Shown here: one piece after another, positions 1-64,000 of the stretch
Numbering within the stretch: position 1 is the first letter of the stretch
Layout: each line of letters begins with the position of its first letter
NCBI RefSeq assembly: GCF_004010195.1
Contig: NC_057721.1
Location: forward strand, 7,121,244 to 7,185,243
Source: Chiloscyllium plagiosum
Lineage: Eukaryota
Length of the DNA: 64,000 bases
Reading direction: 5' to 3'
Notes under the pieces: model-generated
Told to the model about the DNA's origin: nothing
Seen by the model: the letters and a program-made list of their open reading frames with translations, nothing else
The model's database searches: none
Position numbers and translations under genes: made by a program

Positions 1-357
1 CAAGGCGAGGGATTCAATGACAATGACAGCTCGGCCTGGTCCCAGTTTGGGATGGCTCTGATGCTGGTGACCTGAAATAAAGGCTGAAAATGATGGAAGT
101 CATCGATAGGCCTGGCAAATAGAGAAAGAGGTTTAGACATTTCAGAAATAGGATGTCTCAGTGTCCAGATTTTCTCCAGATTTGTAGTTCTTGTTGTTTG
201 GCGTATTTAATTAACTTTGCTCGAGGCTGTTGACTCCCCAGAGGCCAGTATCCCATCACTAAGTCACCTTTTATTTTACAGGTGGAGAGTCCTTGTCACT
301 GATCCAACTTCCTCAGAGTCAACTCCAAGAGTGTCAGGATGTCTAGCACTCCTGCAT

Positions 358-459
358 TTGATTTGAAGATGCCAGTGTTGGACTAGGATATACAAAAGCA
401 CTAGCTTCCAAATAAACCTGTTGGACTATAACCTGGTGTTGTGTGATTTTTAACTTTGT
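358..459. mobile_element. Short fold-back Penelope-like insertion (family A) inside the Gypsy 3' LTR
   Basis: Inverted 3'-tail piece (GAAGATGCCAGTGTTGGACT) is joined to the forward family-A terminus (AATAAACCTGTTGGACTATAACCTGGTGTTGTGTGATTTTTAACTTTGT). Flanked by the near-duplication ACTCCTGYAT at 348-357 and 460-469. Confidence 0.7.
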
Positions 460-984
460 ACTCCTGTATATATTCTGTCAGCCAGGGCTCCCTGATTGGA
501 TCAGATAAACATTCCAAATCAGTGAATTCATATTCTACGACATTCACCTGGCTGACGTTGTTACAGTTACTACAACCCTCCCTGCCTGAGTCTGAGAACA
601 TAAGGCTGTTTTATTTTGTAGCTTTTCCTGCAGTGTTTTAGCACCAGAGCAGGTTGCCCCACCTCTGCCTCTGATGCAGGTTGCACGTAACACACAGTAG
701 CTCGCCTCTTGCATCCGGAGCATCTCGGAAGAAATTAATTTTCTCTTCAGGCAGTCGAGGAGCTGGGCACATTTTGCTCCTGTGCCGTTTGTGATTTTGC
801 AGCTTTTATATAGTTCACATGCTTGTTCAGGACCATTCCACTTCACCAACTTTATTCATCACCAGACCTAACCTCGAATTCACCATGCCTATTGCCCATG
901 CAGGGCCATTCCCATGTTTCCTAAACCAAACTGCTCACTGAAGTAATCTGTCTGTCTTGCTTAATGGAATCCTCGATTTTGCCT

Positions 985-1771
985 CCGGGCAAAGGCTGAG
1001 ACAACGGATGAATGGGCACCGCACAACAAACAACAGACAGGAGGGTTCCCTCCCAGTTGGGGAACACTTCAGTGGTCCAGGACATTCAGCCTCGGACCTT
1101 CAGGTGACCATCCTCCAAGGTGGACACTCCCACACTCACACATGCCCCCCCTCACAGACTTAAGACACTCTGCACTCACTACACATACACACATACACTT
1201 TCTCACACTCACAACCCCCAACCCAGACATACACACATATACACAGACAAAGACCCACATGCACACATATATTTTGTGGGGTGAATTTGTACTTGCAGGG
1301 TTACTTTGTACTTTGCTCAAAAACTGCATGCATTCATGTAGAACTCTGAGCTCAAAAACTGCATGAATTTATGTAAAACTCCGTTATCTCACTTTTTAGA
1401 TTAGAATCAATCTAAACATCATGGTATAGACAGAGAACACAAGGGGCCAAAATCTTCAACATATTGTCTAGCTATCACCATTGTTAACAGCTAACCTAAG
1501 AATGCAAATTTTTAATGAAAAAGGTTTTGTGATTTACACATGAAAGAAGTGAAACTATCACTTTATTCTAACAGATGAAAGGCTTAACAGACAATCAATT
1601 TTTCAATGTATAATTTCAGTTACATCACACTGTAAATTCTTGCTATAAATTCTATGCGTTAGGATTGAGCCCTCCACTACCACCTGATGATGGAGCGTCG
1701 CTCCGAAAGCTAGTATGCTTCCAATTAAACCTGTTGGACTATAACCTGGTGTTGTGTGATTTTTAACTTTG
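985..1771 (+). mobile_element. Penelope-like element 3' fragment (family A): GIY-YIG C-terminus, 3' UTR and hammerhead
   Basis: The ORF at 957-1163 reads GQRLRQRMNGHR..LPVGEHFSGPGHSASDLQVTILQG, typical of the PLE endonuclease end. A CA-rich segment follows. The terminus matches the copies at 358, 35403 and 41480. Confidence 0.8.
1681..1715 (+). ncRNA. Minimal type I hammerhead ribozyme motif (PLE family A)
   Basis: cac-CUGAUGA(1684-1690)-U-GGAGC-guc-GCUCC-GAAA-GCUA-gu: conserved core, 5-bp stem II, palindromic AGCU stem III and a short stem I. Confidence 0.75.
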
Positions 1772-3365
1772 TCTTCTTTAGGTAGACATAGGAGGTGTTT
1801 GTGCTCTGTTATTATTACAAAAGATATTGGTGGAACGTCCTGATTCCAATTTTGACTGACAAATCTTCTTTCTCCACCTCGGCGTATTTATGATCTATAT
1901 TAACCTAAGTCTTGGATGCATAGACTATTGTTCTTTCCTCTCCCCATTGGGCCACCTATGTGCTAATGTTATCCCAATGCCCTATGGGAGGCATTGCATG
2001 TCAATACCTGATCTTGCTTTGGATCACAGTGTGCCAACACCCCAGAGGAAGATAGCTGTTTCTTCACTTCCCTAAAGGTTATGACTTAGCTCAGGAACCA
2101 TTTCCAAAGCTGACCCTTTAAAGAGTTGGTGCACAGGTGCCAGGATGGAAGCCAGGTTATCTATGAACTTTCCATAACAGTTCACTAACCCAAGAAAAGT
2201 CCTCAGCTCCACTACTGATGTGAATAGTGGGGCATTTTGATCACCCTCACTTTATCTTCTAACGAGTGTAACCCAATCTTGTTGACTCTTAAGCCCAAGT
2301 AGGTCACTTGGAGTGCCTGGAACACACATCTTTCCCTTTCAAGGCATATGCTTGCCTGGGAGAAATATCTAAGGACTATGTCCAAGTTCTCTAAGTGCTC
2401 CTTATTGGTCTTCCCTGTGATTAGCATAGCACATAGGTAAATGTTCTCCATCATCCACTGAAAAATTGCACAGACTGAAGATATCCCAAATGACAGCCTC
2501 ATGTATTGGTACAAAACCTTATGGGTATTTACTACAACATACTTCTGAGAATCCTCATCTAACCACAATTGCAAGTATGCATGGCTCATGTCCAGCTTCA
2601 TGAAGGATAGCCTCCCTGCGAGGTTTATGTATAAATCCTCTAAGCAAAGGATCCAGCTGTGGGAAGTGTTTGTTTAAAATCCCCACAAAGGCGATTTCAC
2701 AATCAACACAAGTAGTGCTGACCATTCTGCAAACTGGACTGATTTGATGATTCCTTCACTTTCCAGCCTTCTGATTTCGACCTCTATTTTTGTGAGTAAG
2801 GCAAATGGCACTGGGTGGGTCTTGCAGAATTGTGAAATGGCTTCCTGGTCAACATGCAAAGTGGCATTGGCTCTTTTGATAGTCCCTCGACCAGCCTGAA
2901 AATCCTCTGGGTATTTAATTACTCAGGCAGCCATTTTCTATTCAAAAAATGATGAGCAAATCTAGGTAAATCTTACTCAGCCAATTTTGCCCAATTGAGC
3001 CTGGGCCTGAGCCTTTTACTACAATCAGTGGTAACAGAACCATCTGTTTCTCATAAGAGACAGGAGCCAAAGTTGTACGCTTAATCCGTGAAGGATCCTT
3101 GTTATAGCTTCTCATTCTAGCCAAGGTCTTGTGCAAATTTACAGGTTGGAATCCAAATCAAATTTTGTTAAAGACTTGTTCTGCGATCGCTGAAATGGCT
3201 GTATCAGTATGAACCTCCATTAAGGCAAAATGACCATTTAACCAGACATTTATTTTGTTTGCTTCTGATTTTTCTGAACAATTTAACTTTTTAAAAACAC
3301 ATATAGGTGGACTATCCACGATGTGCACTCTCCTGGATACTGGCCTATGTGTTCTCTTACTCAAT

Positions 3366-4594
3366 TTAGGTCATAAGACACAGGAGCAGAAATTAGGCCA
3401 TTCAGCCAATCGGGTCTGCTCTGCCATTCAATCAAGGCTGATAAGTTTCTCAATTCCATTCTCCTGATTTCTCCCCATAACCCTTGATCCCCTTCATACT
3501 CAAGAATCTATCTCTCTCATTCTTAAATATACTCAATGACCTGGCCTCCACAGCCTCCTGTGGTAATGAATTCCATAAGTTCACCACCCTCTGGCTGAAG
3601 AAGTTTCTCTTTATCTCCAATCTAAAAGGTCTTTCCTTGACTCTCAGGCTATGCCCTCAGGTCCTAGTCTCTCTTACCAATGGAAACAACTTCCCAACGT
3701 CTACTCTGTCCAAGTCATTCAGTATTCTATATGTTTCAATTAGATCACCCCTCATCCTTCTAAAACCATTGAGTATAAATCTAGAGTTCTAGATACGTTC
3801 CTCATAAGTTAAACTTTGCATTCCTGGGACCATTTTCACGAATCTCCTCTGAACATTCCCCAGGGCCAGGACATCCTTCCTGGGATATTCAGCCCAAAAC
3901 TGCGCTCAATACCCCAAATGTGATCTGACCAGAGTTTTATAGAACATCAGAAGTACAGCCCTGCGTTTATATTCAAGTCCTCTCAAAACAAATGCCATTA
4001 TTGCCTTCCTAACCACCGACTCAACTTGCAGGTTTACCTTGAGAGAATCTTGGACTAGAACACCCAAGTCTCTTTGTACTTCAGACTTCTGAATTTCCTC
4101 CCCATTTAGAATATAGTCTATGACTCTATTCTTACTACCAAAGCGCATGATCTCACATTTTCCCATGTAGTATTTCATCTGTCACTTCTTTGCCCACTCT
4201 CCTAACCTGTCCAAATTCTTCTGCAGTCTCCCCACTGCTTCAGTGCTGTCCCTCTACCTATCTTTGTATCATCTGCAAACATAACTGGAGTGCCCTCAGT
4301 TCCTTCATCCAAATCGTTAATGTATAAAGTGAAAAGTTGCGGTCCCAACACTGAGCATTGCGGAACACCATAGTCACCAGCTACCATCCTGAGAAAGACC
4401 CTTTTATCCACACTGTCTGCTTTCTGCCAGACAGCCAAACTTCTATCTATGCTAACACCTAGCCTCTGACACCATGGGCCGCTATCTAACTCAGTGGCCT
4501 CCCGTGTGGCACCTTGTCAAAGGCCTTCTTGAATTCCAGGTAGATAACATCCGTTGGCTCTCCTTGGTCTAACCTGCTCCTTACTTCCTCAAAG
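3366..4594 (-). mobile_element. CR1/HER1-type LINE 3' fragment nested in the Gypsy element
   Basis: RT remnants [27 protein letters not shown] and KCEIMRFG..QRDLGVLV..LVRSHLGY; CR1-type 3' tail near 3366. Confidence 0.85.
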
Positions 4595-6129
4595 TCAACA
4601 TGGAATTCTTTGCTGTCTCAGATCCACATACTGGCAGCAACTATAATGGCTTGCCAACCTGGATCCTGAAGAGATTTTAACAGTTTGGCCGAGGCTTGAC
4701 TTTGTTTTAGGGTTTTGCTGGGTACTGAACTAAAGTCCTTCTGTTCAGGATATGTCCTGAGTGAAGCTATGCAATTACCTTCACTGAAGTGGTGTTCCCA
4801 ACTTCAGTCGGTCTGTCAAGGGTGTGCACTTCCATCGGAATATCCTGCAACTTACATGCTCCTTTTGCCACATTTTCCAATGATAATTTGTAGTAGTAGT
4901 CCCTGTTTGAAGTACTGTTGGGCTTCAGCTAGTAGATGATTTTGCATGGCTGCATCATTAATCCCACATATCAAACAGTCTCTCAGCATACCATTAAAGG
5001 TTAAACCAAAGTCATATGTTTCTGTCAGTCATCATACCCTAGTCAAAAATCCCAGTACGGATTTCCCCTGGTTCTCAAATTTCCATGTAAAACCAATAGC
5101 ATCACAGAATTAGAGGAGGCTCGGGGTTGTAATATTCCTTAACTAAATCAATCAACACTTGAAAGGTTTTAGAATCTGATGCCTCAGAAAGTTAGGCTTG
5201 AATTAGCCAAAAGAGCTGTGGGTCGGTAAGCTCTCAGGAGAATTACTCATTGTTTTTCCTCTGCCCCAATGTCATTAGTTTAAAAAAAAACACATTTTTT
5301 CCACACACTGGGCTGAGTCTTTGATGGCAGGAAGAAACGATTCAAGCTTCCCAAATAATGACATGATGCCAGACATGCAGAAGCGGGCCAGTTGGATAGA
5401 AGTGGAGGTTTCTGGTCACTGTAGGGGCCTGTTGCAGGCCAGATCATGATCCAATTTTGACAATTTCCCACTGGGAAAGTGACCAGTTTTCTGAAGGGAG
5501 TGAATTCAAGTGGTGCTCCCTCCTGGGAGTCTTCTGAACCTGGCAAGTCTCCCAGATTTGGTTGGGCAAAGGTTCTGTTGCTCTGCCATTGAAGGGCACG
5601 ATGTAGGCAGGGCTGTGACCCTGTCAGAATGATAACCCACCTGGGGAAGTGGACTATTTTCAGATGGGAATGAGCCCAGGCTGTGCTTCCTCCTGGGAAA
5701 CTTCCAAGCCTGCAAGTGAATTTTTCTCAGAGCTCACTGTCTTCCCTTATCGCCACTGAAATAACTGCAGAGTATCCCATCACCAAGTTAACCTTCATTT
5801 ACACATGGAGAGTCAGTAACACTGATCCAGTTCCCTCAGAGCCAGCTATCAGAGTGACCAGAACCTCTGGTACTCCCGTTTGTATCTACCAGCCAGGGCA
5901 CCCTGGTTGGGAACTGGTATTCTGAGTCCACCTGGCTGATCTGGTTACAACCACTACGGTGACTAGCAGACAAAATGAAAATTATAAATATACAGTTTTA
6001 TAAAGCACAAAAAAACGTATTCTATATTTTATTAGATCCTGGGTTGCATTCAACACAAAAAGGAAGTGATCTTGAGTTCGACAAGGCTGGGGGCATCACT
6101 GATTGGAGTGAGTGGCTAGGAGTGGGCTA

Positions 6130-6520
6130 GTTGGGCCGAACGGTCGATTCTCGCGAGCGACCCCGAGTCTCGCGCATTTCCAGCCGCCGCGCCTTCGGCA
6201 GCCGCGCACGCGCACGCGCACGAACCCACCTCCCCGCCGCGGCAGTTGTTTCAACGGTCGGCACTGACTTGGGATGGCCAGCTCGGAATGTCCCCCGGTC
6301 CGTCGACCGGCAGTTGGAGTGGGGGTTGTGGTGACCTGTCGCGAGCGGCCGGGCTGTGTCCTGCTCGGGAAAAGGAAAGGCTCAGTCGGAGCAGGTACTT
6401 ACCAGCTGCCCGGGGGCCACCTGGAGTTCGGGTACAAGTCTCCTCCGATTAATGCTTTTGTAACAAGTGCGCGATGCGCTGTGTGTGGGGGCGCACCGAT
6501 TTTTATTTTCTTGTCGGTAT
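6130..6520 (+). promoter_or_regulatory. CpG-island promoter of NUDT15 with BANP/ZBTB33-like and NRF1-like motifs
   Basis: CpG-dense stretch in an AT-rich background. TCTCGCGAGC at 6149-6158 (9/10 to TCTCGCGAGA) and TCTCGCG at 6168. (GCGCAC)3 at 6204-6221 contains YGCGCAYGCGCR. Confidence 0.7.
6274..6431 (+). CDS. NUDT15: NUDT15 (MTH2, Nudix hydrolase 15) exon 1
   Basis: [46 protein letters not shown]; 158 bp, phase-2 GT donor at 6432. Confidence 0.96.
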
Positions 6521-7609
6521 CGTAATTGGTTTCCTTTTCAGAAATGACTAACACTTCGTTGTATTCTGACTTAAGGTGTATCCAAAATGCGGCGTCTACT
6601 AGTCGCTGGAATCGGTCATTGAAACTCTGATGATTGGTCTTGACCGTTTGCTAATCTTCCCTCGCAGCAATCACATGCAAGGGAGATTGTGTCCATCCCT
6701 GAGCACCCGAACGTGCCCCCATCTGGAATGGTATTGAGTGTTGCCAACCTTGTAATCGCCCCCTCTTTTTGTTCTGTCCTCTATAACTGCAGCTACTGCA
6801 TCCTATTTCTGGAGATGATAGATGCAAAATGTTCATTTGGTGCCACAAGAGATCTCCTTCTAGGCCTACCCTTCCTTTTTATTATCCTTTTGCTATTTAT
6901 ATTTGGGATTACAGAATTGAGGGAGTTTGCACAGTCTGTGTATACTGTTGTAGTGCATCGTAATGATTTAACCATTCATACTTTTTTATTTAGCAATGAA
7001 TAATTAAGAATGGGGAGGCAAGGAGGATAGAATTCATTGCCTAATTATGGCACTGTATATTCGGCAGTCAGCTCAAGAATGACCCTGGAGCTATGATGAA
7101 GTGATCTCAGTATGTTTCGTAGTAGTAGAATACTAATTGAAGAATGTCATAGATGCAAATAAACTTAAGGGTTGGGGAAGCTCCGTGCTTCCGAAGAAGA
7201 CCCATTTGGGACTTGAGCTATTAACTGTTTCTCTCTTCACCAATGTTAACAATGGACTTCTGCAACACTTCGTTTTCATTTCCAATCTCCACTGTATTTT
7301 GCTTTTATTATCGATACAAATATTGGAACACCAACATGCTATATCTTTCAGTTTAATTTTTCTTGACTTACAGGGGCAGTAGGGGAAACGAGTGCAGTTT
7401 GACCAAAAGAAAATTAATGTGCATGGAAACAGTGGGCTGATTGGCCTCCATCTGTGCTGCAAATCTTTCAACATAAATGAAAATTTGAAATTATTCCTGG
7501 GGCCTCTTTGTTCATACCATGCAACAACTTATTTTTTAAACAGTATTTGTAAGTTTGGAAAGTTTGAGAACTTGTATCAACATGACTTATTTTTAAACTT
7601 TTTAAATAG

Positions 7610-7806
7610 AGAAAGCTGGGAAGACTGTGCTAAGCGGGAAGTTCTGGAAGAGTCAGGGCTTCACATGAAGAATATGTGCTTTGCTGCAGTTGTCAATGGT
7701 ATCAAATTAGAAGAAAATTATCACTATGTCACAATTTTCATGCAAGGAGAAGTCAATACAGATTATGATTCAGAGCCAAAGAACCTAGAACCTCAGAAAA
7801 ATGAAG
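7610..7806 (+). CDS. NUDT15: NUDT15 exon 2 (rest of the Nudix box)
   Basis: [42 protein letters not shown]; TAG acceptor 7607-7609, GTAAAT donor at 7807; 197 bp. Confidence 0.97.
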
Positions 7807-8344
7807 GTAAATTTGTAATATTAAGTTTTGAGATTTTACAAGTAACTAAAGCAAGATTGTAAATCCACTCACAGCCTTGAACCATCTTATCTCCTCATTA
7901 TTATTTCTTTCATTTAAAAAAGAGAGAATACGACCTGCTTTATAATGAAATCATTCTCTGTTGTGAGGCACTGCCAAAGAACAATGATACGTTGTATTAA
8001 CTTCTGACTTCAAGATAAAAGTAATTCTCCAGAACACATCTTTACAGCAATTCTAGCCTCAGTATTAATTTTAAAGTTACTTATAACATTAGAGTGAGTC
8101 GCTGACATATTTCTAAAGCATGTCATAATTCAGAACAAGCAGAAAATTTTGCTGGAGTATTTTCTCCCATTGCATTAATCGTTCTGTGCAGAAATGCTTC
8201 ATTTGTAAACTCGCCAAAGGAAGCAGTTTAAATTAAACTGTGAAAATATTTTCATGTGTAGTAATGATATAAAGATATATTTATGTTGATTCTTCCCACA
8301 CTGATTTGCACATGAATCTGTCTGGAACTTGGAGTTGAGTTGAA

Positions 8345-9050
8345 TGCTTCATTTTTTTAAAAGAAATTCCTCATGGGACATGGGCAACACTGACTGGGCC
8401 ACTATTTATTGCTCATCCCTATTTGCCCTTCAGAAGATGGTGGTGAAACTGCCTTCTTGAAACGGTGCTGTCATGTGCTGTAGGTAAACACACAATGCCC
8501 ATATGGAGGGAATTCAGAACTTTGACCCAGCAACAGTAAAGGAATGGCAATATATTTGTAAGTCAGGATTATGAATGGTTTGAAGGGGAACTTGGTGTTC
8601 CCATGTATCTACTGCCCTTGATCTTCTAGATGGAAGTGGTCATGGGTTTGGAAGATGCTGTAAAGATCTTCGGTGAATTTCCGCAGTGCATCTTGTAGAT
8701 GGTACACGCTGCTCTACTGAGTGCGTTGGTTATGGAGGGAATGGATGCTTATGGAGGTGAAGCCAGTCAAGCAGTTTGCTTTATTCTGGATGGTGTCGAG
8801 CTCTTTGAGTGTTATTGGACCTGCACCAGGCAAGTGGGGAGTTATTACCATCACATTCCTGAATTTTGCCTTGTAGATGGTGGACAGGCTTTGGGGAATC
8901 AGGTGAGTTACTCACTACAGTATTCCTTGTGTCTGATCTGCTGTTGTAGCCATTATGTTGATATGGTGAGTCCAGTTAGGTTTCTGGTCAATGATAACCC
9001 CGAGGATGTTAATAGTGGGGATTCAGTGATGGTAACACAATTGAATGTCA
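8345..9050 (-). mobile_element. CR1-clade LINE 3' fragment (second family) in NUDT15 intron 2
   Basis: Terminus CATGGGACATGGGC..CTGGGCC..TTTATTGCTCATCCCTATTTGCCCTT is related to the copies at ~21610-21955 (+) and ~51470-51810 (-). Confidence 0.6.
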
Positions 9051-9890
9051 ATTTTCATGTATTCTGAGTATTCTCAAAGTGAGGGTTGAGTCACAAGCTG
9101 ATTCTTTGGGGAGTTGAGCTCCTCTGCAACATTTGTTGACTCCTGTCTCCCTTCTCTCATGGGTCTCCTCCTCTACCGCCATCACTCAAGTCTCAAGCTA
9201 GGTCACAGTGGGAAAATATTTGGGAAGCATGGGTATGTTCGTTTTTCCAATATTTTGTGTTGCACAAACACATTGCTAGGATTTAGGCATACAAAACTGA
9301 CTCCAAAGATGAATGTATGATTAGTTAAATGCAATATTGTCCTAAATGTTGTTCTACTTTGTTTTTATTGCATCACACCATGAGGGTTTTATGCAGCAAA
9401 AAGTGTGGTGAAATAGAATGTGATATGATTTTGTTTGAAGCAGCAATTTCTGTCAGTTCAACTACAAATATCTTGTCAGTTACTTGTTTCACCAAGTAAT
9501 GATTATCTTGAGTGACTCTTTGGGATCAAGATGGTTTCAGAATGACTCATCCAACAACTGGAGTATGGAATCACATACATTTTTCCACTGGAGACTTGAT
9601 AACTCTTAAATAATGGAGCAATATTTGCAATTTTCAATCTATAGAGATTACCCTACTCACATTGGCCAGATTGGAATCGTATAAATGGGTGTAGAGGTTG
9701 CGATAGTTTGAATTTGAAACTTAGAGTTTCTGTTTATTCGTGGACATAAAGAATCTTGTATCAGTTGTTTCAGCATCAAATCTGAAAACCATAGAACTTG
9801 GGCTTTCGTAATACCTTTCATCGAGTCTTTCCCATCCAATTAAGTACCTGTTTAGAACATAAGTTTCACATGAGCCTGTCTTTATTCTAG

Positions 9891-10018
9891 GTTGGGAGTG
9901 GACCAAGTGGGAAGACTTACCACCAGCAGATGAGCTATTTTGTCCTTTAGCACGTGTAAGACAAGTTTATCATCCTTTTGAAGAAAAACCTAAAAATGCT
10001 GCTGCAAATCACTATTAA
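9891..10018 (+). CDS. NUDT15: NUDT15 exon 3 (to stop codon)
   Basis: TTTATTCTAG acceptor, then (G)WEWTKWEDLPPADELFCPLARVRQVYHPFEEKPKNAAANHY-TAA. Total CDS is 158+197+128=483 bp. This exon is absent from the supplied ORF track. Confidence 0.95.
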
Positions 10019-10149
10019 ATGGCAATCTTTCTCATAATTGTCTATAGTTAAATACATTGTTCCAAGATGTGTAGAATCACAAATTATGGTTTTGAATTGG
10101 AAGATCAGTACAACTGATTTTAATTATGAAGGTATATGTTAACAAATAT

Positions 10150-10155
10150 AATAAA
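10150..10155 (+). terminator. Candidate NUDT15 polyadenylation signal
   Basis: First AATAAA after the stop codon, about 130 nt downstream. Confidence 0.5.
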
Positions 10156-11484
10156 CAGTCATTTGAACTAGGCCTATGTGCATCTCCCACATTTAAATAG
10201 TATACATAAAAATGATATTAAATAAGTAAATACAAACTATTGAGATGTATTTTTATGTTAAAAATATATACCAAAAAAATTGCTTGGGGAAAATAAATTG
10301 TATTTGAAATTCTCCACCTGTGATGTTTAGTTATGTAGCAGTTGATGCCATGTTTGTGGTTTATGTTCTATAAACTCCCAACATATTCTTTGTATAACAT
10401 GTGTTTTTTGCTGGTACTTTCTTTGAAAATAATGGGAATTAAGGGGAGGTATTTGCCAATCTAATTTATTCCTTTGATTTTGTCCATTATGAATACTCAC
10501 TCATTGGCACTACTGCCCTGATTCTTTGCACACCCTTCAGTAATATATAAGGTTACATTCTGAACCATATTTTAGTTTAGTTCTATTCCCCTCCATTATC
10601 AAGAAAAGCCCTACTAATTATGCATTCCCCTGAAAGTCCACTCATTTTGGTTGTCTGTAGCCACTCAATTAACATTAGTTTGAATTTGTGCCTCAAATTT
10701 AAATTTTTACCAGCGCATTCACAAATGGTCTGGCATGTCATGGAGCAGTTTTTAGTATTTGTTTCTGGATTGGAAGAGCTTTCCATTTTACAGAAAGAAC
10801 TAGCTTTCTCTTGATTTAATGAGCCCTGCAACAGTGTACATTCTGCAACATCTGGAGTTCTTGTTGCATTTTTGCTTTATCATCATGTCATAGCATCAGG
10901 AACACAGTCTTGCCTCATGCAAGGAAGGCTGTAGAATTAGTTCTTGTTAGAATTAAAATACAATGTGATTGTTATTTTGGTTCCTTGTGAAACATTTGCA
11001 TGAATAACAAAGCTTAAGAAGTCCTTCCATGACTGAGTAGGTAAATACACCAAATTTTCTAACATCAAACCATTGGGAGTCCCAGATACACTTATTGTAT
11101 AACTGAAGTTGAAACCAATGTTAGCCAAGACTGCAACTTCTATCTGCTAAGTTGACACGCGAGCAATTACCATTTAGCATATGTATATTGTAATGGTAAA
11201 TTGGAGAATATTAAAAATACTTGACAAATGAGCATTATGTGGCTGAATGTATGCATTTGTAAAAGTTATGTATGCATTTGTATTCTTTACCCTACTACAT
11301 TGAAACTGTGGCTCTCTCCTGCTTTTAGTATTGAACTTGCAATATTATTTACAGTAAAATTGAGTGTCGAATTGCTGGGAGCTTGCCCACAAATTCACTT
11401 CAAGCAAAATTTTGGAAAGCTGAGAAGTTCTTAAGTAACCTGATCTACCTACAAATGAAAAAGTGACACATTTATCCCAGCTTG

Positions 11485-11775
11485 GGCAATCAAGGACTAG
11501 AGGGCATCAGTTTAAGGTTAGAGGGTAAAGAATAAAAGGGAATCTGAGGGGCAACTTTTTTTACACAGAGGGTGGTACACATATGCCAACGGAAGTAGTT
11601 GAGGGAGGTACATTAACAACATTTACAAGGCATTTGAACAAATACATGGATAAGAAAGGTTTAAAAGCATATGGGTCAAGTGCAGGGAAATGGGTTAGCT
11701 TGGAGAGACCTTCTGGTCGGCATGGACCAGTTTGGGCCACGGCCTGTCACCATGCTATCGGACTCCATGACTCTA
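11485..11775 (+). mobile_element. CR1/HER1 LINE 3' end
   Basis: ACTAGAGGGCATCAGTTTAAGGT..TTTTACACAGAGGGTGGTA..GGACCAGTTTGGGCC..GACTCCATGACTCTA tail. Confidence 0.75.
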
Positions 11776-12609
11776 AACGTGAACAATGTCTTCATTTTTC
11801 AATTTGTTCACAACTTGCCCTTGTACAGTAAAAATCATTGAAAAATGTTGAAGTTAGCTCTGGAAAAACTCAAAGGTTACTACTTAGTGGTCTGTCTTTT
11901 TTAGAGTCTGCCCTGTCATTAATGTGGTCAAACGTATTTTCATGTTACAACACAAGATCCCACACTATCTCTCACGCTTCAGCTAAAGAAACAGCAGATC
12001 GAACACTCATCAATAATCTTCCTTTTCTTCCATTGATACATCTTGTCTAATTTCCTCATCCATGCTCCAAAATCAGGCAGTCATCCAGGTGGCTTTGTAG
12101 CCTCATATTGCATGGGTAATGACTTAAAAGGTGCAGAGTGGCTTCTCGTACTTCAGTCACATGAAACTGTAGCTTTTCAGTGGCATCTAGATTGGTGCAG
12201 ACCATACCATTGACATGTTTCTTGATTCACTTTCCACCATTAAACGTTCAATTTTTAAAAAGAAATCTGGTAAAATCATGGTATACATTTCATATTATAC
12301 ATTTCTTGGTGCAATCTCAGAGGACATGAGATGACTTTGTACTCATCACAGCAAGTTTATCCATGAGTTTTCACTCTGGCCCAACTCTACTTCAATTGGT
12401 TGGCATAGTTTACTGACAAGTGTGAGAGTGTGGCTAATCCAGAGTTACTAGTCAAGAAGTTTGGTTTCTCATGGGCATCCTTCTGTTTTTTGTATTGTGC
12501 CAGCAGAAATGGCTGATAACAAAATTCCAGGTGTGAAGTTATTGGAATTTGACTTAATGCAATTTCTCTATATATACTCAGTACAATGCATGAAGCATGT
12601 GTTAATCTT

Positions 12610-14105
12610 TTAGGTGCAGAGGGATCTGGATATCATCGTGCATGAATCACAAAGTTAATACACCATTACAGCAGGTAGTAAGGATGGCAAATAGAACTTT
12701 GCTCCATATTGTAAAACAATGAGTTATGTGGTACCATTATTCAAGAAGAGTGGTAGGGCTAACCCAAAGAACTACAGGCCAGCGAGTCTAGCATCAGTGG
12801 AAGGGAAATTATTGGATAAATAGCTGAGACAGAATCAATCTCCACTTGAAAAAGCAAGGATTAATTAAGGTTACTCAGCACAGCTTTGTCAGGGTGAATC
12901 ATGTCTAATAGAATTTGAATTTTTTGAGGTGATGACTTGGTATGTCAATGAGGATAGAGTAGATGATAGCTTCTGGACCGTCTGCCAGACCATGTCAAAA
13001 AGCATACTGAAGTCTAAGAGCCACAGAATCCAGAGAAATTTGGATCCAAAATTAGCTTAGTGGCAGGAAGCATAAGGTAATGGTTGAAGATGGAAACCAC
13101 AGCTGGGTCCCTTGGTAAACAGCAAGGAGGAAAGCCTTGGAGGACAGGATGATATATCCAGAGAAGTTTGGATCCAAAATTAGCTTAGTGGCAGGAAGCA
13201 TAAGGTAATGGTTGAAGATGGAAACCACAGCGTTTGTGCTGGGTCCCTTGGTAAACAGCAAGGAGGAAAGCCTTGGAGGACAGGATGATATAGACTGCTT
13301 AGCCAGATGGGCTGAACAGTGGCACTAGGAATTTAATCCTGAAAAGTGAGGAGTGATGCATTATGCATTAACAAGGCAAAGGAGCAGAAAATGAATGGAA
13401 GGATCCTAGAAAATGTAAAGGATCAGAGGGACTTTGGTCTGCATATCCATTATACTTGAAGGAAGCAGGACAGGTTGATAAGGTGGTGAAGGCAGTATAT
13501 AGGATGGTTGTATTCAATGCTTTGACTAATAAAGGCAAGAGCAAGGAGGTTATGTTGGAGTTGTACATAACAATACTAAGCCCAGAGCTGGAGTACTGTG
13601 TACACACTGCAAGAAGGGTGTGATTGTTCAAGAGGATGCAGAAGAGATTCACCAGGAAGTTGCTTGAGTTGGAGCGATTCAGCTATGAAGAAAGACTAAA
13701 TAAGCTGAAGTTGTATTCCTTGGAGAGAAGGCTGTAGGGAAATCTGATTCAGGTGTACAAAGTTCTGAGGGGCATGAATAGGATGGATATAGAGGAACTA
13801 TTGCCTTAGAATGGTCAATACCAGGGTGCACAGTTTTAAATTACAGAACTGGAGGTTTAGAATGGATTTGAGAAGAACAAATTTTGACCAGAGGGTTGGG
13901 AGTATTTGAAATTCACTGCCTTAAAGGTAGTAGAGATGAGATCAAGATTTAAGAACTATTTAGATAAGCATTTGAAATGTTATAGCATATAAGACCACAG
14001 GCCACGTACTGGAAAATAGGATTACAATAGATGGTTGTTTGATGGCCAGCTCAAACACAATAGGCCAAACAGTCTCTTTCTGTCCTGTTAAACCTCTGAC
14101 TCTTA
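12610..14105 (+). mobile_element. Decayed CR1 LINE with an internal tandem duplication
   Basis: NYRPASL, QHSFVR and ELEYCV-like remnants plus a CR1 3' end; ~128-bp unit duplicated at ~13028-13291. Confidence 0.75.
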
Positions 14106-15089
14106 ATATTTAACCCAAACCTCTGTAAATATTCTGTTTGCCAAGTCTTGTTCACTACTTTTGCTCTCAATCTCCTAATAGCTCACATTTGAAATACAAG
14201 TCCATATGTTCTTATTTCTCCATGGCCTCGTTCCTCTCCCAAATCCACAACCTCCTTCAGCCTAACATTCCTTTGTGAATTCTTCATTCCTTTAATCTCG
14301 CATTTTATACATCCATGGCATCCTTTACCCAACCAATAACTGCTGTGTCTTCAGTTGTCTAAACTTAAGTGCCAATCTCACCAGTACATACATGAAGACT
14401 AATTTGCTGACAATAGAAAATAGTTTTCTAAAATTTATTTACATTTATTGCATCATTATACTATGAAATATACATCTCCAAAACAATGTTTACAACTAAT
14501 TTTGTTTTGATATCACAATGTAATAGTTGCTCTAGTTGTCTTTTAACAAAGATTTTTTGGGGCTTGCCAAGTCAACAGTGTCAACTTTTGAGAAGATAGG
14601 AATTTGAAGGTAGGTATTTTAAGTATCCACTGGCAATAATTATTGACATTCAGGCAACTCACCAAGATACAAAGTGCAATCCCATCAACCTATCTTAATA
14701 ATGCTTTTACACAATCTCAGAACAAGAATTTCTGTTGTTAACGGATGCAAATAATTCTACTGTTCTCATTGCAATTGCAGGGGCTGGACTCATTGCACAT
14801 GTAGTTAGTGCATGTGACATTAATGTCAGGGATGCTGCAAGTGGCTTCTTGCTAAAACTATTTCCAAATTCAGTGTATAACCGCAAAACATTGACGAGAA
14901 TAAATTAACACAGATACATATGGTTCCTGACTTATGAATGTGCAACTTAAAGAATGAAATTCCATTTTACCATTAGAGGGACTGTGAAGTTTCATTCAAA
15001 CTTGTGAACATTTGCTTGTATTGTACTGCATTGCATTCCAACTGGTGTATAAATTGACTTATGAATTTACTTAAATGGAACCAACAGCT

Positions 15090-16190
15090 AGAATAATAAA
15101 CAAGTACAGCATAGGAACAGGCCTTTCAGCCCACCATGTGTGTGCTGACCATTATGTTATTCGAAACAAATCCCACACGCCTGCACATGATCCATATTCC
15201 TTTATTTCCTGCTTGTTCTTATGCCTGTCTAAACACCTCAAACTTTGTTAACGTATCTTCTTGGTGGTGCTTCTATCACCTTCCCTGGCAGCGCGTTCCA
15301 AGTACCTACCACACTCTGCATTTAAAAACTTTACTCACACATCTCCTTTAGCTTTCCCCTCTCACCTTAAACCTACATCCCTTGTATTTGACAATTCCAC
15401 CTTGAGAAAAAGATACTTAACTATCTACCCTTTTCATGCCTTTAATTTTATATACATATATCTGGTAACCCCTCAGCCTCTGATGTTCTTGTGAAAGCAA
15501 TCCTTTTGTCCAACCTCTCCTGATAGCTAATACACTCCAATTCAGGCAGCATCCTGGCAAACATTCCCTCCAAAGCCTCCACATCCTTCCTATAGTATGG
15601 TTACCAGAATTACCTAACTAAAATCTTACATAGCTGCAATATGACTTGCCAACTTTTATACTCAAAACCCTAACCAATGAAAGCGAGCATGCCATACACC
15701 ACCTTTACCACCTATCTACTTGTGTTACCACTTTCGGGGAGCTATGGACTTACACCGCAACATTCCTCTATAAACTAATGCTTCTAAGGATCCTGCCATT
15801 ATTTACTGTACACTTTTGTATTTGACTTTCTAAAATGCATCACCTCACCCTTTTCTGGACATGTGGACCAGGAACTAAACTTTATCTGCCATTTCTCTGC
15901 TCAACTTTCCAATCGAACTTCATCCTGCTGTATCCTTTGATAACCTCCTCGTTATTCACAAGTCCACCAACTTTCGTATTGTCTGAAAACTTTAAAATCA
16001 GACCACCTAAGTTTTCATCCAAATCATTTATATTATATACATTACAAAAAGGTGTCAGCACAGATCCTTGTGGAATACCACTGGTCACAGATCTCCAATC
16101 AAACAACAACCTTCTGTCTTCTATGACCAAGCCAATTTTGTATCCAACTTCATGTGACTTAATCTTCTGGACTAGCGTACCATGCTGACT
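15090..16190 (-). mobile_element. CR1 LINE 3' fragment
   Basis: WRSVTSGIPQGSVL..INDLDENLGGLILKFSDNTKVGG in ORF 15882-16259; 3' tail near 15100. Confidence 0.8.
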
Positions 16191-16709
16191 ATCTCTAATA
16201 AGTCCAAATAAGATAAGGATAAGTAAGATTACACTTATTGCATTCCAACTTGCATACACTCAGACTGCCTGCAAAAGCAAACAGCGATTCACTCAATTTC
16301 TTAACCTTTAACATTCCAAGTAAAAAAAAATGCACGACCAGAGTTCATTTAACATGTCCTGGCAATTAAATCTCCTCTTTTCAGTTTCACTTATCATGGC
16401 AATCAAGTTTTTTTTGTTTTGTTTTCTTGGCTTGCACCTGACACTAGCTTTTAGACAGGATGACAACAAAGCGGATGGCAAGCGAGGTAATGAGAGTGAA
16501 GTGAGGATCGGGATGAGAGGCAGCAATCAATGGACACAATGACATCAGCAATGCCAACTTCCTGATCCAGTGAACAGGTGAGAGATACAGTGAATCAGAA
16601 TACTCCATTGGAAGACTTACGCAGTAATCAGGGAGAATGACTTATTTCTACTTGTGCATAATGTTAAACATTAAGGTCAAATAATAAATCAATCATTTGG
16701 GTTTCTGTG

Positions 16710-16715
16710 TTTATT
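16710..16715 (-). terminator. Candidate MED4 polyadenylation signal
   Basis: TTTATT on + equals AATAAA on -, about 280 nt after the MED4 stop. Confidence 0.45.
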
Positions 16716-16993
16716 CTGCAGACTTTCATACCTGGTTTCCTATTATTTGGTATTATCACCATCTATTAAAATACAATCAAGGATATTCACATTGGACAAT
16801 GAGCTTAAAAAAAGAAAATTTTCCTGTGTTGAAGTTTTACCCATGTTCATCGAAGTTCACTTTCTTGATGTGTTCCTACCAGATCAGCATCAACAGTATT
16901 GGGCGGAAAGGAGAAGAGCAGTGGAAAGAAATGAATTTCCAACGCTAGAAGTCCAAACATTGAACAGAAAAAGACATGTTCTCTTGGTTTCAA

Positions 16994-17166
16994 TCAATCA
17001 GAGTCACTACTACTGCTCGAAGAATCAGTTGACATAACTTCCACATCATCTTCATTCTCTTTATTATGTCCAGGAGGCTCCAGCATAAAATCATTGCTGT
17101 GGTTTGGAGGCAATAGGTTGAGAGACATGTCATTTGACTGCCATGGGTATTGTGGTGCAAGTACAT
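16994..17166 (-). CDS. MED4: MED4 exon 7 (to stop codon)
   Basis: [57 protein letters not shown]; AG acceptor at 17167-17168; 173 bp. Confidence 0.97.
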
Positions 17167-18199
17167 CTGAAATACAGAAAGTTTTCATGAAATACAACTG
17201 TGTTTTAATCTGTAACGAGACAGGTTCGTAAAATTTTATTCAAGATAATTATGAAACTTATAATGTTGTCTCCACTGTTACTGGTTCAGTGTGCTTTCTC
17301 ATTTTAACTCCTGTTCTTGGAAAATAATTAGTAGTAGTCCAAAAGATCATTTACAGAACATATTTTTTTACTGATCAAACCAATGTCTCTTGCTGCTCAC
17401 CTGCCAAAGGAAAACACCAATGGTCTCAAACCCTTAATATGGTATACCCTTCCCTACTTATATACATTTAGCTTTTTGACACTATTTTAAATTCTTGATG
17501 TCAAATTATGTTCCCTTTTAAAAAGGATATGAAAGTATAGAACTTTAAAGAATGTCTTAAAAAGCACAAATCCCATCAAAAAAAACACAAGTTATGCTTC
17601 TCTGACTTGAAATACATGTATTATGATCCCAGCTGATGTTACTATAGGACAAATCAAATCCTCGACTGAAATCTGGCTTTATAGATCATATTTTGTTTTA
17701 GGTTTTAACTAGGTAGTTTTTCACCGAAACACAAGCATTCAATGCTGCAAATTTGGTTCGAACAATAAAAACAAGTCTGTTATACAAAAGACATTAAGAT
17801 AAAACAGAATAAACCAAATTATTTACATAAAGCACAACTCAAGATTTCAAAACACACTGCAAAATACAATGTCATTAATCCCAAAAGCATTCATTTGCTC
17901 AGAGAGAATTTCCCTCTCCAATGTATCTCTAAAGGGCTTAATTTAACTGTGGCTTCAATTCCCTATTTTAGTTTTTTCCTTGATTCTTCATACATCTTGG
18001 CTTAGATTTTCAAGTTTCACATAAGCACGTCAGGGTTTTAAGCAAATACTTCTGGTCTGGAACTTTAAATTTTGACGTAATTTATTTCTTAATAGTTCTA
18101 AACTATTATCCTTCTTTGAAAGCAACTTTTTACTCATCCGCTTAAGGCAAGATTTCTGCAAATCAGTCAAACAAAGTAAAAAGGGATTTATTGAAACTA

Positions 18200-18577
18200 T
18201 AGATGTTTCTTCTAAAAGGCAGAGTGTTAAATGTTGTCCACATGGACTTTAGCAAGAGCTTCGACAAAGTTCCACGTGGTGGATTGAATACTAAGTTTTG
18301 ATCATATGGGATCCAAGGAGAGCAAGCCAATTGGACACAACATTGCTTAACAGTAGGATACAGAAGGTGGTGGTACAGGGTTGTTGTTCTGACTGGAGGC
18401 TTGTGACTAGTGGTGTGCCACAAGGATCAGTACTCATTTATATAAATAATTTGGATGAGAATGTAGGAGGCATGGTTAGTAAGTCTGCAAATGACACCAA
18501 AATTTGTGGTATATTGGACAATGAAGAAGGTTATCTAAGAGTACACCGGGACCTCAATGAACTGGGTCAGTAGGTCG
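18200..18577 (+). mobile_element. CR1 LINE RT fragment running into the gap
   Basis: VHMDFSKSFDKVP, SDWRLVTSGVPQGSVL, INNLDENVGGMVSKSANDTKI. Confidence 0.8.
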
Positions 18578-19078
18578 NNNNNNNNNNNNNNNNNNNNNNN
18601 NNNNNNNNNNNNNNNNNNNNNNNNNNNNNNNNNNNNNNNNNNNNNNNNNNNNNNNNNNNNNNNNNNNNNNNNNNNNNNNNNNNNNNNNNNNNNNNNNNNN
18701 NNNNNNNNNNNNNNNNNNNNNNNNNNNNNNNNNNNNNNNNNNNNNNNNNNNNNNNNNNNNNNNNNNNNNNNNNNNNNNNNNNNNNNNNNNNNNNNNNNNN
18801 NNNNNNNNNNNNNNNNNNNNNNNNNNNNNNNNNNNNNNNNNNNNNNNNNNNNNNNNNNNNNNNNNNNNNNNNNNNNNNNNNNNNNNNNNNNNNNNNNNNN
18901 NNNNNNNNNNNNNNNNNNNNNNNNNNNNNNNNNNNNNNNNNNNNNNNNNNNNNNNNNNNNNNNNNNNNNNNNNNNNNNNNNNNNNNNNNNNNNNNNNNNN
19001 NNNNNNNNNNNNNNNNNNNNNNNNNNNNNNNNNNNNNNNNNNNNNNNNNNNNNNNNNNNNNNNNNNNNNNNNNNNNNA
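18578..19078. other. Assembly gap (~500 N) in MED4 intron 6
   Basis: Run of N; exons 6 and 7 still splice in frame across it. Confidence 0.99.
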
Positions 19079-19823
19079 AATACCAAAATATCCATAGTAT
19101 TATATTGATTATGCACATTGCAAAACTGCATGTTGTGTGTGTAAATCAGGAACTACTTCAAATATCAAATGTACAAATGGTTTCATATGATCTGATCTCT
19201 GGAACATTATTACAATTAGAGGGGACAGAAACACAAGTAATTCAAGAGGAGTTGATTACTTTGATAACAAGAGGTTTGGATGAAAGGAGATTGCAGATTT
19301 ATATAGTCTGATTAAATAGCCCACATGACCATCCTTAGTTATTTACTGTTGTGATCAATAACATGCATGGATGAGTACTCAAATCTTTGGTTAGTCTCTA
19401 ATACCTAACCGGCCAATCATACAAACATTGAAATGAGCGCTTACAGCTAATCACAATGGACAGCAGAGCCAATCCTGTTCCTATGATCATGCAAATGTAA
19501 TTTCTACTGTACAACAATTAGAATCCAAAGTGGATTTCCCCTTTTTAACTCCTAGTTCTACCACCACACCAGCTGTGATTAGTAAATGTAGCATTGAGTG
19601 GAAAAATAAACCACTCATGACAATCTTTAGCAACCAAATCAGGATAAGATGAAATCTGCCAAAAAACTTTAATCATTGATCAAGAAGTGACACAAAGTAA
19701 GTTCACTAGGAAGATCTAATGGCCTAAGCTCACTTCATAGTCAATACCACCAGATGAGTTTCCTACATTGAGTTATAGTTTCTTTTGTCTTTTTTTTTTA
19801 AGTAAATTGTCAACAGCTTTTAC

Positions 19824-19955
19824 CTGGTAATCTGCCTGCAGCCAATGCATCCCCAGGTAAATGTCCATTCACCCCATTGGTAGAAAGGTTGCTTTGCTGT
19901 CCCAAAAGTCCACTCCTCATTTCCAGATCAGTAGGGTAAGGTCTCCGGGGGTCAC
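19824..19955 (-). CDS. MED4: MED4 exon 6
   Basis: (G)[43 protein letters not shown]; AG/GT boundaries; 132 bp. Confidence 0.97.
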
Positions 19956-20103
19956 CTATATCAAAAGCATAATGCTAAGAATTAATCATATCCAAGTCTT
20001 CAAAGTTCATTCTCAGCTGTGGGGTGATGTCTTTATCTCTGGTACCAGGCAGGCAACCTTCACAGTTTTCAATTATGGCTGCAGGGCATACTACAATTGG
20101 AAG

Positions 20104-20228
20104 GAGAAAGTGAGGACTGCAGATGCTGGAGATCAGAGCTGAAAATGTGTTGCTGGAAAAGCGCAGCAGGCCAGGCAGCATCCAAGGAACAGGAGAATCG
20201 ACATTTCGGGCATAAGCCCTTCTTCAGG
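20104..20228 (-). mobile_element. 125-bp PLE family B terminal insertion with hammerhead motif and 16-bp TSD
   Basis: ATACTACAATTGGAAG is repeated at 20088-20103 and 20229-20244. The minus strand reads auc-CUGAAGA-A-GGGC-UUAU-GCCC-GAAAU-GUC-gau and ends CTCACTTTCTC. Confidence 0.85.
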
Positions 20229-20879
20229 ATACTACAATTGGAAGCACAGTAACAAGTCTAATTGTTACTGTGAAGTAATCTTCCTGTTCCTGTCCCATTA
20301 CACAAAACATATTGATAGTAACTTGCCTTAAACAGAATAATTCATTAGAAATTAGAACGCTCTTGATTTTTTAAAAAATCATTTACATATATCATAATGA
20401 TGGTAAGAAATCACAAAGTACTTTCCACTTTCTCTGAGGAATCCAGCAACTCAGTACTTTAACAACAGATAATCAAAGAAATACACCATTATAGAACATG
20501 TCAGAATTGATTTGGTAAGTAAATCTGGGAAATCTACATTAATCTATTCTCAAGTTGGTAACTATTTAAGATCATCGTCAAAACAATTAAAGTAAATGTT
20601 TGCAAAATTATTTATTTTTCTAAGCACAGATGGATGAAGTGGATAGCAGACCAAAAACAGTCATGCAAGCAGAATCCACTATAGCTTTTAAAGGAATACA
20701 AGTGGATAAATATTTGAAAAACAAAACTTTGAAAAGGCTATGGAGAAATAGCAGCAAAATGGGAATAAATGGACAACCCATTCAGAGATTAGTGGTACAG
20801 GTAAAATGACCTCCTAGCTGCAAATGCATCTAGAATATCTCTTTATTAAAATAATGAGCAATAATATTTAAAATGGTAC

Positions 20880-20966
20880 CTGGAACCCATGTCAATGGGG
20901 CTGCTACAGCATTACTAGCACTTATCCGATGTGCATATTTAATAAGCTCTTCAGATGAGATGGCAC
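20880..20966 (-). CDS. MED4: MED4 exon 5
   Basis: (G)[28 protein letters not shown]; 87 bp; AG/GT. Confidence 0.97.
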
Positions 20967-21214
20967 CTGCAAAGAAAACAGAATCATAACTCCTTACTGA
21001 TCTGATCTTCAAAAAAAACAGTAAAAATATAGCTACCTAACCAGATAAAAAATGTTGAACTTTGAAAAAAACGTATTTACTCACACAAAAAGACAGAACA
21101 CTAACCCTAACTCTATTGCAGGTCACATTTCAGGAAGGCGCCAGACATCCAAAGCACAATTGATGATGAGTATTATATTATAGTCATCGTGTAGTGAATA
21201 TATACACACACATT

Positions 21215-21533
21215 TAGATTAGATTAGATTCCCCTACAGTGTGGAAACAGGCCCTTCGGCTCAACAAGTCCACACCGACCCTCCGAACAGTAACCATCCA
21301 GACCCATTTCCCTCTGACTAATGCGCCTAACACTATGGGCAATTTCTCACGGCCAATTCACCTAACCTGCACATCTTTGGACTGTGGGAGGAAACCGAAG
21401 CACCCAGAGGAAACCGACATAGACATGCGGAGAATGTGCAAACTCCTCATAGACAGTCGCCCGAGGCTGGAATCAAACTTGGGTCCATGGCACTGTGAGG
21501 CAGCATTGTTAACCACTGAGCGACCGTGCCACC
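21215..21533 (-). mobile_element. HE1-like tRNA-derived SINE
   Basis: A-box/B-box-like head (CAGTGGTTAAC.., GTTTGATTCC), conserved core GTTTCCTC..GGTTTCCTCCCACAGTCCAAAGA and an (ATCTA)n tail. Confidence 0.85.
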
Positions 21534-22468
21534 CCTAAAAAGTACAACTAGTCCTACATAAAACTTTAGGAGAATTACAAAAAGCTTGCTACCAAGGATG
21601 TTTTAATTGTATTCTCCAATGTAAAAACAAAAGGGGGTATGTTATCAGAAACCCTTATGTAACAGGATTTCACAAACAGCAGCTTCAAAAACTCACAATG
21701 CCTCTCCTTCTAGAAGGACAAGGGTAACATATGCATGGGAATATCTTTTCAAGTTCCCCTCCAAGCCACTCATCATCCTGACTTGGAACTATAATCAGTG
21801 TTCCATCACTGTCACAGAGTTAAAATCCTGGAACTCACTTCCTTTCATGGCAAGATCTACAGCTGTTTAAAAAAGCAGCTTATCACCACCTTCTGGAGGG
21901 GAATTATTTATCACCTATTCCTACTGACTAAGCCAGTGATGCCCACATTCCCATTAATTTAGTTTTAAAACAAGAGAAGAACTTAAGAGATATCAGAAAA
22001 TGAATAAGGGTACAAACTAATCCAAAAACATACAATAGAATGTTTATGATCTGGAACGAAATAGTTTTAAGATACGGTGTAGTATATTTAAAGCAGATGA
22101 GTAGAAATTACTTCTCTCAAACGTTTTGTGAATCTGTGACATCCACCACACCAGATTGCATTGGATCTTGAGATATTAAATAAATTTAAAGTAGATTGAC
22201 AGATTTGTAAGTAGTAATGGGTTGAAGGGTTATGGAGAGCGGATAGAAAAGTGGAATGGAGGCCGAAATGAAATGAGGCTGATTTTATTAAATGGCAAAG
22301 CAGGCTCAAGGGGTGAACAACCTAATCCTACTCCTATTTCTTATATTCTATGTTTTTATTATAACAACTTCATTCAGAAATAAGTCTTGTTATTAGACCT
22401 TCGTTAATTGTCTCTGCAGTTCAGTAGCTGCAACAGTTCAAAGTTTCTTTCCAGTTGAAAATGTCTAC

Positions 22469-22526
22469 CTTTCCTTGCTTTCTCTATCGATTTTAATTTC
22501 TCTTTGGCTTGATACACAGCAGTTGC
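22469..22526 (-). CDS. MED4: MED4 exon 4
   Basis: ATAVYQAKEKLKSIEKARK(G); 58 bp; AG/GT. Confidence 0.96.
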
Positions 22527-23799
22527 CTGAAAAGAATGAACACAATTAGTACTTCATTTAACAGGTAGAAATTTACTTTGTCTAAGTATCAACTAAAAGT
22601 GCAGATCTAAATGTGGCTTTTCCAGAACAACTATTAAACTGGTTAAGCAGCCCCATTAATTGAGAAGCCTTAGGAAAGGGCAACTTTAAAAAATTAAGTT
22701 AAGCTTGCATATTAACATAGGTTCCAAGCAAATTTCTGAAAAATAAAATTAAGATGCAATGAAGCTCAAAATAGTATCCATATAATAGTCATGGGCTCAA
22801 GTGAATTCTATGGCATCTTGGAAAATAATTCCACTGAAGACTTTAAATGAGCTTAAGTAATTAGTCTGATAATAAAGACAAGCATTCAACTTATGGTACT
22901 GTCCTATGTATCTGGAAAAAATGATAGATTGAAAGTAAGGAGGAACAAGGTATGTCTCATGATGATATGTAGTACAGCCAAAAGAATCAGACTTTCGTAA
23001 TTGATAGCTTGTTGAATGAAAAAAAAAGTTCTGATGTTCAAAAAGTCAGCCATCAATACTAATGGGCAATAGAAGCCAAAAGTTTATCTGAAGGGGCTAA
23101 TCAGTGGAGAATGGAACTGTTGCATGTACAGTAGTTGGAAAATATAACTGATTAAATGTCCAGGATAAGAGGAGGTTAGGCTTCTGAATTAGATACATGA
23201 AGGACAAAAATGGATAGCATAAAAATGCAGAGCAAGCTGAGACAGTGACTGTGGGGAAGAACATGTTTTGAAAAAAGTAGACTAATTGAAAATCCCTCCC
23301 AAGCTGGGGGCTGATCGCTTATTAATGACTGAACTTCAGGATTTCAACCAAAAACTAACTGATATGGACTATATCCTCTTACCATCTGCATCAAATTCTT
23401 AGCATAGATAGCCATGATAATGGAGTTGATAATTTACAGTTACCAAAATTTTATGAACATTTTGCATGGTTTCTTTCACACACATTCTTCTGCAATACAA
23501 TATACTTGCTGACATCAAATATCCAAATAATCTGCACTGACAGCGTATTCTCACTAATTATTCACAAATGTATAGGGATATGCAATATTAAGCTGATTAT
23601 TAAAATTAAAATTCTATGTTTAACACTTTTTCTTACACTATATATATATTCTCACATCTTCATTTTTATATATTACTTACTCTGTTTAAATATATTTATG
23701 AGAAACATCACTGCTAGTGCACACACTAATGGGGTCAGCAAACCTTTCTTATATTCTTAGTGGAGTCTTCCAAGCATATGTACTAGGTAGGACCATTAC

Positions 23800-24645
23800 A
23801 TTTTTTTGAATTTATGTATGATTTAGACTTGGTTGTATTCAGCACAATTTCAGAATTTGCAGATGGCATAAAACTTGAAAATACTGTGAACTGTGAGGAA
23901 ATTGGTGAAAAAAGTTGACACAGCCAGGCTGATGGAATGCGTGGATATGCAGCAGGGGAAATTTAATTTATAGAAGTGTGATGTGGTGCATTTTGGTAGG
24001 AAAGAAAAAGAGCTGCACTATGTAGGAGCAGAGGGACTTCAGGAGTTATATGTCCACAAAGTGTTGAAGGTGGCAGAGCAGATTGCAAAAGAAAGGAGCT
24101 TATGATGACTTTTAAAAAAAAGAGTAGATAGTAATTCAGCCTTGGTAGAGTATTGCATCTAATTCTGAGTGCCACGTGTTATGAAGGATGTGAAGGCATC
24201 AAACTGGGTGCAGAAAATATTTACGAGAATGGTTCTAGGGATGAGACACTTCACTTCCTGGTTAAAGTGGATAGGCTCAAGTTGTTGTTCTTAGAGAAGA
24301 TAAGGTGAGAGCAGATGTGACAGAGGTGTTCACAACGAATAAGGGTCTAAACATTAGATATAGCGAAACCGTTCCCAATGGTCAAAGGGTGAGAAACCAA
24401 ATGACACCTATTTGAAGTGTTTGGCAAAAGAACCAGAAGTGACATCAAAAAGTGTTTGAAATCTATAATTCACTGATTGATGGGGGCATGGAGGGAGATT
24501 CATCTGGGTTTTTCAAGGGGAAATTGGATAAGCACAAAGTGAAAAAATTTATAAAGTTACAGGCTGAAGTTTTGGTTAAATTGGTCTTGAAGGGAGCTTT
24601 GATTTGAGGACCGAATATCTTCCAACTGTGTTGTAACCAGTTCTG
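23800..24645 (+). mobile_element. Old CR1 LINE 3' fragment
   Basis: Degenerate SEFADGIKL, KCDVVHFG and RVPRVMKDV-like remnants with a CR1-type end. Confidence 0.6.
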
Positions 24646-24889
24646 TAGCTCAATGAAACCAAGTCAACAAGAATAAAGAGATTTATGAAGTAGAAAAAAA
24701 AAGTGTTCCACTTTTACATTTTGGGAACTTGATTAGATTCATTGACAACATCTGACTGAAACCTTAGAAAAGTAAAGTGAAAAAAAGGGAAACTTCAATT
24801 ATCTGCCAATCCCCAATATTCAATGGTAAAATCTGCTCCAGATTTTAAGATCTGTGAAAATTGTACATTTCCAAGTAGCTGTAACTCAC

Positions 24890-25060
24890 TAATATGTGTT
24901 CAGCCTCTTTGAGCTGTTTCTGTAACTGCTGGATGTCACCATCTCTTTTTTCGACCTCTTTCTCCAGAAGATGCATTTCCTCTTGAATCTTGCCTTGTTC
25001 TATTGCTACTCTTACTATTTCTTGGAATTCTCCATCTTTCTGAATCAACAGATCCAGGAT
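24890..25060 (-). CDS. MED4: MED4 exon 3
   Basis: [57 protein letters not shown]; 171 bp; CAG acceptor, GTGAGT donor. Confidence 0.97.
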
Positions 25061-25989
25061 CTGAAAAACAAATACTACATTTTAAGAAGTTATTTAAACT
25101 AATACTACAATTGACTGGCATTATTCAAATACTTGAACTAACTGGTTTTGAAAGTTGGTGGTAGAATGCTGTTCTGAGATTCTTTATGCCATTATTTTCA
25201 TACTTACTGGATTTTAGTATTATAAGAAATAGGAACTAGAATAAGCCATTCAGGGGTCCATTGAACTTGCTCACTGTTTAATAAGATCATGATTCATCGG
25301 TTTGTAACTTCCTTCCTGCTGCCCCTCTCTGTTTTAGATCAAAATTAGCCTTGAATATATTTGATGATCCAGCCTCCACTATATCAGTGGAAGAGAATTC
25401 CAAAGACTAACGTTCCCTCTAAGAGAAGAAGAAATTTCCTTCATCTCCGTCTTAAATAGGTGACCCCTTATTTTTAAATGGCATCCAGTTTTACATACCC
25501 CAATGAGCAGAAACATATACTCATCATGTGCCATAATAAGCTGTAGCTGGAAACAATAATAATACGGAAACATTGGAAGCAATTATGCCAAGCAATGCAT
25601 TTACACTTACATCATTACACTAAGTAACAGTCACCAATTTGTTAGTCAATCTGGACGCAAGTTTTCTTCTTAGAAAGACTGTTTTATTTGTGCCTCAACA
25701 AGAATACTCAATGTCAGCTGCTGTATTAAAACAAATGAATAGACATGACATACGCAAATAATTTGTGCAGTCCAGGGTCAAATATCTTTTCATTTTAGAG
25801 AACTCCTCTTCAGATTTGAGGGCTACTTTTTGTATGCGGAGGCTCTCCTTAAATTCACACTAACACCTTTATTAGGTGAAACAGTCTTATAGTAACATTG
25901 CCTTTGGCATTTGTGTTGATATATGGGATATCTGCACTTGCACAGAAGCATAACTGGAAGAATTCAAAATATAAAACAGAATAGAATGA

Positions 25990-26301
25990 GTAGAATAGAA
26001 TCCCGACAGTGTGGATGCAGACCATTCAGCCCAACTGGTCCACACAGATCCTCTGAACAGCATCCCACCCAGGCCCATCCCCCTACCCAATTCCTGAACA
26101 TCCCTGAACATTATGGGCAATTTTGCATGGTCAATCCACCTAACTTGCACATCTTTGGACTGTGGGAGAAAACCAGTGCACTTGGCAGAAACCCATGCAC
26201 ACACGGGAGAATGTGCAAACCCAATGCAGACAGTTGCCCAAGGGTGGAATCGAACCCAGGTTCCTGGCGCTGTGAGGTAGCAGTACTAACTATCGAGCCA
26301 C
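25990..26301 (-). mobile_element. HE1-like SINE (older subfamily, ATTCT tail)
   Basis: B-box GGTTCGATTCC, same core as the other copies, tail (TAGAA)n on +. Confidence 0.8.
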
Positions 26302-26900
26302 TTAATATTCATCACTGCTCCACTAAACTTGAAGCCACAACTTTTAATAAGAGCATTAATTTCGAACACTACAGTATTTAAATTGAAACAAGTGACTGTA
26401 TACAAGACAATGTAAGACTTCATGGCACATGTGTATCTTTATGAAATAAAGCTTCAAATATTAACTAATTGAGCATAATCAACAAAGCAATATCCAAACA
26501 TTTGACTCTTCATTTGGTAAGAAGTCTAAGACTCTCTCGTGTTTGCAGTACTTCTCCCCCATCTCCACTTTTGCAGTCCCTTTCTCTTCATTTTCTGACT
26601 TTGAAGTCCCTCTCCTCAATCCCTTTGCACCAATCTTCAGTCTCTGGCCTTGCTTCCCACCCCTCTCAGGCTACACTGTCTTTGGCTTTGCAGTCCTACA
26701 TTGACCAGTACTTCCTCCCAGTCCCACTTTCCCTGACCACCTAATTGTGGCCCTACTTGCTCAGGCCTGTAGCCATGTTTTCTCTGGTTTTGATCACATT
26801 AGCATCCCTAAATTGGCACTGCTCCGGCCTGAACAGAATTTGTTTCCACCACCACTCACCACAACATTCCTCCTCCAATCACATTTTGCTTTTCTCAGGT

Positions 26901-26939
26901 TTGCTGCTGAGGGATTCATGGTGAATCCCTCAGCAGCAA
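26901..26939. repeat. Perfect 18-bp inverted repeat with a 3-nt loop
   Basis: TTGCTGCTGAGGGATTCA-TGG-TGAATCCCTCAGCAGCAA. Confidence 0.95.
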
Positions 26940-27329
26940 GCTCAAGAAAGCGAACTTAACCTGTGATTCAAGGAGCAGCTCTTCATCAATTCTAACTATT
27001 CCACTACAGCAATGACTTTTCCCAGAAGAGTTGCTCTAATGATTGAACTTTCATAGGTGACTTGGCTGTTTTCCAGGAAGGATCCAGTGACCATCCTGAG
27101 TATTTCAAGCACTGGTACAGTCCTTAATCAAAACAAGTTTTTATTTCTACCTTACCCATTATTTATTAGCATGCTCTGACAATTCAAAGAATGAAGAAGT
27201 ATCAGGAAATTTCAATAAATAAGATTCCCAGCATCCAAAGCTAGTAGTGGTATTTGCATTTTTAGAAAACTTCCAGTAAAGATCCAATAAAGGAAATTAG
27301 TAAACAAAATTAAAGCACATAGAATTGTG

Positions 27330-28420
27330 GATAATTTATTGCTATAGATTGAGAGTTGTATACATGCAGGAAATAGGAATATATGTGTGAGTCTCAGAAT
27401 GACAGGCTGTTTCAGTGAGTGAGTTAACAGTTGTGTCATAGCAACCTGATAGATATGTGGGATCAAATGTAAAATTTCAAAATTTATTGACACCATAAAA
27501 TGAGGTTGGAATTTAATTTGAGAGGAGTGAAAGGCCTACAACATGGCAGATAGAATAAAACATGAATACGTGTGAAGTTATCAATTTTGATTTGATTTAT
27601 TATTGTCACATACACCAAGATACAGTGAAAAGTATCATTTTGTATGCTATCCAGACAAATCAAACATTTAAAATTTTGATTGATAAAACAGAAAGGTGAG
27701 GTATTTCTTAAATGATAAGAGTTTGGGAAGAGTTGCTGTCAAAAGGTGTCTTTGTTCATGATTTACAAAAACTGGGGTACAAGTACATCAAATGATTAGG
27801 AAGGAAAATAGCATGTTAGTCTCCTTGAATACAGGAGTAAAGTTGTCTGACTGTAATTATATGGAACCCTGGTGAGATTACACCTGCAGTACAGTGTAGA
27901 GTTTTGTTTAGTCTCCTTATCAAAGGATGTGTTTGACAGAGGGAGTGCAACAGAGATTTACTTGACAATTCGCTTGCCTGACAGAAGTGTCTTATGAGAA
28001 GTGATTAAAGAAATTGGAATTTTATTTGCTACAGTTTCAAAGAATGATAGGTAATTGTATTGAAACTTAGAAAATTCTTACAGGATGTGACGTGGGAGAT
28101 ATTGAGGAATATTTCTCATAGCTGGTGAGTCTGGAAACAATGACATATTCTCAGAATAAAGGGAATGCCACCAAGAACAAGATTAAAAATAATTTATTAA
28201 CTTAGAGGGCTGTGAACCTCTTGAATTCTCTAACCCAAAGTCTGTGGAAGCTCAATTTTTGAGCATATTCAAGACACAAATCAACAGATTTCTGGATATG
28301 AATAACATCAGGGATGTAAGGATAATGGACAAAATGGAACAGTGATAAACAATTTGTTTCAGTGGTAGAACAGGTTTCTCAGGCCAACTGGCCTAACCTT
28401 GCTCCTACTTCCTTTGTTCC
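27330..28420 (+). mobile_element. Old CR1 LINE 3' fragment with a small Rex1-like tail inserted at ~27590-27670
   Basis: Degenerate LVRLHLQYSV and EGVQQRFT remnants; 3' end GGCCAACTGGCCTAACCTTGCTCCTACTTC. Confidence 0.6.
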
Positions 28421-29043
28421 ACTAATGTAGGAAATGAGGAGAGTTGATTATATTTTTGGTAAAAAAATCAAGCAAAACACATTTTAATTAAATACAAGCC
28501 AATCACGGAAACATGCGATACTTAAGAAATTAAAACTCATATAATTCAAAACATCCGCAGGTTTGAGTCCAGTTATCAATGACCTAATCCGCTGATATGG
28601 GAGATGGTCTCTGAATGAAACCTTAGCATGCTGGGGATAAAATAGTATTTAAATAAGATCATTTATTTTCATGGTCTGACATATTATAGATTGTGGCAGT
28701 GTGAGAATTGGGTGGGAGGGGGGTTGCAGAGGAGTCAGGAATGTTAACGCCTCTGTGGATAAAGCCATTTCCTCATTGGCAATGGATGTATTTATTAATG
28801 ACTCCACTTACTCTCATCCAAAGTGATAATAAATAGGCAGTTTTACAAAATGGGATTTAATATAGTACTTCGGATACAGAAAAACTCCACCCTGCCAACA
28901 GAGGCAACAACAATTGGACACAAACCGGCAGCTACAGTGAGGGTTGAATGAACAGCAACTGTTCCTACAGTGATGGGAGTGTCAGTGTCTTAGAAATAAT
29001 TCAAGATTAAATGCTTTGCCTAAGGTAGGCGTCTTTCATTCCT

Positions 29044-29175
29044 TAATAAAACGTAAACTGCTGGAAAAGCTCAGCAGGTCTGGCACCATCTGTGGAGAGG
29101 AATCAGAGTTAACCTTTCCTCAGAACTTCTGGTTTTGTTTTTGATTTAAAACATCCTCAGTTCTTTTGGGTTTTA
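29044..29175. mobile_element. Short fold-back PLE family D insertion abutting the MED4 exon 2 donor
   Basis: TSD TCTTTCATTCCT at 29032-29043 and 29176-29187. Contains GCTGGAAAAGCTCAGCAGGTCTGGCA..ATCAGAGTTAAC; hammerhead stem II and GAAA are deleted. Confidence 0.8.
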
Positions 29176-29190
29176 TCTTTCATTCCTCAC

Positions 29191-29257
29191 CTGATTTTCC
29201 TCTCCTGCTTGTGCAATTTTCTGGTTTCTGGATAATGCAAGCAGCTCAATTAATTCC
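29191..29257 (-). CDS. MED4: MED4 exon 2
   Basis: (R)ELIELLALSRNQKIAQAGEENQ; 67 bp; TAG acceptor, GTGAGG donor. Confidence 0.96.
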
Positions 29258-29953
29258 CTAAGGACAAAAAGGAATAATATTAGAAAGGAAATAAACTTAT
29301 GACTCCTGGTCTTGGAAAAAAACACCTTTCACTAACCAGGCCATACATATTCATATTACTTTATGCATTCATCAAGCTGAAATGATGTCAGCACTGCAAA
29401 AGATAACACTTTTTTTACAACCAACAATAACATGAAGTACTCCCGGGTTAAATATGGCGTAGTCAGAAGTAAAGAAAGTGTTCCTCTAAGTCTGTTCTGA
29501 ATTAACACGGCAACAATTTGAAACAGCATATTCTACTGCACCAATCTAATATTTTGTAGGTCAGTCAACATTATTGACTGGCTCAATTAATAGATTTTTT
29601 TTTGTCACATCATAAGTACTTTAGTGTTGTGTTCTCACATCCAGGAATAACTGTAAAAAATTCTTAAACTTACTTCAGGCAAAATCTTTACGACCAGCAG
29701 AGACCAGAGACATTCATTGTTGTACCTGCTTCCTCTATAAAATCTATTTTGTCTCATCAACAACGAGGCTTCCAGTGCTTTATTTATAATGCTGCAACAT
29801 AGCCTGTTGCTCATGTGCACTTGACACAAACTAACAGTGGTTCCTACTGACAAATGTGAATATCAAGCGAAATGTTGTAAATATGAGCGGTAATTCGAAT
29901 TGTGAGAGGTACCTCAGGGTGCCACTCTATCACGTTGAAAGAAACTGATCTTT

Positions 29954-30181
29954 TGTACATTTCATGTAAAATCAAGAGGAAAACTGAAATGTCACGTAAT
30001 GTACTTTTATGTATTTCTTAGATACAATATAGTTCCACACAGTCAGTCGCCTGAGGCGGGAATTGAACCCAGGTCTCTGGCGCTGTGAGGCAGCATCTTA
30101 TGTACATTTCATGTAAAATCAAGAGGAAAACTGAAATGTCACGTAATGTACTTTTATGTATTTCTTAGATACAATATAGTT
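29954..30181. repeat. Perfect 81-bp direct repeat flanking a ~61-bp internal SINE fragment
   Basis: 29954-30034 equals 30101-30181. Between them lies CCACACAGTCAGTCGCCTGAGGCGGGAATTGAACCCAGGTCTCTGGCGCTGTGAGGCAGCA, the SINE B-box region on the minus strand. Confidence 0.92.
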
Positions 30182-30814
30182 TAGATAAAGATGTCAAGTG
30201 AGACACGCTATTAATTTCCCTCCCACCTCCACTCCCAACCCCAAATGACAAACCGTTTGATGAAGCTTAAAGCCCAGGTTCAAACAAAGTGAATGATCAG
30301 CTGGATAAGGCATGGATGGAGAGCACCAGTGTGATGATCATTACTTTTGTGAAAAATGCAGAGCTAGGCACGTTCATGAAAACAGAAATGCTATGCCTCA
30401 ATATTGTTTGTCATAAGTAATGTCCAAAGGTAACATTTCTCTCTTGGCAAAAAGAAACAGTGAGCAAAGATGAAATATTATGGTTATTCAAATATCGTTT
30501 TTTTTAAAAGCAGAAAAAAATGACATACTAAAAAGGAAAGAGAATGACCTAGTGCATATATTCACCATGTCAGGTTTCAGCTAATTTAGTGTAAATGCTG
30601 TCCTATGTCCAAGGTTTTTGATTGCTTCAATTCTTTCAAGGCATTCAATCAAGCTGCCAATAAAACGAAGGACTTAAGTAGAAATGCAATTGCCCCTCAA
30701 TATTTAGCCATAATGTGAAAAATACCTCAACTTTTAAAAAGTTAATAGCTGTTAATAGTTCACGTCACCCTTGAATCATTTTAAAAATCTGCCTAATACT
30801 GTCTACAAACATCT

Positions 30815-31865
30815 GTGTTAATAGTGAAGACGATGGTTGTAGCTTACAGGAAGATATAGATGGGTTGGTCAGATGGATGGACCAGTGGCAAATGGTATTT
30901 AACTGCACTTTGGAAGAAGAAACAAGAATATTTAATGATACTGGGTATCTTAGAACAGCAGAGAGGTCTTGGTTTAATTATTTACAGGCCCTTGAGGTCA
31001 GCAGAACAATGAATAGGATAGTTAAGAAGGCATATGGGACACTTGCTTTCTTCAGTTGTGGCATGAAGTATAATAGCAAGGACGTAATGTTGAAGTTGCA
31101 CAGAGCGTTGGTCAGGCTACAACTGGAGTACTTTGTGCAGCTGTGATCACCTTGTCAGAGGAAGGATGTGATATCACTAGAGGGGGTACAGAGAAGGTTC
31201 ACCAGGAGGTCGCCTGGGATGGAGAAATTGAGAGATTATGTAGGCTTGAATTGTTTTCTTTAGAGCAAGAAGTCTGAGAGGGGTCATGATTGAAGTGTAT
31301 AAGATTATGAGGGTTATGGACAGATGAATAGAGAGCAACCCCTTGGTTGAGGGGTCAATCACAAGAAAGCATTGTTTTAGAGTAAGGGGCAGGAGATTCA
31401 GAGGGAACTTGGGAAACTCAGCAACTGGTAGGAGTCTGAAATGCACTGACTGGGATGGTAGTGGAGACTAGAAACCTTAGGACCTTTAAAAAATATTTGG
31501 ATGAGTACTTCAAACATTCAAGGATATAGGACAAATTTTTATGCAGAGGGTGGTACGCATATGGAATGAGCTGCCAGCGGAAGTGGTTGAGGCAAGTACA
31601 TTAACAGCATTTAAACAAATGGACAAATACATGGACAAATACATGGATAGGAAAGAATTTGAAAGATATGAGCCAAGTGCAGGGAAATGGAGTTAGCGTG
31701 GACAGACATTTTGATTGGCATGGACCAGTTTTGGCCAAAGAGCCTGTCTCTGTGCTGTTGGACTCTATGATTCCAAGTGTAGGAAATTGGAATTTGTGTA
31801 CTTTTACTTGTAGTTATATGAGTGCAGACTCAATGGGCCAAAGGGCCTTTTCTGCACTGTATATG
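30815..31865 (+). mobile_element. CR1 LINE 3' fragment(s), with a second 3' end nested at ~31535-31775
   Basis: LVRWMDQWQMVFN..KKAYGTLAF..LVRLQLEYFVQL and two CR1-type tails. Confidence 0.75.
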
Positions 31866-32010
31866 AATCTCACAAATGGGGATAGAATTTCAACAGAATT
31901 TTACAAATTCCCATTGGAGGTTAGAGTAGCAAATCAATAGGACAACCAAAGAAACAACACTGTATAAGTCAAATGAATTATTGGGGGTGCAAGTGGCATT
32001 TATTATCCCT

Positions 32011-32673
32011 AACAAAAACAGAAGTTGCTGGAAAAGCTCAGCAGGTCTGGCAGCATCTGTGAAGAGAAATCAGAGTTAACATTTCTGGTCGGGTGACCCT
32101 TCCTCAGAACTGACGGAGCTTGGAAAATGTTGATTTATATGCAGAAGATAGGGTGGGGGGGCTCAGCAGGTCTGGCAGCATCTGTGAAGAGAAATCAGAG
32201 TTAACATTTCTAATCCGATGACCCTTCCTCAGAACTGACGGTAGCTTGGAAAATGTTGATTTATATGCAGAAGATAGGGTGGGTAAAGGGCAAATGATAG
32301 GTGGGGCTAGAGCCCAAAGAGAGACAAGAATAGTTGGACAGACAAAGGAGTACATAACAATCTGGCTAGGAGGGTGAATAGCTGTTAATGGAAACTGTTA
32401 GTGGCTAATGATACATAGTATGAATGGCAGACTATGGGATGACAAGGCCTGATGTGTGAAGGAGGGGGCGAGGACATGGGAGAGGTCAGGCCCTGAATAT
32501 TGAACGTGATATTGAGTCCAGAGATCTGCAGGGTCCCTAAGCGGAAAATGAGATGTTGTTCTTCCAGCTTGTGCTCTGATTTCTCTGCACAGATGCTGAC
32601 AGACCTGCTGAGTTTTTCCAGCAACTTCTGTTTTTGATTCTGATTTACAGCATCCGCAGTTCTTTCGGTTTTT
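32011..32673. mobile_element. Fold-back PLE family D insertion with a tandemly duplicated hammerhead region
   Basis: The minus part encodes the GIY-YIG end KLEEQHLIFRLGTLQISGLN. Hammerhead cores CUGAGGA are at 32101-32107 and 32226-32232 (-). Forward terminal piece 32573-32673. Imperfect TSD ATTTATTAT(C/G)CC at 31998 and 32674. Confidence 0.8.
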
Positions 32674-33278
32674 ATTTATTATGCCACTCTGAGACTGGCC
32701 CTCGTGATTAGTGAGTATCTTGATACACCCGCTTAGAAGGACAGTTAGACGAATCAACCGTATGAATGCATGACTGGAATCACAGAAACAAGTTCCCACC
32801 TTTAAATGTATAAACTGAACTAATTGGATTTTTACAACAATCAGGTCCACGGTCATTTTTACTGACACCAATGTTTAATTTATTTTGAAATTAATACAGA
32901 ATCTTACACTGGTTTGGTGGGATTCGAATCATTATCTGGATTATTCTGAAATGCCAGCTTTCCATCTTTTGACATCCAGGGCTCAACTGGCTTCCTAAAC
33001 TCCCATTTCCGTCCTCGCTTTTCCTTTGCTTTGCCTTACATTCCCACCCCAACAAATGTTTTCTCCCATCCCATCACCTTTTATCCAGATTCGGTGCTCT
33101 AGAGATTCCTTCCACATCCCTCTTCCAATGTTTGTCAGAAATAGCTGACATTTTCTCTCATTCAGAGGTCACCGGACGTTGGAGCCCAGAGTCGGAAATC
33201 CCTTCTAAATAAAAGAAATAGACACAATCCACTCCTCGGGACGCAAAAAAAAAAACATTTTAAAGTTCGGCCTCTTAC

Positions 33279-33349
33279 CGACACAGCACTTCCAGATCAT
33301 CCAGCAGGGCCAACAGCTTCTCCTTGGTACTTCTTTCCGACGCCGCCAT
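33279..33349 (-). CDS. MED4: MED4 exon 1 (Mediator subunit 4)
   Basis: ATG at 33349, MAASERSTKEKLLALLDDLEVLC(R), GTAAGA donor. The seven exons total 759 bp = 252 aa + stop with no frameshift. Confidence 0.95.
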
Positions 33350-33450
33350 TACCGCCAGCTGCCGCTGCCACTGCGCCTGCGCGTTTACCAGTCTCAACTC
33401 AGGCTGCGTGAGCTTCCGATGGTGCGAACTTTGCTGGTGTTCACAGTCGA
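33340..33450 (-). promoter_or_regulatory. MED4 promoter: small CpG cluster with NRF1 and YY1-like motifs
   Basis: CGCGCAGGCGCA on - at 33372-33383 (NRF1-type); AATGGCGGCG over the start codon (YY1-like). Confidence 0.6.
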
Positions 33451-33872
33451 GATGGCAGTGCAGAAATAGAGTAATTCACAGTTTGGACTATTATCGTGAA
33501 TATATGTTAATTAATATTGCCTAATTTGCAGATTAATCTCTTTCTGTTTTATTTACCTTTGCGCACAATTCCATATGGTTCTACTAAAATTAGAGATATT
33601 ATTAGTTTTATTGTCACACGTACTCATGATTACAGTGAAAAGTTTACAAGTCGCCACTTAGATACAAAGGTGCTTAGTTATAGATTATTAAGTACAAATT
33701 CTTAAGGGGTAAAATAAAATGTCCAGCATTACAAATCATAGGAATAATTAGAAAAATAAATAAATGCATTCCTATTCCAACACCTATGTTTCTTAGTTGG
33801 AATAGTGTTGTATTCTGGTTTGGATAGTTTGTGGCCGCCAGTATGCTAAATCCAGGAATGGTCTGTCCTAGG

Positions 33873-33980
33873 GACCTTAATTCTGATTTCTCTCCACAGA
33901 TGCTACCATACTTGCTGAGCATTTCCAGAAATTTCTGTTTTTATTTCTGATTTACAGCATCCGCAGTTATTTCAGTTTTT
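33873..33980 (+). mobile_element. PLE family D 3' terminus
   Basis: TCTGATTTCTCTCCACAGATGCT..TTCCAG..GATTTACAGCATCCGCAGTT matches 32575-32670. Confidence 0.7.
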
Positions 33981-34639
33981 ACTTGCTAAATTTAGGGCCT
34001 GTCTAATTATCAGTAGTAGAGGATAGAACCACTGTGTGAGCATGTTTCCTCTAATCTGGGTAGTTGCGTAGTCACACCGAGGGTCCGAACAGACCTATCA
34101 GTGTGCCGTACAATTTCTAGGACTGATTTCAGGCTCTGCTGCGCACGGACCTCGAAGGTCAGTGCAGAAGAAAACAAAATTAAAGGAAATCAAAATTGTG
34201 AGTCCAAACAAAAGAGCACTTGTTTTACCTAACAAGGTAGTTTTTTATTCGCATGATAGCAATAGTTACAGTTTAGATTACTTTGTTCCACAGAATTACT
34301 TAGGACTATCAGAAGCTGTGCAGACCAGTTAGCTTCTCTCAGGAACTCAGATGTGTGACATTATCTAATTGGTGGACACCAGTTCAACATAAACATTAAC
34401 TCCTTCTGAGCCATCATTTTTAAAATACTTCTAACCCCAAGTTGTTATCCCCCACAGTTAATCAGTTATGCAATCTTGCAATTAACTATGATACATTTAT
34501 TATTACCCATCTCCCCAAACCTCTGACTTCACAAATTCAGGTCTAGATAGTTCACAATTTCCCCAGAACCCTCCACTCTCTTCAGACTTGGGAGATGAGA
34601 GGTAGATTGCTTGAAGACTGACCTCATTGATTCTGAACA

Positions 34640-34762
34640 TTGACATCTAATGAAGGAACAGCTCTCCAAAAGCTTGTAATTTCAAATAAACCTGTTGGAC
34701 TATAACCTAATGTGACTTCTGACCTTGCCCACCACAGTCCAACAATGGCACGTCCACATCTA
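34640..34762 (+). mobile_element. Old PLE family A terminus with a decayed hammerhead
   Basis: CTAATGAAGGAACAGCTCTCCAAAAGCTT..AATAAACCTGTTGGACTATAACCT..CAGTCCAAC. Confidence 0.65.
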
Positions 34763-35142
34763 TAAATCAGATTGAGGATCTCTTATCTCTTGTATATTGT
34801 TCACTTGGACGTCATTCCTGGTACACTGTTGTTGGTGTATTATCTTCTCTGAGGAACCATTAATTTTCTGAATTTCCTTTACAGAAGAATTCTGCTGCTA
34901 ACTCAGGTGAGATCATCTGGAAAACCTTTAATCTCAGGAATATCTCTTCTGGAAGACATCTGTTCTGTTGAAACATACTTTTCTCTCTTTGTAAGATCTT
35001 GGATTTCCTGTAAGAGACAACATGCTTTAGTTTTTGGAAAAATAGATTGAAATAGAAGTTGGACTGCCGTAACTGAAAAACAAGGAGAGTTTTGCAACTT
35101 GAAAATCAATTGTTGAATATTATTGGGTTGTGCAATTCATTG

Positions 35143-35300
35143 GGAGAAAGTGAGGGCTGCAGATGCTGGAGATCAGAGCTGAAAATGTGTTGCTGGAAAA
35201 GCGCAGCAGGTCAGGCAGCATCCAAGGAGCAGGAGAATCGATGTTTCGGGCATGAGCCCTTCTTCAGGAATGCGCTTTTCCAGCAACACGTTTTCAGCTC
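35143..35300. mobile_element. Fold-back PLE family B insertion with a 15-bp TSD
   Basis: TTGTGCAATTCATTG at 35128-35142 and 35301-35315. Hammerhead on - reads CUGAAGA-A-GGGC-UCAU-GCCC-GAAAC-AUC. Short inverted arm at ~35272-35300. Confidence 0.85.
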
Positions 35301-35402
35301 TTGTGCAATTCATTGTTGATTTTTGTAGCTTTATAAGGAAAAATTCAAAACTGAATGATTTTGAGAATCTTTCAAATTAAGGAAATTCTGCCTGAAAACG
35401 GT

Positions 35403-35820
35403 GGTCATGATTTGGAGGTGCCGGTGTTGAACTGAGGTGTACAAAGTTAAAAATCACTCAACAGCAGGTTATAGTCCAACAGGTTTAATTTGAAGCACCA
35501 GCTTTCGGAGCGCTGCTCCTTCATCAAGTAGTTGTGGAGTATACAGTTATAAGACACAATTTATAGCAAAGGTTTACTGTGTGATGTAACTGAAATTATA
35601 CATTGAAAAATACCTTGATTGTTTGTTAAGTCTCTCATCTGTTAGAATGACCATGTTAGATTCAATTCTTTCATATGTAAATCACAAAACATTTTTTTAA
35701 AAAATTACATTCTCAGGTGAACTTTAACAATTGATGTCAGCCCAGATAATGTGTTGAAGGTGTTAGCCCCCTGTGTGCTGCTGTCTGTGCCATAATGTTT
35801 AGACTGATTCTCATCTAAAT
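35403..35820 (-). mobile_element. PLE family A 3' fragment
   Basis: Reverse complement matches ~1395-1771; the hammerhead near 35495-35530 has C3 changed to U (UUGAUGA-A-GGAGCAGCGCUCC-GAAAGCUG). Confidence 0.8.
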
Positions 35821-36050
35821 TGCTCAGGAAGAGCAATTAGCGCCTATTACTGTAGCAATGGACTTCCGCGTAGACATTGAAACTGACAATGTCTGCAGTG
35901 AAACTAACAACAACTGTGTTGAAATTAACAAAGGCTGCACTGGAATTGACAATGGCTGTATCCAAACTATCACTGACTCTGCAATGATTGCCATAAACCA
36001 AATCATGTTACAAAGACAATAATCTCAGCACTGACCTATTGTATCACAAG

Positions 36051-36261
36051 GAGAAAGTGAGGTCTGCAGATGCTGGAGATCAGAGCCGGAGATGTGTTGC
36101 TGGAAAAGCGCAGCAGGTCAGGCAGCATCCAGGGAACAGGAGAATCGACGTTTCGGGCATAAGCCCTCATTCCTGAAGAAGGGCTTATGCCCGAAACGTC
36201 GATTCTCCTGTTCCCTGGATGCTGCCTGACCTGCTGCGCTTTTCCAGCAACACATCTCCGG
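36051..36261. mobile_element. Young fold-back PLE family B insertion with perfect 84-bp arms and a 15-bp TSD
   Basis: CTATTGTATCACAAG at 36036-36050 and 36262-36276; arms 36084-36167 and 36180-36263 are exact reverse complements. Confidence 0.92.
36169..36204 (+). ncRNA. Minimal type I hammerhead ribozyme motif with intact core (family B)
   Basis: auuc-CUGAAGA(36173-36179)-A-GGGC-UUAU-GCCC-GAAAC-GUC(36198-36200)-gauu, with palindromic ACGU stem III and a GUC cleavage triplet. Confidence 0.82.
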
Positions 36262-36559
36262 CTATTGTATCACAAGATGTATAAAGATATGTGCTCCAGG
36301 TTGAGAGAGGAATTGCAGCTGACCACTGTGCTGTTGGTGTCTTTCTCTCCCCGGAGCTCCGATATTTCCTTGTACAATAAACTCTGTCATTGAACCCTAA
36401 CTCAGATGCCGAGACTAGTGATTTTCCCTATAACAGCAGCATAAATATTAAATTCCTTCTAAACAATTAAATTATACTACAGGTAGGAAGACTGTCTGGA
36501 TTCATTCTCATCAACCTAGTGGTAGCCAGAGAAACACTTATTATGACTTATCTTCCTGC

Positions 36560-37090
36560 TTCCACACTGGAACCCAAAGAATTTAACCTTGACCCCTTTC
36601 TATTTCTTACCTCCATGCTATCCCTTGGTGGTATCATCTGAAAACATGTCAGTTTCAAAATGCACACTGACTTCTGGTTCCACTTCATTACCACCTCTCT
36701 CGACTCCTTCAGTGTTTTTGCTATATCATCGAGTGGGCAGAAACTTATTTCAACTAAATATTGGGAAGTCCAAGGTCATAGACTTCAATCATCAATATCA
36801 ACTCTGTTTTGTAGTCATCTTCTTGGAGATTGAAATTTTTTTTGCAACTTTGACACCCTGAACTGAGCTTCAGCATCACTAATGTGGCCATTTGCACTTC
36901 CATAACATAATCATCTCTGCATCTCCGTAGCTTATCTGAAATCTTGCTCACACCATTATTATCAGTAAACCTGATTACTTTAATTCATTTTCTGGCTGAT
37001 CTCTCAGCTTCCTCTCTACATAAAATTTTGCTTATCCAAAAGCTCTACTGTCCACATCCTAGCTCCCTTCCTTATTTTCAAATTGCTCCT
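36560..37090 (+). mobile_element. Old L2-like LINE fragment
   Basis: NLFQLNIGKSKVI remnant, SKPDYFNSFSG-like segment and CTTATCCAAAAGCTCTACTGTCC, typical of the L2 RT C-terminus. Confidence 0.5.
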
Positions 37091-37262
37091 TAGCTTTCTA
37101 CATTTCATGTCAATAGCCTCCTGTAAATCTAGCGTCATCTTTTCTCTTCTAATCAACCTGTTAAGAGACATTATTAGACATCTACAGAGCTTGTGGGACT
37201 TTAAACAAAACACTGGAGAGTACAGTGGTTCAGACAGTATCCATGGAGAGAAAGCAAGCTAA

Positions 37263-37570
37263 GATTAGATTAGATTAGATTACTTACAGTGTGGAAACAG
37301 GCCCTTCGGCCCAACAAGTCCACACCGACCCGCCGAAGCGCAACCCACCCATACCCCTACAACCTAACACTACGGGCAATTTAGCACGGCCAATTCACCT
37401 GACCCGCACATCTTTGTGATGTGGGAGGAAACCGGAGCACCCGGAGGAAACCCACGCAGACACGGGGAGAATGTGCAAACTCCACACAGTCAGTCGCCTG
37501 AGTCGGGAATTGAACCCGGGTCTCTGGCGCTGTGAGGCAGCAGTGCTAACCACTGTGCCACCGTGCTGCC
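37263..37570 (-). mobile_element. Young HE1-like SINE inserted into a PLE terminus (~37205-37600)
   Basis: GGCAGCACGGTGGCACAGTGGTTAGCACTGCTGCCTCACAGCGCCAGAGACCCGGGTTCAATTCC head, CpGs retained, (ATCTA)n tail. Confidence 0.9.
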
Positions 37571-37671
37571 TAAGGTTTCAAGTGTAGATGACTCATGGGA
37601 GCTGAAGTGAAGTGTGAAGCCGGCGGGGGTGGGGGAGAGGGGGTGCAGCATTTATGCAATAGTGGATGGGG

Positions 37672-39680
37672 TTGACAGCCATGGCTAACAAAGGAAGTCA
37701 GGAAATGTATCATAGAAAAAGAGAGAGCCTATAAAGTGGCCAAGAGCACTGCAAAATCAGAAGATTGGGAAGACTGCAAAACCAAACAAAGGACAACAAA
37801 GAGAAAAGTAAGGAAAGAGAGGATCAAATATGAAGGTAGGCTAGCCGGTAATATTAGAAATGATAGTAAAAGTGTCTTTCAATACATAACAAACAAACAA
37901 GAGGCAAAAGTAGAAATTGGGCCACTCCAAATTCATGCAGGAAGGCTCATGATGGGAGATAAGGAAATAGCTGAAGAACTTAATAAATACTTTGTGTCAG
38001 CCTTCACAGTGGAAGACATGAGTACTATCCCAACAATTAAGGAAAGTCAAGGGGCAGAGTTGAGTATGGTAGCCATTACAAAAGAGAAAGTGCTAGAAAA
38101 GCTAAAAGGTCTAAAAATTGATAAATCTCCTGGCCCGAATGGGCTACGTCCTAGAGTTCTGAGGGAGGTGGCTGAGGAAATAGCAGAAGCATTTGTTGTG
38201 ATCTTTCAAAAATCACTGGAGTCAGGGAAAGTCCCAGATGATTGGAAAATCGCTGTTGTAACCCCCTTGTTCAAGAAAGGATCAAGACAAAAGATGGAAA
38301 ATTATAGGCCAATTAGCCTAACCTTAGTTGTAGGTAAAATTCTAGAATCCATCGCGAAGGATGAGATTTCTAAATTCTTGGAGGTGCCTCATCAGACTAG
38401 AATAAGTCAGCATGGATTTCGTAAGGGGAGGTCATGCCTGACAAATCTGTTAGAATTCTTTGAAGAGGTAACAAGTAGGTTAAACCAGGGAAATCCAGTG
38501 GATGTTATCTGCCTAGATTTCCAAAAGGCCTTTGATAACGTGCCTCACGGAGGCTGCTGAGTAAGGTGAGGGCCCATGATGTTCGAGGTGAGCTACTGGC
38601 ACGGATTGAGGATTGGCTGTCTGACAGAAGGCAGAGTGTTGGGATAAAAGATTCTTTTTTGGAATGGTAGCTAGTGACAAGTGGTGTCCCACAGGGTTCA
38701 GTGTTGGGGCTGCAGCTGTTCACTTTATATATTAATGATCTGAATGGGGGTACTGGGTGCATTCTGGTGAAGTTCACCGATGATACGAAGGCAGGTAGTT
38801 CTGAGGAGGTGGGGAGGCTGCAGAAAGTTTTAGACGGTTTAGGAGAGTGGTCCAAGAAATGGCTGACAAAATTCAATGTGAGCAAATGCGAGGTCTTGCA
38901 CTTTGGAAAAATGAATATAAGAATAGACTATTTTCTAAACAGTGAGAAAATTCAGAAAGCCAAAGTACAAAGGGATCTGGGAGTGCTAGTCCAGGATTCT
39001 CTAAAGGTTGACTTGCAGGTTGAGTCCGTGGTTAAGAAAGCAAATGTAATGTTGTCATTTATCTCAAGAGGGTTGGAATGTAAAAGCAGCGAGCAATGTG
39101 CTACTGAGACTTTATAAAGCTCTAGTTATGCCCCAATAGGAATATTATGTCCAATTCTGGGCCCCATGCCTCAGGAAGGACATATTGGCACTGGAGCGTG
39201 TCCAGCAGAGATTCGCATGGATGATCCCTGGAATGGTAGGCCTAACATACGATGAATAGCTGAGGATCCTGCGATTGTATTCATTAGAGTTTAGAAGGTT
39301 GAGGGGTGATCTAATAGAAACTTACAAGATAATGCATAGCTTAGAAAGGGTGGATGCTGGGAATTTGTTTTCGTTGGGCAGGGAGACTAGGACCCATGGG
39401 CACAGCCTTAGAATTAGAGGGGGTCAATTTAGAATGGAAATGAGGAGACATTTCTTCACCCAGAGAGTGGTGGGCCTGTGGCATTCATTGCCACGGAGCG
39501 CAGTGGAGGCTGAGTCGTTAAATGTTTTCAAGGCAGAGATTAATGAATTCTTCATCTTGCAAGGAATTAAGGGCTGCGGGAGAGTGTAGGTAAGTGGATT
39601 GAAATGCCCATCAGCCATGATTAAATGGTGAGTGGTCTTAATGGGCCGAATGGCCTTACTTCCACTCTTATGGTCTTATT
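37672..39680 (+). mobile_element. ~2-kb 5'-truncated CR1/HER1 LINE (RT region to 3' end)
   Basis: 274-aa ORF with KSPGPNGL, NYRPISLT, QHGFRKGRSCLTNL and LDFQKAFD. Frameshifted continuation GVPQGSVLG..KFTDDTK and YSLEFRRLRGDLIETYKI. Tail ends at ~39680. Confidence 0.92.
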
Positions 39681-39689
39681 ACCACTGCA

Positions 39690-40640
39690 GCACGAAAGCG
39701 CAGTTCCAGAGTCTTGCAGATTATCACCTTCACGTTCCAGGATCCCACATGCCCTTCGAGCCCCCACTGGACAAATGGGGAGGGGAAGGGGTGAACCTTT
39801 CTTTGGCCCGGGGCATACCCTCTAGAGACGGTGGGGGGTGTTGCTTCCCCCGCCCTGGTGGCGGGGCCATCCCCACCGCTGTAGGGGGCGGGGCGCGGAG
39901 CGGAGCTCGGACCTTTTTCGCGAAGGCGGTCGGATTTGTGTTTGGGAACTGCGTCAGGCGGCTGATTTCCAGTCACGGCCCGCAGTGAAGTGGGCGGATT
40001 TCGCGTGGACCGAGCAGAGCTGCGAGATCTGTGCTGCTGGGCTTCGCTGGCGCCATGGTGAAAGTCTCCTTTAACTCGTCGTTGAGTCAGAAGGAGCCCA
40101 AGAAGGAAGAGAACAACGAGGCGCTCATCGTCCCCGACAAGGTGCGTTTCCCAGGGAAAGGGAGGGAGGGATGGATTGTCCGTTGTTTGCAGGCAATTCC
40201 CGGGCCTTGGAGGGAGAGTCCGGGCGGTGTTTTGGATCCGGGCTTTCGCTTTCCATTTTGTGAGCCGGAGTGTAGCCTTCGGAGGCCGGAAACTAACTGT
40301 TCGCCTTTCGGTGCGCCACCCGCCCCTGGGGTCACCGTCCCCGTTCTCGTGTGTGCGGAGTCAGGACTTGGACCGTTCGCTGTAAAATGGCTGACGGTGT
40401 GGCTGGGCCTGGGCCTGGGCCTGTCCTGCCTTACCCTGACCCCGTCCCCCTCCTCCCTGTGGAGGAAGCAGCGGCGTCACCCGGGGGGGGGGAACTGCAC
40501 GCACACTCGGCGATCACCAAGTGCCTTGTCTCCGGGGCAGCCAAGCTTCTGTTTTTGGTGTGAAGGAAATCCGATCTGGATGTGGCGAATGTTTCCTCAG
40601 TAGGCGGGGTGCTACTGGAGAGAGAGAGAAAAATCACTTA
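39690..40640 (+). promoter_or_regulatory. CpG-island promoter of ITM2B
   Basis: GC/CpG-rich island spanning exon 1; Sp1 box GGGGCGGGGC at 39885-39894; further GC boxes at 39847-39867; CRE-like TGCGTCA at ~39950; Kozak GCCATGG. Confidence 0.75.
40055..40141 (+). CDS. ITM2B: ITM2B (BRI2) exon 1
   Basis: MVKVSFNSSLSQKEPKKEENNEALIVPDK; GTGCGT donor at 40142. Confidence 0.94.
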
Positions 40641-41479
40641 ATCTCATGGCAGGAAATTGCTGAACGCGCTTACAACTTTCAGATTCAGCACCAATCTTCT
40701 ATGTCACTGTTGGAATACTTTGGGATCGGGGAAAACAAGGACAGGACAGATTAGCAATTAAGATTTCTGATGAACTGAATTTTAAAAAAAGATCCAATTT
40801 GAAATGGATTAGCTGCGAAGACCATGAATTAGATCTCTTTAAGTGGCAGAAAATATAACAATGAAAAAGTTAAATTGCTGTTAGCTATCCAGTAAGCGCT
40901 TGCACTTCAAACCAAAAATGCGAACTCGACTCTTCCTCCTTTTCTGGTTGTTATTTCAACGAAGATATTTAAAGATTCTGCTTAGTTTCTAAAAGCAACC
41001 CCCTGCAAATTTCATTGCACCTTCGTAGATTTGGCAATCTTTTGATTTTTCATAATGCAGGAGGCACACAAAGAAAGTAGTCCCATAGAAGGACTCCTGG
41101 TTTTGTTTTTGATAGACTTTCCTCTTTTCATGATAGATACAGGCAATCTTGTCGACAATTGATCTTTGACTCTCAGATTGTTAAAGAGCAGGAATGTTAA
41201 GACAAAGGAACCTTGCTAAACCCCACAGTCCTGTTCCCATAACTTGAGCAATGCAAATGAACATAGCCTGTTCTCAAATACAGTACCTGTAAACTATCAA
41301 ATGTGAAAAATATAGGTACTTGAAAATCTTTTTATTGATGTTTTCAAACATCTTTTGAGAATTGCAAGAAAAATTTAAGCTGCTCATCCCACCCCCAAAC
41401 TGACTGTTTTTACTGACTTTCAGTTTAATGTGGAATATTCTTTCAGAGTACTTACAGCATGTCTCCTCAAGATATTTAG

Positions 41480-41646
41480 GAGTTAGAGGTGCTGGTGTTG
41501 GACTGAGGTGTACAAAGTTAATCACACAACACTAATTTATAGTCCAGTAGGTTTATTTGGAAGCACTAGCTTTCGGAGCACTACTCCTCATCAGCACTAC
41601 TCCACAACTATCTGATGAGGAGCAATGCTTTGAAAGCTAGTGCTTC
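41480..41646. mobile_element. Fold-back PLE family A insertion with back-to-back hammerhead cores and a 12-bp TSD
   Basis: CAAGATATTTAG at 41468-41479 and 41647-41658. CUGAUGA cores at 41588-41594 (-) and 41612-41618 (+) are each followed by stem II and GAAAGCUA. Confidence 0.85.
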
Positions 41647-42136
41647 CAAGATATTTAGAGAGGCCATTGTAATACAAGGTGTGAATACCTCGCCACCATT
41701 CCAGCAATACAGGAATTCACATCTATCTGATAGCTTGACTTTAATAGCCTGTCTTTTCACAATTTAAGCTAGATTTAAAAACTGATTTCCAAAATAAAAA
41801 TGGTTTTGTATGTATTTGGAATGCAATGGTGATCAAAGGTTTGTCAAATGATTTTTAAAAATGGCTTTTTGAATAAGGAGAGGTGGAAGCTTTATGGACG
41901 GAATCCCAGAATGAGAGATTTAGGTGTTCTTCTCGCTGATAGTCACTGGGTTTGCTGTACAGTTTGGAGTGTTTCCCTTTAGAATACTACTTCCAAGACA
42001 CTACACACAATCACTGTGAAATCTTGGTACACGAGGTTTTAAGAAATATATTAAAGGAGGGTAGAGGGATGAAGAGTTTGGAGGATGGAATGACAGTGCT
42101 TATGACCTTGACACAGCCACAAAAAAGCAAGAGATT

Positions 42137-42890
42137 TAAGGTTGTAAATTTGCTCGCTGAGCTTGTAGGTTTGTTCTTGGATGTTTTGTCACCATGCTAG
42201 GTAACATTATCAGTGAGCCTCTGGTGAAGTGCTGGTGTTCTGCCCTGCTTTCTATTAATGTGGCTTGGTCTGTTAAGGTGAGTGATGTCATTTCTGGTTC
42301 TTTTTCTCAGAGGTTGTTAAATGGAGAAACCAGCACAGCAGATGCTGAAGATTAGTGTTGAGAGAGTGGTGCTGGGAAAGCATAATAGGTCAGGCAGCAT
42401 TCAAGGAGCAGGAGAATCAACATCTCGAGCATAAGTCCTTCATCAGGAGTCCAAATTGATGTGATTATTGATGGAGTTCTGGTTTGAATGCTAGGCCTCT
42501 CAGAATTCCAGAGTATGTCTCACATGTAACACACAGGCGAAGGAGGATGCCACTTTGACTGGGATAACACATCCATTCTAGGACAGGCTAAACAGAGACA
42601 CACATGGAAATTCCTAGAGGCCTGGCATTCAAACCGGAACTCCATCGATAAACTCACTGATTTACCCATTTACCAACCACTGAGGAAAAGAACTGGAAAT
42701 GATATCACCCACCTTAACAGACCAAGCCACATAAGTAGAAAGTGGGACAGAACACCAGAGCTTCAAAGGCGGCTCACCTGATGATGTTACCTAGCATGGT
42801 GACAAAATGTCCGAGAACAAACCTACCAGCTCAGCGAGCAAACTTATAACATGAACCTCAACTTGAGCTACAAATCTTCTGAAAAATCAC
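42137..42890. mobile_element. Fold-back PLE family C insertion with a nested family B copy (~42323-42449)
   Basis: The + part encodes HFDWDNTSILGQAKQRHTWKFLEAWHSNRNSID (GIY-YIG end). Arms are ~42140-42510 vs ~42605-42850. Decayed hammerhead CUGAUGA-U-GUUACC..GGUGAC-AAAAUGUC at 42778. TSD AAGCAAG(A/T)GATT at 42125 and 42891. Confidence 0.8.
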
Positions 42891-43294
42891 AAGCAAGTGA
42901 TTAAATATGGGGATTCACGGGAATTCCCACTTTGAATGTCTTGGAGTTTTATGTAGCCAGAGGATATTATAGTAATGGGAAGGATTTGGTAGAAGTTGGA
43001 TAAAGTTTAAAATAAACAACATAAGTTTATGTTTGGAGGGTCAGGAGACTATGTAAATCCACAAGGATAGGTGATTGGTCATATTCTAAAATACTTAAAA
43101 ACTCACTGACTATGATATGCATTATATCGATGTCACATCAAGTCCCACTACCTGATGTACGTTTTGCTGTGTTTTGTGTCCAATAACTTGAAGCATGCTA
43201 TTGACAATTTGCCAGAAATGTCGCTGACACTGTAATCTGGTCTCAGGATTATTAGTAACGCTATGGGAGTTTTGTGATGATAATTGGTAGGTTT

Positions 43295-43567
43295 TAGATT
43301 AGATTACTTAGTGTGGAAACAGGCCCTTCGGCCCAACAAGTCCACACCGACCTGCCGAAACGCAATCCACCCATACCCCTTACCTCACACTATGGGCAAT
43401 TTAGCATGGCCAATTCACCTGACCTTTGGACTGTGGGACGAAACCAGAGCACCTGGAGGAAACCCACGCAGACACTGGGAGAATGTGCAAACTCCACAGT
43501 CAGTGGCCTGAGTTGGGAATTGAACCTGGGTCTCTAGCGCTGTGAGGCAGCAGTGACTGTGCCGCCC
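43295..43567 (-). mobile_element. HE1-like SINE
   Basis: Same head, core and (ATCTA)n tail as the 37263 copy. Confidence 0.85.
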
Positions 43568-45079
43568 TTGGACTTTCATTTCCAAGTCCTGTCATACCAC
43601 TGAATGATATTAGGGTAGTGTTGCATAATGAAGTGCTTCTGTTGAATGCTGTTAATTGGACATGAAACATAATCAGCAACAGCTGTATGAATTCCAGTTA
43701 TAACATCAATCTTGAAGTTCTTTATGTTTATGTAACTAGACTGCACTGCAGAGATTTCTGCATCTTTGAAACCTGAGACAACACTTACATGTATTGTATA
43801 ATTAAAATATTCGACAATATTTTACATATTCTAAAAATTGTGTTGGAGCGTACAGCCCAGACTTGCCCAGAACACTTTTTCATATGAGGAGGTACAAAGA
43901 AGTTTGAAAATTGAGAACATTTTCACTTAGAGCAAAAAGTATAAGGTGGATTTCATAAATTGTCTATTAACAACAATTGGGACCGTGATCTATCTTGACT
44001 GTTCCATTCTCCCTAAATTCTGACAGGTGTACAATATTTGACATCCAACATTGGACAATCAGAAAATTCCTAAATATTTGGAAATCTGAAGCCATGAGAA
44101 CATGTTCACCTCAAACTCTAGCTGGTGAATCCATCACTTTCTCTTTTCTAGTCTAAACCTTAGCCACACTAATAGTCATATTTGACCCTGGGGTTAGCTT
44201 TCAACCACATGATGTAATGTTGCCTGTGTCCAGCTCACCTTCAGTTATTTCTGACTCGAGATCTGACAGTTTTGTTTGCAAATTCCAGTCCAGCCTCCTT
44301 TGTCCTACTCTGTGTAAACTTGAGGTGTGTTTCCTGGATTCATTTAAAGAGTTGGATAGAGCTCTCAAGTGGAATCAAGGGTTATGGAGATAAGGCAGGA
44401 ACAGGATACTGATTAAGGATGATCAGCCAAGATCATATTGAATGGTGGTGCAGGCTCGAAGGGCAGAATGGCCTACTCCTGCACCTATTGTCTATTAATG
44501 TCCACCAAATGTCCTTGCCATCAATCTGTGCTAACTCAGCTGACTCACAATGAATGCATCTTTTTAAAACACTTTTTTTTGTTTTCAAACCAGGCTGAGA
44601 AAAGGTCATTTCAACCTTTTCCTTTAGTTCAATCTCTCTAATCCTGGCATCATCCTTGTAAATCTTTTCTGAGCCCCTTCAAGTTTAACAACATCTTTCC
44701 TATAGACCTCCAAACAAACAACTTTGACTAAATTTTTGATCCATCTGCAATAATATTCCCTTATGTGGCATGGTCCATTCTGTTCCGTTGTGTATTTTGG
44801 GATGCTTGTGTTTAAAACTATGAATTAGTGATGCAGATTTTTTTGTTGGAAAATAAATACATTGGCTTTATACGTTTGGACCAAGGCTGTAAAATTAAAT
44901 GATGCTTATTTCCATCTGTGCAATATTGGCAAGCTCACCCTGTCGTACTGTTTTCCTTCCTCAGTCGAAGCAAAACTATCAGGCACAGTATAGTTTTACC
45001 TCCTCCATGTTTATTCCGGGCCTTGGAGGGAGAGAGAATGATCGCCCGTGTGCACAAAGACATGAGTTCACTGTCTTTT

Positions 45080-45403
45080 TAGATTAGATTAGATTACTTA
45101 CAGTGTGGAAACAGGCCCTTCGGCCCAACAAGTCCACACCGACCCGCCGAAGCGTAACCCACCCAGACCCATTCTCCTACATTTACCCCTTCACCTAACA
45201 CTACGGGCAATTTAGCATGGCCAATTCACCTAACCCCTGCACATTTTTGGATTGTGGGAGGAAACCGGAGCACCCGGAGGAAACCCACGCAGACACGGGG
45301 AGAATGTGCAAACTCCACACAGAGAGTCGCCTGAGGCGGGAATTGAACCCGGGTCTCTGGCGCTGTGAAGCAGCAGTGCTAACCACTGTGCTACCGTGCC
45401 GCC
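45080..45403 (-). mobile_element. Young HE1-like SINE
   Basis: Full length: GGGCGGCACGGTAGCACAGTGGTTAGC head, GGTTCAATTCC B-box and tail. Confidence 0.9.
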
Positions 45404-46264
45404 CATAACAGCAGTTTATCAATGAATTCTTTTCTGCTTTTCTGGAACAGCAGTTTATCAATGAATTAAATAGTCATTTTTACAGCAACATACATATTAA
45501 TTGGGTGACCATTGGAATCAATTAGTATCAATAGCAGAGACCAAGCCCTTTACTGTTATAAGATGAATGTTTTTAACCTTGTTAACTGGATTCATACAGT
45601 GGATACTTTTCTTCTTGTTAGCTGACCTTGCATATTGAATGCTTCCAAAATTGTTAAATGGCTCTACATAATGAATGCTTTTCCACCTTGTTAACCTATT
45701 CCCCTTGACTCCAGCACCCCATTGTTAACTGTAAGTTCTTCTCTGATCTGAGTCATGCTCGGCTGAATCTCTTGTTTCACAAAACTCAGAACGGTTTCAT
45801 TGCCTGCTTATACCCTATACATGCTCAACCCAGCCCAATTCACCTGACTAGAACCAAAATCCTCCTGAATGTTTCTCCCAATTCCAGGCTCTTTGTTGGT
45901 TTTCATTCCTTAAACCTGTTTTCTGAACTTCTCAGCTTGCTCTTTATTCATTCCATGATAATCTGTAGTCCTGAATTTAATTTTTTGCCTCCTGATATTG
46001 TTCTGCAGCCCCTGGCCTCTTAAACAATTCCAGCCATACATTCCTGTTCTGTGCACACACTTGCTGTTCAACTCCCTTGCTCCAATGTGAATTACTTCAC
46101 TTTATTTAAAGCAATCTATTTACTAATCCCAGACTTTCAACTAAATTTTTGGTAATTTCCCTGCATTCTCATTTTGTCTTTGTGCCTGTTCCTTAACTTA
46201 GATATTCTGTGTGGAAATTGATCTATTGGGGCAAACTTCCCAATTATAAAGATGATTAATTGAG

Positions 46265-46550
46265 TTTAGATTAGATTCCCTACAGTGTGGTAACAGGTCC
46301 TTCGGTCCAACCAGTCCACACCGACCCTCCGAAGAGTAACCCACCCAGACCCATTTCCCTCTGACTAATGCATCTAACACTACGGGCAACTTAGCATGGC
46401 CAATTCACCTAACCTGCACATTTTTGGACTGTGGAAGGAAACCGGAGCACCCGGAGGAAACCCACGCACATACAGGGAGAACGTGCAAACTCCACACAGG
46501 CAGTCACCTGAGGCTGGGATCCTGGTGCTGTGAGGCTGCAGTGCTAGCTA
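46265..46550 (-). mobile_element. HE1-like SINE
   Basis: Tail and core present; head partly deleted. Confidence 0.85.
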
Positions 46551-46740
46551 CCCATCGAACCCAAAAGTCTGTCCACTGGCTGACTGCAGCCCGTGCCTCC
46601 CCCCCCCAGAGGTCAACCTGGTGTCGGGTAAAAATAGATTTTGAAAAGCAAACTTGCTTTTTTGTTAGGCCTCTTTTTAGACATGTTAACTGGGTGCTTG
46701 TCAGAAGACAATCATGACCTCAAATTGCTGAAAATGATTC

Positions 46741-46890
46741 AATAAATCAGAAGTTGCTGGAAATGCACAGCAGATTTGGAACCATCTGTGAAGAGGAATC
46801 AAAAGTTAACATTTTGGGTCTGGTGACCCTTGCTCAGAGGACCCAAAGAATGAACTTTGTTATATAGCATCTGCAGTTCTTTCAGTTTTT
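46741..46890. mobile_element. Decayed fold-back PLE family D insertion
   Basis: CAGAAGTTGCTGGAAA..AGTTAACATTTTGGGTCTGGTGACCCTTGCTCAG, then forward tail AGCATCTGCAGTTCTTTCAGTTTTT. Confidence 0.7.
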
Positions 46891-47344
46891 ATCACCCAAA
46901 TAAAGCCTAGTTTCATGTCTACCACATGGGGAGAGATGCAATGTTGTGCATAAACTATTATCTCAGTTTTCATTGAGCAGATTCCTTCTAGTGATTTAAA
47001 CCAATGTGTTTAGTATCCAGACAATTTGAAGTCTTGTTTTGTACTTTGGAGTCGTGAATAAATCAATAATATTGAATTGGACATCTTTGAGTTCAATTCA
47101 GTACTGTTTCTCATCAAATATCCAATTTAATTTAAATGTTCCCAGATTTGTGGTTTAAACTATCTGATTAATTTACAATTAAACAATATACAATCAAAAT
47201 GTATATCATTGGTAAAAGCAAGTCATATTCACTTCAGTTAAGGGCAACTGATACATTAAGAAATTGAGTTCTCTGCAGATTTACAACGTCATTAACACTT
47301 GTTTTGATACCATACTGAACCAGCCCTTTTCTCTTAATACACAG

Positions 47345-47482
47345 GATCCAGAGGATGTTGTTGTTGTTCCGTTTCGACGCCAGTCTCGTGTTTGGTGCTG
47401 GTGCATGTGTCTTGGACTAGCTCTCATGCTGTCTGGTGTGGTGGTTGGTGGTGCATATCTCTACAGATATTTTATCTTGCAG
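47345..47482 (+). CDS. ITM2B: ITM2B exon 2 (transmembrane segment)
   Basis: DPEDVVVVPFRRQSRVWCWCMCLGLALMLSGVVVGGAYLYRYFILQ; CAG acceptor, GTAGGA donor; 138 bp. Confidence 0.96.
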
Positions 47483-47584
47483 GTAGGAGCGTGCCAAATA
47501 AACTGATTTTAAATGTAAGCTGAAATAAAAGTACTGTAAGATGCAGTGATGACCGTATCCATGTATTAGTTACATTTACAATAG

Positions 47585-49810
47585 TGTAGAATCCCTGGAG
47601 TGTGGAAATAGGCCCTTCGGCCCAACAAGTCCACACCAACCCTCTGAAGAGTAACCCACCCAGACCCATGCCCCAACTCTATTATTTTACACATGCACCT
47701 GACTAATGCACCTAATCCACATATCCCTGAACACTATGGGCAATTTAGCATGGACGGTTCACCTGACCTGCACATCTTTGGATTGTGGGAGGAAACGGGA
47801 ACACCTGGAGGAAACCAACGCAGACACTGGGAGAATGTGCAAACTCCATGCAGACAGTCAGAGATGTACAACATAGAAACAGACCCTTTGGTCGGTATTG
47901 ATGAGTTGGACCAGATATCCCATCCTAAACTAGTCTCATTTGCCACCGTTTGGCCCATATCCTTCACAACCCTTCCTAATCATATACCCATCCAGATGCC
48001 TTTTAAATGCTGCAATTGTACTGCCATTTCCTCTGGTATTTCATACACTACCCTCTGCGTGAAAAAGTTGCCCCTTAGGGCCCTTTTGTATCTTTCCCCT
48101 TTGACCCTAAACCCTCGCCCTCTAGTTCTGGGCTCCCCACTCTCACCTCAGGGAAAAGATCTTGTCTATTTATCTTACCCATGCCCCTCATGATTTATAA
48201 ACCTCTCAACCTCTGACTCTCCAGGGAAAACAGCCTCCAACCCTGGCAACATCCTTGGTAAATTTTTTCTGAGCCCTTTCAAGTTTCACAACATCCTTCC
48301 GATAGGAGGGAGACTAGAATTGCATGCAATATTCCAAAAGTGGCCTGACCAATGTCCTATACAGTTGCAACATGGCCTCCCAGCTCCTTCACGCAATGCT
48401 CTGATGAATAAAGGAAAGCATACCAAATACTTTCATCACTATCCTATCTGCCTGTGACTCCAGTTTCAAGGAGCTATGAACCTGCACTCCAAGGTCTCTT
48501 TGTTCAGCAATACTCCCTAGGACCTTACCATTAAGTGTATAAGTCCTGCTAAGATTTGTCTTCCCAAAATGCAGCAACTCGCTTTAGCTAAATTAAACTT
48601 CATCTGCCACTCCTCAGCCCATTAGCCCATCTGATCAAGATGCTGTTGTAACCTGAAGTAACCTCCTTTGCTGTCCACTACACCTCCAATTTTGGTGTAA
48701 TCTGCAAACTTATTAACTGTACCTCTGCTCACATCCAAATCACTTATATAAATGATGAAAAGTAGTGAACCCAGCACCAAACCTTGTGGCACTCCACTGG
48801 TTTCAGGCCTCCAGTCTGAAAAACAACCCTTCCACCACCACCCTCTGTCTTCTACCTTTGAGCCAGTTGTGTATCCAAATGGCTAGTTCTCCCTGTATTC
48901 TGACAGATCTAATCTTGCTCCCAGCGGGAACCTTGTCGAATGCCTTACTGAATTCTATATAGATCATGTCTATCGCTTTGCCCTCATGAATTCTTTGTTA
49001 CTTCAAAAAAAAATCAGTCAAATTCGTGAGACATGATTTCCCATGCGCAAAGCCATGTTGACTATCCTTAATCAGTCCTTGCCTTTCCAAATACATGTAA
49101 ATTCTGTCCCTCAGGATTCCCTCCAACAACTTGTCCACCACTGACGTCAGGCTCACTGGTCTATACTTCCCTGGCTTATACTTACCACCTTTCTTAAATA
49201 GTGGCACCACGTTAGTCAACTTCTAGCCTCTGGCACCTCACCTGTGACTATTGATGATACAAATATCTCAGCAAACAATCATTTCCTTAGCTTCCCACTA
49301 GGTTCTAGGGTATACCTGATCAGGTCCTGGGAATTTATTCACTTTTTTGTGTTTGAAGACATCCAGCATCACCACCTCTGTAATATAGACATTTTTCAAG
49401 ATAGATCTAAATCCCTACATTCTACAGAAGATATCCATGTCCTTCTCCACAGTAAACACTGATGCAAATTACTCGTTTAGTATCTTCCCCACGTCCTGCG
49501 GCTCCACACAAAGGCTGCCTTGCTGATCTGTGAGGGGTCTAGTTCTCTCCCTAGTTACCCTTTTGTCCTTAATGTATTTGTAAAAACCCTTTGGATTCTC
49601 TTTAACCCTATTTGCCAAAACTATGTCATGTCCCCTTTTTGCCCTCCTGATTTCCCAGTTAAGTATACTCCGACTGCCTTTGTACTCTTCTAAGGATTCA
49701 CCTTATCTATCCTGTCTATACCTGACATGTGCTTTCGCCCAAGGTTGGAATCAAACCCATGTCCCTGGTGCTGTGAGGCAGCAGTGCTAACCACTAAGCT
49801 ACTGTGCTGC
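47585..49810 (-). mobile_element. HE1-like SINE split by a ~1.87-kb CR1 LINE (~47860-49730)
   Basis: SINE 3' part is 47585-47860 and the 5' head is 49735-49810. The interposed CR1 has NVVPLFKKG..KYRPVSLTS..QHGFAHGKSCLTNL and QRDLGVQVH. Confidence 0.88.
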
Positions 49811-50819
49811 ATCTATTAAATATATTTAGCTCTTTTGTCCAGTAAAAACAATTTTTTCGGCAAAATAAACAGCAAAAACATTCACTACTGCATTGCTTAA
49901 AATAATTTCCTGTTATGCAATAACTGTGTACTAAATTCTATTTTTGTGCTGTGTAATTTAAAATTTAAATTCTTATACTATACCTTTTGTAGGAGGAGGG
50001 GAAAATTGAAACAGTACCATAGCGAATTATAGGATGAAATGACATGTCAAATTAAATTCAATGCAGTAAAGTTTACAATGTCATGCACTTTTGTCGGACA
50101 AAATGAGAGACAACACATTAAAATTTATACACTTTTTAATAAGTGCAAGGTCAGGTGGACAAAGGGTGTTTGTGTGCAACTAAACGAAGGCACAATAGTT
50201 GAATAAAGTTGTTAAAACGTGGGCTCCTGAAGTTCATAATTAGAGGCATAGAGTTTAATACAAATAGCACACTATCTTAATCCCCAATAAAATGCAATTT
50301 TGGCAACAGCTGGAATGTTGTGGAAAATTCTGGGCAAATGACATAGTCTTTCAAGCTTTTACATCTTTTTGTAAGAGATCTTTTGGAAGTAGGTCAACAG
50401 GAGTCCATAATGCATATGAGACAGGGGAGACTGGATTTACTACACTTGCATCAATTTAAATCCGGATTCTACCTGACAGTAAGTCCATTTGAAATTCAAT
50501 ACTTCGTGTCGTGTCATGTTAACAAACCCCCCCCCCCCCCCGGCTGTACCACAGTCACATACAAATCATCATTATAGGCAGATGTTTGGTCTGCACATGA
50601 TCATAGATTCTTAACTGATCTATAAACAAGCTTGATAACCATTCTGTTCGAGGGCAATTAGCGATAGTCACTGAATATGCCATAATGCCAGCGATGCCTG
50701 CTTTGCGTGAATAAAACTGAGTTAACAATGCAAAGATTATTTTTGTCAAAAAGGAATAATTTAATGATACAAAATGAAACAGAAAATGTATTCCATGCTT
50801 TGGACGCCTAGAAATTTGT

Positions 50820-51000
50820 TTTAGTTTCAGAAGCTCAGCGGGTCTAGCAGCATCAGTGAAGACAAAGCAGATTTAATGTTGAGTTCAGAAACCTGGATTT
50901 GTAGAGAGAAAGCAGAGTTAACTTTACAAATGCAGCCATACTGGAGTTTCTCCAGCAGTTTCAGATTTTTCTTTTAGATCTTTAGCATCTTTGTTTTGTT
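50820..51000. mobile_element. Decayed PLE family D-like terminus
   Basis: AAGCTCAGCGGGTCTAGCAGCATCAGTGAAG..GAGAGAAAGCAGAGTTAAC..TTTCTCCAGCAG..TTTAGCATCT. Confidence 0.55.
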
Positions 51001-52046
51001 TTATTGTAAAGACTGTTTATTTTCTTTAAGTAAGAGACATTGAATATGTGTGGAAATCATGTAAGAGTTTTACTTTTAACACACCTTTCTCATCTTTCTA
51101 TGCTATAACCTGTGTTTTCATCAACTCTGGACACATTTTTTCAGGAAGGATATTTATCTTGGGATAAGGTGTGAAAAGGATTTATAAGAATATTACAGTG
51201 ATTGTGACACTTCAACTCTGTTGTGAAATTGGAGAAGCTGGGGTTCTTCCTTAAAGAAGATTGAAGGCAAATTTATATTCACCAATAGTTATGTTTAAAA
51301 GACAATTGGTTAAATACAGTATTTGAATGTAAACGATTGAATGTAAATGTTTGAATATGCATGATTAACAGGGTATGGAGAAGGTGTAACTGTTGTCTCA
51401 AGGGAGTAAGGTGATGCTGAATGGCCTCTAATGTTAGGCGTATTAGAGATAATGCCGGTAAGATAAGGGTGTGGTTTTTCATTCATGAGATGAGGGCATC
51501 GCTGGCTCGTCAGTATTTTTTGCCCAGAGGGCAGTTAAGAGTTAGCCACATTGCTGTCAGTCTGGAATCGCATCTAGGCTAGACCAGTTAAGGATGGTAG
51601 TTTCCTTCCCAAAAGGATGTTAGTGAACCAGATGGGTTTTTCTGACCATCAACCTGGTCATCATTAGACTCCTAATTCCAGATTTTTATTATTGAACCAA
51701 AATACCATCGTCAGTATTGGTTGGATTCAAACCCAAGTTCCCAAAATATTACACAGGTCAGTTGGGTTAACAATCTGGTGATTAATACCACTCGACAATC
51801 ACCTCCCTGATATGATGAACATGTGAATTGTGGTATTGATGCCATTAGAGATTTGGTTGTTGGAGGGACAAGACCAGCAACTCAACATCCTGGGATGGAG
51901 CAATGTGGGACAGGGGGGTGTGCAAAAATGGAGGTGGTCTCGCATTTAGTTAGAATTAATTATTACAGTAAGGAGGGATTATAGTAGTGATGTTAAATAA
52001 AGACTTTGTGGATGGAGGTTAGGAATAAAAATGAGGCAGACTCACT

Positions 52047-52238
52047 GTCAAAAAGTGTGGTGCTGGAAAAGCACAGTCGGTTAGGCAGCATCATTCAAGG
52101 AGCAGGAGAGTGGGATTCCTGATGAAGAGCTTATGCTCAAAACGTTGACTCTCCTGCTCCTCAGATGCTATCTGACTGGCTGTGCTTTTCCAGCACCACA
52201 CTTTTTGACTCCAGCATCTGCAATCCTCACTTTCTCCT
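52047..52238. mobile_element. Fold-back PLE family B insertion (older subfamily)
   Basis: Arms GTCAAAAAGTGTGGTGCTGGAAAAGCACAG and CTGTGCTTTTCCAGCACCACACTTTTTGAC. Core CUGAUGA(52119)-A-GAGC-UUAU-GCUC-AAAAC has G12 lost. Ends CTCACTTTCTCC. Confidence 0.8.
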
Positions 52239-52526
52239 GCATCTTCTAAGTAAAGATAGATGTGAAGCACTCATTTAATACTCTACCAATGTCCTCTAAC
52301 TTCATGTACAGATTCTCTCTCTAGTCCTGATTGAGCCCAGCTCTTTCTCTGGTAATTCTGTTTCCCTGATATATTTGTAGAACATCTTGGGATTCTTCCT
52401 AATCTTGCTTGACAGATTTTGTTTTCCCCATGCTTCCTCTTTGTTCTTCCAAATACTTTGATTTGCCCCTTGAAGTTTTTATATTGCTTTAGGTCCTGAA
52501 TGTTCCTAAACAGGTAGATGGTTTTT

Positions 52527-52793
52527 TTAGATTAGATTCCCCACAGTGTGGAAACGGGTCCTTTGGCCCAACCAGTCCACACTGACCCTCTGAAGAGTAA
52601 CCCACCCAGACCCATTTCCCTTTGACTAATGCACCTAACACTATGAGCAATTTAGCATGGCCAATTCACCTGACGTGCACATCTTTGGACTGTGGGAGGA
52701 AACCGGAGCACCCGGAGGGAACTCATGCAGGCACTGGGAGAATGTGCAAACTCCAACAGTCACCCGAGGCTGGGATCGAACCTCGGACCCTGA
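52527..52793 (-). mobile_element. HE1-like SINE (5'-truncated)
   Basis: Tail, core and B-box GGTTCGATCCC. Confidence 0.85.
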
Positions 52794-52809
52794 CACCAAC
52801 CAGCCCAGA

Positions 52810-53520
52810 GCGATCCCTGAAAGTAATTAGGCAAGTTAATGTAGTTTAGGCATATAGGATACTTGCCTTTCTCGTCAGCAATAGATTATAAGAGTAAGAA
52901 CATTAAGTTGGAGATGTACAGAACTTTGGTACAGAACATCTGTACAGCTCCAAAAAAAACTACAAATGCTGGAATCCAAGATAGACAAGCAACAGGCTTG
53001 AAGAACACAGAAGCCAGGCAGCATGGAGTAGTGTGTGCAGAATTGGTCACCACAGATGAGGAAGTGAGTGATTGCACTGGAGTGGGTGCAGAATAGATTT
53101 GCCAGGATGTTGTCTCCGATGGAACATTTCAGCTGTTAAGAAGACTGGGTGAGCTCAGGTTGTTTTCTTTAAGCAAAGAAGGTTGAGGAGGGATCTGTTG
53201 TGAGGGACATGGAAAGGGTGGATAGAAAGCAACTGTTCCCTCAGTTGAAATGTCAAGAACAAAGGGGCACACTTTAAGATGAAAGGCAGACATTTGGAGG
53301 GGATTTGAGGAAAACTTTTATTTTTCACCCAGAGGATGATGGGGTCTAGAATGCATTGTCTGAGAGGATAGTTGAGGCAGTAACCTCACAACCTTTCAAA
53401 AAGTATTAGGATGAGCACTTAAAATCTGAACATTCAAGGCTATGGGACTGGTACAGATAGTAGTGTATTTGGTGGACCAGACTTGATAGGTCACAAAGCC
53501 TTTTCTGTATTATATGATAC
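52810..53520 (+). mobile_element. CR1 LINE 3' fragment with a small PLE-like terminus inserted (~52955-53025)
   Basis: AYRILAF..IDYKSKNIKLEMYRTLV remnants and a CR1 3' region. Confidence 0.7.
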
Positions 53521-54722
53521 TAACTACCATAGAGCTGGTGCAGTCAAGAAGGAGTCCATTGCTGCTTGTACCATTCTTTCTGGGAGGTAGAGGAACAGAA
53601 ATAGGTCTCTGTTGCCCATCATAGATTCTGCTCTGCCATTCAATGAAATCATAGCTCATCTGATAATCCTGAACTTGCTTGTCTTTTTCCCCTTAATCCT
53701 TGATTCCCTATGTAACATGGGAGCAGATGTAAAAAGTCTTGAATTTCTACATGTTTTAATTGAAAAAAAATTCTGGACCCAAAACATTGGCTCTGCTTCC
53801 TCTCCACGGATGCTGCTAGATTTGCTGACTCTCTCCAGCATTTTGTTTTTGCTATGTGTTTTAATAATTGGGACGCAATTAAGGTATGATAAAGTTAATA
53901 AACACTTGAAACAAAAATTATGCAACAACAATTGAGACGACTTAGGAAAAAGGAAGCCAAATGACCATGAAGTAACTATTTTCAAAATTTTGGATTTGCT
54001 GCTTATTATAATGTACACCTGCTTGTAATGCAAAATTATTTATAATCGAGCCATAGAAGACAGTTGTCAGTGCATATGTAGGAATTTGTTTCACAAAAAT
54101 GTGATCAGTTCTCTGGAGAAAAGCAACTGTTTTGTTCTGGTCTTTCTTTGAGAGACCCTAATGAGTTGTGAACTCCTGCACTTCGTGGAGATATCTGTAG
54201 GAGTATATGCAGCCATTGTCCTTTCACATGTACCCTTCATTGTGCCACAACTGCAAAGCATACTTAAGGCGCAAAAAGCTACAATAATTAAACAAGAGGT
54301 GAGGTGGTCAAGCCAAAGTACATGGCCTTTCTGTGGACATGGCAACCATAGATGCTAACCAAAGCTTTTAATATTTGTTCAGTAGTTCTTTAAATAACAT
54401 GGAAAATGTAGATCATAAATTAATATTTAAATGACTATGTAGTGCCAGCTTAGTTTTGCCCACATTGCAGCTTGGGAGATAGCAGAATCATAGAAATGTG
54501 TAAAACAAAAGACCATTTGTGTTTGGGGGAGGAAAACAAATTATCCAGCCTATCTTGCTTCCCAGCTCTTTGTCCATAACGCAAAGTAGGTTGCAGTGCT
54601 TCAAACATAATGAATGGCGAACACTTTCAATGGTGAGCAATGTATCTACCTTGGAATTACTTGTTCAGTTAAAAGGGTGGTTGCGTCGTTCAGAATTGCC
54701 AAACCATAAATGGTAAGCTGTT

Positions 54723-56800
54723 GAGTGTGGTGCTGGAAACGCACAACATGTCAGGCAGCATCCGAGGAGCAGCAGAATCGACGTTTCAGCATAAGCCCTT
54801 CATCAGGAATGAGGCTTGTGGGCCGGGGGGCTGAGAGATAAATGGGAGCAGGAAGGGGCTGGGGGGGAAGGTATCTGAGAATGCAGTAAGTGGATGAAGG
54901 TGGGGGTGAAGGTGATAGGTCAGAGAGGAGGGTGGAGTGGATAGATGGAAAAGGTGATGGACAGGTCAAGAGGGTGGTGCCGAGTTGGAGGCTTGGCACT
55001 GGGATAAGTTGGGGACAGGGTAAATGAGGAAACTAGTGAAATCCATGTTAATCCTGTGTGGTTGCAGGGTCCCAAGTTGGAAGATGAGGCATTCTTCTTC
55101 CAGGTGTCAGGTGGTTAAGGTTTGGCAATGGAGGAGGCCCTGGACCTGCATGACTTTGGTGGAGTGGGAGGGGGAGTTGAAGTGTTCAGCCACGAGGCGG
55201 TGAAGTTGGTTGGTACGGGTGTCCCGGAGATGTCCTCTGAAACGATCCGCAAGTTGGCGCCCTGCCTCCCTGATATAGAGGAGACCACATTGGGTGCAAT
55301 AGATACAATAGATGACATGGTGGAGGTACAGGTAAATATCTGTTGGATGTGGAAAGATCTTTTGGGGTTTTGGATGGGGGGGGGGGGGGGGGAAGGTGTG
55401 GGTGCAGGTTTTGCACTTCCTGCAGTTGCAGTAGCAGTAGCAGGGGTAGGTGCCAGGAATGGGATGAGGGCTGGTGGGGAAGCAGATCTGACTAGAAGTC
55501 GCAGAGGGAATTGTCTCATTGGAATGCTGACAGGTGGGGAAGGAAATATATCCCTAGTGGTGGGGTCTGTTTGTAGGTGGTGGAATTTGGGGAGAATGAT
55601 GTAATGTATACGGAAGTTGGTGGGGTGGAAGGTGAGGACTGGGGGTTCTGTCCTTGTTGCATTGGGAGGGGAAATCGTGGCCGAAGAAGGAGGCCATCTG
55701 GGATTTTCTGTGGTGGAATTGGTCATCCTGGGAACAGATCCGGCAGAGGAATTGGAAATGAGGGATGGAGTTTTTACAGACAGTATGGGAGGAAGTGTAG
55801 TCCAGGTAGCTGTGGGAGTCGGTTGGTTTTTTTGTAGATGTCTGTGGTTAATCAGTTGCAGATGATGGAGAGGTCTAGGGAGGGGAGGAAATGTTTGAGA
55901 TGATCCAGATGAATTTGAGGTCGGGGTGAAAGGTGTTAGTGAAGTTGATGAACTGCGCAACCTTCTCATGGGAGCCTGAGGTGGCGCTGATACAGTCGTC
56001 TGTGTACCGGTGAAAAATGTGGGGGGTGCTGGTGTAGTTGTGGAAGATGGACTGTTTCACATACCCGACAAAGAGACAAGCATAGCTAGGGCCCATGCAG
56101 GTGCCCATGGCACCCCCTTTTGTTTGGAGGAAGTGGGAGGATCGGAAGGAGAAGTTGTTGAGGTTGAGGACCAGTTCAGCCAGATGGATGAGGATGTCAG
56201 TGGAAGGTTACTGGTTGGGATGGCATGAGAGGAAGAAACGGAGGCTTGGAGACATTTGTCATGGAGGATAAATGAGTACAGGGATTGGATGTCCATGATG
56301 AGGAAAAGGCGTAGGGGGCCAGGGAAACGGAAGTCTTGGACGAGGTGAAGGGCGTGGGTGATGTCATCCGCCTTCGCCAAACCCTAACCACCTGACGTCT
56401 GGATGAAGAACCCCATGTCTTCTGCCTTGGGACCCTGCAACCACATGGGATTCATGTGGATTTCACCAGATTCCTCATTTCCCGTCCCCACCTTATCCCA
56501 GTCCAAAGCCTCCAACTCAGCACCGCCCCTCTTGATCTGTCCATCGTCTTTCTCATCTATCCGCTCCACCCTCCTCTCTGACCTATCACATTCTCCCTCA
56601 CCTTCATGTATTTATTGCATTCTCCACTACAATCTCCCACCCCCCACCCATTTATCTCTCAGCCCCCAGCCCACAAGCCTCATTCCTGATGAAGGGCTTA
56701 TGCCCGAAACGTCAATTATCCTGCTCCTTGGATGTTGCCTGATGTGCTGTGCTTTTCCAGCGCGCCACTCTTGACTCTGATCTGTAGTTCACTTTCTCCT
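54723..56800. mobile_element. 2.1-kb Penelope-like (Neptune-type) insertion with inverted structure and 18-bp TSD (family B)
   Basis: CATAAATGGTAAGCTGTT at 54705-54722 and 56801-56818. The minus segment (~54723-56376) has RT motifs MDIQSLY, MGTCMGPSYACLF and RYTDD, a CRKCKTC linker and GIY-YIG VIYCIYCTQCGLLYI. The forward 3' copy is ~56377-56800. Confidence 0.92.
56682..56717 (+). ncRNA. Minimal hammerhead motif, sense to ITM2B intron 2
   Basis: CUGAUGA(56686-56692)-A-GGGC-UUAU-GCCC-GAAAC-GUC(56711-56713); the first stem I pair is mismatched (C-A). Confidence 0.72.
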
Positions 56801-57376
56801 CATAAATGGTAAGCTGTTTTAAGTTCTATTTAGACAACATTCATTTAATAGGCCCTATTTTCATGAATAGCAACTGGGGAGTTTTCACTTTGGGTCTAAT
56901 CTGAAGTCACAAGTTCTGTAGGACCTAACTACTGCTTTTACATGAGTTATAGTGGTAAAACTTGATTTGTACAATATTTCTTCATTTGAAGTTTTACTTT
57001 CCAATGATGTGACCTGTATTAATTGAGGACTTGATTGATATAAGCAGTTGAAAATTCTATTCACTTTCATTTTAGCTTGATTATATAGCTGCTATGTGAA
57101 TTCCAAATGCAGGTGGTTTCTATTTGGACTCTGCTGGCATCTCCTCCCTTAATCAGTACAGTTTGACAACACTAAGAATACCCTTTCCAAAGTTCATTTC
57201 TTAAGCTTCTGTGTTAATCTCCTGAGATCATTTGCAGGTTTTTCGAATTCCAATCAAAGTTGACTTGATTATTGTTTTCCTTAGTACTGTCTCGTTTCTC
57301 TGGCAGAAAAAAAATCAACCTGTCCTCAAAAGTTTATCAAACATAAACATTTGTTTCTCATGGTAATTTCTTCCAG

Positions 57377-57586
57377 GAAGGTGAAGCCTTCTTTTGTGGC
57401 CTAAAGTACATTGATCCTGAAGATTATCTTGTCCAAGATGTTGATGTTGCTCCACAATTGGCTCCATACCAATCGATTAAAGAAAACATCAGGATCCTCA
57501 AGGATGATGGAGTTGAATTGATCAATGTACTTGTCCCTGAATTTGCTGATGGCGATCCAGCAGATATTGTTCATGATTTCCACAGG
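57377..57586 (+). CDS. ITM2B: ITM2B exon 3 (linker and start of BRICHOS)
   Basis: EGEAFFCGLKYID..YQSIKENIRILKDDGVELINVLVPEFADGDPADIVHDFHR; CAG acceptor, GTCTGT donor; 210 bp. Confidence 0.95.
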
Positions 57587-57891
57587 GTCTGTATTAACTG
57601 CCATGCTTTTCATATCAATTTGAATTTTGGGGTTCATTTAACAATTTTTTTTCTTTTATAAATTTGCTTTATGACATACTTTACAAAATAATTAAAACTG
57701 AATTATCAGTGTCTGTATAAATTATATGTATGCAAAAAAAGGAGTAAAATTGTCCAAATGTGAAAAAGTAGGAGATTTTACTTTAATGAGACACTATTTT
57801 TCAGTCAACTCGTACTCCTAATTTAATCTGTTTAGCATAATATTGAAACCAGGTGAAACTGGCTTAAGGGCCCTCAAATTTTCTTTCCTAG

Positions 57892-58020
<129 letters not shown>

Positions 58021-59194
58021 TGAGGTACTGACTTTCTGGATTGAAAATCCATAGAGAAGCATTGACACATTGATTCTCTGTCTAATGCAGGTCTTTTGAA
58101 GGTGTAATGTTTGGAGAATGTTTCTGATTTCCTGTCTGGTAGATGGTACAGTAATCCATCACGTAGTTCTTGAATTTGACCCTTGCTTAAAATGGCCTTG
58201 ACTTGGTTCTTTGGAATTATCATTAGTCAAATTTGTAGAATAACAAGAGAAAAAGTGAAATTCTAAAGATACAGTGAATGCAGAAATATATTGTTGAAGC
58301 CTCAATAGTTGTGCTATTGTGCTGTTAAGCCAAAAGAAAGATATTTTTTGTGATAGTGGGACTTGTGGTTGTGGGCCTGTACTGTAACAGTTTAGCTGTT
58401 TAATGGTATTTAAAAGTCTCTTAATTCAGTATCTCAATTTAGGTATCAAGGTGGTTGCAATTCTGAGGAAATATTTCGGTTGACTTTGCTATCCACTTAT
58501 TATTCTCCATTCCTTAGTTATTGAACTTGTCTTCTCTCCTCCACTTTTATTCTAGTCAATGGGTTTTATGCTATGCACCTGATGTTGTGTTTTGTGTTAG
58601 AGTACAGGAATTTTTTGGGAAATTAAGTTCCTTACATTTCAGTTACTAAATAAAGGAGAGCAGGAGAAGATTAGGCACGTTGGAAAGTAGAAAATAAGTG
58701 ACACTATCTCCCCCTCCAACCATACCTCCACCACCACAAGAGAAACTGACTTGGGATGTTTATTACCTTGTGGTAAAAGAGCAACTCCATGCAAGGTGAT
58801 TTCTCGTCATGCAAGTTGATAGGCTGTTATTAACTGAAATGGTGAAATTCAGCTTGTATATTGCCTATTGGTTAAACTGTAAATAACTTGATGCCAATAT
58901 ATTTGAAGGAGGAATTTGCTAATTATTTTCTCTTTGCGTTTTATATAGAATGCTCCTTTTTATATCCCGAGGATGCTGCTTGTTGAGACGTACTTGTAAT
59001 ATCAGCTAAATGAGTTACATTTATGTAAATTTGCTTAGGATTAAAATAAAATTAGATGTATAGAGCAGTTTTTAATTTCTGTGGAAGTAGAATCAGACTC
59101 TTTCTTTCTGTAGGATTTTTAAATGAAATTACTGCTCTAAATTAGTTTGTGATAAGGAATCTTCCTCTTCATTTTATAGATGCTCTTGAAAGCA

Positions 59195-61565
59195 ATTTGA
59201 TTTATTGTCCTATGTATCTTAAGTACAATCAAAATTGCAAGCAGATCATACATACAAGGAAATAGATCATGGGGTGTTTGGATAGAGTAAGGCATACAAG
59301 GTTACGGATACACAAGAAGTGTGCAAAGGCAAGATCGGCATTAGATTTGAAATTGGAAGTCCATTCACCAGTCTAATAACAGCAGGGAGAATTTGTATTT
59401 GAATCCGTAGGTACATATGTTCAAGCTTCTGTATCTGCTGTCGGAAAGAAAAGGTTGGAAGAGATTATAACCAGAGTGAGAGGGGTCTTTGAAGTCTTTC
59501 TGCAGCAACGGGAAGTATAGATGGAGGTCATGGAAGCGAGTTTATGAAGTTGAAGGAGTGTACTGTACCTTTTGAGAATGAAAGCTGGCAAGCACTTGTC
59601 ATGTGACTGACTCGCAGTCAGTGTGCTGGAAAATTGAAAAAATGTAACATTTGACTGTAACCTAGATACCTCAGTTGTTTTCACAGCCATTCGAATTTAA
59701 CCAGTTTACATTATGCCCGAAGATACTAAAACCCCATCGAATTTGGATTTTACTGTTTTTGACAACATTGAACTAATGAGATGATCCGATGTTTGGGGTA
59801 TAAAGAAAGCAAGCATTTTGGACAGTTGGCCAGAAAGAGCACCAACTGTCATTGAAAGACTGCTATTCACCACATTCTCTGTCAAAGGTACCTTTTTTAC
59901 ATGAAACATCTTGGCAGCAGAAGACCAAAGATGACCCAGGGAGATCTACAAACCGAGGAAGATTGACATCAGAGATGATGGCCGCTATCTAGTTTTGAAA
60001 ATTAAGTTGCTGTAAATTTAATAGGGGCTTTATTGGATCAGTTTTCAGAGTGGGAGGTAGAGAACAAATCTTTGAGGAGGGAGGGTTAGAGTTGTAAATA
60101 AATGTTGTGTTTTCACTTTGAGTTAAATAATTGTTTTTTTTTGTTAAATAGTGGAATTTGGGTAGTTCTGTCACTCATACTTTAACGGATTATGAGGCGA
60201 GGTGAGCTTTTGTGTGTTTGGTTTAATTAGCAGAAGGGTTTACCACTGTTGTAACAGGATGTTGGCTTTCATGATTGTCTGGGCTGCCTACATACTTTCC
60301 TGTAGTTCCGGTCCTGGGCAGAGCAGTTGGCTGTACCAAGCTGTTAAGCACCCAGTTAGAATGCTTTCTAAAGTGCATCTGTAAAGGTTGCTGAGGGTTC
60401 TTGTGGACGTACAGAATTTCCTAAGCCTCCTGAAGAAGAAGAGGCATTTTTGTACTGCCTTGACTGTCACATCTGCTTTGGAGGTCAGGGGCAGATTGTT
60501 GATAATCAATTATTGTCACTCCAAGGAACTTGACAGTCTCTGCCTTCTCCACTGATGTACGTAAGGGCATATCCTCCATCTTTCTTCCTGAAGTTAATGA
60601 TCAGTTCTTTTGTTTGGTGGACGTTGAGAGAGAGTGTGTTTTAATTTTGCCATGACACCAAGCACTTTTATCTCCTTCCTGTATTTTGACTCATTATTGT
60701 TTGATATCCGGCTTACAATGGTGGTATCGACAGCAAACTTGTAGTTGGGATTTGTGTGAAATTTGGCCCCACAGTCATGTGTGCGGGGAGAACAGTAGGG
60801 TGCTGAAATCCTTGTGGGGCACCAGTGTTGAGTATTTTTGTGGAAGGTGTGCTATTGTCTGTCTTCACTGGTTGCAGTCTGTGGGCCCGAGAGCTGAAGA
60901 TCCAGTTGCAGAGGTCGGAGCTGAGACCTAAGTCTTGGAGTTTTGAGATGGTTGGGATTATAGTGTTGAAGGCAGAGCTGTAGTCTATAATAGGACTCTG
61001 TGGGTATTCTTATTGTCCAGGTATTCTAGGGCTGAGTATAGAGGTAGGGAAATGGCATCTTCTATGGACCTGCTTTGCTGGTAGGCAGATTGCAAGGGTC
61101 AAGGTAGGCCTGGAGGCTAGAGTTGATGTGAGTTACGACTAACGTGTGGAAGCACTTCATGATTATGAAGGTTAAAACCATCAGGCGGTAGTCATTGAGG
61201 CACATTACATGTGTTTTCTTCAGTATTGGGATGATGGTGTCCTTTTTGAAGCAGATGGGGACTTCAGATTGTAGCAAGGAGAGGTTAAAGATGTTAGTGA
61301 ATACTTCTGTCAGCTGGTCCACACAGGATCTGAATGCGTGGCTGGGGACTCCATCTGGGCCAGTTGCTTTCCTCAGGCTTACTACCGAGAAGGCTGATCT
61401 GATGTCTGCAGGAATGACGGAGGGAGCAGGTATATCTGGGGCTGTCAGGGCAGGTGACATCACACTATTGGCGTTCTACTCTAACTGAGCATAAAAAGCA
61501 TTGAACGTATCAGGGAGGGCTATGTTTTTGTCTGCTATTTTGTTCTGCTTCATTTGTATTCCATT
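59195..61565 (-). mobile_element. Rex1/Babar-type LINE fragment interrupted by a solo LTR
   Basis: RKATGPDGVP..DQLTEVFTNIFNLSLLQSEVPICFKK..IIPILKK..CLNDYR..IMKCF and KAVQKCLFFFRRLRKF..LYRCTLESILTGCLTAWY; 3' end near 59195-59530. Confidence 0.8.
59540..60256 (+). mobile_element. Probable solo LTR
   Basis: Starts TTATGAAG..TGTACTGTACCTTT, has TATAAA at ~59800 and AATAAA at ~60096, ends GGGTTTACC..GTAACA. Similar ends to 62057-62709. Confidence 0.6.
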
Positions 61566-61608
61566 ATGTTCTCTAAATGGACTATAAATTGACATCCTAA
61601 TTGGACTC

Positions 61609-61826
61609 TTGGCTTAATAATGTGTTGCTGGAAAAGCGCAGCAGGTCAGGCAGCATCAAAGGAACAGGAGAATCGACGTTTCGGGCATAAGCCCTTCTTC
61701 AGGAATGGCTTTCTTTCAGGCTTATGCCCGAAACGTCGATTCTCCTGTTCCTTTGCTGCCTGACCTCCTGCACTTTTCCAGCAACACATTTTTAAGCTCT
61801 GATCTCCAGCATCTGCACTTTCTCCT
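61609..61826. mobile_element. Fold-back PLE family B insertion with a 15-bp TSD and an intact hammerhead on the minus strand
   Basis: ATCCTAATTGGACTC at 61594-61608 and 61827-61841. The minus strand reads auuc-CUGAAGA(61696-61702)-A-GGGC-UUAU-GCCC-GAAAC-GUC-gauu. Confidence 0.88.
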
Positions 61827-62056
61827 ATCCTAATTGGACTCCCAATGGAATTGGGAATTTGTGTACACATGAACACAAAGCTCTGTTGTGTGATGAAATT
61901 TTAATTTATCATTCATGTAGATTTGGTTTAATTTTTAAATGCGGTTTTTCTTACTGATTTATTCACAAATTACTAGACGATTCCAATTAAATATGCCAGT
62001 GTAGATAATTGATATATAATTTCTTTCAAGACTGTCTTCAGGGATCTTTACAGTAG

Positions 62057-62709
62057 TGTTATGAAGATGTGGGTGCACTGTACCTTTTTAAAGTTAACAG
62101 CTAGCAGAACTACCTGATAACACGAAATGTTCTGAACAAAATATTTTGGTCCAGCAACTACTGTAGCTGGTTGCCTAGAGACAAAAACAAATTTGAATTA
62201 GGCCAATCAGTTTAAATTGTAACCTAGAAAAACCAAACTCCAATCAAGTTTGAATTTAGTGTATTGACAATATTAAAAGCCAATGATCCAATCGATGCTT
62301 TGGGGGTATAAGACAGGGAAAAATTTAACCATTTGGTGTCAAGTCACCAGCATGTACAGACTCTTCGAAAAATAGCTCTCGATCAGTGACTGGTGAAACA
62401 GAAATTCCTAAGAAAAGAAGACAGAGGAAGATCTAAAGAGAAGATTTGACAGTTGGATGGTTTTGAAATTTGAATTTTGCTAAATCTTAATCAGGGGTTT
62501 TATTGGATGAATATTATAGAAGGTAAGCTAAAAGATAGGTTGGAGGAAGGAGTTGTAAATAGCTGTTAATTATTCTTTGTTATACTTTAAGAAATAAAGT
62601 TGTTACTTTTTACTTTGTTCTTGGCTTCTCGAATTTTCAGATTACTGCACAGGATAAATCTTTTCTGTGTTGCTATTTTAAATTGAGCAGGAGGGTTTAC
62701 CCCGTGACA
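62057..62709 (+). mobile_element. Probable solo LTR related to 59540-60256
   Basis: TGTTATGAAG..CACTGTACCTTT start, GGGGTATAAGA TATA-like box, AATAAA at ~62594, ends GGGTTTACCCCGTGACA. Confidence 0.6.
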
Positions 62710-62899
62710 TGGCAGTGGCAGTCGTGCAAACTGTCTAGGTTTGGATCATCATGTTGTACTGTCAATTCAGTGTAGTTTCTTAGAACTATACATTCTAAGG
62801 CCAACTAGAGAGCGAGCTGTTAATGTTTTTGAATTAATGATCTCGTCATAAAGAGCCCTCGAGGCAAGAATGATCATAATATGATAAACTTTCACAGTC

Positions 62900-62966
62900 A
62901 CTTTGAGTGGGAGAAAGCCATTTGGCCCATCAGGTCCACAGTGACCCTCTGAAGAGCATCCCACCT
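62900..62966 (-). mobile_element. HE1-like SINE 3' fragment
   Basis: GCCATTTGGCCCATCAGGTCCACAGTGACCCTCTGAAGAGCATCCCACC matches the SINE 3' region. Confidence 0.65.
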
Positions 62967-63941
62967 AGTTTTAAAACAGTATGATGGAGAAGTGACAAAC
63001 TTGATTTCCTATATCTCATTAATCCTTCTTAAAAACAAAAGACATTTTCATCCTGCACTTACCAGGATAATTTGCAGGGGAGACCAAAATGAAGGGGAAA
63101 TATCATTTATACTGTGTCTTGGCAAGTGGACTCTGGTAAAGGTGTTTCCACTGAGAATGCACCAGTTAATGATGACTGACAGGTTTGTAGTTAACTTTAA
63201 TTTTCAACCAGGCAGGTTGATTCTGAGAAATGGATATAACCAGTTTTGTGAGGAAACAGTCATAGAACATAGACATGTTTTTTGCAGACAGAAAGAACAA
63301 GGTCTTGTGTATTAATGCTTTTCAGTACATGGAAGTGTGCCACAGTGAGCAGACTGACGACTAAATAATGTATTCCATGAGAGGGAGAGATTCAGAAGAA
63401 TTCACCATCATTACTTATTAAGAAATGTGAGGATAGTATCAAATTAAAGGAAATGCAATCTGTAGCGTAAGCATTTGAAAGCATTATAGGCTGGACAAAG
63501 TATAACACCCTTTGCTGTGTGAAAGAGACTGAGGTAAGCAGCATAGCTTTAGTCAAGATAGCTTTACAGAATTAAACTATATGTAAGAAACATTTTAATG
63601 TTAAAACGTACTGAACACTGTGATCTTTCCTAATCAAAAGCACAACTGAGAGTGGTATGTCAGAAGATTTCGCAGACATTAGAAACCAGCAAATGAATGA
63701 CTAAAAATGAAAGTGAAGTTTAATGACCACTAGCTATAAACCCTTAAAAGCAGAACAGTTTAAAAAGTCAAATTGACAAGTATTGTTGGAGTGTGGCATG
63801 GAGATGAGAAGGAATTTTTCTCGATATCATTAAACTTTGAACTCAACTGACCAGAACTGGATAGTGAAGAGATGTAAACAAACAATCTTAAATACTTTAC
63901 AAGTGATTGCTAACAACTTAAGCATGTACTTAATTAAACAG

Positions 63942-64000
63942 GCTGGTACCTACTTGCCCCAATCTTACTTGATCCATGAAGAGATGGTGGTTACTGATTA
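63942..64000 (+). CDS. ITM2B: ITM2B exon 5 (partial, truncated by the window end)
   Basis: CAG acceptor, then AGTYLPQSYLIHEEMVVTD. Confidence 0.94.

Follow-up and report, generated by a model that had tools for sequence, protein, structure and literature searches.

Minimal hammerhead ribozymes (min-HHR) reside in the pLTRs of metazoan Penelope-like elements (PLEs), and massive numbers of solo minimal hammerheads in vertebrate genomes have already been published (PMC4209133). For PAc, a Poseidon PLE of Anolis, Frangieh et al. 2024 (PMC11167929) showed internal starts of reverse transcription, with uncleaved RNA as the insertion template, and suggested a read-through RNA containing several copies. 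In Drosophila virilis Penelope (PMC2377424) and Adineta PLEs (PMC3846280), the transcription start, or a putative TATA box and initiator, lies within the pLTR. The Penelope promoter is TATA-less, and a 46-nt exon and an intron lie ahead of the ribozyme (PMC2377424). Non-LTR retrozymes, which also occur in one chondrichthyan, carry type I hammerheads derived from PLE pLTRs (bioRxiv 10.64898/2026.07.22.740005).

We analyzed a window of 64,000 nucleotides from the shark Chiloscyllium plagiosum (contig NC_057721.1, positions 7,121,244 to 7,185,243) and a genome sample of 1,337,326 nt (1.34 Mb) taken at fixed coordinates. As a ribozyme catalogue the outcome is ordinary, consisting of further members of a described class that are mostly fossils. 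Its value is mechanistic, since the hammerhead's role in the life cycle of PLEs has yet to be settled (PMC8557442, PMC11167929). With a probability of roughly 80%, we read the shark motifs as end-repeat copies of several PLE families that are neutral after insertion and whose stubs likely arise by run-off reverse transcription.

Hammerhead cores and PLE remnants

A sequence-only reading of the window had named 16 sites, and a hammerhead-like core or a decayed derivative was indeed present at every one, embedded in PLE end repeats throughout. Its minus-strand coordinates were about 6 nt too low; C3 of these cores lies at 20227, 29123, 32107, 32232, 35267, 35526, 41594, 46838, 54806 and 61702. 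Six of the 16 (1684, 36173, 41612 and 56686 on the plus strand; 41594 and 61702 on the minus strand) passed a strict descriptor requiring the core, a helix II of at least 4 bp, a palindromic helix III and NUH, compared with a mean of 0.04 and a maximum of 1 in 100 shuffles of the window. Of these six, 36173 and 61702 alone match their family type in full. The third helix I pair is broken in core 1684 and the first in core 56686, and helix I is absent from core 41594. Loss of a core base or of helix II affects most of the ten remaining cores. Further decayed cores near 34647 (plus), 42216 and 42446 (both minus), together with several tail-only pieces, had escaped the earlier list.

Four stem II types and a helix III of AGCU or ACGU were found as described before. 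The proposed separation into families also stood, except that B and D have a downstream tail in common and are thus related lineages. PLE protein remnants adjoin all four families, bearing out the earlier link to reverse transcriptase (RT) or GIY-YIG sequences, although the matches in A and D are short (E 3e-4 to 5e-4). In family A, a GIY-YIG endonuclease C-terminal remnant (984-1106, plus strand; tblastn E 3.5e-4) is followed by a minimal hammerhead (1681-1715, plus; C3 1684, helix II GGAGC/GCUCC, helix III AGCU) with a cut predicted after A1712. The remaining family A insertions are a coreless head-to-head stub made of an inverted long tail and a sense tail-only piece (358-459; sense piece 404-459, plus), a decayed stub (34644-34708, plus), a copy with upstream UTR, long tail and a dead core 35526 with C3>U and A17>G (35409-35819, minus), and a head-to-head palindrome with C3 at 41594 (minus) and 41612 (plus), the plus arm of which ends ahead of AWTAAA (41486-41649).

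The longest family B copy (54723-56365, minus; E 2e-97) retains a broken RT, a Cys-rich linker, a GIY-YIG remnant, UTR, core and tail, with helix II damaged in core 54806. The same insertion continues with an inverted arm truncated at its 5' end (56367-56783, plus), in which core 56686 is intact and G1.1>A breaks helix I; protein remnants span 55035-56365 and 56405-56488. Intact family-typical arms occur in a head-to-head palindrome (36051-36263; plus arm, C3 36173) and a head-to-head pair (61616-61826; minus arm, C3 61702), and a second such pair carries G12>A in its plus-arm core 52119 (52051-52236). Of the family B stubs, one begins at the core edge and has a long tail, keeping 11 core nt with one helix III base altered (20104-20229, minus; core 20227), another has a helix III mismatch (35144-35272, minus; core 35267), and a third, decayed, is nested inside a family C insertion (42338-42448, minus). 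Family C is represented by an inverted arm with the decayed core near 42216 (42139-42324, minus) and by a copy comprising an endonuclease C-terminal remnant (42554-42697), UTR and core 42778 with G12>A (42529-42853, plus). Family D comprises a stub whose helix II and GAAA are deleted (29048-29128, minus; core 29123), a copy in which 125 nt are locally duplicated and an endonuclease C-terminal remnant persists (32499-32564), helix II being broken in both cores, 32107 and 32232 (32011-32564, minus), a tail-only piece inverted relative to that copy (32573-32660, plus), another tail-only piece (33877-33972, plus) and a decayed stub with G12>A in core 46838 (46744-46838, minus).

The CUGANGA and GAAA boxes with NUH are present in the majority lines of 10 subfamilies. 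The extra base between A9 and G10.1, and G10.1 itself, occur in all subfamily majorities; the extra base is missing from two window copies, and position 11.1 is U, at a CpG site, in the D and F majorities. The palindromic 15.2/16.2 positions have no loop and read GC in A and CG in B to F, and the core pair is U3-A8 in family E, which was found outside the window. Helix I is paired at 18 of 18 pairs in A, Bg, C, D, E and F, which only 1 of 720 permutations equalled; the two commonest B subfamilies, Bc and Bt, have a U-U mismatch at pair 3, and substituting them gives 17 of 18. Covariation between families was therefore confirmed across six lineages, as was the proposed identity as a PLE minimal type I hammerhead, given the boxes, the extra base, the palindromic helix III and the short covarying helix I. 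By sequence, the motif is the PLE minimal hammerhead already described (Cervera 2014). It is not well modelled by Rfam, a scan of which (E up to 5) gave no hammerhead family match and only miRNA-type hairpins below gathering scores. Computed folds recovered helices I and II as the monomer minimum free energy structure for Bg and D only, and cofolds, in which the family E example carried a mutated helix II, gave no double-hammerhead fold.

The very large copy number expected from the window was borne out by the genome sample and by exact genome counts. The sample holds 401 end-copies, or one per 3.3 kb, corresponding to about 1 million genome-wide, and 73 strict cores (1 per 18 kb; about 185,000 genome-wide), against one strict core in its reversed and one in its complemented sequence. 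The suggested density of one core per 4 kb consequently applies to end-copies (one per 3-4 kb) and not to strict cores. About 160,000 copies genome-wide keep the core and both helices II and III, as well as three or more of the four helix I pairs. Exact patterns occur 2,154 (A), 17,044 (B), 189 (D), 137 (C) and 805 (E) times in the genome, and the reversed patterns not at all.

The coding parts resemble those of EN+ PLEs, with RT followed by a C-terminal GIY-YIG in one frame and the hammerhead downstream, and so do the copies, with 5' truncation, an inverted 5' copy and an optional 30-40 nt tail. Family B has a 526-aa frame with RVT_1 (locus L027), and its homologues carry RVT_1 and GIY-YIG. 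A CX2-5CxxC linker, which is a motif of the Neptune clade (PMC8557442), lies between RT and EN in locus L030 and at 55400-55450 of the window, and by this criterion family B would belong to that clade. Family C may be Poseidon-like, a label given by eye from the missing linker in locus L112. Pfam named only 2 of 12 proteins, and a PDB search gave no match; long open frames proved to be mostly N gaps. No full-length element with two repeats was found in the loci examined, in which many long copies have assembly gaps, and no shared sequence from the element 5' part was found past the tail (0/30 and 0/45 A tails; 0/122 B tails).

Decay of the inserted cores

Inserted cores decay neutrally, like their flanks. 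Core mismatches numbered 92, versus 106.6 expected from base-matched flanks, and no single base differed significantly. Before base matching, decay in A and B cores was 3.6-4.3%, below the 5.9-6.2% of the flanks, so weak constraint on these cores may remain. About two-thirds of core-bearing copies are cut at the ribozyme 5' edge, and a compatible partner on the same strand within 10 kb was present for only 2 of 63 near-complete copies, 2.5 kb apart. Folding of helix III needs a second copy.

These observations bear on the earlier expectation of a large working shark ribozyme repertoire, in which solo or neighbouring hammerheads would cut host pre-mRNAs and be retained by selection. The many copies with core and helices kept, the existence of poly(A) RNAs that span the motif and the slightly lower decay of cores could all be read in its favor. 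However, decay is not significantly different once bases are matched, partners are rare and sense reads show no drop in depth across the scissile bond. Furthermore, published monomers were uncleaved and dimers little cleaved (PMC4209133), and 8 of 9 Xenopus dimers were uncleaved (bioRxiv 2026.07.22.740005). We consider such a repertoire very improbable. A possible cleavage footprint was seen in 10 of 201 at-risk A and B copies that end at +25 to +29, versus 2 and 7 in the adjoining bins. On visual inspection, roughly 20 of the 100 family B junctions listed start at G1.1, of which about 12 show helix I microhomology or a recurring duplication.

End-points, poly(A) site and proposed life cycle

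The 5' ends of 87 of 225 A and B copies (39%) fall at -10 to +4, that is, at the ribozyme 5' edge, and the 5'-end hazard of 0.14-0.29 per 5 nt compares with 0.00-0.13 (mostly at most 0.05) outside -15 to +4. The 3' ends form two classes 30-35 nt apart, nearly all beyond H17. A TATA-like box lies about 30 nt ahead of each 5' pile, and its position shifts with the pile between families. In family A the box is at -38/-40 and the pile at -12 to -7; in the window copy a TATAAA box 40 nt ahead of C3 (1644-1649, plus) is the putative promoter. The corresponding positions are about -34 and -5 to -2 in family D, and -35 to -37 and -7 to -1 (17 of 21 arms, by eye) in family E. Families B and F have a weak TTTAT near -35 and a pile at -5/-4; a canonical TATA box is absent. 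In family C the box is at -47/-48 and the stub ends have moved to -19 to -12, although these stubs are few and 5 of 12 ends within 45 nt fall elsewhere (-4, -5, -39, -45 and a second at -31). One round of scoring of 5' ends and TATA boxes, including the family C ends, covered 64 of 71 copies.

We infer that stubs likely begin at the start of the element RNA. RNA reads showed no read-start pile and no adapter-type loose end among the 6 of 37 rows listed, the 3'-tag library being insensitive to starts. The pile could instead have one of three other causes: an antisense template could prime itself, twin priming could be joined where the hammerhead is self-complementary, or the endonuclease could resolve the intermediate at a constant spacing from the protein-binding site. 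Indeed, of 302 copies that reach the core, 100 are head-to-head junctions with their centre near it, many of the junctions have microhomology to helix I or II, and antisense-template self-priming was invoked for head-to-head palindromes in PMC3846280. Yet 99 of the 302 copies have unrelated flanks and pile identically, and the family C pile follows the TATA box and not the core (small n, partly by eye), so that these routes appear doubtful. Less probable still is an origin of the short copies from masters of their own, as a separate non-autonomous family of SINE-like or retrozyme type. The 5' ends of family E stubs are very sharp, and tandem retrozymes occur in one Chondrichthyes genome (bioRxiv 10.64898/2026.07.22.740005), but in A, B and D the 5' ends vary over about 15 nt, with a gradual passage into long copies that share their subfamily letters, while tandem units are nearly absent, with one decayed pair at 32107/32232.

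RNA reads of family A carry poly(A) shortly behind the motif, at +57/+60. Loose A-runs occur in 334 reads after 1741 and 408 after 1744, in one RNA run from one sample, possibly of another species, and for family A only. Sense depth drops from 1255 to 557 to 312 at the family A poly(A) sites, which lie 12-15 nt behind AWUAAA and upstream of the fixed 3' ends. In the window copy, ATTAAA (1724-1729) and the addition sites, together spanning 1724-1744 (plus), are followed by a GU/U-rich stretch and by the short tail (1745-1772, plus), which ends at the element 3' end, the putative start of reverse transcription. ATTAAA or AATAAA is present in 56 of 71 family A copies, AWTAAA is absent from Bc and Bt tails, and a genomic A-run at the poly(A) position was found in 0 of 139 genomic tails. 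With 83 family A tails in 1.34 Mb, there are about 200,000 genome-wide, most with AWTAAA, which could end host transcripts prematurely and cause errors in shark gene annotation.

In retroviruses and LTR retrotransposons, U3-R-U5 combines a promoter, a short repeat ending in a poly(A) site and a downstream start of reverse transcription, with strong-stop run-off. The shark end repeat is arranged similarly, with a TATA-like box about -30 from the putative start, the hammerhead, then AWUAAA and the poly(A) site (family A) and two putative start points of reverse transcription. Under the run-off reading, synthesis of most stubs would start in the tail, 55-95 nt behind an uncut motif, and run off the RNA 5' end at a transcription start at the motif front edge. 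Selection would act on the motif only in master elements, where it may function as a dimer, formed between both end repeats of a single transcript and probably helped by protein, and cut after H17. Long copies would need a template with a tail at its 3' end, such as a read-through RNA, a jump between repeats or a cleavage-ligation circle. We tentatively extend this to an LTR-like route, possible though not favored, in which a unit RNA would run from the start at helix I to a poly(A) site closely following the second hammerhead, RT would start in the 5' tail copy to give a strong-stop-like cDNA, and the dimer would join the RNA ends, either through strand transfer or through cleavage followed by circularisation, for synthesis to enter the ORF. 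If so, the million stubs would be failed strong-stop products, and those of family A would provide the shark genome with portable poly(A) sites.

Comparison with known systems

The shark motifs have in common with the min-HHR of PMC4209133 the CUGANGA box with an extra base, G10.1-C11.1, the loopless palindromic 15.2/16.2, a helix I of 3-4 bp, many solo copies in consensus families and opposite-strand pairs. The U3-A8 core variant, reported there from Schistosoma, occurs here in family E. Unlike those ribozymes, the shark motifs have a short helix II (4-6 bp), and their roughly 185,000 strict cores compare with about 4,000 in coelacanth and 9,000 in Xenopus, counts obtained with different descriptors (PMC4209133). 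No shark row was found in the alignment of that paper or in the supplements searched, and neither an end-point map nor a poly(A) site is given in the parts examined. Retrozymes are tandem units (bioRxiv 10.64898/2026.07.22.740005), whereas the shark copies are solo or head-to-head, with same-strand partners for 2 of 63 and a single, decayed tandem pair in the window.

As in Penelope and Adineta PLEs (PMC2377424, PMC3846280), the shark repeats have an optional 30-40 nt tail, head-to-head palindromes and a putative start within the pLTR; unlike in Penelope, transcription in the shark families seems to begin directly at helix I or a few bases ahead of it. PAc is likewise similar in its hammerhead at the pLTR edge and in a pair of fixed 3' ends, separated by about 30-35 nt, that lie behind an uncut ribozyme, and the shark 3'-end classes match the anole internal reverse-transcription starts (PMC11167929). 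In contrast to PAc, family A uses a poly(A) site that lies between the ribozyme and these starts, and a large class of shark stubs ends at the putative transcription start. What is new is the poly(A) site that closely follows the motif in family A, together with the likely origin of stubs at the RNA start. About a million end-copies yield sharp end-point statistics and, with a used poly(A) site, make the role of the hammerhead directly testable. Overall, the shark end repeat may work like U3-R-U5, by analogy and not by membership, with the RT and GIY-YIG enzymes of a PLE.

Hammerhead motifs and their abundance

All 16 hammerhead-like sites that a sequence-only reading had listed in the window were present on re-examination. 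Six of them satisfied a strict descriptor, versus 0.04 expected from 100 shuffles, and 36173(+) and 61702(-) had the sole fully family-typical cores; each remaining site lacked part of the motif, be it one of the core bases, a whole helix or helix I's 5' strand. The linkage of the families to Penelope-like element (PLE) proteins was likewise borne out: all four families have a protein remnant next to them that lies upstream of the motif and shares its strand. The longest family B copy (55035-56365; E = 2e-97) carried reverse transcriptase (RT) followed by a Cys-rich linker and then GIY-YIG, with an inverted arm next to it; the remnants of families A and D were short (E = 3e-4 to 5e-4). Families B and D had a common tail. 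The closest named homologues of the long family B reading frame were in Chiloscyllium punctatum (covering half of the query at up to 89% identity), Rhincodon, Stegostoma and rays, which marks the host as a shark. Matches to the PLE frame included ray proteins named as a kinase-domain protein isoform and a nicotinamide riboside kinase isoform (P0008 and P0093), which suggests that PLE pieces were annotated as exons.

Abundance was estimated from 140 fixed-coordinate 10-kb pieces of 46 large contigs (1,337,326 non-N bases; small unplaced contigs lay outside the sample) and extrapolated to the 3.56-Gb genome. The sample contained 401 end-copies (B, 205; A, 83; D, 71; C, 21; E, 11; F, 10), which scales to about 1.0 million in the genome. 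Strict cores numbered 73, versus 1 in each of two controls, and scale to about 185,000 (bootstrap, 139,000 to 236,000). The expectation of a very large motif number was thus upheld. Exact patterns occurred 2,154 (A), 17,044 (B), 189 (D), 137 (C) and 805 (E) times in the genome, and reversed patterns 0 times.

The window also contained NUDT15-like exons (7383-7862; weak NUDIX match) and exons that, judging by motifs in the translated first exons, look MED4-like and ITM2B-like. A 300-nt repeat, present at least eight times (21215-21533, 25985-26301, 37255-37570, 43287-43552, 45079-45403, 46261-46580, 47576-47934 and 52522-52757), resembles the shark tRNA-derived HE1 SINE. LINE-type RT remnants (37676-39117, 3474-4262, 15882-16259 and 61062-61475) appeared CR1/L2-like by eye, and a short, broken RT piece (2212-2673, minus strand) appeared Gypsy-like, also by eye.

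Conserved fold, decaying copies

All ten subfamily majority motifs retained CUGANGA and the extra base as well as G10.1 and GAAA, and helix III was palindromic in each. Helix I differed among families (A, CAC/GUG; Bg, AUUC/GAAU; C, UCA/UGA; D, AGUU/AACU; E, AGCU/AGCU; F, AGUC/GACU), and the proposed covariation was found in 18 of 18 pairs, equaled by 1 of 720 permutations, which is not a strict probability because the lineages are related. Family B was represented here by the chosen subfamily Bg; the commoner Bc and Bt have U-U at pair 3, giving 17 of 18. On this pattern, the hammerhead fold was under selection in the masters, the putative active source elements. Two families lay outside the window. 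Family E (L109, L154, L183, L189, L195 and L269-L276) has a UUGACAA core in which U3-A8 replaces C3-G8, a variant reported from Schistosoma (PMC4209133), together with a self-complementary helix I and 5' ends clustered very sharply around -4 (offsets are nucleotides from core base C3); no link to an upstream ORF was established. Family F (L078, L081, L085, L111 and L153) has helix II GGGU/ACCC and the B/D tail.

The inferred shark ribozyme repertoire was not supported. Non-CpG core bases differed from the subfamily majority at 5.2%, versus 6.3% for other bases (191 core-spanning copies; P = 0.058; non-core sites with >25% mismatch discarded as subfamily polymorphisms). After base matching with G12 omitted, 92 core changes were observed versus 106.6 expected, and no single base was significant. 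A compatible same-strand partner was present within the same 10-kb piece for 2 of 63 near-complete copies, a count that misses pairs across piece edges, and sense RNA reads crossing the scissile bond showed no drop in depth there. The genomic copies are fossils, and "repertoire" therefore counts motifs, not working ribozymes.

Boundaries of the end repeat

Reads making up about 2% of a single-cell poly(A) run (X21, from organism B, which may be a different shark) were aligned to 1380-1800 in family A. Loose A-runs followed 1741 in 334 reads and 1744 in 408, and sense coverage dropped there, from 1255 to 557 and then to 312; no reads of X22, from the same sample, were placed. The site lies 12 to 15 nt behind ATTAAA and ahead of a GU/U-rich stretch, a second family A subfamily has a matching poly(A) end, and none of 139 tails examined had a genomic A-run at this position. 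ATTAAA and AATAAA are the two commonest poly(A) signals, and the family A hexamer switches between them (30 and 26 of 71 copies, respectively). Bg has AATAAA at +76; no such hexamer was found in the corresponding region of Bc or Bt. A family A palindrome (41486-41649) sits in an intron of the ITM2B-like gene, its gene-sense arm ending just before AWTAAA and its antisense arm retaining it. This single case is consistent with poly(A) sites having been purged in the sense orientation.

Among 302 core-reaching sample copies, the 5' side continued into family UTR in 100, was head-to-head in 100, met unrelated flanks in 99 and abutted gaps in 3. In 87 of 225 A and B copies (≥85% identity), 5' ends piled up at the ribozyme front (-10 to +4); a weak excess at the cut site was inseparable here from microhomology. 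Short tail pieces preceded G1.1 in a recurring Bt junction (about 9 of 100 listed junctions); this is either a microhomology event that happened several times or the product of amplification of a tail-only variant.

Two earlier papers describe a pLTR with putative TATA and initiator (PMC3846280) and a transcription start within the Penelope pLTR (PMC2377424). Every family here has an A/T-rich box about 30 nt ahead of the 5' pile: TATAAA at -38/-40 in A, a CATAAA type at about -34 in D, TATAAATA at -35 to -37 in E, and weak TTTAT at about -35 in B and F. The family C box lies at -47/-48 (-53 in one subfamily), and stub ends, those of short end-repeat copies, are therefore expected at about -18. 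When 64 of 71 copies were scored, 12 of their ends lay within 45 nt (-19, three; -14 and -31, two each; -12, -39, -45, -5 and -4, one each), and 7 of 18 truncated rows started at -22 to -17 by eye. The 5' pile could also arise by self-priming or twin priming in which helices of the ribozyme itself serve as joining points. The shift in family C, albeit in small numbers, favors initiation of transcription over a boundary set at constant spacing from the core. Under the transcription-start reading, we infer that transcripts of B, D, E and F begin with the first nucleotide of helix I. TCAGT/TCATT/TTAGTT-like letters resemble initiator motifs. Such letters stand just before helix I in many animal minimal hammerheads of a supplementary alignment (PMC4209133), and initiation at helix I may be a general feature.

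Proposed copying model and known systems

Two classes of 3' ends were observed, at about +83 and +115 to +120 in A, +89 and +123 in B, and +75 and +109 in C. These lie beyond the predicted cut site H17 (+27 to +33), and the copied RNA was therefore uncut at that ribozyme. An in vitro study of an anole element (PMC11167929) likewise describes template RNA uncut at the ribozyme, with two 3' ends as RT start sites. A model incorporating the observed motif, covariation, decay, end classes and poly(A) reads would posit a unit RNA, the putative element transcript, that starts at the front edge of one hammerhead and stops shortly after the following one. It would thus contain exactly two copies, the pair required by a minimal hammerhead. 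As the 3' end of the family A unit RNA lacks an RT start, RT would have to start within the 5' tail or copy read-through RNA. RT running from the 5' tail off the cap would yield stubs. Long copies would require a read-through template, a jump or a circle; the circle has been proposed previously (PMC4209133). No full-length master was found in the tail loci searched. In L239-L268, the long family A tail ends with CAAATCATGAC(TAC), which may mark where the element's reading frame begins; no continuation common to copies was found in these 30 loci.

Literature searches outside subscription journals and Repbase/Dfam turned up no description of hammerheads in shark PLEs, of the poly(A) site of these elements or of a strong-stop model. 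A preprint on non-LTR retrozymes covers one chondrichthyan (bioRxiv 10.64898/2026.07.22.740005), and its supplements may name shark families. The value of this analysis lies in the U3-R-U5-like map of the end repeat and the tests that it allows, not in the motif count: the window hammerheads are real, very abundant and more of an already described class.
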